From: Selaginella moellendorffii
Taxonomy: Eukaryota; Plantae; Lycopodiophyta
Assembly: GCF_000143415.4 (NCBI RefSeq)
Contig: NW_003314282.1
Location: 2,003,374-2,067,373, forward strand
Reading direction: 5' to 3'
DNA: 64,000 nucleotides
Both the position numbers and the translations under genes were made by a program. Of the stretch, positions 1 to 64,000 are shown piece after piece; positions within the stretch are counted from its first letter, which is position 1; each line of letters begins with the position of its first letter. The notes beneath the pieces are model-generated. The model was given only the letters and a program-made list of their open reading frames with translations, was not told the DNA's origin and did no database searches.

Positions 1-2603
1 AGAGATTGCCTTCATTTCTGGAGCTAAGTTCCGAACAACTTTACAGTCTAGGCCGTCACTTTGACGATACCGCTCACGTCGCAGGTACTGAAAGGCTATT
101 TTAATTCTACTGAAAGCTCACTTATTGATACGTTTTGCTTTCTTAAGGCGAAGAGATTACAAAATGTGGTGACGTTTTGGGGCCTGAAGCTAGAATTTAC
201 GTGGTTCAGAGCGGGACTATATGTCTTTCCAAGTCTGCTGACGACGAAATGGTGATGACACCGCGTGGCAGCCATATTTCCTACACCTCTAGACAAAACG
301 TGAGGGAACCAAGGGACTCTGGTATTGGCTTTTGGGGTAGCAGGCTTGGTTCACTACTTAAGTCCGGCAGTACACCTCAATCTCCACGAAATAGCAACTT
401 TGTCGCGGGTGCACTGACTACCCAGGACTTGCTCAGTCTTTCACAGGGCCTTGGTGGATCGACTAAAGTTAGAAAAGGTGGAAGTCCTCGTCAGAGTATT
501 GGGTGCGTTGGCTGTTCCAGTTTTTCATTTTAACTCGTTACTTTGATTGTGCAGTTGTAGCTCTCCTTGGACTCTCACGACCTATGGTGTTTTTGGAGAT
601 GAATGCCTTTTAACTCGTGCAAGCGCAAAAGATGAAAGCTACTGGCCACCTTGCAAAACAACATCTGTGGTAGAATCTTCCAGGGGAATATGTTTATCCG
701 TGACTATTGCGAAGCTGACTTCAATCCTTGGTCCTATTCAAGAGCTACTCACCCGGTTGACAAATACCAAAGTACTCGGGTAATGCCAAGTCTTTCTTAC
801 TTTTATTTACTCTATCTTACACGAGTGCTTTGTCACAGGAAAATACATTGCTTAGACTACCTTTTTGGCTCAGAAATAGACTTATTATCTCATTCCATGG
901 GCGTGAGAAAGCTACATTCTGGTGAAATGTTGTATCGAGCTGGAGACCCCGGTGATCGTTTATACATCGTGAGCAAGGGAACAGTGATCGAAACAGTACA
1001 TACTCCCACACCCGATGGGAGCAAACAGAAGGGGGACCAGATTCTTCTATCTAAGGGATCATATTTTGGAGAGAATGCTCTTTTGGATGACGAGCCAAGG
1101 CCTTCCACCATGGTTGCGGGAACAATGGATGCCAACAGACCAGGTTTGCTATCCTTGTGTAGCGAGCATTTTCTTAAAAGGCACGATATCTACAGGAGGA
1201 GCAGAGCTTTTCTACCTGGACAAGGGAGTGCTGGAGGCAAACTTTGGACCGCTCCGGGAGCTCATTGAAAATCGTAAAAAGGAAAATGAATTGAAGGGAA
1301 TTGTTAAAACAATCGGATATGAGGATTTGGAAGAACTTGGAATTATCGGAACAGGTCACAGCTTGTACTTGAGCTTTATTATTTCCTGACGCAAGCTCGT
1401 TTTGTGTATGCAGGGCTCTTCGGCAAAGTGAAGCTGGTGTTTTGCCGACGGACACGCGAGTATTATGCTTTGAAGTGTGTCAGCAAGGCAAAGGTTCTAA
1501 TACGTCAATATCTGAGCTGTTAGCCAGTTCGATATTTTATCATTCAAGCATGTTTGGATCCAGGTCATAAGACTCCAGGAGGAAGAACATCTCAGAAATG
1601 AGAAACTATTTATGACTGAAATGGACCATCCGTTTATCACCAAGCTTATTCGAACCTACAAGGATGACAAGAATGTAAGTCACAGTTGAACTTATGTCTG
1701 GGAGCTAAAATTTCTGAATACCATGCAGATTTACTTGCTTCAAGAGCTGACCACGGGAGGCGAGTTATTCTTTCATATGGAGAAAGTTGGGCCTTTGAGG
1801 GAGGCTGAGGCATCGTTTTATGCCGGTGCTGTTCTTTTGGTGTAAGTAGAGTATGTCTTTGTTTACAATCGTGTTGACTTGTCAAGCACAGGCTGGAATA
1901 CATGCACGGAAAAGGAATTGTTTACCGTGATTTGAAGCCCGAAAACACTCTGATAGGAGACAACGGCTATCCAAAGCTTATTGACATGGGTTTTGCCAAG
2001 CGTATCTACAATCGACGAACCTACTCCATGTGTGGGACTCCAGATTATATGGCACCGGAGATAATTCGAAGACAGGGACATGGAAAGGCTGTCGATTATT
2101 GGGCTCTAGGCTGCCTCATCTTTGAGTTGATAACGAATACAAGCGCTTTTAATCGCGGGGAAGATCCTCCGCAGGTAATCAAGTATTTTCTGGTTTACTT
2201 CCTGACTTTGCACGGTGTTTCGTCCAGTTAGTGTTTCACAGGATCATAGACGGACGTGTCAAGTTTCCACCATATGTTAGCTCAGATTGTGCCGATATTG
2301 TACGGAAACTGCTGGACCCGAATCCTGAGACGCGGCTCGGCTGTCGAAAGCGAGGAGCTGCGGACATCAAGGAGCACCCCTTCTTCGCCAAGTCAGTCAA
2401 TTTTCAGCTGCTGATCCGGCAAAAAGAAGAGCCTCCTGTAAGTTTTACTGAACTCATGCAAGTCACTCTACATTTCCCTTCTGCAGATGATTCCAGCAAA
2501 ACTAGATAATTACACCAGCCTGTGCATACCCGACGAACCAAGCGATCCCATGGACGACTTGCCGGTGGACCCTTCGAACACAAAATGGGACGACATTTTC
2601 TGA
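1..2603 (+). CDS. Cyclic-nucleotide-binding AGC protein kinase (PKG-like), multi-exon, 5' end lies outside the window
   Basis: Spliced exons give two cNMP-binding domains (GPEARIYVVQSG...FGDECLL; LYRAGDPGDRLYIVSKG...YFGENALLDDEPRPST). These are followed by a kinase domain: GTG|LFGKV, YYALKCVSK, YRDLKPEN, LIDMGFAK, TYSMCGTPDYMAPE, VDYWALG, RLGC..GAADIKEHPFF. The last exon (2487-2603) ends in a PKG-like WDDIF* (TGA 2601-2603). Confidence 0.88.
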
Positions 2604-2660
2604 GCCTCTGGTACATTTTTTTCTCTACCTATCCACGGTAAGTACGCGTAGCATTCGGTG

Positions 2661-3617
2661 TCAGAAGTTGAAGTTTCGGCAGTTTTGGCTCATAATTTGA
2701 TAGTGGAGCAGTAGGATGAAGCAGCGAACACGGAGCCAGACGAGAGGTGACTTGAGCCTCCCGACGGTTGTCATCCTGGCCTTGACAACGAGCTCGCAGA
2801 CCATCTCAAAGTTCTCGATGTCCCGGATGAGCGTGTAGCCGACGTTGAGCTCCAGGGGCGTGGTGGTGAGCTCCACGTGGACCAGGATGTCCAGCCGGGT
2901 GGCCCGGGGCACCACAAACTGGCGCACGATCGCCTTGCCGACGGGGGTGCCGCGGTAGAAGACGGTTGACTCCACGTACTCGTTGTGGATGTCCACGCGG
3001 GCGTTGACGTTGTGGTAGTCAATGAAGAACTCGGCATCAAAGTCAAGCTCGTACGAGAAGTAGAGGCCGCTGCGATGCAAGTCAATGGCGATCACGTCCA
3101 GGCCCATGTTGTAGTCCTTGATCATGAGGTGGGGGATCCGGGGGCGGAGGTGGAGGTAGACGAGGAGCATGGCGACCGCGACACCGAGCAGCAGGGCTGA
3201 GACGGCGAGCAGGGCCGAGGAGAGCGCGCTCCAGGCGCGGCGGCGGGTGGCGCTGGTCAGGTGTGCGAAGCGCTGCGTTTCCATGAGGCCCAGGACCACC
3301 GGCAGGGGATACACGGGGATCTTGCCGATCTTGACGCTGCGGAGAACGCCCCCCGGGAACCGGATCACTCGAGTGGAGCCGTCCTTGCCGGCGAGAACGA
3401 ATCTTACCGACTTGTCTCCGGTAGTACTAGCAGGGGTGGCGGGGACTGCCACCGCTTTCGAGCTCGAGGCTGCTTTCTTCTTCAGGGCTGGGGGCGGGGG
3501 TGCTGTTGTTTTGATGGCACCGCGACGCTCCTCCAGTTTGGAGGCGCTGTCCGCTTTCTCGTCCTGGCCATCGACAATGAGGACGGCGGCACTCCGAGTG
3601 GTGGTGGTCTTCTCCAT
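2661..3617 (-). CDS. LEA_2 / NDR1-HIN1-like (NHL) membrane protein, intronless, 318 aa
   Basis: Hydrophobic TM (ALLAVSALLLGVAVAMLLVYL), then LRPRIP, YHNVNARVDI, STVFYRGTPVG, FVVP and a C-terminal Cys pair typical of LEA_2/NHL. Clear paralog of the next ORF. Confidence 0.8.
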   Translation of the reverse strand: MEKTTTTRSAAVLIVDGQDEKADSASKLEERRGAIKTTAPPPPALKKKAASSSKAVAVPATPASTTGDKSVRFVLAGKDGSTRVIRFPGGVLRSVKIGKIPVYPLPVVLGLMETQRFAHLTSATRRRAWSALSSALLAVSALLLGVAVAMLLVYLHLRPRIPHLMIKDYNMGLDVIAIDLHRSGLYFSYELDFDAEFFIDYHNVNARVDIHNEYVESTVFYRGTPVGKAIVRQFVVPRATRLDILVHVELTTTPLELNVGYTLIRDIENFEMVCELVVKARMTTVGRLKSPLVWLRVRCFILLLHYQIMSQNCRNFNF

Positions 3618-3723
3618 ACGTTCTCGGAGAAGCTGAAGCTCGGGTTATAAGAATGGGAAATGCCACGTAGGCTAGCTACAAGTTCAACCGCCAGCGCAAC
3701 CGCGACGGCAATGGGTTCCATCA

Positions 3724-5529
3724 TCAGTAGTTGTAGTCCCTGCACAGCCGGTCGATCTTCTCGTCGGTCATCTCGATGGAGCAGCGGACCCGGTGCCAGA
3801 AGAAGCGCGACGTGATGATGCTGCCCAGCGTCGACATCCGCGCCTTGATGATAAACTCGCACACGTAGTCCACCCGCAGCGTCGCAATCTGCTTGAGCAT
3901 GGTGTAGCCCACCTGCAGCGGCACCAGCAGCTCGTTGTAGATGACAAACTGGAGCGGCATGGTCGACTTGCGCGGCACCATGAAGTTGTGGACGAGCGAC
4001 TTGCCCATGAAATGGCCCTGGTAGAAGACGGAGCTCTCCACGTAATAGTTGTAGAAGTCGACGGCGCTGTTGAGGTTGCGGTAGCTCACCATGAACATGC
4101 CGTAGACGATGCCCTTGTAGAAGTAGTAGTTCCCGCGGTCCTCCACCTGCTGCATCAACAGCGTGTCCTCGTCCAGCAGCTCGTACATGACGGACACGTC
4201 GAATTCGTCGATGCGGAGGTGGGGGATGCGCGGGCGGAGGTGAAAGTAGAGCGCCAGCAGCACCATGCAGACGAGCAGCGCCAGCGCGGAGAGAATGGTC
4301 CCGGCCACGCCCAGAACGTGGCACGCCTTTCCGCGGCCGCGGCCCGAGAAGTGGCGGAAGCGCTCCGTTTCCATGAGCCGGAGCACCAGCCACAGCGGCG
4401 GGTCTGGGTACACTCGGACGCTGCTGTGCTTGATGGTGTTGCGCCGCACCCGCTGGACGCCGGGCAGGAAGATGCGCATGCGCGGCTTGCCGGACACCGC
4501 GTCGATTGTGGGCAGCAGGAACCTCACCACCTTTGGTGACTCGAGCGACGCCTTCTTCTTCTCGCCGGGGCCATCGTCGTCGTCGAACCGGACCTTGGCC
4601 TTGCTGGGACTGCTGCCGCCACTGGTGCCGCGGGCGAAACGGACCGACTTCTTCTTCTTGGGTGTGGCTGCGGCGTCGGCGAACCTCACCAGCTTCACTT
4701 GGACTTTCTCTTCGTCGTCGTCTTCTTCTGATTCGTCGAATTCGGGTGCGTGGAATCTCACTGCCCTCTTGGCCGATGTTGCAAGGGGTTTCTCTATCGC
4801 TGCAAACCTCAAGGCTCTTGTGCTCGCCTCTTGAAACTCGTCCTCGTCATCATCCGATACAAGTGTTTCAGTTGCTGCTGCTGCTGCAAACCTCACCAGC
4901 TTTGAACTTTCGTTCTTTACAGTATCACCATCGGCTGCTGGAGAAGTCGCCACCTCCTGAACGTTTTCGTCATCGTCCTCGCTTTGTGCTGCAAAGCCCA
5001 CCACCTTTGAGCTCGGCTCGGCCGCCACCTCCTCCGCTTCCAAAGCATCATAAACCTCTTCTTCTTCGTCTTCTCCTTCTGCTTCTTCGGCATTTTCCAC
5101 GGGGCGAACTTTGGACTGCTGCGCAAGATCGATCTTTGCTTCGGAACGTATAGCGGGTGCTGGCCGCGGAAGCAAACTCCAGACCTTGTCATCGTCAACT
5201 CCCCACGGGTCACTGTCGGAAGAATCAGAAGAAGAAGACGGCGGCTCGTGCTCGGGTACCGTGTGATCTCGTCGATCCACACCAATCTCCGCGGCCTCGG
5301 GTATTGTTTGATCGCGTGACCCCGATCCTCTTTCCAAGACAATCTCCAGCGGCCGCCGCCTCCTTTTGGGGATGGATATGTGCAGCACACTGTCGCGTCC
5401 CAGCGTCAAGGTGGCCTGCCCGGTTGTGGGCATCACAATTCGCCCGTCGTCATCGCTGCCGGAGCCGCCCAGATCAAAGAACTCGTCCCCGTCGTAAGTG
5501 ATACCTCGCTCCTCGTCTCGGTCGTCCAT
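3724..5529 (-). CDS. LEA_2 / NHL membrane protein with a long acidic N-terminus containing repeated [KR]xVRF motifs, intronless, ~601 aa
   Basis: The first true ATG of ORF 3724-5631 is at 5529 (MDDRDEE). TM ILSALALLVCMVLLALYF is followed by LRPRIP, YRNLNSAVDF, SSVFYQGHFMG, FMVP and a terminal Cys pair. Paralogous to 2661-3617. Confidence 0.8.
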   Translation of the reverse strand: MDDRDEERGITYDGDEFFDLGGSGSDDDGRIVMPTTGQATLTLGRDSVLHISIPKRRRRPLEIVLERGSGSRDQTIPEAAEIGVDRRDHTVPEHEPPSSSSDSSDSDPWGVDDDKVWSLLPRPAPAIRSEAKIDLAQQSKVRPVENAEEAEGEDEEEEVYDALEAEEVAAEPSSKVVGFAAQSEDDDENVQEVATSPAADGDTVKNESSKLVRFAAAAATETLVSDDDEDEFQEASTRALRFAAIEKPLATSAKRAVRFHAPEFDESEEDDDEEKVQVKLVRFADAAATPKKKKSVRFARGTSGGSSPSKAKVRFDDDDGPGEKKKASLESPKVVRFLLPTIDAVSGKPRMRIFLPGVQRVRRNTIKHSSVRVYPDPPLWLVLRLMETERFRHFSGRGRGKACHVLGVAGTILSALALLVCMVLLALYFHLRPRIPHLRIDEFDVSVMYELLDEDTLLMQQVEDRGNYYFYKGIVYGMFMVSYRNLNSAVDFYNYYVESSVFYQGHFMGKSLVHNFMVPRKSTMPLQFVIYNELLVPLQVGYTMLKQIATLRVDYVCEFIIKARMSTLGSIITSRFFWHRVRCSIEMTDEKIDRLCRDYNY

Positions 5530-5679
5530 GGCAGCCACGCACGCCTGCCCCTGCGAATCCCAGCGTACAAGAACACGGAATATGCCATGAGAAGGCCGCG
5601 CCGCATATTCCTTGGGTCTATTTCCCGCCAAGGCTCTATGCCCCGTTTATTGCGCACAAACAAATGTCTTGTTCTCGAG

Positions 5680-7413
5680 TCACTCTTGCAGGGTGGCGAG
5701 CAGCTGCCGCCATCTGGGAGGCTCCTCGTCGAAGATGTACGTGAGGGGCGAAACAAGGACGCCGCTGCCGCAGATCTGCAGCACCAAGAAAGCTCAGAGA
5801 CACTGGTTTTGCATGCTTTGAGCTTTTACCTTTCTCAGCTCGTTCACCGCATCGTAGAGTTGCCTCTTGTGCACACAGATTGCCACCGCGTAGTACTGTA
5901 CCTTGACACCATCACCAGCATCTGGAAGGCTATACACCGGACTGATCGTAGGCCCCTGAAAGAAAAGTGAAAGGAAATCATGCGAAAAAAAGTGCTTTTA
6001 CTCTTTTACCTGGAGGCCCGAGAGGCGTGTGTGCCGAAGGACAAGCTCGGCAACATGCTCTTGCGACTCCCCACGCATGTTTCCAGTCAGCTACGTTGTT
6101 CGTCATAAGGAAACTCAAGACAAGAAATGCGATTCAAAGCGAAAGAGTTACCAGGAACTGACTCTTGGCTCGCAGGTGAGCTTCCAAGCGCTCCAGCATC
6201 TCCCGCGTCACGTCCAGGGCACCCTTGCGCTTGAGCAACGCTCGCTTGCTCGCAACCAGCACGCCCTGGACAAAACTCGAGCGTGGAGACGAGACTGGTT
6301 TGAAAGCAAACATGGAACCTGGCTTTTGATGAGCGTTCCACCCTCGATTTCCTTGAGGTTGTTCTCTCGCAGCGTCGTCCCGCTGCTGACAAGGTCCAGG
6401 ATCGCATCAGCCGTTCCCATCTGACGAGACAAACGACGGTTTTGTGTTAGAAGGAAGCGCGCAAAGCTTCAACTGGTGGACGTGCTCCGAAATCTTCTTA
6501 CAGCCGGAGCCGCTTCTAATGCGCCATCCGCAGTGGAGAGCTGGATGTGCTCCAGTCCCTTGGCTTTCAATAAGCGACTAGCGAGCTGCAAAAAGAGAAT
6601 TTCTTCTTTGCTATTCAGCGAGAAACTCATCGTCTTACGTAAGTGAAGCCAGTCACTATTCGCAACGGACGGCTTGACGTCCACTGCGGCATGGCAGCCA
6701 AGTCTGAGACGGAGGAAACGTTCTCAAAGATGCCATACTTGGGAATCTACACAGCACAGCAAGATGATCAGCCACTTGATGGATGGAAAAAACAACCAGG
6801 AACTTACGCCGAGGCCGAGATGGCACTCGCCGAACCCAAGCTGGTCGTGGACGACAACCAAGTCCTCGTTGTCCTGGCCAGAGAAAGAGAAAGGCGCTAA
6901 AGACTTGCGAGCGAGCGAACGAGCGAGCGACACTCACCTGGCCGTGCTCCGCAACCACGTCGTAGCCCACGATTCCCAGATCAATGTCGCCGGCCAGCAT
7001 CTTCCTCACCACATCCGATTCCCTCTGGAACCACACTTCCAGGTTTTGGAGCTGGATTACGAACGACCGCACGCACGAGTGAGATTTGCAAAATCACAGG
7101 ATCGTACATACCTCGGTGATGTCGGCCACGTACTGGCGAGGATTGGGCTTACACACGGAGAGGTGGCAGTCCTAGACACACGGAAGAACACAAGCCACAT
7201 TAGAGCCAAGAAACTTAGAAGAAAACTTGAGACTTTGAGGAGATTGAGGGTCCCTTCGGCCATTCGTCCCTTGCTGGGGAGTCCCAAGCGCACAGTCGTG
7301 CGCGAGGAGGAGCCTGAGGAGGAGGAGGAAGAGGAGGAGACGTCCCAGGGGCCGGACACTCGCTCCACCTGGACCACATTGAAGACGGCGGCCATGGCCA
7401 CACCTCCTCCCAT
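5680..7413 (-). CDS. HISN1: ATP phosphoribosyltransferase (long-form HisG), ~11 exons
   Basis: [69 protein letters not shown]|[31 protein letters not shown]|[24 protein letters not shown]. Stop TGA at 5680-5682. Confidence 0.96.
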
Positions 7414-7431
7414 GATTTAGGGTTTAAACAA
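7414..7431. promoter_or_regulatory. Telo-box (TTAGGGTTT) filling the 18-bp gap between the divergent HISN1 and TRXZ ATGs
   Basis: gaTTTAGGGTTTaaacaa lies between CAT (7411-7413) and ATG (7432-7434). Confidence 0.55.
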
Positions 7432-8069
7432 ATGCTGGACGCCACCACCACCGCTCTCTATGGCCAGCCTCCGCCAGCCTCAGGGCCGCCCGCCAAGCGG
7501 AGGATCAAGTACGTCGAGTATGGCGACTACCGAGTGGTAATGCAATGCTAGTTTCTTCCTCTCATGGGTTGGATTGGAGCTGCATTGCATTGGCGCAGAA
7601 GAAGGTGAATGCCCGGGAGCTCGAGAAGCTCGTCTTTGGCAGCAAAGGCCGGTTGGAATTGCCCGCGGTGGTGGACTTCTACGCAACCTGGTGTGGCCCG
7701 TGCATTCCAATGGCTCAAGCGCTGGAACAAGTAAGCTGTCGAGTTTCATCCTTCCATCGCCCATCTTTTCCTCTCAGCTCGCGGTCGAGTTCTCCAAAAA
7801 AGTCCAGTTTCTCAAGGTGGACACGGATGAGGAGTACGAGCTCGCCCATCAGCTCCAGGTAAAACTGAAAAAGACACTCTTGCTGGCCAAAAAAATGCGA
7901 CTTTTATTCTCAGCTGCGAGGACTGCCGACGCTGCTGTTTGTGACCAAAAACCTGGACAGGGATCCAGTCGTCCGGACAGAAGGCCTGCTACCTCTCGAG
8001 GTGCTCCGGGACATTATTGAGCAAGAACTGGATGTCCAGAGAGACAAAGTGAGTGAGATCTTCCTGTAA
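7432..8069 (+). CDS. TRXZ: Thioredoxin z (CITRX-like), 4 exons
   Basis: KYVEYGDYRV|KKVNAREL...VVDFYATWCGPCIPMAQALEQ|LAVEF...KVDTDEEYELAHQLQ|LRGLPTL...RTEGLLP. This matches the TRX z pattern. TAA at 8067-8069. Confidence 0.9.
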
Positions 8070-8105
8070 AATGGAATGGAATACACGCACACGCACCTCA
8101 TCTCG

Positions 8106-10202
8106 TTAGCCTGCCACGGCTTCCACTGCCGTAGCATGCTTGTGGTAGACGTCGAGTAGCATTCTCCTGCAGTGCACCACTGCCCCGAGCTTGATGCATG
8201 CCAGAAACGCTCCAGACAACTTCCTGTGGAGGCTATAGGCCTCGTCGGGTGGTGGCTTCAAGCGATGTCTCAGCATCGTTGCCCCCAGCGCGGAGACGCG
8301 GGACGTGAGATTTGAACTGCGGAAGTCGTAGCCTCCATCCTCTGAAAACGGCAGGCCGACCACAAACGCTGCCTCCGTGTGTGCATCCAGCATCACGTCT
8401 GCTTCCTCGCCGGTTAAGAAGCCAAGCTTGATGGACATGTCCACGACTTTGCCCCGGTCTCTGTTGGCACACGCCATAACCTGATGCGCTACTCTGTTAG
8501 TAGGATAGGAGAACGAAATGCAGTCCTGGATTACCATTTGTAAGTAGTCGTCTACGAAGCGTTTTGGATAGTGTCGAGCAGCACCAAAATCTATCAAGTT
8601 GATCCGTTTCGAACCCTCATCGTATAAGAAGTTGCTCCAGTTTGGATCCGTCTGGGAAGACAACAGTTAAATAAGTTAGAAACAGGAGGGGAAGAAAAAG
8701 TAGGCTTGCCTGCATGAAGCGAAACTCAAACAGCTCCCTCAAGGTCAGGTTCAAAAGCTGACTGGCTACGTGGTTCCGAACGCTCTGCTCCATCGTCGCA
8801 ACCTTATCGATCGAAACACCTGCAAATAAGGAGTGTGAGCTTTCCAAACTACATGCTTTGTCTGCACCTGGCACGAACTCAGTTGTCAACACGCGCTTGC
8901 TGCTCAACTCGTCATACACGACGGGAACATAAAACTCCTGCTCGCCTGCTAGCAACTCCTTGAACTTTTTCTGACTTGCTGCTTCCACATAGTAGTCGCA
9001 TTCCAACGCCAGCTCAGATTTCGCAACCTATATACACTAAGGCTCAAGCGATCCTGTAAAGCGTTCCTGTTTATCCAAATCTCACCTTGATAGCCTGGTC
9101 AAGGTACAAACCCCGGGGTAAAAGATTGGTGCGCTCCAGCAGCCATTTGACATTGTCTATGTCACTGTCAATGCTCTTGGCAACGCCAGGATATTGTATC
9201 TTCATCACCGCCAGCTGACCTCCTTTTAACGTTGCTCGGTGGACCTGATGCGAGAAAGCAATGGGACAAGAAAAGAATGACAATAGTCGCACCTGTCCAA
9301 TGCTTGCAGCAGCCATAGGCTGATCATCGAAAATTTGTAAACGTTCTCTCCACTCCGGCCCGAGCTCAGCGACAAGCACCTCATGCAACTGCTGCTTGGG
9401 CATAACATCAGCACCTTGACGAACAGTCTCGAGAGCAGCCAAAATCTATAGCAAAAGAAGGAAAAGAGAGTTAATGAGCACTCACAAGCACTGCAGGGCC
9501 CTTTTGCAAATTACCACCAAGAAACTACCGGTGCAGGAATGATCGTCTCGTCCTGGATGCTAAGCATCTGTCCGAGCTTGAGAGCTGCCCCGCGCATCCG
9601 GCACAGGCCAAGAGCAAGACGCTCGGCATTCTTGTCGCTCAGGAACGGGGAGAGCAGCGCATCGCCACCGGATTGCCCCTGGCCCGACCACGCTCGTTTC
9701 ACGGATTCCTGGACAGTGCCCCATGCAAGCCCAGCTCCCATTCCAGCAAAGCTGTCACAGAGGAAAGTTTAGTTGTTCTTTTGGATAGAAACTAGACTCA
9801 CCCCATGATCCTGCCCATGGGCGTCGATGGGACGCGCCTCTCTCGCGGCTTCCTCACCTTGCGGGCGGGCTTGAACTGGGAGAGATGCTCGTTACCGGCT
9901 GTTAGCGGCGGCGGCGGTGGCGGCAGTGGCGGAGGTGGCGGTGGCGCCACTGAAATTCTCTCACCGTCCACCGCATCGATGGGCTTCTGCTTCGATTCTA
10001 CTCGTACCTCAGCTTGCGGGCGTGGCGATTGGTGATGATGCGATGCCACAGGCGCCGCGATGGCGTGATGGATGCGGCCCCTGGTCAATCCGGCGAGATC
10101 AGTGAGCGAGACGAGCAAGGAGGAGGAGGATCTGGCGGAGGTGAGGAGCTCGCGCGCCACCAATGCGCAGCCCAGCGCCAGCTTGGCCGCATCCTGCAAC
10201 AT
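8106..10202 (-). CDS. COQ8: ABC1/COQ8 atypical kinase (mitochondrial ubiquinone biosynthesis), multi-exon
   Basis: [36 protein letters not shown]|[50 protein letters not shown]. Confidence 0.93.
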
Positions 10203-10511
10203 TCGTTCGTGCCCTAGCCTAGACCTAAAAATTCACGCCCAGGCAAAGGGCAAAAAGAAACCCCAAGGGAAAAAAATTTAAGAGGAAAGGTCGGGAAGAG
10301 AACGCGGCGTTTATAGGCCAAGCTAAGGCTCCGATTTTTAGGGTTTGTGGCGGAAGGAGGGAAGAGGGCTCAAGCTGCTGCGTGGTTGCGCCGAGCTTGG
10401 CGGCGCATGGAGCAGCGAAGAATTGGAGATCCGCGACTGTAAGCTGCGGCGCAGGCGCTTGGCTCCTTAGGTCGTCCGGCGGGGCATTGTAGGGTTTTAG
10501 GCTCGGCAGCC
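10203..10511. promoter_or_regulatory. Bidirectional promoter region COQ8/CUL1 with telo-box-like motifs
   Basis: Divergent ATGs are 309 bp apart. TTTAGGGTTT at ~10337 and TAGGGTTTT at ~10490. Confidence 0.5.
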
Positions 10512-13652
<3,141 letters not shown>

Positions 13653-13890
13653 GGCTGTTGATAAAAATCGCGTGTATTCATTTTGGATGGTTTTTTCTTC
13701 TTTTTCCTCTTTTCTTGACTATAAAAATCGACGACTTTACACGCTATCGTAATGAAGGAAGAAGTCTTTAAAGAAGCAACAAAATAAAAAGACATGGGAG
13801 AAAACCGTAGGATTCGAGTGGCGAGCTAGCCAACGTCCATCCTATAAATTATTGTACAAGGAATCGTAACTAGCTGCTTGCGGTACCTTC

Positions 13891-16800
13891 TCAGCCTCTC
13901 TGGAGCTCCATACGGTTTACTGCAGTGAGAGGAATCCTGGTTTCCCGCTTGGCTGCTTCCAAGGATGTGAATGCTTTCGCGCCTTCTTTTGCCATGGCAT
14001 TTTCTTGCCTTGGATGCTTCCTGGGGCTGTGCTTGTCTTGAAACTCCTGCAGCAGGACATCCGAGTGTGGTGCTCGTAGTTGCTGAATGCACGCGCTCGT
14101 AGGAATCTCGATTGAACGCTTTCTTGGTGTCGTACACGTCGGTTGATCCTCCTGCCAAGCAGAGAGTCAGTTGTTAGTTAACAAGCTCAGGACGTACACA
14201 AGTGTACCTTATATCTGCTTGACAGATACGTGTCCGCGGTGCCCGTTATTTCTTCCACGCTCTTGGTGTGCTCCATTTCCATGTCTTTCAGCTGTCGGCA
14301 ATGCGATCCAATATGCGATTGGACACTCAAGAGCACCTCATGCTCAGTGGCATGGACATCTGTATATACCAAGAGTTAAAAGAATGTACCTGGCAGCTAG
14401 CTACACAGGGAGGAAGAAGCTTACTGTTGGTATGCGTCGAAATGGATCCTATCTCCGACGACACTTCTTCTTGCGCCAACATGTTTGCGGCGCCCAAGGT
14501 TGTCGAGAATAGACACTCCGATTTGTGCGCTTCCCTGAAACAAACGTAGATATTACCATGCACAGGAAGCGTTGAATGGCAAAACGAACTCGAATATTGC
14601 AGCAACCACAGGAACGTTGTTTTCTCCAAGAACTCGCAAAGAGCCCAAGGACGATTTCCATTTGTCTGCGGCAACACCGGTATCTTTGACACTGGGAACA
14701 AGGAGATCAGCTCAGCGCAAGTATGTTCAACGCAAATGTACCTTTGCTGAAGAAGCTCCTCCATGTGACAGTGTCTGGCTGCCAGCAAAGCAGACGCATC
14801 ACGTGCATTGACATCAGCTTCCTTTACAAAGATGTTAAGACGGTCCTCTGTATGAGAAACGGCCACTTGAGTGTCAAGAACACTTTTGCGTATGCATTGT
14901 GTATCCTTTGCAGAAGCCTCCATCAAAGAGTTGATCCGCTCAGCCACCTACACCACGAAAGTAAATAAAACTAAAGCTATCAAAGATTATACTGGACATT
15001 ACCATTTTCTTACTTCGATCCATAACACTAACCAGCAAGGTGCTGATTTCGTCTTGCAGGTGTTTCTCTTCTCTTTTAGACATTTCCTGTCGTAAGAAGT
15101 TAAATCAGATCGATCTTATGCATAAATGCTCAACGCACCTGATACTCGAGTGAAAGGCCAGAAAGAAGCTCATGGCGAGTCTTATGAGTTTCATCAATCA
15201 TACGACCCATTTCAGTAACATCTTCTCTCAACTTCCCACAAAACTCCACCATCAGAGTCAGGACCGCGCTTGCAGCTTCTGCATTGTGACGGCAGCTCTG
15301 CGCAGCAGATAGTTAACTCAAGATCATTCTAATAAGGTGAACACAGACCTCTCTTTGCTGCTGTGCAAACAAAGCCAGTTCACGCTGCTGCTCAGAAAGA
15401 TGCGATTCGAACATTTCCAGAGTTCCATCGGCTTGTGAAGCAACGGCAGAAAGTAGCTGAAACACGAACACAAAATATAAAACAAGTAAAAAGAAAAACG
15501 TTCTCACATCTGAAGTAGAAGCGTAATGAGTTGAAACAGCTGTCTGAATCTTGTCCAAAGTATGAACGGCATCTTGCTGGTGTTCTCCAACAATACCATG
15601 AACAGACTGAAGTCTAGAACAACAGGTTCTCTTCAAGCCTTCCAACCTCTCTTTCAAATCGTCAACATTCTAGAAACACAGAAACGAAAATCAAAATCAA
15701 TGCGGAACCAAAATAACAGCCGCACCTCATTCCTGGAAGACATAAAACTTCCCAGTTGTTGTTCAAGCGCTTGCAATTGCTTTTGCTGCTGAGACAAAAA
15801 TGTGCCTAATGAACAATTTAGGGACTGAAGGTGCACAGAAAGCTCTTCACGAAACGTCCCGACTAGTTTTTTGTTGTACGACTCCAAACTGCCCTTTCTC
15901 TCTGAACAAAGTATAACGATGGTGATACCCAATAAACTTGCAACCAACACACCTATTTTTTGGAATAAACCGTCAATCTCCTTAGCTGCAGTTTCTAAGT
16001 CGCCACAAAGCTTGCACGCTTGTTCGACCAGAACAGTCTCTGCAGCAGAAAGTTTGTGCAACTATTAAATTCGAAAATACAACAAACCTGCATCCTGTTG
16101 CCGAGAAATGACAAATTCACGACCATGAACTGCGTAAAGGGTTTGCCTAAGATTTTCTTTTGTCGTCGAAAGAGTTTCGACAGTTTCCTCAAGTGTAGCC
16201 TGAAAGCCACGAATATTGAAGTGTATATAGCAATAAGAACAAAAATCAAACCTGCGTCTCGTCAAGCTTTGCTTGTAGTTCGGTGTTGTGCTGTTGCCTT
16301 CGTTCACATAACTCTTGAATCTCATCTAGATGCTGTAGCAAAGAAAAACACATATTATGTCGGAAATACAGGTCATTTTTACCTTGTCTTTCGTTTCAAT
16401 CTCGTACTCCATATGTTCAATACGCTCTGTCATTGCCTGACAAGAAACTCTTCTAGAAGGCATGAAGGTTGAGTCAAAAATCATACCTTCTTGTCAGCTT
16501 CGTCTTGATAGTAGCGTTCACGAGGCACATAGATGCCATTTTTCTCCCGAGCAGCATAAACCTCTGCTCCATAAATCAGTAAACACATAAGAGAAAAACA
16601 AAACCCCACCTGATTTCAGTCTTTCAATTTCTCCATAGAGGTCCTTTATCAGTGCAGACTTCATCATCTTTTGATTAACCTATGCCAAGAGAAGAGATCG
16701 GAATTGCGGTAACATTTTACAATGCTCGTACCTCTGGTTTGTTCCTGATGTTCTTAGCTCGATGAGCATAATCCAACGTGCTGAGTGTTTCCTCTAGGCA

Positions 16801-18202
16801 GTGCACAGACGGAGATACGGTGGCAATAATGCACGTTTTTGTTCTGCCGCCCAAAGAGTCTCGTAAAAGCCTCGTGAGCTTACTGTCCCTGTTCAAACCA
16901 CCATTATATTTAGCAAAGCAGTAAGTACGGTTCTTCGTTTCTTCGTAGTCAGTCACTAACCTGTATGGAATGTGGCCGAGATGTTCAACAAGGGCAGTTA
17001 TGACCCGTCCAAGCGTCAGTAGACTCTTATTGATTTCTCCGGCTTCTCTAGCACGCCCCTGACAACAAACCATGGGAGTCATGTCATGATCACTGACTAG
17101 AGCCACACTCACCTCCCTAGCTCCAGAGCGGCAAATATTCTCTGAGCCAGCCAAGTCGACTAAGTTCAGCTTGCCACATTTTATTAACTCCTCGCCTTCA
17201 GGTGTTGCTTCTTTGATATGAATCGTGATTGAAAATATGGAATGTGAACGGCTGCAACAACACAAAGAATACAGGTTCGTACTTAGCCAGATCCTTCTAG
17301 GGGCGTACCTCGATTGCTTGTTTAGAAGCGTTTCTGCTGTTCGCCTTTTAGAAGATCCCCGATCAAGAAGGCTGTAAATTTCGTTTGCACTGGTCACGAT
17401 TTCCTCTTCAAGACCCCGGACAAGTACTCCTCCCTTCCCGTCCTCCATCAGAGCCAAAGGCTTTTTCTGCTTCTCGTCTCCCATCACCTTCGAAAGCTCC
17501 TCAGGTGCGAGCAAGTCTGTGATTTCTTCGTTGTAAAGTTCCAGAAACGTGACTTTGACACTGTACTCGGCATTCTGGCTTTCTAGCGTGTCAAAGATTT
17601 GTTGAACCGCTCTTGGAATAACTCCAGCTTCAGAAGGGAGTTCCCCGCTCTGGAACCATAAAGATGAGATAGGACATTCTAGATAAGAAAGGCATCGATA
17701 TTCATACCTTGGGTTTTCTTCCTGCTCCCTCCATAGTGTAAGTTTTCCCCGTTCCGGTCTGTCCATACGCAAAAATGGTACAGTTGAAGCCTTCGAGAAC
17801 TTCGTTCACAATGGGAATGATTGCTTGATCATACAAATCGCGCTGCTGAGAAGAAGGACCAAAGACCTGCACTTACGTGGGTTTGAGCTTTCCTCGCGGC
17901 GGAAGAGCAAAGAGGGAAAAAAGAAAAGAGAGAAAGGGACGAGGTACCTTGTCAAATGTGAATGTCCTGTCAATTTGCTTGCTGGCGATGTTCTGGTACA
18001 CAGTGACCTCGCGGCGTTGGTCGTGGCAAGAGATGACTTGGGGCGCATTCGCCTTGATCTCGTCGTCATTGAAGGGCCTGGAGTAGCAAGAGCAGAGAGA
18101 TGGGCAGCGGCGGAGGCCAGATCAAGCATTCTCTTACCTGCATCGCAGTAGAACCTGGACATTGACGCCCTTGTCCTTGTCTTTCTCGTGGCGGCCCGCC
18201 AT
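13891..18202 (-). CDS. Kinesin-5 (BimC/Eg5/KRP125 family), many exons
   Basis: N-terminal motor: [69 protein letters not shown]. Coiled-coil stalk. The last exon holds the BimC box [12 protein letters not shown] and ends [10 protein letters not shown] (TGA 13891-13893). Confidence 0.93.
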
Positions 18203-18471
18203 GGCCGACGGCGAGAAGCTTGCGATCCTGCTCGCCACAGCTGCGTCGATCGATGGATGCCCTAACCTAGACAGCCACGAGCAAGACACCACTTTCCCGC
18301 TTCTCCGCCTCGCCAAAGCTTTTAGGCTATCAGGGCTCCAACGGAAAGAAATATTTCAAACGATTGGGGCTAAAGTGTGTCGAACCCGTGACCTATGGGC
18401 GCATTTTAGGGCATGGCTTCCTCCTTGTGTGCTCCAAGGGCGGTAGCAGTCAAGGGGAGCGCGGGCGAGGC

Positions 18472-19218
18472 ATGGGCGAATGCGTCAATCCTTCACCAAA
18501 TGCGGTGCAATGCCGGCATCGCACCACGGATTTCCGGCTCCTTCGACGGCAAAACAGGGAGATCGGGCGATCCGTTGTGGTGAAGAGTATGTCTAGCTCC
18601 CAGTCTCAAACGGATGATCTCATCAAGAGCAAGAACGAGCACAATCCCGTTGTCATTTACTCCAAGTCGTGGTGCCCGTAAGTTTTCTCCAAAGTTTCTC
18701 TCTCTCATGTTATTTTACTCGGGACTTGATTTGTGTGTTGAGACCAGCTATTGCAGCAAGGTGAAGGGCCTGTTTAAGAAGCTGGGAGTGAAGGTGGTGG
18801 TCGTGGAATTGGACGAGCTCGGTGACTGGTTTTTCTCTCTGTAGCTCGTCTCTTGGATCCGACTCGAAGATCTGATGGTTTGTTTCGGATTTGTGTCTTA
18901 GTTGAGGAGGCGGACGTCCAGGCAGCCTTGAAAAGAATGACCGGGCAATCAACGGTGCCCAACGTGTTTATTGGTGAGCAAACTCTTTGCTTGCTTTGTC
19001 TAATGAATTCCTCCCTCCGTGGCATTCTCAGGTGGAAAGCATGTCGGGGGATGCGATGGTATGTTACAACCAAGTACTTGGATCTTGTTCTACCGTAGAA
19101 TGACTTCCTTTTCTTTCTTCCAATTCCAATCTGTCTGTCTACAGATACGCATCGCCTTCACAGTCAGGGGAAGCTCATCCCGATGCTGCAGGGTGCCAAG
19201 GCTCAAATGCAGGGATGA
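18472..19218 (+). CDS. Class I glutaredoxin, WCPYC active site (GrxC5/S12-like, probable plastid transit peptide); start uncertain
   Basis: NPVVIYSKSWCP|YCSKVK.LF, VVELDEL, MTGQSTVPNVFI|GGKHVGGCD|DT...GKLIPML. TGA at 19216-19218. Confidence 0.88.
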
Positions 19219-19480
19219 ATAAAAAGAGATTTGAGAGAGTTTTAGGGGGCTCGTCGTGTAGCCGCTGAGCGAGCTGCTTATCAGCAACAAAGGCGACAGG
19301 AGAGAAATGAGCGGACGAGGAGGGATATGTGTGTGTCGCCATTGGCTCACTGGAGTTTCAATAAAAATAAATAACGTGGGAGACGGAGACCTTAAAATTA
19401 AAACAGCCTACTATTCCTACTAGTTATTTAGAGGCGCAGGGAGAAGGAAGGCAGGAGGAGGAGAGGAGCAACAACGAGCA

Positions 19481-20597
19481 ATGGCAATGGTGGGCGCAGC
19501 AGCCGCACCCTTGTGTACGTGGCTGATTGCGGCGTGCCTCACCCATGGGATCTGCGGCGGAGACCTCAATTCCTCCTCCATTTCAATGGCTCCGCCTCCC
19601 GCTGGCAGCAGGAGATCCAGGCGACGAGCTCGCGATCTACAGCAGCTCCACGCCACCGCCAGCGCCGCCGCCGCCGCCCCCCCAACATCCATGGCAGGAG
19701 CTGTGGTCGCGCTTTACGAATCAGGTCTGTCGTGCCTCTCTTTCGAGGCATGCCCCGAGTACCATCGCTCCGCAAAGTGGTCTCCCTCCTTCTTCGCTGC
19801 CGCTCCCTCGTCGTCGTCGTCGTCGTCGTCCAGGCCGTCTAGGAGACGAGGTCCTCGAGCAACAGCAGCAGCACCAGGTACGCTCGCATTTCTATCGCAT
19901 TCGTATCGAGGTCACTGCTCTTGTTTGACTTGGTGTTGCTTGTCACTGGTACCACTTAGTGCTGCTAAGTCGATCGTGGCGAGCTCAGCCTGCAAGCCTT
20001 GGTTGCATGCATGCATGCATGCACGCACGCACGAGAATGAGATTTTGGATTTTGCATTGGAAGAATGGTTGCTCATTGCTCACTAGTGAATCTCGCTATG
20101 GATTGCAGCAGGAAGAAACATGGCAGTGGCTGTTCAACCTATGCAACCTGTGCAACCTGTCAAGGAGAGCGTGGAGAGGAAAGTTGTGGCGACCAAGAAA
20201 CGGAGGGTCGTTGTCACGGGAATGGGTGTTGTGTCCTGCCTTGGACACGAGCCGGATGCTTTCTACGAGAATCTGCTCCGAGGCACAAGTGGAATAACAG
20301 AGATCGAGAACTTCGACTGCAAAGATTTTCCTACTGTAAGGATCCTGGAACTCGATTCACTCTTTGTTTTATTTACTCTTGTCTCTTTGCACCAGAGGAT
20401 TGCCGGCGAGATCAAAGACTTCTCGCCCGATGGTTGGGTGGCCCCCAAGTTTTGTAAGCGCATGGACAAGTTCATGCTCTACTTGCTCACGGCTGGCAAG
20501 AAAGCTGTAGCGGACGCTGGAATGACTCGGGACGTGATAGACCAGCTCGACAAGACGAAGTGCGGGGTTCTCATTGGTTCTGCAATGGGAGGCATGC

Positions 20598-20645
<48 letters not shown>

Positions 20646-22194
20646 CCACTAAAGTCTCTTTCTTTCTGTTGTTAGTCTACTCTTAACTCTTGTCGTGGCT
20701 CTGTTTTTCCCTTGCGTTGTGCCAGGTGTTTAGCGATGCAATCGAGGCTCTCAGAGTGTCATACCGCAAGATGAACCCGTTTTGTGTTCCGTTTGCGACA
20801 ACAAATATGGGTTCCGCGATGTTAGCGATGGATCTGGTATGTACGCGTTGGAACGGCAAAACACAGAGTTAACGGATTTCATTTTCTGACCAGGGATGGA
20901 TGGGGCCGAACTACTCCATCTCGACGGCCTGTGCAACCAGCAACTATTGCATGTTGAGCGCCGCCAATCACATTGTCAGAGGCGAAGCGGTAACGAGAGA
21001 TTTGATCGAGTTAGAATCTTTTTGACACAATTATAGAAAGCCTTTCTGCACAGGACGTGATGCTTGCTGGTGGATCTGATGCAGCCATCATTCCTATTGG
21101 TATGTCATTCTGGACACTACGTGTCCAGTGTTGCTGCGTGAACTGACTGCTCAACTTCATCCACTGTAGGCCTCGGAGGATTTGTTGCCTGCAGGGCATT
21201 GTCTCAGCGCAACAACGAACCATCAAGAGCTTCTCGCCCGTGGGATGAGGTGAGTTGCATGCACTTGTGCACAGTGGCAGAGTTTTTACTATGTAGCAAT
21301 GGTTTTGCAGGGCCGAGACGGGTTTGTGATGGGGGAGGGTGCGGGCGTCATCGTCTTGGAGGAGTTGGAACACGCCAAGGTGGGTCTTTGAACGTTTGCA
21401 GTCGAGGAGTGTGAACAATCTAAACAATGCAGAGGCGAGGTGCCGAGATATATGCGGAGTTTCTAGGCGGAAGTTCGACTTGCGATGCGTATCACATGAC
21501 GGAGCCCCATCCCGAAGGTGCTATACCTGTTAAATGTTATTTATTTTTTCCTTTTCTTTTTGAATTTCTTCTTTATAACCGTGTTCAAGCAGGCGCGGGT
21601 ATCTTGCTCTGCATTGAGAAGGCGCTGGCCCAAGCTGGCGTCGATAGACAAGACGTCAACTATGTGAATGCTCATGCAACTTCCACCCGGGCTGGCGATG
21701 TCCAGGAGTACAAGGCTATTATGCGGTGCTTCGGCAGTAATTCCGAGGTACTCTTCAACAGAACGAGCTTCATTCGGTAACGCTCATTTGCGTTGTGGCG
21801 CAGATTAAAGTCAACTCCACGAAGTCCATGACAGGGCACTTGCTAGGAGCAGCAGGGGGTGTTGAGGCGATTGCAACGATTCAGGTACTTGCCTTCAAAT
21901 GTTTCAGGATTAAAGTGAAAAGTGCGTGTGTGTTCTAGGCAATCCGAAGTGGATGGGTGCATCCCACAATCAACATCGATACACCCGAGAAGGACGTGGT
22001 AAGTAATCTCACCCTTGAGATTACGATCGCTTTGATATCAATGTGTTGCTCGTTAACGGTCTCCGCAGAACATGGAGGTAATCGTTGGTGCCAACAAACA
22101 GAAGCTGGACGTCAAAGTGGCCCTGTCAAACTCGTTCGGTTTCGGCGGACACAACTCGTCTGTTATTTTTGCGCCGTATCCAGCAAAGAAGTAA
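19481..22194 (+). CDS. KASII: 3-oxoacyl-ACP synthase II (KAS II), plastid, many exons
   Basis: KASII-type N-terminus [98 protein letters not shown] at 22192-22194. Confidence 0.95.
20600..20644 (+). repeat. (GT)22 microsatellite at the start of a KAS II intron
   Basis: Pure GT run that begins exactly at the 5' splice donor after ...ATGCAG. Confidence 0.95.
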
Positions 22195-23470
22195 AAAGAC
22201 TTCCGTGTGCTCTTTTTAAAATAATCAAAACTCTTTGCACAAAACGAAACCGTATTACGTCTTTCGTGAGGGAAGATGTCGTCTCGAGGTCTTTCCATGG
22301 CATTGTGGAGAGTGTCCAGTCACTCCGTCGTAAGTTGCAGGCTGGGTGAGGCGGGCCCATCGCAACATCTCTTTTGACTCCTACTCACTCTATTTGCCGG
22401 TGCCGTCCAACAAAATTAACCACACACCCCACACTAGGATTTGACAGACGAGGAAAGAAGGTGGCTAGCTTGCAAGATTCTTAGCTAACCTCCAAGAGGA
22501 AAAAAGATTGCTTGAATCGCAGACGAACTAAAATAAGCACTCACTGTTGCAATTGGGGGGTTCCATGTCGCTGTCCTCCTCTCAGCCAAATCTCCCCAAA
22601 TCGGATTGCAAATCCCTCGCGCCTTTGTCTTGTAACGGCGCCAAAATCCAAGAGGAATATCTTGGCTTTGTCGTCTGCTTTTGAAACGTTGAGCTAGGTT
22701 ATGACAAGAAAAGAGAGTGATCAGAAACTCCTGGTCGCTGAGGGATATGCAAGGCAAACCTTTCTGGTTACCTTGTTCCCTTTATAAAACTATATAAATA
22801 AAAAAATCAAATCAAGGGGGTAAATGATGTGCACCACGCCAACCAAAATGACGTGCCGAGCGTAGATACACCGTTCTTGTGGAGATTCAGAGCATGCTTA
22901 AGTTGCTTGACGATGCGATGAGCAGCTCGGAACAAATACAAGCCTATGGATCAAAAACAGCTCTGGGACATCCCAGCATGCACCATGGCGCGCTCAACAA
23001 TGGCTTTGGCGCAAACAGGCTGCTGTCCGTCACGAGTGGCGGGCTACTGGAACTAGAGCGTGGGCTTTCAGCAGGTTGATTTTCTTGTTTGTGAGTGCTC
23101 ATCATCCACGCAACCTTTCAAAGACAATAAGCCGATCATTCCAGTACAGGTATGCAGGCACAACGAGCATCCTGACTCTCTTTTCAGGAGATCCTCACGG
23201 CTGTGGACAAAGGAGGTGCAAAGCTTGGGATAGTCATTGCAATCGACCCACCCAGCGACAAGCGTTTTACAAGCTGGCGGGAGGAGAGCTCGAGACGATT
23301 TGGGAGATGAAAAACTGCTACTAGATGCGATTGAACTCCAAGAGACTCTTGTTCTTAGTCAATATAAAAGCTTTAGATTTGTCTTCACCGCCTCTTATAC
23401 ACAAGAAACGAAACATATCCACGTTTTAAGCCTAGGGCTCTTTTCTACAGGGGATTCAGGATCGAGGGCG

Positions 23471-24359
23471 ATGGTTTGTGTCGCTCGCCTGTCTAAGTTG
23501 AGTTGCAAGCTTACATTTGTGTTTGCGTGCAAAGGCGAACACTTTGAGGCCGTATCTGACATGCATCAGGAACACGCTTACTGCGGCTATGAGTCTCCAG
23601 GTGGGCGATCAGATCCATGCCTGAATCCATTTTTACTCTTTTCGCTAGCTGTAGAATTTCCCATGTCAAGATGTGGAGCGACATAACAAGCCCGAAGTTG
23701 AGTTCAAGTAAGCTTTGCCTGGTGTGATTTCTTCTTCTCTCCACTCAAAATGTTCATCCTTGCTGGGGCAGAACCAACACGGAGCTACTCCTTAATCCCG
23801 TAAGTGCTCTCTTGCTTGCATTTGCACTGGACTTTAGTTTGCTTCCCAGATCTTAATCTGCCGTAACGAAGCAGAAAAATGCTTGATTGAAACGTCGATC
23901 AACTCCCTGCGAATCAGCATCAAGGTAAGCGCATCCAGAAGAAGCATGCGGGCATGAAAATGAATGCGCAGGTCAAACAAGCTGACGAGCTGGAAAACAT
24001 CCTCACCAAGAAGTTCTTGAGGTTCTTAGCCATGAGGGCCGAATCCTTTCAAGTTCTTCGGAGAAAGCCTGTACAGGTAACTTCGTATCGTCCTCATGCT
24101 CGCTGCACGTCTAACTGATTGACCACAGGGCTACGATATCAGCTTCTTGATCACCAACCAACACTGTGAAGAGATGAACAAGCACAGGCTGATTGACTTC
24201 ATTGTCAGGTTTATGGAGGTGAGCTGCGAGATTGGGCTTGGCTAGCCGTCTGAAACGTTTGCTCTGCAGGATATTGACAAGGAGATAAGTGAGCTTAAGC
24301 TCTCTGTGAACACTCGAGGACGCCTGGTTGCGTCTGAGTATCTTAAGCAGTACACATAG
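23471..24359 (+). CDS. ARPC4: Arp2/3 complex subunit 4 (p20)
   Basis: M|[53 protein letters not shown]|[28 protein letters not shown]|[31 protein letters not shown] at 24357-24359. Confidence 0.96.
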
Positions 24360-24367
24360 CGGATAGA

Positions 24368-25521
24368 TCATCCATATCCTATGGCAGCGCTCGTTAGTAG
24401 CAGTTTCTCCCTAGACCTGCAAAATGAAACGTCTCTTTGGTGGGTGTCACCACAGACCATCCATTCATTCACCTTGGGACACAGGGGTGTGCTGCTCTTG
24501 CGAGCAATGGCGGTGGGACACATTTCCAGGCACGGCGTTGAAACCGATGGATCGTCCTCCGGCGAAGGGGCTTCCACGCCAAACTTGAACTGGTAGGCGC
24601 GCCAAGGTCAGAGTTTCAAAAGCAGCAAATCGCCTCAGGCATTTACCTGACAACTCAAGTCGGCGAAGTTTGGTTCCATGAGCAGTGGCACTCCCAATTC
24701 CTTGCTGATAAACGCCTGGAACCAAGGAGCCAGCGGTGTGAGACTTACAGATTTAATGCGATGCACACCTGCGTGGGCAACTTGCAAGTATGGATGCAGA
24801 TACCAGCGCACTTGGAGTGCTCCAGGTATTTGCATTTTTCGACGAGAACCTAGAAACGAATTACCATTAGCACCATCCATTTAAGCACGTACCCCGCTTG
24901 GAATGGAGGTTCCGTCCGACAGCTCCACACTGCCGATAGAACAGGTTCCCATGAGCCATTGACAAGTCGCTTGAGTCACTCTAGCTGCTCAAACACCTCG
25001 TGAAGATGGTCTCAAGCCGCGGAGGCGAGTGGCTTACCGGATAGGATGGCTGCAAGCTTTCCCTTGTTGATAGGTAGCACCACGGCTCTAAAGAGGCGCA
25101 GCAACGACTGTGGAAACATGGAGTTGAGAATGCGCACCTTTCAGAGAGAGCAACGAGCGTCAGACGGAGGAGGAGGACACGATTCTTCCAACTTACCGTG
25201 GCTTGCTCCACATCGGACTTGGCCTTGTATTTTGCCATGAGAAGCTGGGACAATTGAATCAAGCCATCGTAGCCAGGCCTGTCCGCGTCGCGTCCCACTT
25301 CCTGCCTAGCCAGGGTTACGAGCGCGAATGCCGCAGCACGCCACACCCACCTGTGCCAATTTGTTGCGAAACAAGGACAGGAACGCGGCGTCCAGCAGCG
25401 GGCCTTCCCTGTAGGATGCCGCAGCCTCCCTGCTGCTGTTGCCCATGGCGCTGCAGCGCACCGGGGCAGTGCAGCGGCAGGACAAGGTGGTGGTGCTCAT
25501 CGCCAGCAGGTTGGTGGCCAT
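24368..25521 (-). CDS. D27L2: DWARF27-like beta-carotene isomerase (D27-like2 type); exact 3' end uncertain
   Basis: LFRNKLAQ|EVG..PGYDGLI, VRILNSMFP, ARVT.ATCQWLMG, VEKCKYLEHSKCAGICIHTCKLPTQ, LGVPLLMEPNFADLSCQ|FKFG, PCLEMCP. Confidence 0.88.
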
Positions 25522-25561
25522 AGAGCGCAAAACCCTAGCTTGACCTATAGCACAGGGGCGC

Positions 25562-25952
25562 ATGGAGCAGGGAAGCAAGCCCCCGCTGCCCACCACGCCG
25601 GTTCTCATGTCGGTGGCCCGGCATGTGGCCCGGCGATGCACGGCGCAGAACAAAGCCTTCATGGAGTGCAAGCGCAGCCTGAGGGATCCGGAGAAGTGCC
25701 TGGACGAGGGCCACCAGGTCATGGGCTGCGTCTCCAGCTTGTGAGTAGCGCTATTCGCGCCCCTCGCCCACCACCACCACCACTGTGCTTGTGTGCTTGT
25801 GTGCTTGCAGGATCAAGGAGCTCCATGCCACCTGTGGCAAGGAGATGGAGTCGTACACGGGCTGCATGGACTACTACTCCAAGGACTTGGAGATGTGCCG
25901 GCAGAAGCAAAAGGAATTCGAGGCAGCCTGCCCGCTGCCAGAATTGAGCTAG
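25562..25952 (+). CDS. NDUFA8: NADH dehydrogenase 1 alpha subcomplex subunit 8 (CX9C protein), 2 exons
   Basis: PTTPVLMSVARH..RC...NKAFMECK...DPEKCLDEG.QV..CV..L|IKELH..C..EM..Y..CMDYY....EMCR..QKEFEAACP. TAG at 25950-25952. Confidence 0.92.
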
Positions 25953-26047
25953 ATCTCTCTTGCTGTACTTTTTAGTTGGCCAGGCGCCGATGAATCAAAC
26001 CCACTTCACTCGCCTCTCTTAAGTCTAGGCTAGCTAAGTAGGGTTTC

Positions 26048-29000
26048 ATGTCAAAGATGAGGGACGACGGAGGAGGATCTCCATCGCCACGGCAGCCCAG
26101 GCCGGGCAGCCGGCTTCATATGATGCTGTCGGGTGGATCCCCGCAGCTCAAGCAGCAGCAGCAGCAGCAGCAGCCACAGATGGTGCGGGGGCATCAGCAG
26201 CAGCAGCAGCATCAGCACCAGCACCAGAGGAAGGCTCCGGAGCCGCTACGACGAGCCGTCGCCGATTGTCTGTCAGCATCGCATCACGCCTCGCTCCCCC
26301 CGCTCACCTCCGAGCCCGTCCGAACGCTCCAGGTTGATTATGGTCTTTGATGATGCAATAAGCTTGTGTTGGTCACCACCAGGACTACCTCGCCAATCCC
26401 TCCACCATCCACTTCGCCTACATTGTCCTCTTGGAGCACGCACTCGCCGAGAGGGATCGGAGGTCTCTGTTTACTCACACACTGCTCTCAATACTTACTA
26501 GTTGGTGTGCTTTTGTTTTGTCCGCCAGCCCTCCAGTGGTGATCAAGTGTGTGGCGTTGCTCAAGCGATATCTCTTCAGGTAGACGCGCCCTCGTTGCTT
26601 GCTCTTTGCTTTTCTCACATTGCTTTCCAACACAGATATGTCCCTCCCATAACTACGCTCCAGCAAATTGATTCCTTCTGTGCGTCTCTCATCAACGAGT
26701 GTAATGCTGCGTCCGGGAAGCGAGCCGCCACCAGGGCCACGTCGTGCTCCCCTGGACCTTCGCCACTGCCGCCCCCCTCCACGCCGTCCGTCTTCGCGTC
26801 GGAACCTCTCCTCAAGTCACTTACGTACGTGCGTGCCGTCGTCGCGCGCCACCTTCCCGGGTTCTCCTTGCGCCAGCACTCGGCCTCGTCACCTTCTCTC
26901 AAGCTCCAGCCCGTTCCGCCCTCTCCGCGCAGCAGGCTGCTCACTGCGCACTTCCAGCCGCCTCTTACGGATGACAAGGAGTTCGCAAGGCCCATGCTCG
27001 CTCTAGCCACCATCCACGACGACAACGGCGTCTACATGGCCGCCGATGTGCTCAAGTGGCGTTGGATCCTGCCAAAGGGAAGCCAGCTCTGGATGCCTTC
27101 ACCGGTTATGACAGACAGGTAGGACTTCTCTACTCACTTGTGTGCTGGTACTCACCGCCGTGCATGGCAAAGGCAGCGGTGGCATTGCGAGGCCAAATGT
27201 GGATAATGTGGACAATCTGGAACAAGGCATTGGCGTTCTCTGGCTCAAGCGCACCACCACCACTGCTGGCAGCACTGAGGAATCTAGGCTCGACCAGCTT
27301 CTGCGTGCATCTACAGCAGCGGCCATAGGGGACTCGGCAGCAGTGAAGTCGCATCTGCGGGATGTTGCTGCTTCCAAGCGTCAGCCCGTTACTCGTTGGT
27401 ATGCTCGTCATTGCTTCACGTGATCATGCCTCTTACAGCTCATTCTCAGGGGTGGTGAACCTTTGACTACCATGCGGAAGCGTCCGCGTCCTCTCTTCCA
27501 GTACAGATGCTATAGGTAAATGCGAGTTAAATGTTGAGCGTCTTCCGAAAGTGTTTTCCTGGTGACCTGCCCGGCTGATAGTAAACAGCAACCTTTGCGC
27601 TTGAGCGATGCTGATATCGAGGAAGTTATTGCTGCGGTTTGCGCTGAAGCAAGTAGCCCCACTTTGGCCTTAGCTCCGTCCCTGCCAAGCAGCCGGAGTG
27701 GCGATACAGCAAATGTTGCAGGGAGCGTTCTGATCAAGCTTATAATTGACATGTGAGTGGTGGTGTACTCCCGCTTGCCCCATAGACCAATATTTTGTGC
27801 CGTGCAGGTATCTTGCCGATGCTAGGACGGCGGCGCCTTTGACGCTTTCAGTTCTCCAAGTATCTCTCTTCTTACCATTAGATTGCCTCCTTCCTTATTT
27901 TACTTTTTGCTGTGTTTTCTCAGGTGATGCTAAGTTCGGGTCCTGTGACTGTTCGGGTTCGTGCTTTCGACCTTGTATTTAACCTGGGAGTCCATGCGCA
28001 CCTTCTTGAACCAGTGCAAAGTGATGACCAAGACGGTTTTCCGACAGGGACAACGGAGGATGTTAAGCACGGAAGACCTCGTGGCGTAGAGGAATTCGAG
28101 GCGTGGCTCCTTATCATTCTCTGCGAGATGATGCTCTTCCTACTCCAGGTAAACTTTATCCTCTCTATTTTTCTCATTCTGTTCTGTCAGCTGGAAGAAA
28201 AAGAAGAATCTATTTGGGCTGCCTCTATGAGCGCTCTGTTGTATTTGGTTTGCGACCGGGGCCGTATCAGAAGAGAGCGGCTGGAGAACCTGGATATCCG
28301 GGTAATATTATCTGGTTTGTACTGGTGCTCTAACTGGCTTGTTACCATTTCAGATCCTGAGGACTTTGCTGGAAATCAGCCGAGACAATGCGTGGGCCGA
28401 AGAAATTCATTGTCGACTGATCTGCATGCTGTGCAATATGCTGTACGTTGCGGAACCTACAGATAGCTCTCAAGATGGGAATGCAGTCTTTGATATTAAC
28501 AGGCTGGAAGCCATTGGTGGCGTCGAACTGATTTGCAAAGAGGTAAAATTCTGAACACGTGAATATTGACCGCTTACTTGTTCTGTTTGTGTGTATGTAG
28601 TATTCGTTAGTGAGTAGCCCCGCTGCCAAGAGAAACCTCTTTGCCATCATTTTTGAGTATCTATTATGTGAGCTGCGCAGCAAGGCTGACGTTTCGGGAA
28701 AGAAATTTCCCAGTCAGGATGAAGTGCAGGCAATTGCGACGGCTCTTGTTCTTGCCGGTGCGCCGGATTCGCTGAGCATTGCGTTCAGGCAACGAGTAAA
28801 CGGCGTCGGCGGACGATTGTGTAAATCTATCGTAAAGGCACTAGACAGGGATCTAGCCAACGGACGGCTTAATGCGACGGTATTTTAGTGCCAATTCCTT
28901 GTTCTTCTTAATTTGCCTCGTGCTTATCACGCAGGTCTTGGAACAAGTAGCGAAATCAATCGACACTTTAGTTGACAAATATGGTACTTTGGACGGAGAG

Positions 29001-30340
29001 TTCGGGGAGATGGTGTCCCTTGTCCTCGCTGACGAGTCACGTGAGGATGGCCCTCCTGTTTCTTATCTGGAAGCAAGAGCCTGGGCCATCCTGCATGCGT
29101 TGCTCCATTCCTCGCGATCCGATTACCGCCACCACGGTTACTCGTGGCTCAACCAGCTCCTCGTAACAGAAGTGGAATGCTTGCATGGACGGAAAGACGC
29201 TTCCCACAGCAACTGCATGCTCACAATTCTGGAGCAGGCGAAGGTTGATCCCCCTGAGAGCAAAACGTCAGCGGCCCATCTACTCTTTGGACTGTTGAAA
29301 TCAAGGAGGCATTATGTCAGGCAAGGCTTTCTGATCGTATTGGAGCACTTCCTGTCGCAGTGCCAGAGACGGGGGCGTGCAGACGACACTGAAAGTTTTC
29401 CCGACAGCCTTCCCAGTACCTTGGTGTGGCTCATGAGTAGCTCCCTTTGGCAGTTTATCACTGCAAACGACACAAACCGTATTAACGTTTTACAGGTAGA
29501 GTTCGTGATAGCTCACGTCTTTTGTTCTCACCCTCTTGTAATTTACAGATGTGCAACCTGCTGCTCTCCCAAATATGCGTCAGGTCGGGGCCGTCTGCGG
29601 GGAAACACGACGACGACGACAAGAAAGAGCACAACGAGAGCGTCAGGGATACAGTGGTGGTTAGCTCGATAGCATCTCTATTTCTGAGGGATGAAGCTGC
29701 GGCACCTGAGCACCTACTGACCAAGATGCCAACGGCCCTGTTTTACTGGCCTCTGATGCAGCTGGCTGGAGCCACTGTGGACGACATGACTCTCGCCATC
29801 GCCGTTGGGAGTAAAGGCGGTGGAAACGTTCCCGGTTGTGCTTCGGATGTCCGAGCAGCACTTTTGTTGCTACTGGTTGGAAAATGCACGGTTGAGCAGG
29901 CTGCATTGGACGAAGTTGGTGGCGAGGAGTTTTTCAGGTAGCTTCATCGTGCTGCGCTTTGGTGCGTGAGCAGCTGACGTTGTCTCGGTTGGAAAACAGG
30001 TCGTTACTCGACGACAGGGACGCGCGCGTTGCCTACTTCACTGCTTCCTTTCTCATCAAGGCAAGTGCTTGCTGGCTGGGCTGATTATCCTCTGACTCGT
30101 TCTTTGCATGCAGAGGATGATGGTTGAGGATGCTGACAACTATCAACGCGTGCTGCACAACCTTGTTTTCAAAGCTCAGCAGGTCTGCCGTCGCAATCTC
30201 TGTAGATTATGTAAACTGGCTTCTTTTGTGATCAGAATAACGATGAGAAGCTACTGGAGAATCCTTATCTACAGCTTGGCGGCATCCTACAACTTGATCC
30301 CGATATAAAACCTCAAGCTTCGACGCATGACGACTCATAA
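26048..30340 (+). CDS. Large conserved plant protein of unknown function (At3g12590-like), many exons
   Basis: KAPEPLRRAVADCLS, LEHALAER.RSPPVV.KCVALLKRYL.RY, RPLFQYR.YS.QQPLRL, RVRAFDL..NLGVHAHLLEP, NRINVLQMC, YWPLMQLAGA, VGGEEFFR, KAQQ|NNDEKLLENPYLQ. N-terminal polyQ. TAA at 30338-30340. Confidence 0.85.
26152..26227 (+). repeat. CAG trinucleotide tracts encoding polyQ/QH
   Basis: (CAG)n runs in exon 1 of the At3g12590-like gene. Confidence 0.85.
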
Positions 30341-31643
30341 CCCCTCAAAAGTTTGCACTTGCGGAGGAACCTTGGGCGCCAGCCAGAGGGGCCAGTTCGA
30401 GCTGCTCCAAGACAAGCTCTCGTTTCTTGACAACCTTGATGGCATAGGCAGCAGTTTCGGGGATGGCAGGCACCTGTCATTCATTTTGGAAACGATTTTG
30501 ATTGCTGTTTTGACGACGCCAAACTCGAAGCGGACGAACCTGGGTGTTGTACGTGCACAGCTTATGAACGTGCAGCAGGCCCAGCGCCTGGCGATCCACA
30601 AGCGTTTGCTCCTCCTCTGCAGTGCAACATGGGTGATAAGGTTGTCCAAGTATGGAGCGGGAGTTTTACCGGGCAATGCTTTGACGGACAGAAGGATGTC
30701 AGCCAGGTGTTGCCAGCGCTTAGACGAGGAGGCAGCGAGAAGCGATGCTGGGAGCGTCACCAGGGCGACTGCATTGGCGTTGAGGAGCAAGGCCTTGAGG
30801 TAGAGCAGACTGGAGAGTAGCTCCCACTCCTGCAAACGTTATCAAACATACGCTTAGCCGCAACCAAACTCACCGAGCAAAATTCCATGCACTGAGGGGC
30901 GCAGATGGAGTGAAGTGCGATGCGACCAATCTCTCCACTGGATGCCAGGCTGCTCACAAACCCCCTGCACTGCTTGAGGAAAGAGTCCACCTTGGCCCCT
31001 GAGAAGCTATGGCACTGCACGCGACCTGGCGTGCACGACTTCCTCATGTCAAAACTAGACACATAGCCGTCCTGCCCCTGCTGGCTTTGGCCCAGATCAT
31101 ATTTGTGGTACTGCCAAGCGATCCTCAGCCCCGCCCTGGACAAGGGAAGTGAGGAAACAGGGACAAAAGGAGTTCTTACTCGTTGTGGAACTGGCCCGCG
31201 CTGGCGGAGGGAGCCGGGAGAGTGGAGAGGAAATGCGTGGGCGACGCAAGAGCGGTGGCCAAGAGGAGGGGCTGGCCGTGGCTGACGGCTTGGGCCATGA
31301 AGTAGCGCAACAACACCAGGTGGTGAGGAGCGTGTGTGTCTTCCATCACCACCACCAACTTGCCCATGCCAATGCCGCCACCTATAAGCTGTCAACAAGC
31401 GTGTCAAGGGAGACAAGGAGATACTTTCATGGATGGTGCGCGAGGGAGGATATTGTCCAGGTCCGCCACTCCTGTGGACACCAGCAGTGTGGCATTTGGC
31501 CCAGCCTTGGTGACTGCTGGGCGCGATGGCGGCGGCGGCGACGGCGATGGGGAAGACGACGATGGCGATGGCGGTGGCGATGGCGATGGCGATGGCGATG
31601 GCGGTGGCGGTGCCCCCACTCCTCGACGCCGCACGAAGCTCAT
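30335..31643 (-). CDS. ELP4: Elongator complex protein 4
   Basis: KAGPN..LLVSTGVADLDK(U12 splice)LIGGG...VVVMED..APHH.VLLRYFMAQ..HGQPL, LRIAWQY.KY, FDMRK, RIALHSICAPQC, RWQHLADILLSVKA. Confidence 0.9.
31545..31611. repeat. GGCGAT hexamer repeat encoding a (Pro-Ser)n tract in the ELP4 N-terminus
   Basis: Tandem ggcgat/ggcggt units that read PSPSPSPP on the minus strand. Confidence 0.8.
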
Positions 31644-31696
31644 GCCTTCTCACTTTCTAGGGCTTGGACATTTTGCCCTAGCTAGCCCCCGTAAAG

Positions 31697-34600
31697 ATGA
31701 AGAACAACAACGAGAGCACCAGTGGCATTGCAGGAGCGCGCACCTCGCATTTCACCATCAAATACAAGGCTTATGGGAATCAGCCGCCGCCTCCCAGCGT
31801 CAAGGTATTTTTCCCCGCGCACCTGTAACTTGTAACTTACGCTCCTCTCTTCTTCGTCTCCCCAGAAGCGCCCCAGCCAACACATTCGAGAAGCGCTGGA
31901 TCCGCCTCTTGCTCAGCGAGATGGAGTTATCCGTCCAAAGCCCTGCATTGTCAACAAGCACAACTTTGCCGAGCAGCGCCACCAAGTAAGCACCAGCGGG
32001 CGAATCCTTTTTCTTCAGTCTGGAAACTCTTGCTAGATCGTCTCCTCGATACCGGAAGACGAGCCACTGTTCCAGCCCTTCCCACCGGAGGTGGTTTTTA
32101 CTGGTTACCATGCCTTCAAGAAATATACCACTGTTCTTCAGCTGCGTAACAATGATAAGGTACTTACTTACACCCCGCTTTCTCTTCTTCTTACTGTTTT
32201 TTTTAATCAGGTGGTGCGAAGAGTCCAGTTGTTGTCCGAGGATCCCCTCCTGACAGTAGAGTTGCTGCAAAGTGGGGATCAGGCTGTCTACTCGGAGATT
32301 GGTTCCAGCAAAGTGGCGTGCGGGATGGAGGTATTCCACAAACTCTTCTCTTCGTCCTGCATCTTTCATTTCGTTGTTAAACAGGTCTCCTACACAATAG
32401 CTTTCGTCCCGGAAAGTGATGGGGACTACATGTCGGAGCTTCTGGCCGTGACTGACAGAGAGAAGTTTGTGATTCCTGTCAGATGCGTCGGCTTGAAACG
32501 TAAGGCATTCAATCAACTGGTCTTGCCTCTATTTTGTTTGTGTTCGCAGCCATGGTGGACGTTCCAGATGAGATCATTTTTCCTCCCACACCTGCAAAAT
32601 GTTCCTATAAAAAGGTTTGCTCCCACTTTCACGCGTAGATGCTCACAAGGAATCGTTTTTGAGTGTAGAACGTTATGATACATAATGTGGGAAAGAAGAA
32701 GGCTGTTTTCCGACTCAGGACAAGCGAGTTTTTCAGGGTCTCACCACCCACACATAACCTTGATCCGGGAGAATTCTTTCAGTGCTGCGTCTATTTTTTC
32801 CCTCGGCGAGTATGCACTTATGAAGGAGAGCTAGAAGTTACCTTCAAGGAGAATGGCGACCAGCTTGTCTCGCGGCTAATTGGAGCTGGCACGGAGGTCT
32901 GTTCTGTTCAATTTTCTAGTGGCCGCCGCGACTTACCGTGCTGTGTTTTGGGCAGTTAAACGTTGGCCTCTCCACAGGTGTGATCGCAGCATCTACGACG
33001 TATATCAGGCGAACTTCGCATGTCACTTTTCAAGTTTTCAACAACTCCTCTTCTCTCGCTTATTTCTTGTGGCCCAAGTACGTCCATTGTTTGAAAACAA
33101 CATTTATAAAGGTGATAAAGAGGGGCTTCGAGAGCTGCGGTCATCTATAATACTTTTCTCGTAGGTTTGCTTCTAAAGAAGAACTGGACGAATACGTTCA
33201 GCAGGTTGGAGACTATGCAAGGGATCTACCGCCACCAGATGCAGTTGTCACGTCGGAGGATGAGCTTCTGTCGTCCAGTATAGATAAGGTACCTTTACGC
33301 TTATGTCTTTGCACTAATTCTTACTGCATTCCTGTTTCAAGGCAGGCGTTTACCATAACACCAGCCAAAGGCGAAGTATGGCCTGGGACGCTTGTGGAGA
33401 TCACGGTGACCTTTTGTCCTCCGAAACCTCTACGGTGAATTGCAGCTAATCTGCAATGGCTTTATTTTACTCATGCCGATCTTGCAGGTACTTGAGCACA
33501 ACGTATTGCCTTATCTCAGGAAAATCAGATGCAGTACCGCTGCAGCTACAAGGGCTAGGCGTGGGTCCGCTCGCACAGTTTTCGCCCTGTGAGCTTGATC
33601 TGGGAGAGCTCTGTTTATATTCCGTCAACAAGTTCAGTGTTGCTCTTGAGAACCTTGGGGAGCTGGATGTAAGATCTTGTCTTTGTAACGCGAATTAAAG
33701 CTGATAAAATCACGTGCAGGCTCACTTTAGGCTGATGGAGGCACTGTCATCTCCTATGATAACCTTTACCTTTGAGCCCGATACCGGGACCGTTGAGCCT
33801 AATGACGTTTTGGCAATTACAGTCAAAGTTTGTGGCAGCCTCATGGGAACTTTCAGCGAAAAGTTTTTGTGGGAAGTTACAGACTCAATCCACACGCTGT
33901 CACTGGCATTCAGAGGAAGTATTATTCGGCCCTCATTTTCTGTCGACACGACTGAACTAGACTTCGGTCCTCTTTCGTACGGTTTGCTTTCCGTAAGGTA
34001 CGTTACTGTGACCAACAGCAGTCCGGTTTCTTTACCTTTCCAGTTCCGGGTTCTACAACCTGAGAGTGGGTCACAAGAGTTCACAGTGACGCCATGTTAT
34101 TTTATACTGGGGCCTGAGGTGTGCATTTTTATTTACTTTCTTCTTTTGTTACTGTTCTTTTCTTCGTGCAGGAAAAGAAAATCGTTTCTATTGAATTGGT
34201 TCCATGGGAGGAGAGAAGATATGCCACGGTGATAAGCCTAGATATACCCAAAGTTGGCAAAGATTTTGCAACGATTCCTGTGCAAGCAAGATGTTTAGCT
34301 CCAACGGTGAGAAGTCTGCGTCTTGTCATGTTTTGACAAGCTCGCCGCAGGTCACTATATCATGCGATTGCTTGGATTATGGAACGTGCTTTCTGCGTTA
34401 TGGCTACACCAAAACATTGAGCTTGATAAACGATTCCCTGGTGCCCGCGAGATATGAAATCCAAGCACAAGAAAAGGAAACGGAGAATCTTGCTATCTTG
34501 CGGCTGAAAGCTGAGAGTGGTTTTATAGAGCCTGGCTCGAGCTTACCGCTGGAGTTTACACTATCAACTGTGGCTCTTGGTGACGTTAGTCTTTCTGCAA

Positions 34601-37600
34601 TCGTCAGCATATCCGGGAAAGAGTATACTCATTATCTAATCAAAGTCCTGGCAACCTCGGTTGGGCCCATAATTAAGATTGAAAAACCAATTAGCAAAAA
34701 GCTCCATTCAGCACGGCAGCAGACAGAAGAGGCAGATACCGAGTGGGTACCTGCTCTTGATTTTGGGAAGGTTCAGGTTCTCAGAGATCACCATCTCAGT
34801 GTGGTCTTAAGAAATGCGTGTTGTATTCGTGCACCGCTCAAGATTTCTCTTGGGAAAAAGGATTCCATGTACCACTTGAATCTGAGCGACGTGCCTCTGG
34901 ACCCTTTTGAAGCTGTGGAGTTGAAGGTAACTTGTTGCATATGACATTTCTACTACTTAATCCCCTATGACAGGTTCGGGCCTATATGGATGATGCAGGC
35001 AAATTCAATGACAAGGTGACAATACTTTTCGAAGGTGGCGAGTTGTTCATTCCGCTGTCGGCTGTAGGAGTTGGCTCGACTTTAGTTTGCAAAGAGTTTC
35101 AAGAAGGTTTTGTTCACTTTGGTGATCAATTCACGCTACGGCATTTCTCCTACACCATTGAGGTACAAAACATGGGCAGAAAGCCACAGACGCTGGCTTG
35201 GGATAACGACACCACCAGGAAGCAAAGGGCTATCAACAAATCCTTGGCAATGGAGGCAGCTGACCAGAAAAAATCGGGCAACAAAAAGGCCGCTCTGGTC
35301 GTCCCAGAACCTGTACCCGTCTTTACGATCACACCCGACAAGACAGTCATCAAGCAATACTCGCCGTTCTCGCTCACTGTCTCAGGATACACCACAAATC
35401 CAGGCCATATCCAAGAGGACTTTACGTGCAAAGTCACCAGCGCAAAAGACATGTACTACCTCAAGATTTCGGTGGATGCGGACATGGCCGCATTGACACT
35501 CGTATTTTCTGAGACTACGCTGACTTTTGTTCAGAACAATGGTTGGGGAAAGGACGGTCCTCACGAGCTCAGCAGGACCTTGACTTGTGAGAACGTTTCC
35601 AAGTTGCCTCTTACGTTCTCCCTAGCAGTAAAGCCTCCTTTTTCAATCAACCAGGCGGAATGGACTCTACGAGCGGGTGGCTCCGGCAGTGTTGTGGTCT
35701 CACTTGAGAAGCAAGACATTGCAGAAAGGCACAGCACTGTGCTTTATGGTAAATTGGATATCCTCTACACGGGTACCTTGGAAAGGAACGGTATCGATTT
35801 GATAGCACATATCAACTATCCCAACCTCTCTGTGAACCAGAGCAGTCTGGATTTCGGGTAAGCATTATTGCTCTTCCACTGTTCGATTAAACATGTGCTG
35901 TCCGCTAGGTGCATCTTGGAGTTAACATACACGAGGATGCACATTGAGCTCAAAAACTCGAGCGCCCTTGACGTGTGGTACAGCTGGATGCTTGATGACG
36001 GGTATGGTGACGGTATTCATGTCTCTCAAAATATACTCCAGGATAGCGGGGGCCTCAAAATTCCTACAAATTACATTTTTGATATTCTTCCTGTGAGAGG
36101 GTACCTTGAACCAGGGGAGCAAGAAACAGTGGAGGTGTCTTACTATGGGCATTGTGGATATCAATGTCAAGTGTCGGCTATATGCGAGGTATTTTTCCAT
36201 GGGCTGCAACGTTTTGCTGACGTGAGTTGAGTCCAGGTGAAAGGCGGCCCGGACTACATTGTCGCATTAAGCGCCGAGTCAGGAACCATCGCGCATGCTC
36301 TCAGTCGCGTGGCTCTAGATTATAATGTCCAGCCTTTCAATAAGGCCTCAACCAAAGAGTTTACGTTATCAAATCCAGGGAAGGTACCATTTAAGTTTGC
36401 GATCGATTTGGGCGTTTTGAAAGGGGATGTTCTAAGAGAAGTGACTCCCATGACTGGCCTGTTGGGACCAGGTACAAAGCAGAAGTTTGCTGCATCTGTT
36501 TATCCTGGACTTCCTGAAAAGTTTATGGACAGTTTCACCATTCAGGTCTGTATCTTTTTGCTGAGCTTCATGCAGCTAAACATGCTTGACAGGTTGCACA
36601 TTTCGTACCCACTACTATATCTATTCTAGGCTCTGGCGCCTTTCCTCATATCCTTCTGGATACAACCCGCGTTAGAAGCCACAAATATTTGAGCTTGGCA
36701 GCGGAAGCGTTTCATAATGCGTATATGGCCATGAAGACTACTCCAGTAGTTTCTGCCCGTTCCAATTCGGTCAGAATGTCTACAACCGCTATAAATGACC
36801 AGCAAGGACCACCTCTAGTGGAAGCTGAACATCCTGGAGGCGAGCAAGTGTCAGTCGTGAGGGAAGTCGGTACAGCTCCGACTACGACGGGAACTGTAGG
36901 AGACGAATGGGTGCTGGAAACAGTAAGTTTCAAACAATTAAGTTGTTGCTTTGTTTTTTATTTTCCTCCTTTCCGTTACAGACAGGAAACGAGGTGCTGT
37001 CTTTTGGATCGGAGGTTTTACGTGCACCTTCAATCGACCAAGTGGATTCTGAGATTGACCGTCTTCTTTTCAAGGAACACCTCATTCATGAAAACAAAGA
37101 GACTCTGGATATAAATAAGTTTGTCTTGAACACGCATATTTGCGACTTCGAGAACGTGACACTTGGTGAAACAACGCAGAAGACTGTGAAGGTTACAAAT
37201 GACGGGCCTTTGCCAGTGACGTTCAAAATAAACATGGCAACTGTCAAAGCCAAAGGCATCACGTTGGATCCCGATCGCCTGATAACGCTACCCCCGGACT
37301 CTCCAAAGAGTTCAATGGATTTGGTCTTCAAAATGCGAACGGACTTGCCTAGATTTCCAGCTGGCCCACTTGAGTGCTCCGTGCCACTTTTCATTAAAGA
37401 GGTAAGCCATCCTGGGTCACCGAGAGTGTCATGGCTCTTGTCAAACGTGCAGGGCCCTCAACTGGTGTTGGCATTCACGGCGCATGTAAGCAAACCTGTT
37501 CTGGAGGTATCCCATGAACACCTTGACTTCGGCGCGGTTCAGTTTGGCCAGTGTAAAGTAAGCACGGATCACTTATCTTCTAAGCTGACGAACTTGTGAC

Positions 37601-40600
37601 TGCTACAGATTTTGTATCTCCGGCTCTTCAGTAGAGGCGAAGTGCCTTGCATCTGGACTGCAGCTAAACCGGATCTAGGCAGCTGTGATATTCACGACTC
37701 TACCGCTTTCACCTGTGAGCCGGAGACGGGAGTGATTGAGGCCCACAAATATGTCGATCTAAAGGTTTGTGTACAAGGTTTCTTCCTGTTCAACAAAAAT
37801 CTTAGCTTTTCTATGTCTGGCCAGGTCCAGTTTATTCCCACGCAAAAGAAGAAGGCGTACTTTGCCGTTTTTTTTATTGATCTGCTGCACAACCCAGTCG
37901 AGCTTAAATTCGCGTGCAGAGGTCACAGCTACGTGCCAATATTTACACTCGAGCCATCGATTATTCAGCTCGGACCAATACTTCCGAACGCTCCTGAAGC
38001 CGCTGAGATCAAATACGTGATCTACAACAACGCTGAAGAGCCAGTGGAGCTTTACTCACTTGCGTTTGATCCAGACTATGTGAAAGAGGAAGAGATTCTC
38101 AAGACGGTGGAAGGCTACAATGAGCGTGATCAACTGTTCCTTGAGCGCCGCAGTGCTGGTCAACCTTTCTGGTCCCATCTCAAACCTGGAGGCTCTGCAA
38201 AGCAAGAGGCTTTGCAACAACCACAACCATCTCCGCTTGAGGCAGCAGGAAAGGCAGGCAAAAGTCCATCTGGTTCTGCTCCAGATGTCTCTGAAAAGCC
38301 TTTGGTTTCCCATGCCAAGAAACTCCTGATTATGCTACTTGGACCTCCAGCGGTTGGCAAGTCGACACAGGCAAAGCAGCTGAGTCGGAGATTCAGTTGC
38401 CCAGTCGTGGCTATGGATGACATGGTCGCTTTAACTCGCAGAAACCGGATGTCCTCCACGGCAGACGGAAGCAGTGGCACCCAGGCGTCCGGGAGTTCTA
38501 CGGCATCTGTGGAAATCAACGACTTCGAAAAGGATCTGATAGCAACACTGAGGAGGAACCTTGAGAGCTCCGAGTGCATCTACGGAGCTGTGTTTGATGG
38601 ACTCAATTCCCACTACACGACGACTGTCTCGCTCGCCAAATGCATCCTCTATGCTGCCGGACTGGAACCATATGATCCAGAGAATCCTCAAGACGACGGG
38701 AAGAAAAAAGGTGGCGGTGAAAAAAAGAAGGCTCCTGCACCTCCCAAAGGTAAGAAGGCAGAGGAAGAACCTACGGGGCCTCCTATCTTTCCCAAGACGT
38801 TCTGGAAGGGCGAGGCTACAGTATACGCAATAACTTTGAAGGCTCAAAGAAGTGAACTATCGAGCCACTACCAAACTGTTCCCGACCGTGACCAGTGCAA
38901 GAAGAAGGTTTACGTGGAAACAGCGGCAAAAGAAAGTCAGGAAACGGAACCTGCTGGGGAGCCGCCACCGCCACCTGCGTCCGAGCCAGAAACCCCAACC
39001 TTTGCATCGGAAGTCCTGAACCATCTCAAGTATTATCCATATGTGTCTCTATTTCCCAGTGAGGAAGAGCTTGATAAGTACTATGCATCGGAGACAGACG
39101 TACAAAACCTTTTGGGTGGAGCCAAGGCTGAAAGTCATGAAGAAGGAGCAGGGACTAATAGAGTGGCTTGCGTTGCTATCAATGCACTTCAGAACGTGGG
39201 GCTTGTTTATGAGGAGGAGCTCCATTTTCTTCCAGACATGGAAAATGTAGCACCGCTTCCACCTGCAGAGGTGCTTCAAGTGGTGAAGCGACCGCACAGG
39301 CGATCGAGTTTCATCAGTGATCCCAGCAGCCTTAAGTTCGCCTTTTTCACCAGCATGGCGGGTGAAGAGGAGGACAGCTCGGGGGATCCCACGGCGCAAG
39401 GAAAGAAGAGCAAAGGGGGAGCAGAGAAAGCGGCAGGCTTGCAGAGCGAGAAGTACCAAATCATGCTCAAGAGGAAGACCGAATATTTCACTCCGCTGGA
39501 GGCGCTGCCAGAGGGGCACGAGATGCGGACACGATGGGTGGTGAAACCGCAGCAACGCGTGGAGCTGCTGTTGCGCTTCTGGTCTCAGACCGTGGGGGAG
39601 TTCGAGCAAAAGTTTGTGTTTGAAGGCCTCAACGGTAACCATCAAGCCCGTCTTATGTGCAAAGGAGTGTGTGCTGAACCACAGATTGGTTGCTTTTATC
39701 GACACATTAAACTTCCCAACACAAAGGTGACGCCCACGCAGAAGCTCCAGAAGGCGTTGTTTGTGTCGGACAGGATTCTAGACTTCGGTCCCCTTCCAAC
39801 CGGAAGAACAGCCGACGGTTTTCCGAATCTGCCAGACTCGGAGCACTGCAAGAGGCTCGAGATTCGTAACATCGGCCTCTTCGACCTGCATGTCGACTTT
39901 GACGTTGGTGAAGGCAGCGAGGCACCTGGTGCTGGTGGTGCTGCAGGCAAGAAGCCGGCTGCCAAGGGTGGCAAGCCACTCTTTATGCTCAATCCCCTCG
40001 GAATGGATCTGAAAATCAACGACAAGCAGATGCTGAGTATCTACTGCTACCCGCCTCAGGTATGACACGAGCTTCTGCTGTTCTTTTTTCCTGAGTTTCT
40101 CGGACATGCAGGGACTACTTGGCCCACTGGAAGGAAGAATGGTGTGCAGGATCAGGGATAATCCTCAGCCTCTGGAATGCAAGGTGATTTGCCTCGCAGA
40201 CACCCCTCGGGTAGACGTTGACTGCAAGGACCTGGTGTTTGAGCGCCTCTTGCTCGACCGTGAAGTGAAGAAATCCATCACCATAAGGCATGCAGCCATT
40301 TTATGTTTCCCGCTGCTGACACTTCTGTTGTAATCTCCAGAAATATATCTGCGTTGCTTCTTTTCTGGAACGTTGTCGGGCTGGAAAATGAACCGCCCGA
40401 GCTTGCGTTCTCGGAGACATCCGGTAGCTTGTGTGCCTTGGGCAGTGCGACAGTTGAGGTCACGTTCAAGGCGATCCAGGAGAAGGTGTTCAGCCAGAAG
40501 TTGAAGCTCCAGGTTAGGGTGGCCGATTTCATCACCCGCTGTCGTGAAATGACACCCAAGATATGTGGTGCAGGTTTTCGAGGCGAAAGACGCCGTCAAA

Positions 40601-43600
40601 TTCAACCAGGAGCTTCCATTGAGTATCACTGCTGAGGCATACAAGATTGACATTGCGATCAAATATCCTAGCCCACCAGAAGACATGCCTCCCGACGGTG
40701 GCTTCAACTATGGCACACTTAGAGTCGCCCAAGATTCTCTCAAATCGCTCACCATGGACAATAAAGGCAAGTACAAGGTCGACTTCAAGTTCGTCCACAA
40801 AACGGCGCTCACGCAGGAGCTCTTTACAATAACCCCGCCTGGGGGTACTTTAGAGCCCAAGAAGCAGCAAAAGGTAAAGTGCGGGAAAGACATAGCAATC
40901 GCACTAACGGTAACGCCGCTGTCTTGCTCTCCAGGTTGACCTGCACTTCAACAAGGAGAAGACGCTGCAAAGAGAGGTCGCACTTAAAGGGAGCCGGGAC
41001 GTGGAGCTGCACCTTATCGAGTGCTTGACTGGCAAAACGGAGCAGATAATTCCTAGTGTAGTAACAGTCCACGCAGTGCATTCCAAGTTCCAGCTGCTTC
41101 CTGCGCAAGGCATTCACTTTGGTTCGCAGATATGCGGCAACCCTCCGCCACCTCGGCTTCTCACGATTGTCAACCTGGGGAAGTTTGATTTCGCTTACAA
41201 GCTTGTCTCCACGTTGGCGCCACCTGCGCCTGAAGCGGCGGCCGCAGCAGAAAAAGGCAAGAAAACGGATAAGAAAGGAGGTGGTGGTGGTGCATCGGGT
41301 GAGCCCCTGGAACTCAACAGCTTCACCGTGGTCCCTGCTTCTGGAACAGTCCTCCCTGGTAGCCACATGGAGCTGTCCGTCTTCTTCAAGGTGGACACGC
41401 CTTGCCTGACATCAGAGACGTTCCACATTGAGATTGCTGACATGAATCCCTTCCTGTATCCGGGAGGCGTGGCGTACGAGCTCTCGGGTGAAGCCTGCAT
41501 TCCAGGCATCAGCACGGAGCCGAGGACCATATTCTACGAGCACCATGTGGTGGACGAGATTGATCTCCTGGCTCCCATCCCAAGCTTTGGAACGTATTCC
41601 AGAAAGGATGAGATGTTCTCCTTTGGGCCGGTTATCATCAACCATGAGAAGGCAGCGCTCGACGCGAGTGCAGGTGGCAACAAGGACAAGCCAGCAGTAG
41701 TAGCAGCTCACAAGAAGGGCGCAAGGGACGTGTGCATGACGGCACGGCTTCGTATCGAGAACCCTCTGCGGGTTCCATGCTCTGTCGAACTGGTGCTCCG
41801 TCGGCCGGGCGAAGCGGCGGCAAAGTCAGGTGGAAAAGAAAAGCTTCCCGCCAAAGGAGGTGGTGGTGGTGGCGACGACTTGCTGTGCATGGAGCTCTCC
41901 CCCCTCACGGCTGACATTCCACCCCTCGAGTACCAGTTTGTTACAATCTCCTTCAAGCCTCTGGCGCTGCAAAAGTACACGGGGCTGCTCGAGGTGCTTG
42001 TCAAAGGCCGGGAGTCGCCACAGTTTACATGCCACATCCAGGGAGAGGGAACCTTGCCTCACTTGTTTGCCGAGTCGCCCTCGGCAGTGTCCCCGCTGGG
42101 ATTCCCGTGGCTCGACTTTCCACGGCTGCTGGTTGGAAAGTCACATACGCTGCCCATTGTTCTTGTCAACAACGGCCTGGTGCCTGCCGTGGCCAGGCTC
42201 GAGTTGGCTGGGGACGCCAGCGACGGATTGGAGTCGTGGCTCGACATGAGCCAGGTGACCGAGCAGGGAGCGGTGCCGCTGCTTGTGGGGAAGAAGCTCA
42301 CGTTTCCCGTCGGCTGTGTGGAGACGGCCAGCGTCACCTTCACGCCTCGTGCCGCTCAGCAGTACAAGCAAGACATCATGGTGGTGGTGGATGACAACCC
42401 ATTTGATGCCGTCACCATATCCATCACGGGTGAAGGCTACAGCGAAGAAGTGGTGTGCCTTGGATTGCCCAAGGCGCTGGACGACGCCATATGCTTCGAC
42501 GACTGCGGGGTTGGAGGCAGCACCCACGTCATCTTCACCCTCAAGAACACATCGCCACTCAAGCACTGGCGCTTTGGCTGGTCTGACGCACCAGCGTTTG
42601 TGAGCTTCAGGCCGGCGCTGGGCCATCTCCACGCGGGGGCGTCCAAGCAGGTCACTGCGACATTCAGCCCCACGGAGGCGGTGGAGTACGTGGACAAGGA
42701 CATATACCTGCAGCTGTGCAACATTGTCTACATTGGACAGGGCGGGGAGGAGGAGGAGCCTCCGCCCGACTGGGACGACACCATGCTGCCCCCTCCCAAC
42801 GAGGACACGCCTCCCGAAGGCGGCAAAGGAAAAGGTGGCAAAGCGGCGCCACCCGCAGCAGCTGCCAAGGGTGGCAAGGGAGGCAATGCTGGCGCTGCCC
42901 CCGAGCTGACCATCGACTCCAACATCAACCCCGCGGAGCCAGCCTTGGAGGTGGTCAAGGGGAGCGCCAAGCTCGTCGCGTACAAGCTCCACGCGGTGGC
43001 CGACAATGCGCGATACGAGTGCAGCGTCCAGGCGGTCCAGTTCAGGACGACGATGATGTTCCAGGTGAGGACGTACCCGTTGGTGGTGAAGAGCCTTAGC
43101 AAGGCGAGCATGCCCTTCTCGTGGCGCGTGGAGAAGGCAGACGGCTCGGTGGAGGCAGAGGAGCAGAGCATGTACGCGGTGGAGCCGGCGTGTGGTGTGC
43201 TGCGGCCTGGCCTGGACGCCCACTTTGTGCTCAAGTTCTGCCCGCTCGAGGTGCACGAGTGCAGCCGCGTGGTGGCGTGCCACATCCCCACGCTGGAGCA
43301 GCCGCTGCGGCTCCCCGTTTGCGGCAGCGTGACGAGGCCGTGGTGCCACTTTGAGCTGCCCCGGAGCGACTATGCAAGCCGGAGGGACGGCCACTTCCCG
43401 GGGCCCGACGGGGAGCTGGGGCCCTTGGACGCTGGCATCCACATCATCGAGTTCGACTCGCTGGGCTGCAACATGCGCAACGTCAAGTACTTCACCGCCG
43501 TCAACCCCACCAATGTGGCCTACAAGTTCGTGTGGGAGGAGAAGAAGAGCCAGTCGCTCAGGTGGACGGCCTACGACCTGGAGCCCATCACCGACGACGA

Positions 43601-46600
43601 CGTCTTCCCCCGTCCCTTCCGGTGCATGACGCGGCGCGGCCTCATCCCAGGCGGCAAGAGGTTTGAGATGGGATTCGAGTACACCCCGATGAGGCTGGAG
43701 CTGCACGAGAGCTTCTGGACCCTCCGCATCCCGGACAAGAGGATCGAGGTCAACTTCCTCCTGGTTGGCAACGTCAAGAAGCCCGAGCTGTCGCTCAGCT
43801 GCTCCCACGTCGACTTTGGCCAGGTCCTCGTCAAGGCCAGAGTGAAGCAGACCATCTACCTGCACAACCCCGAGCCTGGGCCCTTCGCCTTCAACTTCGA
43901 CAAGCTCAGCTACTCGCCGTCGCAGCCGGGCCAGGTTGCGGTGCTCACCTTCACTCCCTCGAGTGGCATTGTGGCCCAAGGTGCAACCATACCGGTGGAG
44001 CTGCTCTTCTCGCCGGCGCTGGAAGGCGACCACTCGTTCGACATCGTGTGCAACCTCCGCATGGCCTCCCCGCTCTTCATGTCTGTCAAGGCGGAGGCCT
44101 ACCTCTACCACGAGAAGCTCTACCTGGAAGGCGGGGACGACGGCAGGCCGCTCGCCCTCGTGGCAAAGGAGGCCTTCAGGCTAGACTACGGGCGGGTGAT
44201 GATCAACTCGAGGGTGTACCGAAAGTTCATCCTCACCAACTCGGGCAAAGCGGCCTTTCACTTCATGTGGGGCTGTGGCAGCGACAGCGCCCTGCTGCGA
44301 GCGGAGCCAGTCGCCGAGCTGGTGACCAAGGATGAGCAGCTCACCTGCGACCTCCTCTTTCACCCCACCGCAGAGAGGACATTTGTGGACCTTCCCATCG
44401 TATGCCAGATTATGCACGGCAACAAGTACCTCATCCATCTCAACGCCACCTGCTACCGCCCCAGGATCAAGTTCAGCTTCCACGACTTTGACTTTGGAGC
44501 CCGCTTCCTGCACCAGCCCGGCTTGACACCGCCCTCCACGGACCTCACGCTCTCCAACGAGGGTGACGAGGTGATCACCTGCGAGCTCCTGTACGAGAAC
44601 ACCTCCTTTCTGGAAGTGGAGTACGTCAACATGAGCTTGAGCCCCGGCCAAAACCACACCATCAGGGTGACTTTCAAGCCGGATGCCTTTGTGCTCTACA
44701 GGGAGGCTGTCAAGTTCCAAATATGTGGCCTCGACACTGTGACCATCTCGGTCAGAGGGGAAGGCGTGCCCGTTTTGCTCGAGCTAGTGGATCCCAGGCA
44801 GCGCTACTTGTCGTTTGGGGTGGTCCGGCTGGGGAAGACGGCAAAGCAACACGTTCAGATCACCAACAAGAGCAAAATCCTGGCTCCCATATCCTTTGAG
44901 CCTAGTGCCAACGCACTGGGCAAGCTGGGCATCACATGCCTGCCTGCCCAAGGCATCCAGCTGCCGCCGAGATACACTCGTCCCATGGAGCTCGTCTTCA
45001 CTCCACAAGCCAGGATGACCAAGTTTACCGAAGGCCTTGTGCTGGAAGTGGCGGGGACCCAGTCGAGAGTGCTGACAGTATCTGGCATTTGCCATGCTGT
45101 GGTGGTGAAGCTCAACCAGAGCGTTTTGCCCTTTGACATCGTAACACTGGGCTCCAAGGTGACCAAGAAGATACAGCTCGAAAACCACGGGGACCTGGCA
45201 ACCAACTTTGCGTGGGACACAACCAAGTGTGAGGCGGATTTCACCATCTTCCCCATGGAGGGGTTCCTGACCCCTCGTCAGGTGTCAAAGCTGGACGTGA
45301 CCTTCCATCCTTCGGCCGCTAATCCGGACATGAGAATCGAGGACATCCCTTGCCAAGTGGAGGGCGGCGAGCCACTGCACTTGACGCTCCTGGGGGGTTG
45401 TGTGGAGCAAGGGGCGCCTGCGGAGACGCTCAAGTTCATGACCGCCGTGCGGGCCACCGAGTCCAAGATGATCCAGCTCAAGAACCCGACAACGCAGAAC
45501 TGGCTCGTACATCCCGTCATCTCGCACCCCTATTGGAGTGGAGCGGTGACAGTGCAGGTGCCGGCCAACCAGAGCCTAGGCTACAGCCTCACCTACCGTC
45601 CCCTGACAATGAGCAACACGCACCGGGCCACCATCTCCTTCCCGCTGCCCTTCGGGGGCCTTGTGTCTTATCAGCTGTCGGGTGAGGCAGGGCCGCCACC
45701 TCCCGAGGCCAGCATCAAGCTGGACGCCAAGGCGCGGCTCACGCTCCCCTTCAGCCTGCACGTCCCAAACTGGCTCAAAGCCACTCAGCAGTTTGCCGTC
45801 ATGGTAAGCATGGTGCAGGGGGATGCCACGACAGTGATCAAGGGCCCCAAGACCATCGACGTGCCCGGGCTGTCCAACAAGGAGTGCGTGCTCTACTTCA
45901 AGGCCCATAAGCCTGGAAGCACCATGAGCACCGTCACGTTCAAGAACGAAGAGAGTGGTGAGTACTCGCTGTTCAACGTGACAGTGGAGACAGGCAGGGC
46001 CGACATTGTCGAGTCAGTGCTCCTCGAGTGCTTTGTGAGGCAGCAAGCGTCGCGCACGCTTCGCCTCAGGAATCCGCTGGACAGGCCTGTGGTGTTCAAG
46101 ACGAGCTGCACGGGCCAAGGCGTGGTGCTGCCCGCCCAGGTGCAAGCTGACGCAATGTCCAGCGCGGCAGTGGACGTTGCGTTTCGACCCCTGGTGCAGG
46201 GCAGCAGCCAGTGCAGCCTCAGTCTACACAGCGACGACCTCGGGGAATTCGAATACCAGCTGACGCTCAAGAGTGTGGCAGCGCCATCCGAGGCCCCGTT
46301 GCTCTTCTCCGTGCCCCTGGGCAATCAGCTCGTACAGACTTTCCACTTTAGGCACACACTTCCAGTCAAGGCCACGTACAATTGCCTGCTCTCTCAAGCA
46401 GCCATTGACGGAGGCTTCACGGCCGAACCCAGCATGGTGCAGGCCAATCCAGCACCGCCCGACGGCCTCGACCTCCAAGTCCAAGTCGTGTTCGAGCCGT
46501 CGCGGATCATGGACGAGTTCCAAGGCTTGCTCACGTTGAAATCGCCTGAAGGGTCTGACTTTTGCTGCCAGCTGCTGGCAAGCTGCAGCAGCCCGTCTCC

Positions 46601-46856
46601 TCAGGGTCCCTTCTTCATCAAGGGCAGTGGACAGATCAACTTCAAAAACGTTTACAACGACACCGTCCAGTTTAACTACACCACGGACAATCCAGCTTTT
46701 GTGGTGAGCAAAGGTGAGAAGATGCAGTCCAAGAAGCAGTCTAAGCTGGTTGTTAGCTACAAACCAGAAGCACCGAACGCCCCCAAGACTGGCCGACTCA
46801 CAGTGACTTGCAATGAAACAGATGATGTATGGTCGTTCTACCTGCAAGCTGTCTAG
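31697..46856 (+). CDS. HYDIN: HYDIN, axonemal central-pair apparatus protein (giant, many ASH/Ig-like repeats)
   Basis: N-terminus RPKPCIV...HQ|...PLFQPFPPEVVF.GY....Y...LQLRNNDK. Many ASH-type repeats (LDFG...L.N; F...P..G.L.PG). Adenylate-kinase-like P-loop GPPAVGKST. C-terminal RPWCHFELP.SDY, EFDSLG, NPTN..Y.F.W, ESFW...IP, PQGP, WSFYLQ*. Terminal exon is ~5.9 kb (40935-46856). Confidence 0.93.
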
Positions 46857-47011
46857 AGCTTATATCTATGTAATGCTACAAGCTCTCTTTGGGCTTGCAA
46901 TCCTTGTTATATATGCTACATGCTTTTATTTTAACTAATTTTAAGTTAGGGTCTGGTTTAAAACATTCTTTTTCCTTTACACGCAAATGAAACTTCATAT
47001 CTATTTAGGTC

Positions 47012-48105
47012 ATGGATGTGGCACCTGAAGAGCTTCCTGGACTTTATTCTTGGGTTTGTAGTTGAAGCTGATCTGATAGATCAGCTCAGTGCTGAGAGTT
47101 TTCAGGTTGACGGGATTCCGTTGTCAAGGCCGAAGAGAAACATCGCTCGGGATTTCAGCGATGGAGGTACTGTTTGCTAACATTCCATGTTGGATTAAAA
47201 CGATGTTTTCCGCCAGTATTAGCGGCAGAAGTTGTAGCACATTATTGCCCACGGCTTGTGGATATTCACAATTACAGTGCTGCCAACAGTCTTGCTCAGA
47301 AGATTTACAACTGGAACACTCTCAACAGTAAGCAACTTTCTGGTTATGCACATTTATTTTGTGTGTGCTGCAGACAAGGTTTTTAGACGTTTAAGCTTTT
47401 CCTTAACCAAGGAAGACGTCGAGGCAGTCGCAAATGCTGAAAACCAAATGATCGAAAGAATACTTAAGCTTTTGAAATATAAGGTAAATGTCTTCCGCTC
47501 CAAATTCGGTTTAGAAATTGTCATATTCTGCCAGATTGCCAAGTACAGGCCGATTAAAACAGAGTCAATGAAGCACGAGCCTAACGGTCATGGTATGATG
47601 GAGAAATGATCAAATAAGTAATCACACAGAAACATTGCTTTGGGAGGCTCTAGTCAAAACTCAAATTAGATTTTGTAGGCAACTACCCCATAAAAAGGCC
47701 CCCCCCTAGAATGTTTACACCGCCAAGCAGGTATGAGATTTTCGTCTTTCTTTTTATTGTTATACATGTTTTCTTGCAGGGGTCATGAAAGAGGACTTTC
47801 TGGTGTAAGTGTACAGTCTTTGTACTGGTTCGGTTCTTGATCTGGTTCAGTTGTACAGAGCCCGAAAAGGACAGATTCTCCAGAGAGACAGGAAAAGGAT
47901 GGGATGAATGAATCCCAAAAGGATATTCAACTCCGAGAGCTCCGGGAGACAATCGAGGTAATTAAGATTGTACAGTAACAGAATGATGAAATACTATAAG
48001 CAGTTGTTAGAAGCCAAAGTTATGAAGCTGGAGCAGCTTGTGAGCCTCAAAGACCACAAGATTCAAGTGCTGACAGGAAAGCCATCAAGACCTACACGAC
48101 CCTGA
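47012..48105 (+). CDS. SPEF1: Sperm flagellar protein 1 (SPEF1/CLAMP, CH-like domain plus C-terminal coiled coil)
   Basis: LYSW|VDGIPLSRPKRNIARDFSDG|VLAAEVVAHYCPRLVDIHNYSAANSLAQKIYNWNTLN.KVFRRL and C-terminal LEAKVMKLEQLVSLKDHKIQVL. TGA at 48103-48105. Confidence 0.92.
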
Positions 48106-48699
48106 ACATCTTAGCAGTTTTGTAAGTTGCCATTGCCATATCTACACATAATTTTTGCTAGTTCGGTGTGCCTTGTTCCTCGCTGCATTGTAGTTGAGCT
48201 TGAATGACATCACGTATTGATGTGCCATATTGTTCCTTAATTCATGCACTCCCAAGGGTTTGTTCTCTCATGGCCTTCAAGTGGGGATTTGTTAATCTGG
48301 AGGGATCCACAAGTATGCCATCTTGCTGGACGCGGCGTTTGAAGGCACATGTCGAGGGATCTCCATGCAAGAGAAGCAATGAAAAGGAATTGCTTACCAG
48401 ACAGATGACGGTACATTTTAAAAAAAAACTCTTGATTCCGACCACCCTTGCTGCCACGCTGCAGCCACGGCTTTTCGCTATATGAGTGACATAAGACAGA
48501 ACTCTGTTGATTGCTGGTATCAGAATCTGCCCAAAGTCCCTCCAGAAATTAGCAATAAAAATATGTTAAATAGAGGGAGCCAACAACAGTCTAGAACCTA
48601 CACCTTAAAGAAAATGCTTTATCTAGGTTTCAAGAGAATCTTTGGCCATGTGGTCAACGTGGGTCAAAAGTCAACTCAAAAGCTTGGACTATAAAATAT

Positions 48700-51200
48700 A
48701 ATTGTCTGGTGTAATATAGTATGGAAAGTTAATTCTCTATATCTTTCTTGTTTACTGGGGAGTCATAATATTAGTATTAAAGATGCTGGTTGTAATAGTA
48801 ACTAAGATGAATGTTGAAATCCTAATGTCAATGGAAGTGTTGACAGTGGTGCCAATAGAGGTGCTGAGGTGCTGAGGTTCTCTTATAAAACTTTGATATT
48901 TTAAGCAAGGGAAAATGGCACTTGGGGATTATATTAAAAAGCTTACATATTTGATTAACCATGTTCTAATGAAAAATCTGAATCAGAATAAGTCATACTT
49001 CATTAATAGCCTTCAAAGTGAGAGCATCAAAAAGTACTTGTGTCATTCCCAAAGTTTGGAGGAGCTCTTTGATGTGGTTTCAACTTTAAAATGATACAAT
49101 AATAGAAATAAATATCACAAGCTGAATTTAATATGAAAGGATCAAAGAGCAAAAGGTTTTTGTGAAAAATTATAGGCAAGGTTGTCATCATTGCAGTGGG
49201 CTTGGACACTAAAAGTTTGATTGTCCACAGCTGAAAAACAAGCAGCAGGGCAAAAGGAATGGTCAATCTTCTAATGACAGTAAGTTTAATACTAACAAGT
49301 TGTAAAATTTGTAACATAAAGATAACAAAGTGGAGTATTATAGTTGGAGGAAGCAGCTCCTGATCATTGTTCATCAACTCAACTAAGAAAAGGTTAAATA
49401 CACTTGTGATCAGCTTAAATGTGGGAAGCATGTTTCATGGAGGTTTAATATGGATTCTACTGGACAATGGAGCAATATGACCTTGTGTGTGGTGGCTCCA
49501 GTAAGCGAATTGCAGTATAATGGATTGCCTGTAGCAAACAATAACAAAGGTTTGGTGACAATGGCTCCAGAAATTTAACAGGTCCAAATGAGAGGGAATC
49601 CGTGTCAGCATTCTTGAGTTCAGTTTATTGAAAGAAGGCAAAAGGGTTTATGAAAGAAAAGTTCCAGGTTTCAGTATTTAGATCTGTTCTTCTTTAAAAG
49701 CTATTCTTACCTCTTGTATTACACATAAATTTGTCTATTTGCCCCCTATCAATCTGGCAACCATCCTGGCAAACACATTGCTCATAATTTATCTGGTGGC
49801 ATATCAATCCAGTCACTCCCAATTTTACAGAGAATAGTATGTTCAAGGTTAACTACAAAAGTACACAAAGAAGAGTGACAGAGTACAGAAGATCAGCAAT
49901 TTAAAGCACAAGAAAGGAAACGGCTTGGATTTGGTTCTTGAAATTGCATAGTTTATAAGCACTTTCTGCTATGGAGCATTGTGGCACATAGTTTTCAAAG
50001 TTTTATAAAATTAATTTTAAATAGTTCAATTTTCATTATATAAATTTAAATTATATCCTTTAACAAATGCTATTTGAAATACAATATACTCAAAAAATAT
50101 GAGTGCTTGATTGGGAAAAACAATAATAGCATCATGAGCCTAAGCATGCTCAACAAACTACATAAACTTGTTGACCATTTTACTCATGGTGATAAAACCA
50201 TGTCCATAACTCTGTTACATGATGAATATGCAATAAAGCATCCACTACCACATTTAATTTCCCTGGACAATTCTTGAAAGGAAACTCCTTAAACTCCATT
50301 AATTTGACCATCTAATGAGTTTGCCTAGTGTTCAACTCCTTATGTGTGAATAAATATATAAGAGGTTTGTGAACTGTCAACACCACAAACACTACACTAT
50401 AATAAAAATAGTGCCACCATGTCCACAAGGCATGAACAATTGAAAGTAGTTTTATTTCATATATGGAATATTGTTGCTCCGCAAGATTCAAAGTCAGATT
50501 TTTATATGCAATAAGCTGTCCTCTTGTAGCTCTTTTCATTAGAATGGCACATGCTTATGTAAATACCATATCAAAACAATAATCACCTTCACAAAGTTGG
50601 GTAGTAATAAATAAGCATACCAAGGAAACTGCTTAACTCAGCCACTGAAGTTGGTGTAGGCCAGCTCACCACCACAGTCATCTTGCTTGAATCTATCTTA
50701 ACACTTAAATTTTGTGATATTCTTCTCTTCCCAAAACTTCTATCTTGGTAGGTTTTCAAGTAGAGGAGCACGAGGTCTCACCATTGCGAGTTTACTATCT
50801 TTTATTACTAAGGGCGACTTTAGTAATGGAAACTAGAATGTCTTAGATGCTGAATCTATAAGAATGGCCTAGAACAGCAAGAAATTTGGTACATAAAGAC
50901 AAGGAAAAGGATAGAAATGCCAGGAAGAGAAAAGGAAAGAAAATCAGTGGTTAGTTAGCTCTTTTCCATGAACTTAGAGGTTGAGATTCAGGAGAACATC
51001 TGAGTATATAACCGTCCTTTGAAGAAGTGAACTAACCTTTTGAGCACTGGGGAACACAAGCCTTCCTTGGGTGTACTTGTTCCAATGTGGAAAGTAAGCT
51101 AGAAAGATTTTTGGCTTCTTGTGTGAAGCTTAGAACCTATGAAACACAAGCTAACATTGATTCAAACAAGAGAAAACACTCCCGGCCATCGTCTAATCAT
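48700..51200 (-). mobile_element. Degenerate Ty3/gypsy LTR-retrotransposon pol remnant; boundaries approximate
   Basis: Minus-strand fragments VVSWPTPTSVAELSSFLGMLIYY (RT connection, 50589-50771) and LAEQQYSIYEIKLLSIVHAL..W.HY....F.V.T.HKPL.YL...KELN.RQ (RNase H, 50312-50539). Many stops, AT-rich. Confidence 0.75.
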
Positions 51201-51960
51201 TAAGCAGGCCTGTACATGCAAATACACATGTGATCAATACATAAGGAGAGTAAGATCAATCCGACGAGCTGGTTTCTCTGCCAGTTTTCCATCCCTTAAT
51301 TCAGCTGTTCTTTGTCAGGTCATGCAAACATTTACTTGCAAAAGGTGTTCGAAGAGGCTAGCTGTCTTTTGCCCTCCGTGGTTTGTTAAGAACTCTCTGT
51401 TTGGAAGGACAAACCCTTAATCCACGTGGTATAAAATCCATGATGACATCTCTTCGCCGTTAACCTCAAAAAAGTAACTCACTTTAAAACAATATACTCC
51501 ACAGAAAAGTTTACTTTTGGCGCCCCTGATGTTATAGTACATCGTTGTAGCGGGTTCCTTTAGCCGCGGATATGCCCGTTTGGAGCTTTGACCGATGACC
51601 TGGCAGGGTGGGACATGGGGCACGGCAAGCGGTTGTGACCAGGAATGGGGACCACGTAGACGAATGTTTAGGGTTCTTGGCGAAAGCGAGTCTTGGCAGG
51701 TCGGGCATGGATTTTAAGGAGGTTGGAGGGCGAAGGGTGGAGGGATGATTGAAGAGCAAGAAGTGTAAGGCTGGTTTTGGAGCTCATTTGAGTTTCTGTA
51801 AGCCCTTTTCTGTATCCATGGACCTCGCTTGGGCATACGTCCAACGTTAAACCGCTACATTGTTCGGCTGTTTACTAAACTATCTCTTTCTAATCCACTG
51901 TGCATTTACCCAATTTGAGCATGCATAAGAAAACTATTTTGGGTAATAAGATTTTATTCT

Positions 51961-53551
51961 TCAGCAAATATTTATGTTGTTTCTGTTTCTATCGTGTAAG
52001 GGACCGCATGAATTTCTTTTGTCCTTGTCCTGCCATAAACACATATAGCTTCTGTGAATATAATGAAAAGTAGAGTGAACCTCAGTTGGAGATAAACTTG
52101 CATATGCAAGCCTGTCACATGCTAGTCTTAGCTCAGACTTTGCCATTGTTTTTGTGGACCACTGTTTGCGGTTAAGATGCCTTCCTGAATTTGTCCTTGA
52201 TTGTGGTGTCAGTAGTTCGATATTTGATGATCTAGGAGGAGGCCCTGGCACCATAATTCTCACTCTTTTATGGCCAGAAACGTTTAGTTCAATGCTTTCT
52301 TCCTCCAGTTTTACATTAGCATCTTGAGCATGTAAAACTAATTAGCCATCCAATAGTCTAAGCGACTTACCAAAACGTGGTGTAGAAGTGTCACAATCGG
52401 GCCTTGTCACCTTACCAAGCAAAGTACGCAATTTCCGTTGCTTCTCTAGGTGCTCTGTACGTTCGAGCTCTCTCTCCAACTCTTTGACTTTCTGCAGGCA
52501 CAAAATGAGGTAAACTCGACTCCACTCTTCCACCAGCTTACCTTTTTCATCAAGGCCCGCGACTGAGCAGCCTGGCCTCTCAAAAAGACCCGTCGTTTAA
52601 GCATATTAGTAGCATCGGATTGCATTGCTTTTTGAAATAGCAGAGACTGTGTCTGGGCAGATGCAGCCTTCCAAGCATTCAGTCTCTCTGGCTGAGGGTT
52701 TGGAAATGGCAAAGCGTGAAAAAATGTAAACTTGTATGTGCTTGGCTTGAAAGGGTTTGCCACACCTGCAGCTAAAAGGGTGTGAATGTTATCACTATAA
52801 ATAAATTAATGGCATACCAATGTTCATTTCGCCATGGTTTGGGTTTTTCGACCGTGAAGAATGCCTTGCGAACCTAACGATGCTTCTTTCTAAGCAGGCG
52901 GCAACTTCCTTAATCTTTTTTCTCTTATTTGCAATCCTCAGGATTTCTTGTAAATTTTCCATCCTATCATTCTCCTTTCCCAATATCAGGTGTTAGCAAT
53001 AAGTTTGAATTCCTGTCAAGAAAAAAAAACCTTTTGCAGTGCTTTCATAAACCTGTGACGCGCAACAGCTCTGGCCTCTTCAGCGTACTTTTGCAGGAAA
53101 TTAACATTTTTCATCTGTAAGGAGCAACTCGTGAGGGTGATAATAATGCGTATAAGTACTCACTTTGTCCAACATAAGTACAGCAGCTGCTCTATGGCCA
53201 TCACCAACGTTATTCAGCGCACATATGCATCTGTTTTCGAGTTCTTTCAGACGATAGTTATGATTTTGCTCCCAATCTTCCTGCAAGGTGGAATCAAGGA
53301 CAGATCGGTTGAAACTACGAGTACCTTCAGCTGGGTGAAGAATGCTTTTAAGTTCTCTTGCCTCCTCTGCAGATACCATTGTACTTCCTGTGATGAAAAC
53401 TGGCGTTCCTGGTCCCGCACCTGAAGGACGCACAATCTTTGTCTACCAAAATCGCATCAAACGTAACCTGCATCATTCGGGCTTTCCTCATCTTCTGCCG
53501 GCAGGATCGCAAATCAGATTCCTGCTGCTCTTTGGTCATGCGATATGCCAT
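51961..53551 (-). CDS. Putative CEP295/Ana1/DDC8 N-terminal-domain protein (centriolar), multi-exon; 3' end uncertain
   Basis: Hand splicing at GT-AG sites (exon1 53551-53468, exon2 53420-53325, exon3 from 53280) gives MAYRMTKEQQESDLRSCRQKMRKARMMQ|VRDQERQFS...QLK|EDWEQ...LKELENRCICALNNVGDGHRAA...ARHRFMKALQK, and later NAWKAA...VFLRGQAA...KELERELERTE. This follows the remembered CEP295 pattern RRRKLRLLQVREQER...AEWE...LASLRSMGEGHRQA...RHKEAL...DARLAA...AHVRG...KELKQL. Confidence 0.68.
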
Positions 53552-53974
53552 GATGCCACTGTTCTTGAAATGGACTCTGACTACCCAAGAATTGCTTCCA
53601 AGAATATTCTTTATCATAATCTTGCAAACAATAAAATAGTTTTTTAATCTGTGCTTCACTAGCAGCCTAGCAACAATTTATATTACAATCTTATGAGAAA
53701 CCTGACACGATGGCGACAGACTGCTGCTAATACCAGAAGAAAACCGATTTAAGGCGTCTTTGAATTTTTGAATCGGCGTTTGGAACTCTTCCACAGCTTT
53801 GTTCTATTTTCTCTTTCACAAATATCTAGAAGTTCAGGGTTTGAGCTTTTCTGCAAAAAGCCCAGCATGTGGAGTTTACATATGCAATATACATAAATGT
53901 CATGCACAAATAAACAATATCGCGACCAGTCCTTTTTTATTAACTGCCAAATAGGGTTTTGCAGTCAAGCGGCA

Positions 53975-55438
53975 ATGGAAGTGCTAGGTTCTAAGCAGGA
54001 CAAATCTGCTGCCATGAGTTCCAAAGTCATGGTACGCACAGCCGCTGGCAGCAAGTAGAAATTCTAGTTATGTGTTTTAGGCATTGCTGCGAAAGCTGTC
54101 AATTGACACTTGGCTTAGAGCGCATGGAAAATCTGTACGCCCTGAGTTGACGAAAAAGCAAAAGCAGGAGCTGAAAGAATGTTTTGAGCTGATTGATTTA
54201 GAAGGATCAGGTGGCAAGTCTTTTCCCATTTTAATGGCTGTTGAGGAACATTTGCAGGTGCCATTGACGGTTGTGAGCTCATGGCAGCATTTAATGTTTT
54301 AGGAATGCATGTGACTAGGTCCGAAATAGATAGGCTTTTGGACGAGGTGGACGAAGCCAAATGTGGTGAGGTTCGAACTTCTTTTGCTTTTTCCGGGTAG
54401 AACCTTGATAGTTTTTGTCCAGGTTGAGTATCCTGACTTTGTTCGTATTATGAAGTCCAAGCTCGAAACCCAATCTGAAGACTCTAATGATGAAGATTGT
54501 AAAAACACAACTTTACTCCTTTCCTAGAGTATCAATGTTGTTCCTTCTAATTTAGCGAAGCTCAAAGGCCAACAGCTTCCATTCCAGCTTCTTGCACGCG
54601 CATATCGGCGCAAGAAGGTTTGAGTAAATTAATTAAATTACATTTTGCCTATTTTTAATTTTCAGCTTATCGAGGCAGTGATGATTGGCGATAAAACTGC
54701 TCAAGAACGCTTGAGAGCAAAAGCTCTTGAAGCTGAAGCAGAACACCTGTCTGTGCTGGCTGCTATGGAAGCAGAAAGACAAAATCCGGTCTGTTTGGAA
54801 TTTTCATCTATTAGAGATTTGCTTTTTAGTTGCCCCAGACTTTGGCTTATGACGAAAAGGACTTGCGGACAATGTCTGACATCAACTACCAGGTTGGTAG
54901 CATATATGAAGATGACTGTTCTCTTATCTTTGGCATACAGAAACTGAGGCAGGCTCAAGTTCGAGACAAGCACATCAGTACGCTTTGATCTTCGTTCAGG
55001 TAGCTAGTTACCTCTGCATCAGTTGCAGATCGCTCGTTTCCAAGCTACGTTGTGGATAGCCTTGACGAAGATGTAAAGAAAATACTCTATGGAGTTCAGG
55101 AAAACGAAATTCCAGCTGCCACTGACGAAGACAGCTTGTTTGCGGGTAATGATACATATTAGTCAAAAACTGAAATGCATAATGGTTCAGCTGTTTTCAT
55201 ACAACCCGGGCAAGAGATAAAGCCTATCAGTTTGAGCAAGCAGATAAAAGACTCTTACAAGACAGAGCTAGCAGATGTCAGTCAGCGCCATTGCAAGGTT
55301 GGGCATTTGACTTTATTTTTCTAAAGGTAGAGTAAAGTAAAAACACAGGTTCGGCATAAGCCCGTGCTTGAGCAGCAGATGATTCACCTGAAGGCACTCA
55401 AGTCTTTGCAAGAAGCTCAACAAAGAAAAAGTTTGTAA
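53975..55438 (+). CDS. Centrin-like protein with a single EF-hand pair and a novel C-terminal region, multi-exon
   Basis: ELTKKQKQELKECFELIDLEGS|GAIDGCELMAAFNVLGM..TRSEIDRLLDEVDEAKCGE|VEYPDFVRIMKSK resembles the centrin N-lobe. It continues LPFQLLARAYRRKK|LIEAV and helical segments. TAA at 55436-55438. Confidence 0.75.
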
Positions 55439-57260
55439 GAAGGGGGAACAACTATTATCCTCGACTATGTATCCTTTGCCACCAATTACTATGTTGCTGG
55501 CATGGATCCCTGGGTAAAGTGGATTTGAAATTTAAAAGTGGACTTTAATTTCTCTCAGCGACTCGCACTTCATCCTCACCCCAACAGACTTCCCTCTACT
55601 GTGAACATTGGTGAGGCTGGGGCCGTCCATGCAGACACCGGTGGAATATGCTGCTGCGGAGAACGTCGCACCTCTTGGAAATGCCGTCATCCTATGGGAG
55701 TTTTTGACAAGTCATCCATGGTATCAAATCTACAAACTCCGTTCTTGACAAGGGAAATGGCACATTGGACTGCACTCGCAATCACCCAAGCGCTATTTCC
55801 ATGACGGGGTGCACCGCTGCAAGAAGAGAGCCCGTTCCGTTTAGTTAACCGATTAGAGCGACCTCTCGCACAGGAAAGAAGCAGATGAAGGTAAGGGGGC
55901 TCTGTCTTCTAAGTGGAAAAAGCAAGGCTTTTACGTCTCGTTGGAGGGACCAAGTACCGGGGGCATGGCATTCTCGGTTCTTCATGGTCGGAAGAAGCCG
56001 GCTGCGACATGGGCTGAAGAATCTTCCGAGGAGGAGATCAACATTCTGTCACTGTCTTTGGAGGAACTTCATGGAGAGGTAAGCGTCTTGCATCAGCAGG
56101 AGCTGAAAGACGCTCAAGGTGGTCAAGGGATCCAGGAGGATGGAATGGCCTATAGGCGACAAGAGGATCTTGAACGACAAATGGAAGAAAGGATGCAAAG
56201 GAGCTACTGTGGTGTAGCCGATCCAAGAACACCAGGCCGGCAAGCATCCGGGGTGCAGGACGTTCACAAGGAGTGGGTTTCCGGGATCTCGGACAACTAG
56301 AAACTTCCTTTTTTGGGAATGTTGGCATAGACTTTGATCCAGGCGTCTTCTATGCAACTTCTGAAAGTATGAGAGGCAGCTCAGAGCAATCGTGGACCAT
56401 GGCTGTTGGACATAGAAGCGATCTCAACAGCTGGAACAGCCAATCATGTTGCTAAAGTCGAGAGAATTCCCAATGTACAATGCGGGACAAGAAGGGAAAG
56501 AAGGAATTGGCCAGAGCGGGTCAAGGAAGAAGAGGAGAGAGAAAGATGTAGGAAAATGAGAAACACAACCTACCTTCAGCCACTCCTTTATATCGTGTGC
56601 TCATACCAAGAAGTGGCTGTTTCCTTTACCAAGCTCTTCTCCTTTAGCTTCAGGTGCTGGATTCTTTGTTCAGCCGGTGTCTTCATGGCATCACTCATGG
56701 GAGCATCATCCACCAAGCCAGTGGGGCAAACATTCAGTGATCCCGGTGTTTGGTCCTCTTGATATTTTCACTCCAAGAAAGCTGCTGCTATGGGCGTTTC
56801 CGTTGGTTCACAGCCGAGCAGCGAGAATTGCCAAAGCAAAAGTTCTATTGATAAACCAGCTTTTAGCTCACTCTCACAGGTTTGATTTTCACACGAGGCT
56901 CAACAAATGGCCCAATGCTGCTGAGCTCTTCAGATCAGTGGCACCCAACCTGGTCTACTTAGAAGGGAAAAAACTCTGTAGGGATGATCCTCAGAGTAGT
57001 CTCCTCCTATGCAAGTGTTTCTGTGACTAAGTACGACAAACACTGTGACCAAGTAACAAGCCTTTGAACATCATATTCTTGACCACATTGGAACAGAAAA
57101 ACAAAAAGGAAAGGTTTAGCCACAGCTAGGCTCGCTCACTTTCATACCACCCAGTGAGACTGCACCATTTACAAAAATGATATCTGCGAGAACTAGAAAA
57201 CGATGCAAGTGTTCGCGAGAAAAGAAAAGTATATTTGTTGTAAAATGATTTATGCCAACC

Positions 57261-57314
57261 TGTAACAAGACCCTAAGCCAACTGGCTAAAGGGGTTCAGA
57301 CCTGGTGCCTAAGA
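57261..57314 (-). repeat. Internally deleted ~54-bp antisense copy of the TRIM LTR
   Basis: The reverse complement reads tcttaggcaccaggtc..acccctttagccagttggcttagggt..ttaca, matching both ends of the LTRs at 58626 and 58846. Confidence 0.7.
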
Positions 57315-57681
57315 TGCAGGGCTTTGAAACCAGTGGCAGAAAGATTCAAGGCTCAGGAAAACTTCACATATCCCAAGTTTTCCTTCAAGGACAACTTGTG
57401 GTGGGGACATTGCATCCGCAACTGCTAACAGGTTTTCCAAGAATGCCATGAGGGAGCTTTGGTGACACATAGTAGAAAAATCTTTGTGCACCACTAACTT
57501 TTTATTGAATTTTCTTTTTTCTCATAGATATTGAGAATGTGGGAAGCTCAAAATCAATACTGCCTCGAAGAGCTCTAGCATTTTCTTGTTTGGGCATTCC
57601 TTGCATTCCAGAGTGTTAAGCGCCAGCTTTGACTACGTGGTCAACATCAGTCAAAGGGAGGCTCAAGGGTATATTAAGGCA

Positions 57682-58949
57682 TGTTAGGGTAAGGGACTTA
57701 ACTTACCCTAAGGCTCACAGTGGAGCGGAGGTGCAGTGGAGCTTTTGAGGTAGCTCGGGGGTGGTTGGGTGGTGAGGAACCTCAAGAGGTGGCGTAGCGT
57801 AGTCTAGGGCAACTTGATCTCTGTCTTTTTGCATTGGATCATAACATTGGTATTAGAGGGGATTGTTAGGCACCAAGTCAGGATAATAGGATATGGAAAG
57901 GCCTTCCGGGCGAGGGGGAGAGAGGCAGCAGTGTGGTCCTCCAAGCTTCCAAGGGAGGCAAGCCTTGGGGGCGGCACGGCTGCTTGGCAAGGGCCAGCGT
58001 CATGCGGCGGGAAAGGGGAGGGGCCCCCACCTGCCGTGCGATGGAGGGAGGAAGGGGGGAGGACTCTCCCGGGCTTGAAGCGCACGGAGAAGGCGCAGGC
58101 TGAGCCTCAGCCTGCGTGCGCGTGAGGGAAGGGGGGAAGGCCCTGCCCGCCTGCCACGTGGCACAGAAAAGGGGGGAGGGGGAAAAAAAAGTGGCCCGGA
58201 ATGTCTGGGGCACAAAACGCGCGATTTTTCGCGAAAAGTTGATAAGGTACCATGTGTTCCACAGGCTTTTTTTGGGGCCCAAAATGCGCGATTTTTCACG
58301 AAAAGTTGGGGAGGTACCCCACATTTCACAGGGCACGTTTTGGGGCCCAAAAAGCATGATTTTTCGTGAAAAGTTGCAAGGGTACCACGTGTTCCATGGG
58401 CTTTAGTTGGCTTAGGGTGTAAGGGATAGGATCCTAACAATGGTATCGGAGCCCAGTTCGATTCTCGTGGCCGACGAGTGGGGCAGGAATATTCTGAAGG
58501 AATATTCAACACGGTGGATCTAGAGGGAGAACCAAGGTTTGGTAGACCCTAAGAGAAGGACCATGGTGACCGGAGGGTGGCCTAAGTATAATCACGGATG
58601 ATCATTCCTTGACGAAGGGGAGGATTGTTAGGCACCAGGTCAGGATAATAGGATAAGGAAAGAGCCCTGCAATAAAGTGATCACCCCTTTAGCTAGTTGG
58701 CTTAGGGTGTAGGGTGTAAGGGATAGGATCCTAACACAAAGTACCAAGTGGTCTATGTCTATTAGATTGAATCATTCAAAGCCTCGCAAACACTACAAAT
58801 ATGGTTAGCATTTTGAAATGATCATTCCCTGACGAGAGGGAGGATTGTTAGGCACCAAGTCAGGATAATAGGATAAGGAAAGGGCCCTGCAATAAAGTGA
58901 TCACCCCTTTAGCCAGTTGGCTTAGGGTGTAAGGGATAGGATCCTAACA
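57682..58949 (+). mobile_element. Non-autonomous TRIM-like LTR element array
   Basis: TG..CA LTRs with shared ends (tgttaggcacca...gataggatcctaaca) at 57864-58439, 58626-58736 and 58846-58949. The tRNA-iMet PBS TGGTATCGGAGC is at 58441. Polypurine tracts (gaaggggaggat) precede LTR2 and LTR3. The internal region is only ~185 bp and non-coding. A further tgtta..taaca LTR-like unit at 57682-57846 is followed by PBS-like TGGTATTAGAG. Confidence 0.82.
58206..58400 (+). repeat. ~68-bp tandem repeat x3 inside the long LTR
   Basis: Units start at ~58206, 58273 and 58341: tggggc(a/c)caaaa..gatttttc(gc/ac/gt)gaaaagttg...ggtacc. Confidence 0.85.
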
Positions 58950-59949
58950 CAGAGTACCAAGTGGTCCATGTCTATTGGATTGAATCATTCAAAGTCTCAC
59001 AAACATTACAAATATAGCTTGCCTCTTCAAAATGCTAACCATAAGATTCAAAGCACACTTGCACACACAATAATTTGTCCCAATTCATGCACATCAATTC
59101 GTTCAAAAGGATAATAAAAGTTCTTTTCTGTGCATGGTTGTGGCAAGACGCATGAACACCACCGAGAAGAGATCCAGGTTCTGCATGAGAAAAAGTAGAT
59201 AAAGATCACTAAGAAAAAGATTATAAGACAATCACTCACCTTACCTCACAACAACGATTTCTGGCTATCAATAGCACATCTTGCTTGACTTGATGAATGA
59301 CGGCTGCTTCTGGTGTTTACTCCCTTGGTTACTATTGTAGCCAGGACAGTCCCTTATGGCAGCATTGCCTAGTCGTAGTGCAGTATTGTAAACAAGTTAA
59401 CAACACCATCACTCATATCCCGACAGGTTCCAGTCCATTGGAAAAAATAAAAAAATCTTTCAAAAATGTACTTAAAAGAAAAACAAGAAGCTACCTTGGT
59501 TGCCAGTGGTTCAATATGGTGCTTAAATTCCCCCCTAGAACTTGAGAATATTTGGCAAACTTTGAATGTGCACACAAGAACTTTGTCGTATCTACACTAT
59601 TCAATCGTGATACCCAAGGGCTTAGAGGCAATTTTATATAAAATTGACCATTAAGAAGCAACACATATGAAGTTAGAGGAAGAAGTATATGGAAAGCATC
59701 ACAACACACATCTTGCTTGCTCTACCTTGTTTGGCAAATGCTCAACCTGGATCCCTACTCCATACATCACCATAGTTATCATATTAGTGTCAACCATCAG
59801 ATTGGTATGAGCTCTAGAAATAGTTTAGCATATTTGAAGTTAAACAAAGAGCAATGTTAAGCAAAGAATCTTACTATGCTATTATAAAGAACTACAAAAA
59901 AATATTTTTAAATAAAATTTTATTTACATGTTTATGTTTTTGCAATATC

Positions 59950-61680
59950 TCCGTATATATCACATTTGTGTGTATGTTGTGCTACTTTGCTTATCAAGAC
60001 ATTGACCCTTATATTCATCAATACACAATTAGTTTATCTTTTCTTTATAGTGCTACATATAATTTTTCATGACCAAAAATAGGCTTACACAAATATATGC
60101 TTACATTGCTTAGTGTCTGACTTTATGATTTACATAATGTAACAAAAACAAAGCAAATCATTTTGGAAATTAGTGTCTCTTTAATACAAATGGCATGTCC
60201 CCTTTAGTTGATTTGAGAACAATCCTTGGTAACAAAACTTTTTTTCCTTCTCTATTTCCTTGTAAGAGTCTTGCTTCCAAAATATTATATAGTATGTCAT
60301 TATTAGTTTCATGCCATTGCCACTTTTTGTGTCAAGTTTTCTTAGTAATGCTCTCAACTTTTATATTTAGATTGTGTAGTGGCATTCTAGAAAGTGTGAT
60401 TGAGTTAAGAAACTTCACAGGATAATTCAGAGTTTTTTCAAAGAAAATTCTCCATGGCATGAAATAAGATAGAGGTCAAAAAGGTGGTGAAAGATGGTGG
60501 TTTAGCAGGGAATCTTGTCCAAAAATTGTGATAATTTTTAAAACTAATGAGTTTTACAAGAGTAGTAGGAGAAAAAGTAGGCTATGAAATCTCAACTATA
60601 GCAGATTCTTCAATTGAATCATTTTCAAATGTATTTATGTTTCTAAAAGTCATTAACCTCCCTCTTTTAAGACTTGTTCATTCAAATCTAAAGAATGGTC
60701 ATTTAACATTCTTAGTCTTCTAACTGCAGTTAGTATAATCCCTCTCTTCAAAACATAGTTTATCATTTTATCTTTGATATGCACTTTATTGGCAATTTTT
60801 TCATTTGGTCCTTATGTCCTTGTAGAGAGGGTAATTATCCATTACCCAACTTCATTAGTCACTCTGACCACAATATTTATATGTATTTTCCTTTTTAAAG
60901 TAAATATAATAATTGATGACTATAATGGACTGGACTTAATGCTATTTTGTACAATTTAATCCCATCTTTTTTCTTTTTAGAACTGGTAGTGTTTGTCTAA
61001 AATCACCAAAAGAAAATAAAATATTTAATTGTTTAAACTCTTTATCTTCTGTTTTATATCACAAGTCAGCCACTTCACAGCTCTAAAAGCATGTGCAAGT
61101 ACTATACTTATTTCATTATAAATGAGGAAATTGGTATTTTGAATGTGTTTAATAGCACTTGAATTTTCTCTCACATCAAAAGTGCATATTTCAGCTATTG
61201 ATATAAATAGTTTAAATGTTTAATAAACAATTTATCTGTTGATAAGTAATATAATAGCAATCCTAGTCTATACAACTACTATCACATTCTTTCCTATAGG
61301 TTTTCATGTAATAGTATTATTTTGAATAAGAATGATTTTTCAATGCCTCTAACATCATCAATAAAAATTAGTTGTGGTTTACTCTTGTCATAGAGAGATA
61401 TAATAAATGTGTCAAACATTTTGCATTAATCACTATTTAAACTGCTAATATTTTATCCAAATCAAACTCTCAAATTGCATCATATTATCTTCAAATATAA
61501 CCTTGTATTCACATGAAAATTGTGGTATATCTTTAATACTTAAGTCAAAATCTTGTATTGTTGTTCAAACATTTAAGATAATTCTATAAGAAGAATATTA
61601 TAACACAAAGCATCAGTTTCATACTTTCTAATTAAATTTTTCTTTCTTTTAATAGATCATTTTCTAATAAACCTGTTACA
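59950..61680 (-). mobile_element. Decayed Helitron PIF1-family helicase (Rep/Hel) remnant; boundaries approximate
   Basis: Minus-strand motifs in the expected order: FIDDVRGIEKSFL (Walker A, cf. FIDGPGGTGKT), LIYNEI..AHAF.AV (cf. IWDEA), GDFRQTLPV, YPVKFLNS...MPLH.L..KV, KVLLPRI.L...DMPFVLKR, SQTL..V.IYL.KPIFGH.KLYVAL. Many stops. Confidence 0.85.
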
Positions 61681-61716
61681 TCTCTCTCTCTATATATATA
61701 CATATACATATATTTG

Positions 61717-61773
<57 letters not shown>

Positions 61774-61819
61774 GTATATGTATATATGTATATACATATA
61801 TACATATATATATGTATGT
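61681..61819. repeat. (TC)n/(TA)n/(TATG) microsatellite complex
   Basis: Direct inspection of the sequence. Confidence 0.95.
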
Positions 61820-63339
61820 CATCCTTCTATATTTTATGAGCTTAATGGCACGTGGGAAAAAACAGTTGAGGGTGGAACTTTTTTTTTTAGGGTAAACCAG
61901 TTTTTTTCAATGCATTTTTTCAGGAGCACTTATGTATTTTGGCATTTCACTGCAGTTGCACGTCATGAGGTTCACTGCATGATTGCATTGGTCCTCGCCT
62001 ATCTAGGGCATATTGCTTAGCTGTATGATGCCACACACAACAGATAGATTAGCTGAGTTGAAGTGGCAGGTTCAAGAGCCTATGCTAGACGAAAGAGAAG
62101 ATGAAGAAACTCCAAGAGACACTTTTATGGTACATTTTCTCTTTCTTGTGTTGTTCCTTTTGATGATTTCTTTAGGCTGTTGCGAGGTTTGGAGGCGACA
62201 GTGTTGTCAAGACATGATCCAGCTACAAACCTGGTTCAGATGTACGCATATACTCAGTGCTTCTTTACATGCGAGGTATGGTTTGTGTTCATTTTTTCAT
62301 CACGAATATTTTACTGCCTCTTATTATGTACAATAAGGAGTACGTGCTTGGGCAGCTCATATACGTTCAAGCAACGAAGAGATTGCCTGGTTCTCCCAGA
62401 TTTCTGATCCTGTCATGCCAAGGGCTTGCAACAAGATCCCTGGTATGCTTATCGATCTAGGTTTCAAGATGATCTCTCATTTCTCTTAATCTCTATGGCT
62501 AACTTGGTACCTCATCTCCAGATAATGTAAATGCCAGAGAATATTTTTTTTGGTGTGTCTGCTCTTGGATCCAATGCTTGTAAAGGCGCTTGCGTTTTTC
62601 TTGCTCATCTGTCTCACGCTCACTGAATAATCATCCTCTGCCCCCTTAAGAACGCCTTAGCAATTGATCCACACAACAAAACAAAAACGGCACTACAGTG
62701 TACCTGTCAGGTAAAACAAGGGGAAGTCAGCTTTCATCCACCAGTTAAGCTCTTAGTGATTGAGATGAGCTCTTGTTATCTCAATTTTGCAACAGCATAG
62801 TGAAAAAGGGAAAGGGAAAGTATAGTACCTGAATGAAGGTGTGTCTGTCTGCTGTGTGTTTTTATTGCCTATCTCCTTTTCTTTGTTTTGCAGTTTCTCT
62901 TTCCCTTGTTGGTGGTCACCTGATTGGATCAAAGAGATCATTTTCGTGGAGTTGTTTGGTGTGCTTGCTATTGGCTGCATGTGTGCTACAGCTGGCTGGC
63001 TGGTATATGAGAGCTGCTGCTATAACGTATTGAGCTTACTTTCCACTCATTACAGAGCTTGTCCCAGGCGGGGCTTCAAGTCTACATTCAGGTCAACAAG
63101 TACCTAATGGCAGTGTTGAGAGCTTGTGGTTTTCACCTCCAGCTGCTTAAATTGAGCGAACCCGAACATTTGTGATTTGTTTGTTAAAAAAAAGGTACTG
63201 TGGTAGAGTCCTCCTGATCATCCACTTAGCCCTAGCCATCTCTACCTAGAACAACAAAGCAACGAACTTAAATAGTTCTCATAAGTTGCTAAGTTAAGCC
63301 CACCTTTTATCATATTTACTCTTCAATGTTCTTGTACCG

Positions 63340-63625
63340 CATCAAAGGTGTCATTATAAACCCTAGATGAACATGTCAACTCCTTCGGCCTAATCAGCGA
63401 AAGAGAAAGCATTGACAAAAGAGAAAGGTGGGAGAGATTTCAAAGCATTAGACGAATACCTTGAATCTCATTGCCATCAAAGGTGTCATTATAAACCCTG
63501 GATGAACATCATTGGCTGTGATGTCAACTCCTTCGGCCTAATCAGCGAAAGAGAAAGCATTGGCAAAAGAGAAAGGTGGGAGAGATTTCAAAGCATTAGA
63601 CGAATACCTTGAATCTTATTGCCAT
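63340..63625 (+). repeat. Tandem duplication of a ~135-150 bp unit
   Basis: catcaaaggtgtcattataaaccct...gacgaataccttgaatc occurs at 63340 and again at 63475. The second copy has a short insertion. Confidence 0.9.
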
Positions 63626-64000
63626 TTCTTTGGCGTGGAAAAAGTTCGCGAGCTTGGATTGACTGTATGCTTAGTGTCAGAGTACCTTTTGGAAGAAAAA
63701 AGGAAGAATGTAAGCTCACAAGAAAAGAGAGTTGTTTGGCATACCAGGTTTTGTCATTAAGGTGTGAGAACTGGATTCCACCGCTGTAAGAGGCGATATG
63801 CACGACGGAGGAGAGATTGACAAACACTTAGCAGTCTCCTTCATTTTGTCCAGTAGCAAGTTTGTGAGAAGAAAATGGCCTAGACATCACAACAAGATAG
63901 AAAAGATACCTATGTATAAATAGAAAATCATGGATTTCTTTTGATCAAGTTCGAATTTTTCCTCATACCTTGTAAAGTTCCATCACTTTGGAGGTGAGCT

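What the first reader, a model, noticed from the sequence alone, without database searches (positions are those of the whole stretch)
31697..55438. Four consecutive cilium/centriole genes: candidate sperm motile-apparatus gene cluster in a land plant
Seen: HYDIN(+), SPEF1(+, 155 bp downstream), a CEP295-N-like gene(-) and a centrin-like EF-hand gene(+) follow one another, interrupted only by a decayed retroelement and unresolved exon-like fragments. Established: HYDIN and SPEF1 are both central-pair apparatus factors, CEP295/Ana1 and centrins are centriole/basal-body proteins, and in plants with flagellated sperm these structures form only during spermatogenesis. Inference: these unrelated, non-paralogous genes form a co-regulated spermatogenesis neighbourhood, like plant biosynthetic gene clusters but for an organelle. 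Ciliary genes are a small minority of a plant genome, so four in a row is not expected by chance.
Basis: partly seen in the sequence, partly recalled or inferred. Interest (0 to 1): 0.85.

Follow-up and report, generated by a model that had tools for sequence, protein, structure and literature searches.

The report
Four sperm-flagellum genes side by side
In the spikemoss Selaginella moellendorffii, four unrelated genes of the kind that build the sperm flagellum and its basal body lie next to each other in 24 kb; this is unlikely by chance, but the grouping is not shared with the other plants checked and shared regulation has not been shown.

Summary
The window is Selaginella moellendorffii scaffold GL377586.1. 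It carries, in order:
- HYDIN (31697-46856, +);
- SPEF1 (47012-48105, +), whose ATG lies 155 bp after the HYDIN stop;
- a decayed retroelement;
- a 400-aa gene with a CEP295NL/DDC8-like N-terminal domain (51989-53551, -);
- head-to-head with it, 423 bp away, a gene with one centrin-like EF-hand pair (53975-55438, +).

The EF-hand gene belongs to an uncharacterised family. Its named hits were all green-lineage species, nearly all with flagellate cells, Ginkgo included. No flowering plant or conifer was among the 120 hits listed.

With 200-500 ciliary genes among about 22,000, fewer than 0.006 runs of four are expected genome-wide. The genes upstream are ordinary.

Co-regulation is not shown:
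- No sperm-stage RNA exists. Three RNA runs gave 0-5 reads on the HYDIN 3' end and none on SPEF1 or the 3' part of the CEP295NL gene.
- The three promoter spacers hold no DUO1 site and share no motif.
- The EF-hand gene is a Selaginella-specific duplicate. Its relatives in Marchantia, Sphagnum and Ceratodon have ordinary neighbours.
- HYDIN is not next to SPEF1 in Haematococcus or Phytophthora.

This scan flagged similar flagellar-gene groupings elsewhere in the same genome, so a genome-wide test is the next step.

The parts
31697..46856 (+). HYDIN, the central-pair C2b projection protein. Many exons; the last exon is a 1951-aa ORF at 41001-46856.
Evidence: Pfam ASH, HYDIN_VesB_CFA65-like_Ig and Ig_CFAP65 hits. 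Best database hits are HYDIN, with Ginkgo at 45% identity. The C-terminus is colinear with other HYDINs. The first ASH-type exon lies near 32.1 kb.
46857..47011 (.). 155-bp AT-rich spacer (GC 0.31) between the HYDIN stop and the SPEF1 ATG. It must hold the end of the HYDIN transcript and the start of the SPEF1 transcript.
   Evidence: Sequence. No RRCSGTT site.
47012..48105 (+). SPEF1 (CLAMP), a central-pair microtubule-binding protein of about 200 aa in about 8 short exons. Exons 1-5 are 47012-47053, 47106-47166, 47217-47327, 47374-47483 and 47535-47592. The last exon is 48004-48105. The exons between are uncertain.
   Evidence: Manual GT-AG model. CH_2 matches colinearly across exons 2-4. 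The only solved-structure matches are SPEF1 chains.
50312..50539 (-). RNase H fragment of a decayed LTR retroelement within the AT-rich stretch from 48.2 to 51.9 kb.
   Evidence: Pfam RT_RNaseH, E 9e-14.
51989..53551 (-). CEP295NL/DDC8-like-domain gene, SELMODRAFT_413867, 400 aa. The N-terminal domain lies in exons 53551-53468, 53420-53325, 53280-53164 and 53114-53031.
   Evidence: GenBank model with PF28375:CEP295NL. Atlas scores 0.86 for the whole protein and 0.92 for residues 1-135. My exon model agrees.
53552..53974 (.). 423-bp spacer between the two divergent ATGs; a putative bidirectional promoter.
   Evidence: Sequence. The pair is kept at 97% identity in the second haplotype.
53975..55438 (+). 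Gene with one centrin-like EF-hand pair, SELMODRAFT_413868. It belongs to a family with the motifs WLRxHGKxVRP, an EF-hand pair, LPFxLLAxAYRRKKL and a C-terminal HKPVxExQxLHL.
   Evidence: Proteins and alignment. EF-hand_7, E 9e-12. Homologues end at the HKPV motif, which matches the stop at 55436-55438; the GenBank model runs on to 56300.

Best explanation
This is a real grouping of four unrelated genes for the motile apparatus of the sperm, and it is specific to the Selaginella lineage. It has two compact units. The first is HYDIN followed 155 bp later by SPEF1, both central-pair proteins. The second is a CEP295NL-domain gene and a centrin-like EF-hand gene, set head to head on a 423-bp spacer; both are basal-body or centriole-type genes.

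Shown: the identity and order of the genes, the spacings, that neither of the latter two genes is represented in 19 transcriptome-like runs of ordinary material, and that the grouping is absent from the other species checked.

Inferred:
- All four genes are switched on only in spermatogenous cells.
- The very short shared spacers couple the members of each pair, through a bidirectional promoter in one case and tandem genes in one open chromatin patch in the other.
- The grouping arose by rearrangement and duplication in a compacting genome. It has been kept, or at least tolerated, because the genes share one narrow expression window.
For: - Gene identities.
- The EF-hand family's named hits were all green-lineage species, nearly all with flagellate cells (Chara, Mesostigma, Cymbomonas, Volvocales, mosses, liverworts, lycophytes, ferns, Ginkgo); the trebouxiophytes (Chlorella and relatives) are the group whose flagellate stage is uncertain. 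No angiosperm or conifer is among the 120 hits listed.
- The DDC8-like domain gives human Cep295 its centriolar localisation (PMC5007451).
- Upstream genes are ordinary: cullin, kinesin-5, ketoacyl synthase. GenBank has no gene model for 10 kb downstream of the EF-hand gene.
- Expected runs of four by chance: 0.0001-0.006.
- 19 transcriptome-like runs hold none of the 51.9-55.5 kb stretch.
- In three RNA runs SPEF1 and the 3' part of the CEP295NL gene had no reads, and the HYDIN 3' end had 0-5.
- The head-to-head pair is kept in the second haplotype.
- Earlier notes of this scan report other tight flagellar-gene groups in the same genome. I did not check these.
Against: - There is no positive expression evidence at all, so co-expression is an inference.
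- No DUO1 motif (RRCSGTT) lies in the three promoter regions; the window holds 26 sites against 46 expected.
- The spacers share no k-mers beyond chance.
- The EF-hand gene is one of two Selaginella-specific duplicates. Its relatives in Marchantia, Sphagnum and Ceratodon have non-ciliary neighbours.
- HYDIN lacks a SPEF1 neighbour in Haematococcus and Phytophthora.
- No homologue of the CEP295NL-domain protein was found outside Selaginella, and its function is unknown.
- The ciliary status of two of the four genes is indirect, and the chance estimate depends on it.
Confidence: 0.5

Rival explanations
1. Chance neighbours. In a compact genome with one gene every 4-5 kb, some functionally related genes end up adjacent. 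Here the adjacency has no regulatory meaning, and each gene has its own promoter.
For: - The grouping is not conserved in any other species checked.
- No shared motif or DUO1 site.
- A 3.9-kb stretch with retroelement debris separates the two pairs.
- Two of the four 'ciliary' labels are indirect. If only three genes count, up to 0.25 runs of three are expected.
Against: Four in a row is expected fewer than 0.006 times per genome, even with 500 ciliary genes. The spacers of 155 and 423 bp leave little room for independent control. Other such groups are reported in this genome by unchecked notes.
Confidence: 0.3
2. Passive co-location. Genes that are silent in almost all tissues collect in gene-poor, transposon-rich regions near scaffold ends. 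Sperm genes therefore lie together without any selection for a cluster.
For: - The block lies about 35-50 kb from the end of a 2.1-Mb scaffold.
- It is followed by AT-rich, repeat-like sequence and a transposase fragment.
- It holds a retroelement fragment.
- The second haplotype has an unrelated 6-kb insertion at the corresponding place.
Against: Directly upstream lie ordinary, probably broadly expressed genes in GC-rich, gene-dense sequence. This idea does not explain why all four silent genes are of one functional class.
Confidence: 0.15
3. HYDIN and SPEF1 are one fused gene, as in the GenBank model of 4796 aa that carries a CH_2 domain.
For: The GenBank model spans both genes and ends at window 51748. 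The spacer is only 155 bp.
Against: - The HYDIN reading frame stops exactly at the C-terminus conserved from oomycetes to Ginkgo, with the ending ...W-x-[FY]-Y-L.
- SPEF1 has its own ATG. Its N-terminus aligns from position 5 of the CH_2 profile.
- The model's last exon is an unrelated stray ORF ending at 51748.
Confidence: 0.05

Closest known systems
Local clusters of co-expressed, non-homologous genes in animals, such as the testis- and sperm-biased gene neighbourhoods of Drosophila (see PMC3129673)
   Same: Unrelated genes with one narrow, male-germline use lie adjacent. As in Drosophila, the gene order is not conserved between lineages.
   Different: Co-expression has not been measured here. 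The group is small (four genes). All four belong to one organelle system rather than merely sharing a tissue. Nothing of this kind turned up for plant cilium genes in my paper searches.
Plant biosynthetic (metabolic) gene clusters, delineated by shared chromatin marks (PMC4797310)
   Same: Adjacent non-paralogous genes serve one end product. They are lineage-specific, and joint chromatin control is a plausible mechanism.
   Different: The products here are structural and organelle-assembly proteins, not the enzymes of one pathway. No co-expression or chromatin data exist. There is no signature enzyme.
Bidirectional-promoter gene pairs
   Same: The CEP295NL-domain gene and the EF-hand gene diverge from a 423-bp spacer that is kept in both haplotypes.
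   Different: Promoter activity and co-expression are untested. The pairing is absent from the bryophyte relatives checked.
Other flagellar-gene groupings flagged by this scan in the same genome (s1-346866, followed up; s1-368799, s1-421715, s1-374888 and s1-433275, first-reader notes only)
   Same: Unrelated flagellar or basal-body genes about 100-400 bp apart in Selaginella moellendorffii. The one that was followed up was also absent from other plants and not shown to be co-regulated.
   Different: The genes and the scaffold differ. I verified none of these loci myself.
CEP295/Ana1 and CEP295NL (DDC8) of animals
   Same: They share the N-terminal DDC8-like/CEP295NL domain (PF28375).
   Different: The Selaginella protein has 400 aa and lacks the PICA and ALMS motifs of CEP295. 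It resembles the short CEP295NL form. No homologue from another plant was retrieved.
Centrin/caltractin
   Same: The EF-hand pair is most similar to the N-lobe of centrin.
   Different: There is only one EF-hand pair. The family has its own conserved N-terminal, AYRRKKL and C-terminal HKPV motifs. No solved structure matches beyond the EF-hands.

Membership tests
HYDIN | Long array of ASH/MSP/PapD-like Ig domains | tested here: met
   Ig_CFAP65_4th (E 3e-65), HYDIN_VesB_CFA65-like_Ig (E 1e-51) and ASH (E 5e-31), spread over several exons.
HYDIN | Colinear with known HYDINs up to the conserved C-terminus | tested here: met
   the 1951-aa last exon aligns over residues 1-1951 to the C-terminal ends of HYDIN from Ginkgo (45% identity), Haematococcus, Phytophthora and Biomphalaria.
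HYDIN | Central P-loop / adenylate-kinase-like region | tested here: inconclusive
   AAA_33 and ADK hits on exon 37612-40065 at E 1e-4 to 2e-3, below Pfam's cut-offs.
SPEF1 (CLAMP) | N-terminal CH_2 calponin-homology-like domain in a small protein of about 200 aa | tested here: met
   CH_2 profile positions 5-95 of 96 are covered colinearly by exons 2-4, 90 bits summed; the only solved-structure matches are SPEF1 chains (E 3e-14); about 200 aa with a coiled-coil-like last exon.
SPEF1 (CLAMP) | Located on the central-pair microtubules | not testable with these tools
   Needs localisation in sperm.
CEP295/Ana1 | N-terminal DDC8-like (CEP295NL, PF28375) domain | tested here: met
   precomputed Pfam 38 hit in the class E<=1e-5. 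Atlas score 0.92, with 176-187 shared features. The Pfam copy I could run myself returned no CEP295NL hit, probably because it predates the model, so this rests on precomputed and language-model evidence.
CEP295/Ana1 | C-terminal PICA motif and ALMS motif; protein longer than 1500 aa | tested here: not met
   The protein has 400 aa. No ALMS_motif or other C-terminal family hit. It is therefore a CEP295NL-type short protein, not a CEP295 orthologue.
Centrin | Four EF-hands in two lobes; about 170 aa | tested here: not met
   a single EF-hand pair (profile positions 27-113). The rest of the 300+ aa protein matches no EF-hand.
Cilium-associated by species distribution (EF-hand family) | Present in lineages with flagellate cells, absent from those without | tested here: met
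   named hits only from green algae, Chara, Mesostigma, bryophytes, lycophytes, ferns and Ginkgo; none from angiosperms or conifers among the 120 listed. Limit: only the 8000 candidates sharing most words were scored.
Co-regulated gene cluster (operon-like or neighbourhood) | Three or more adjacent non-homologous genes of one function | tested here: met
Co-regulated gene cluster (operon-like or neighbourhood) | Members are co-expressed | tested here: inconclusive
   close to silent in all runs available. No sperm-stage RNA exists (also stated in bioRxiv 10.1101/2021.07.25.453666).
Co-regulated gene cluster (operon-like or neighbourhood) | Shared cis-element (DUO1 site RRCSGTT, PMC6290024) | tested here: not met
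   no site in 30850-31700, 46857-47011 or 53552-53974; no shared k-mers.
Co-regulated gene cluster (operon-like or neighbourhood) | Adjacency conserved in related lineages | tested here: not met
   Marchantia, Sphagnum, Ceratodon; Haematococcus, Phytophthora. Other lycophytes and HYDIN/SPEF1 in bryophytes could not be fetched.

The most novel reading that the evidence does not exclude
Selaginella moellendorffii has gathered its sperm-apparatus genes (flagellum, basal body, gamete surface) into many small, tight groups with spacers of 100-400 bp across the genome. This block would be one of them. The groups would be switched on together as chromatin domains, or by read-through or bidirectional transcription, during the brief burst of spermatogenesis. 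That would be an organelle-level counterpart of metabolic gene clusters, not described in any plant.
Probability: 0.25. Interest if true: 0.75.

Novelty: new variant of a known kind. Interest (0 to 1): 0.5.

Why it matters
If the grouping is functional, it would be a first case in plants of structural genes for one organelle being clustered, and a handle on how land-plant sperm genes are controlled. That question is open beyond the transcription factor DUO1.

It also yields two concrete candidate sperm basal-body proteins:
- a plant protein with the centriole-targeting DDC8-like domain of CEP295;
- an uncharacterised centrin-like family kept almost only in green-lineage species with flagellate cells, Ginkgo included.

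It corrects three GenBank models. If the grouping is only chance, the finding is still a useful annotation of four sperm genes.

Tried and rejected
- DUO1-site scan (RRCSGTT): none in the three promoter regions; the motif is depleted in the window as a whole.
- Shared 6-10-mers among the three spacers: at or below the shuffle expectation.
- RNA evidence: three RNA-seq runs gave 5, 0 and 2 reads on the HYDIN 3' end and none elsewhere in 46.7-52.7 kb. No joints were seen, so the runs neither support nor test co-expression or a HYDIN-SPEF1 fusion. Run X1 holds 21% of the words of 51.9-55.5 kb but nothing of the stretch I laid.
- Homologue search with the CEP295NL-domain protein: only the second Selaginella haplotype. 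The Pfam copy I could run returned no CEP295NL hit.
- Rfam: nothing in the window.
- The upstream kinesin is kinesin-5/KIF11, not a ciliary kinesin.
- The Adiantum HYDIN locus is uninformative. The model is truncated and the introns are large, so the true 3' end lies outside the fetched DNA.
- Look-ups for the Physcomitrium, Marchantia Tak-1 and Diphasiastrum EF-hand proteins found no recorded gene.
- Spliced proteins from my own exon models have no reference, so I did not hand them to search tools. As a result, whole-protein searches for SPEF1 homologues, and HYDIN-SPEF1 synteny in bryophytes, were left out.
- To retrieve the annotated proteins I searched with a two-row alignment of one exon each from the CEP295NL and EF-hand genes.
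- No structure or complex prediction was run, because no binding claim is made.
Full report
**Source of the window.** Exact look-ups identify it as Selaginella moellendorffii, GenBank assembly GCA_000143415.2, scaffold GL377586.1 (2.10 Mb). The finding lies about 35-50 kb from the scaffold end.

**HYDIN.**
- ORFs between 33.7 and 46.86 kb on the plus strand carry strong Pfam hits to the Ig-like domains that make up HYDIN: Ig_CFAP65_4th (E 3e-65), HYDIN_VesB_CFA65-like_Ig (E 1e-51) and ASH (E 5e-31).
- An exon near 32.1 kb encodes the typical first ASH domain.
- The last exon is a single 1951-aa ORF (41001-46856). Its best database hits are HYDIN proteins, with Ginkgo at 45% identity over the whole length.
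- The ORF ends ...WSFYLQAV. This aligns to the very last residues of HYDIN from Ginkgo, Haematococcus, Phytophthora and a snail. TAG 46854-46856 is therefore the natural stop.

**SPEF1.**
- An ATG at 47012 opens a small gene with short GT-AG introns of about 50 bp.
- Exons 2, 3 and 4 match Pfam CH_2 colinearly at profile positions 5-24, 26-60 and 62-95 of 96, for 90 bits in total.
- Exon 3 alone matches only SPEF1 chains among all solved structures (E 3e-14).
- The last exon encodes the usual C-terminal coiled-coil-like tail and stops at 48105.
- GenBank joins HYDIN, SPEF1 and a stray ORF ending at 51748 into one 4796-aa model that carries a CH_2 domain. Given the conserved HYDIN stop and SPEF1's own start, I read this model as a chimera.

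**The gap.** From 48.2 to 51.9 kb the sequence is AT-rich and holds an RT_RNaseH fragment on the minus strand (50312-50539, E 9e-14). GenBank has no separate gene model there; only the chimeric HYDIN-SPEF1 model's stray exons fall in this stretch.

**How the next two proteins were retrieved.**
- Neither gene gave a Pfam family hit exon by exon.
- Spliced proteins have no reference and may not be typed into the tools.
- I therefore searched the representative library with a two-row alignment of one exon from each gene. This returned the deposited proteins.

**The CEP295NL-domain gene.**
- SELMODRAFT_413867 (P0057, 400 aa) lies at 51989-53551 on the minus strand. SELMODRAFT_404784 (P0017) is its copy on the second haplotype.
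- The deposited models agree with my manual exon models.
- The protein has a precomputed Pfam 38 hit to PF28375 CEP295NL, in the class E<=1e-5.
- The protein language-model search puts its first 135 residues nearest to chordate CEP295 and CEP295NL clusters, with score 0.92 and 176-187 shared features. The whole protein scores 0.86.
- In human cells the DDC8-like domain is what brings Cep295 to the centriole (Tsuchiya et al. 2016, PMC5007451).
- The Selaginella protein is short and lacks the PICA and ALMS motifs. It is a CEP295NL-type protein, not a CEP295 orthologue.
- A word-based homologue search found nothing outside Selaginella.

**The EF-hand gene.**
- SELMODRAFT_413868 (P0018) starts at 53975, 423 bp from the ATG of the CEP295NL-domain gene on the other strand.
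- It has one EF-hand pair (EF-hand_7, E 9e-12). That pair is closest to the N-lobe of centrin/caltractin.
- It belongs to a conserved but uncharacterised family with four shared features: WLRxHGKxVRP, the EF-hand pair, LPFxLLAxAYRRKKL, and a C-terminal HKPVxExQxLHL motif.
- A profile search found named members only in green algae (Cymbomonas, Pycnococcus, Volvocales, Haematococcus, Dunaliella, trebouxiophytes), Mesostigma, Chara, mosses, liverworts, lycophytes, ferns and Ginkgo. No angiosperm or conifer is among the 120 hits listed. This is the distribution expected of a cilium or basal-body protein.
- No solved structure matches beyond the EF-hands.
- Homologues end just after the HKPV motif.

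**Surroundings.**
- Upstream of HYDIN lie ordinary genes: a cullin (11-13 kb), a kinesin-5/KIF11-type motor (16.7-17.8 kb, minus strand), a beta-ketoacyl synthase (20-22 kb) and a large gene without a Pfam hit (25.5-30.8 kb).
- Downstream of the EF-hand gene GenBank has no gene model for 10 kb, only AT-rich and repeat-like sequence.
- The run is therefore exactly four genes.

**Chance.** With 22,285 genes and 200, 300 or 500 ciliary genes placed at random, the expected numbers per genome are 2-11 adjacent pairs, 0.02-0.25 triples and 0.0001-0.006 quadruples. The gene counts are my assumptions. A run of four is thus unexpected. The estimate depends on counting both lesser-known genes as ciliary.

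**Co-regulation.**
- The literature states that sperm-stage RNA-seq for Selaginella is insufficient (bioRxiv 10.1101/2021.07.25.453666).
- Nineteen transcriptome-like runs from at least nine studies hold none of the sampled words of 51.9-55.5 kb.
- I laid three RNA-seq runs on 46701-52700, reading about 12% of each. They gave 5, 0 and 2 reads on the HYDIN 3' end and nothing on SPEF1 or the 3' part of the CEP295NL gene.
- This fits a narrow, sperm-specific expression but does not test joint expression.
- The DUO1 consensus RRCSGTT (Higo et al. 2018, PMC6290024) is absent from the region upstream of HYDIN, the 155-bp spacer and the 423-bp spacer. It is under-represented in the window, at 26 sites against 46 expected.
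- The three regions share no k-mers beyond chance.

**Conservation.**
- A maximum-likelihood tree places the window's EF-hand gene and the paralogue SELMODRAFT_407440 in a Selaginella-only clade (support 99/97). The gene in the cluster is therefore a lineage-specific duplicate.
- The related genes in Marchantia, Sphagnum and Ceratodon have non-ciliary neighbours within 10 kb. tblastn finds no HYDIN, SPEF1 or CEP295NL-like sequence there.
- HYDIN is not followed by SPEF1 in Haematococcus or Phytophthora.
- The Adiantum locus is uninformative.
- The second Selaginella haplotype keeps the head-to-head pair at 97% identity. It has about 6 kb of unrelated, gap-containing sequence where the window has 44-50 kb, so the full block could not be confirmed there within the DNA fetched.

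**Reading.**
- The physical grouping is real and probably not random.
- It consists of two very compact units, whose spacers leave little room for independent control.
- I take it as a Selaginella-lineage neighbourhood of sperm-apparatus genes. Joint control is plausible but unproven (confidence 0.5).
- Pure chance (0.3) and passive collection of silent genes in a transposon-rich scaffold end (0.15) remain open.
- A true HYDIN-SPEF1 fusion is unlikely (0.05).

**Earlier notes of this scan.**
- The scan reports other tight groups of flagellar or gamete genes in the same genome. One was followed up and reached the same conclusion as here.
- I also saw that the paralogous EF-hand gene lies 1.7 kb from a GEX2 gene.
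- Together these make a genome-wide clustering test worthwhile. That test, and sperm-stage RNA, would decide the matter.

Noticed in passing
window 31697-51748: The GenBank gene model (4796 aa) fuses HYDIN, SPEF1 and a stray ORF ending at 51748. HYDIN's own stop at 46854-46856 sits at the conserved family C-terminus, so the model is a chimera.
   Followed up: yes
window 55439-56300: The GenBank EF-hand model SELMODRAFT_413868 (465 aa) runs about 150 aa past the family's conserved C-terminal HKPV motif. Homologues end at the stop at 55436-55438. The extra exon (ORF 55941-56300) has no Pfam hit.
   Followed up: partly
L003:1558-11726 (Selaginella scaffold GL377572.1): The paralogous EF-hand gene SELMODRAFT_407440 lies 1.7 kb downstream of an 1810-aa GEX2 gene (Ig_GEX2_N, Filamin; a gamete-expressed family), with one epimerase gene between them. 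An unannotated 214-aa gene starts 35 bp after it.
   Followed up: no
L008:1-6172 (second haplotype, GL377568.1): The second haplotype matches the window from 50087 onward at 95-97% identity. Upstream of that it has about 6 kb of unrelated sequence with two 100-N gaps in place of the SPEF1/HYDIN end. This may be an insertion or an assembly join.
   Followed up: partly
window 46728 and 46751: All RNA reads on the HYDIN 3' end (runs X2 and X4) show T>C at both places. This is most likely the other allele or strain rather than RNA editing.
   Followed up: no
window 52700-55500: Run X1 (kind unknown, only about 4 Mb of contigs) holds 21% of the sampled words of 51.9-55.5 kb but nothing of 46.7-52.7 kb. 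It may hold transcripts of the head-to-head pair.
   Followed up: no
window 651-1268: An ORF with a cyclic-nucleotide-binding domain (E 3e-13) lies at the window start. It is 30 kb from the block, with ordinary genes between.
   Followed up: no
window 25500-30800: A large multi-exon plus-strand gene directly upstream of HYDIN has no Pfam hit on any ORF tested. Its identity was not resolved.
   Followed up: partly
whole window: The DUO1 consensus RRCSGTT occurs 26 times against 46 +/- 7 expected from shuffles, so the motif is depleted overall.
   Followed up: no

What the first reader, a model, noticed from the sequence alone, without database searches (positions are those of the whole stretch)
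51961..53551. Cryptic plant homolog of the centriole factor CEP295/Ana1 (DDC8-like N-terminal domain)
Seen: the ORF track misses this gene because 44-47 bp introns shift frame. Splicing at canonical GT-AG sites gives RMTKEQQESDLRSCRQKMRKARMMQVRDQER...LKEDWEQ...LKELENRCICALNNVGDGHRAA...RHRFMKALQK...KIKEVAACLERS...NAWKAA...VFLRGQAA...KELERELE. Established, recalled from memory: human CEP295 begins RLSPNEE..LKEDYERRRKLRLLQVREQER...RAEWEE...IQNLE..YLASLRSMGEGHRQA...RHKEAL, with later DARLAA, AHVRG and KELKQL blocks. CEP295/Ana1 acts with CEP135/BLD10 in centriole elongation and centriole-to-centrosome conversion and is mostly described from animals. Inference: several colinear blocks indicate real homology. 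The protein looks short (roughly 400 aa), like CEP295NL/DDC8, and could act in de novo basal-body (bicentriole) assembly in plant sperm.
Basis: partly seen in the sequence, partly recalled or inferred. Interest (0 to 1): 0.85.

Follow-up and report, generated by a model that had tools for sequence, protein, structure and literature searches.

The report
Spikemoss protein with CEP295 N-terminal domain
A small, multi-exon gene of the spikemoss Selaginella moellendorffii, so far labelled only "hypothetical protein", carries the conserved N-terminal domain of the animal centriole-building protein CEP295/Ana1, which papers list as missing from plants, so it is a testable candidate for building the basal bodies of plant sperm.

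Summary
On the minus strand, 53551 to 51989 (or 51964), lies a gene of 8-9 short exons with GT-AG introns of 44-56 nt. Joining the exons reproduces exactly the deposited 400-aa model SELMODRAFT_413867 (EFJ25856.1, D8RQH0). The gene is therefore annotated, but only as "hypothetical". The second haplotype carries an allele of 377 aa, SELMODRAFT_404784.

Both alleles carry a precomputed Pfam hit to PF28375 "CEP295NL" in the strongest class (E at most 1e-5). Residues 1-135 also land on CEP295 N-terminal clusters in the ESM Atlas (score 0.92, 176-187 shared features).

The protein is short. A convergent giant flagellar-type gene ends about 240 nt downstream, and no ALMS motif was found. It therefore resembles the N-terminal-only form (CEP295NL/DDC8), not full-length CEP295.

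Not shown:
- Transcripts: two RNA runs gave no reads.
- Orthologues in other plants: none found, but the searches were limited by length and word filters.
- Any function.
- Purifying selection: the two haplotypes show none (pN/pS about 1, 14 differences).

No held paper mentions CEP295 together with Selaginella, and one review table lists Ana1/CEP295 as absent from land plants. The scan had noted this same stretch once before (s1-402911).

Verdict: a new plant member of a known domain family. Interest is moderate.

The parts
53468..53551 (-). Exon 1 (28 codons, ATG at 53551). In the other haplotype codon 10 is TAG, so that allele's model starts at Met21 (MRKARMMQ).
53325..53420 (-). Exon 2 (32 codons, VRDQER block), after a 47-nt GT-AG intron.
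53164..53280 (-). Exon 3 (39 codons, EDWEQ and GDGHR blocks), after a 44-nt intron. The GDG lies at a predicted helix break.
53031..53114 (-). Exon 4 (28 codons), after a 49-nt intron. Exons 1-4 plus the start of exon 5 encode residues 1-135, the part that resembles the CEP295 N-terminal domain.
52818..52974 (-). Exon 5 (52 codons plus 1 nt), after a 56-nt intron. It holds a 9-nt in-frame indel between the haplotypes.
52542..52771 (-). Exon 6 (about 76 codons). The acceptor is at 52771 (my model) or 52765 (deposited model), and both are in frame. It encodes a disordered Pro-rich linker and the start of the long helix 205-280.
52371..52491 (-). Exon 7 (KELERELE coiled-coil stretch), after a 50-nt intron.
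51964..52337 (-). 3' exon or exons, structure uncertain. The deposited model has 52337-52081 and 52051-51989, with introns of 33 and 29 nt. The alternative has 52322-51964 after a 48-nt intron. The product here is predicted mostly disordered.
53552..53974 (.). Spacer of about 420 nt between this gene and the divergent EF-hand gene. It may be a shared promoter region (inference only).
53975..55500 (+). 5' part of the divergent neighbour, an EF-hand protein (EF-hand_7; model of 465 aa, 592 aa on the other haplotype). The model runs on to about window 56300, beyond this entry.
45989..51748 (+). 3' part of the convergent neighbour, a giant 4796-aa protein with HYDIN/CFAP65-type Ig, ASH and CH_2 domains (flagellar type). 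It ends about 240 nt from this gene's stop.

Best explanation
This is a real nuclear gene of Selaginella moellendorffii (SELMODRAFT_413867; the allele on the other haplotype is SELMODRAFT_404784). It encodes a basic, almost all-helical protein of about 400 aa. Its first ~135 residues are homologous to the conserved N-terminal region of animal CEP295/Ana1, variously called the DDC8-like domain, CR1, or Pfam PF28375 'CEP295NL'. It has the N-terminal module only: no ALMS motif was found, and there is no room for the long C-terminal half that recruits pericentriolar material in animals.

Inferred mechanism. In spermatogenous cells the N-terminal helical domain brings the protein to the proximal wall of newly forming basal bodies. 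There its Arg/Lys-rich helices bind triplet microtubules and perhaps BLD10/CEP135, helping the basal bodies to elongate and remain stable. The centrosome-conversion function of the animal C-terminus would be absent, which fits plants having no centrosome.

Shown here: the gene structure, the identity with the deposited model, the domain homology and the short architecture. Inferred: expression in sperm cells, centriole localisation, and the binding partners.
For: - Gene model: the exons reproduce the deposited protein exactly, and both haplotypes keep all the splice sites compared and, from Met21 on, the open frame.
- Homology: PF28375 CEP295NL hits in the strongest precomputed class (E at most 1e-5) on P0004 and P0001.
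- Homology: the ESM Atlas feature search gives 0.83 for the whole protein and 0.92 for residues 1-135. The top clusters are CEP295 fragments and CEP295 N-terminal-like proteins in which 98% of members carry PF28375.
- Architecture: AF2 predicts helices 7-34, 38-83, 87-100, 104-168 and 205-280, with disordered stretches at 169-204 and 281-358. The protein is 19% Arg plus Lys.
- Short form: the convergent giant gene ends about 240 nt downstream, and there is no ALMS_motif hit at E up to 10.
- Context: the flanking genes are of flagellar type, an EF-hand protein and a HYDIN/CFAP65-like giant.
- Literature: the DDC8-like domain is needed for centriolar localisation of human Cep295 (PMC5007451). 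CR1 (Ana1 aa 19-134) is found in all CEP295/Ana1 homologues and binds Cep135 weakly, and the Ana1 N-terminal part binds microtubules through a basic patch (PMC13422256).
Against: - No transcript evidence: 0 reads in two RNA runs, whose tissue is unknown.
- No relative outside Selaginella was found. All these searches were restricted by length, word index or query piece.
- The two haplotype alleles differ by 11 nonsynonymous (one of them the stop at codon 10) and 3 synonymous changes, giving pN/pS of about 1. One allele has a stop at codon 10 and there is a 9-nt indel. There is therefore no sign of purifying selection, although the power is very low.
- The local Pfam copy lacks PF28375, so I could not see the alignment, score or domain borders myself.
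- Structure searches were uninformative.
- In flies, deleting CR1 affected neither Cep135 binding nor microtubule co-sedimentation (PMC13422256), so what this domain does is unclear even in animals.
Confidence: 0.68

Rival explanations
1. The domain homology is real, but the protein works elsewhere in the sperm motile apparatus rather than at the basal-body wall. Candidate sites are the spline or multilayered-structure microtubules, or the axoneme.
For: The neighbouring genes are axonemal or central-apparatus types, not centriole core genes. The protein is basic and helical, as many microtubule-associated proteins are. The role of CR1 is unresolved even in flies (PMC13422256).
Against: In human cells the DDC8-like domain is specifically required for centriolar localisation (PMC5007451).
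Confidence: 0.17
2. The gene is a decaying relic. It is recognisable but no longer under selection, and it makes no functional protein.
For: pN/pS is about 1 between the haplotypes. One allele has a stop at codon 10, and there is a 9-nt indel. There were no RNA reads, and no close relatives were found.
Against: In both haplotypes the reading frame downstream of Met21 stays open, and all splice sites compared are intact. The indel is in frame. Exon divergence (1.07%) is lower than intron (1.6%) and flank (2.8%) divergence. Fourteen differences give no statistical power. Sperm-specific genes are expected to be missing from ordinary RNA runs.
Confidence: 0.1
3. The similarity to CEP295 is a chance match between charged helical or coiled-coil sequences, and the protein is an unrelated coiled-coil protein.
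For: The protein is helical and rich in R, K, E, Q and L. I could not inspect the Pfam alignment. No PDB, local Pfam or fold match helps to decide.
Against: Two different methods point to the same family: the profile HMM at E at most 1e-5 on both alleles, and the language-model features, whose score rises from 0.83 to 0.92 when only residues 1-135 are used. The match is confined to the N-terminus and is not spread over all helices.
Confidence: 0.08

Closest known systems
CEP295 (human KIAA1731) / Drosophila Ana1
   Same: It shares the conserved N-terminal region (DDC8-like domain, CR1, Pfam PF28375), followed by basic helical segments. The animal proteins act at the proximal centriole wall in elongation, stability and Cep135 binding (PMC5007451, PMC13422256, PMC4958302).
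   Different: The plant protein has about 400 aa, against roughly 1700-2600 aa. No ALMS motif was detected. There is no room for the C-terminal half, which carries the PICA motif and the sites that recruit CEP192, CEP152/Asl and Polo. Plants have no centrosome to convert to. Orthology, as opposed to a shared domain, is not shown.
CEP295NL / DDC8 (vertebrate CEP295 N-terminal-like protein)
   Same: It is a short protein made essentially of the CEP295 N-terminal-like domain plus helical and disordered tails, and this is the protein after which PF28375 is named. From my own knowledge, not checked here, DDC8 is known as a testis-expressed gene, which parallels the expected sperm-cell role.
   Different: I take CEP295NL to be a vertebrate paralogue (from my own knowledge, not checked here), so the plant gene could not be its orthologue. 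Its own function is essentially uncharacterised: 34 held papers mention it, and the 20 listed do so only in gene lists.
BLD10/CEP135, SAS6 and POC1 in plant bicentriole assembly
   Same: They are conserved centriole proteins shown to act in de novo basal-body formation in Physcomitrium sperm cells (bioRxiv 10.1101/2020.12.21.423647). The present protein would join this toolkit as a partner of BLD10.
   Different: They are unrelated in sequence. Their role in plants is tested experimentally, whereas this one is untested.

Membership tests
CEP295 N-terminal-like domain family (Pfam PF28375, CEP295NL) | Significant match to the family profile | tested here: met
   The precomputed hit is unmarked (E at most 1e-5; about 98 in 100 of such hits pass Pfam's own threshold) on P0004 and P0001. 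I could not rerun it, because the local Pfam copy lacks this model.
CEP295 N-terminal-like domain family (Pfam PF28375, CEP295NL) | Independent similarity of the N-terminal ~135 residues to known members | tested here: met
   ESM Atlas features give 0.92 with 176 and 187 shared features of 256, and 8 hits in the PF28375 set. The whole protein gives 0.83.
CEP295/Ana1 (full-length centriole-to-centrosome conversion factor) | ALMS motif at the C-terminus (vertebrate CEP295) | tested here: not met
   No ALMS_motif hit at E up to 10, either in P0001 or in the exon pieces of the window gene.
CEP295/Ana1 (full-length centriole-to-centrosome conversion factor) | PICA motif (43 aa near the C-terminus; PMC5007451) | not testable with these tools
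   No profile or real sequence of the motif could be obtained. The protein ends at about residue 400, and the next gene is about 240 nt away.
CEP295/Ana1 (full-length centriole-to-centrosome conversion factor) | Large protein (well over 1500 aa) with a long central and C-terminal region | tested here: not met
   The protein has 400 aa (deposited model) or 415 aa (my model). A convergent neighbour bounds the gene.
CEP295/Ana1 (full-length centriole-to-centrosome conversion factor) | Cep135-binding helix with invariant R-F-x-x-I-x-x-x-V-x-x-x-E (Ana1 282-294; PMC13422256) | tested here: inconclusive
   The helix 205-280 holds an R-V-F-L-R-G stretch, but the spacing does not match the published pattern by eye. 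No alignment with real Ana1 or CEP295 sequences was possible.
CEP295/Ana1 (full-length centriole-to-centrosome conversion factor) | Localisation to the proximal centriole wall and a requirement for elongation or stability | not testable with these tools
   This needs experiments.
Sperm-specific flagellar/basal-body gene set of non-seed plants | Expression in spermatogenous tissue; present in plants with flagellated sperm and absent from those without | tested here: inconclusive
   There were 0 reads in two RNA runs of unknown tissue. No orthologues were found in any other plant, but the searches were restricted by length or word index.

The most novel reading that the evidence does not exclude
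The CR1/DDC8-like module of CEP295/Ana1 is not an animal (or opisthokont) invention but predates the split of plants and animals. Plants with swimming sperm would then keep a minimal N-terminal-only form that acts with BLD10/CEP135 on the basal-body wall during de novo (bicentriole or blepharoplast) assembly. The PCM-recruiting C-terminal half would be either a later addition in the animal lineage or lost in plants.
Probability: 0.4. Interest if true: 0.65.

Novelty: new member of a known kind. Interest (0 to 1): 0.48.

Why it matters
CEP295/Ana1 is a key factor for centriole elongation, stability and centriole-to-centrosome conversion, and it has been studied only in animals. The paper that defined its conserved domains found no homologue in Chlamydomonas (PMC5007451). 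A review table of spindle and centriole factors marks Ana1/CEP295 as present in human and fly, with no entry for moss or Arabidopsis (PMC5371999).

A plant protein carrying the conserved N-terminal domain alone has two consequences. It pushes the origin of this module much further back. It also offers a natural "minimal" version for asking what CR1 does, a question the 2026 fly study left open (PMC13422256).

It adds a candidate to the short list of known players in de novo basal-body assembly in plant sperm (SAS6, BLD10, POC1).

The value is tempered in three ways. A database profile already flags the protein. No orthologue in a genetically tractable plant was found here. Neither expression nor function is shown.

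Tried and rejected
- **Local Pfam scans.** Scans of eight exon pieces and of P0001 gave only noise. The local library lacks PF28375.
- **RNA evidence.** The one read-laying run (3501 letters, within the operators' limit) gave 0 reads in RNA runs X3 and X4 and unspliced genomic contigs in X1 and X2, so no junction could be confirmed.
- **The search for homologous proteins (three searches, now used up).** I searched with the exon-6 read-through piece, with P0004 region 1-135, and with P0004:1-135 alone. These gave nothing beyond the Selaginella alleles. The length windows of 65-208, 220-700 and 74-236 aa exclude full-length CEP295.
- **phmmer of exon 6 against 1.84 billion representatives.** It found only the Selaginella protein and two repeat-rich false matches, P0002 and P0003. 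This used the single job, so no profile search with the N-terminal domain could be run.
- **Spliced protein as a query.** The deposited proteins P0004 and P0001 served instead.
- **Direct alignment with CEP295.**
- **Other searches.** The metagenome scan found no relatives. The PDB sequence search gave noise. The ESM Atlas search with exon 3 alone gave no usable hit. The ESM Atlas structure search and the Foldseek-type atlas search of the AF2 model (pLDDT 57.6) gave only generic long-helix matches.
- **Koshimizu et al. supplements.** They hold neither Selaginella gene id.
- **Contamination or transfer.** I rejected this. The gene has Selaginella-type short introns and lies on megabase scaffolds in both haplotypes.

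Full report
**What is there**

The ORF list for 50.5-55.5 kb shows only short fragments on the minus strand. Read on the minus strand and translated in three frames, the fragments join at canonical GT-AG sites into one open reading frame that starts at the ATG at 53551.

The introns are 47, 44, 49, 56, 46 (or 52), 50 and 48 (or 33) nt long. That is the very short intron type expected for the spikemoss Selaginella moellendorffii. Earlier scan notes named this species, and the accession numbers later confirmed it. My own model gives 415 aa.

**The gene is already annotated**

A phmmer search with the longest internal exon (76 aa) against 1.84 billion representative proteins returned one true hit, P0001, at 99% identity. 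The other two hits are tandem-repeat proteins that matched by composition.

P0001 is EFJ35386.1, SELMODRAFT_404784 (377 aa). Its cluster also holds P0004, which is EFJ25856.1, SELMODRAFT_413867, UniProt D8RQH0 (400 aa). Nine exons in window coordinates reproduce P0004 exactly, and the contig look-up places it on GL377586.1 at this spot.

It is a deposited "hypothetical protein". P0001 is the allele on the second haplotype scaffold.

The deposited model and mine agree on the first six junctions, apart from a 6-nt alternative acceptor. They differ at the 3' end, where the deposited model uses introns of only 33 and 29 nt. Without RNA the C-terminus stays uncertain.

**Is it related to CEP295?**

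The local Pfam library gave nothing for the exon pieces or for P0001. The precomputed domain tables of the large collections, however, list PF28375 "CEP295NL" for both alleles. The hit is in the unmarked class, meaning E at most 1e-5, of which about 98 in 100 pass Pfam's own threshold. The family is newer than the local library copy.

The ESM Atlas feature search gave independent support. It placed the whole protein nearest to clusters named "CE295 protein (Fragment)" and "CEP295 N-terminal-like protein domain-containing protein" at 0.83. With residues 1-135 alone the score rose to 0.92, with 176 and 187 shared features and 8 hits in that family set. By the tool's own calibration these values are typical of same-family matches.

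Two different methods therefore point to the same family and to the same part of the protein. I could not fetch any real CEP295 or Ana1 sequence, because the length and word limits of the searches excluded them. As a result I did not see a residue-level alignment.

**Architecture**

AF2 without an alignment is of low confidence (pLDDT 57.6), but the secondary structure is clear:
- helices at 7-34, 38-83, 87-100, 104-168 and 205-280;
- disordered stretches at 169-204 (a Pro-rich linker) and 281-358.

The G-D-G of the GDGHR block sits at a helix break. Arg plus Lys make up 19% of the residues. No ALMS motif was found.

The gene is bounded on both sides. About 420 nt upstream lies a divergent EF-hand gene. 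About 240 nt downstream a convergent 4796-aa gene ends, which carries HYDIN/CFAP65-type Ig, ASH and CH_2 domains. There is no room for the long C-terminal half of animal CEP295. This is an N-terminal-only form, like vertebrate CEP295NL/DDC8.

**Is it alive?**

Both haplotypes keep all the splice sites compared and the frame. Divergence is 1.07% in exons, 1.6% in introns and 2.8% in flanks.

Some points count against strong constraint, though:
- The coding differences are 11 nonsynonymous (one of them a stop codon) to 3 synonymous, giving pN/pS of about 1.0.
- One of the eleven changes codon 10 to a stop in the other haplotype. This is why that model starts at Met21.
- Exon 5 carries a 9-nt in-frame indel.

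Fourteen differences have almost no statistical power, so this neither shows nor excludes constraint.

Two RNA-seq runs of the species gave no reads anywhere on 51500-55000, including the neighbouring gene. This is expected for sperm-cell genes in vegetative tissue, but it proves nothing either way.

**Likely mechanism (inference)**

In human cells the DDC8-like domain is required for centriolar localisation of Cep295 (PMC5007451). In flies the CR1 region (aa 19-134) is found in all homologues and binds Cep135 weakly. The main Cep135-binding helix lies about 150 residues further on, and a basic patch in the N-terminal part binds microtubules (PMC13422256).

By analogy, I propose the following for the spikemoss protein. 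It docks on the proximal wall of basal bodies that form de novo in spermatids. It binds triplet microtubules, and possibly BLD10/CEP135, through its basic helices. It thereby supports elongation and stability, without any PCM-recruiting function.

BLD10, SAS6 and POC1 are known to act in this process in moss (bioRxiv 10.1101/2020.12.21.423647). The published Cep135-binding pattern could not be recognised with confidence in the plant helix 205-280.

**Comparison with what is known, and novelty**

No held paper contains both CEP295 and Selaginella. The two papers that mention CEP295 together with Physcomitrium or Physcomitrella do not report a plant homologue. One of them tabulates Ana1/CEP295 as present in human and fly only (PMC5371999). 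Tsuchiya et al. found no Chlamydomonas homologue.

On the other hand, the Pfam 38-era profile already tags this protein, so the domain assignment exists in databases. I file it as a new (plant) member of a known domain family. It is not a member of full-length CEP295/Ana1, whose size and C-terminal features it lacks.

No orthologue in any other plant was found, but every search that could have found one was restricted.

The scan had noted this same stretch before (s1-402911) and the surrounding cilium-gene cluster (s1-408347, s1-402700).

Noticed in passing
window 45989-51748 (+), from L001:7804-13563: There is a giant gene model (4796 aa) with HYDIN/CFAP65-like Ig, ASH, CH_2 and CAMSAP_CH domain hits. 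It is a flagellar central-apparatus type protein, convergent with the CEP295NL-like gene. Other scan notes (s1-408347, s1-402700) describe a run of cilium genes here.
   Followed up: partly
window about 53975-56300 (+): A divergent EF-hand gene (EF-hand_7; model of 465 aa here and 592 aa on the other haplotype) starts about 420 nt from the CEP295NL-like gene. The two may share a promoter. The models differ in length between the haplotypes.
   Followed up: partly
window 50315-50539 (-): An ORF matches the RNase H-like domain of reverse transcriptase (RT_RNaseH, E 7.7e-14). It is a retrotransposon fragment inside the AT-rich span (GC 0.38) covered by the giant gene model, so it is probably intronic or the model is wrong there.
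   Followed up: partly
window 53524 versus L002 (other haplotype): A C-to-T difference turns codon 10 (CAG) into TAG in the other haplotype. The two alleles therefore cannot both use the upstream ATG, and Met21 may be the real start in both.
   Followed up: yes
window 52338-52370 and 52052-52080 (-): The deposited gene model uses introns of 33 and 29 nt, much shorter than the 44-56 nt of the other seven. The 3' end of SELMODRAFT_413867 may be mis-modelled.
   Followed up: partly
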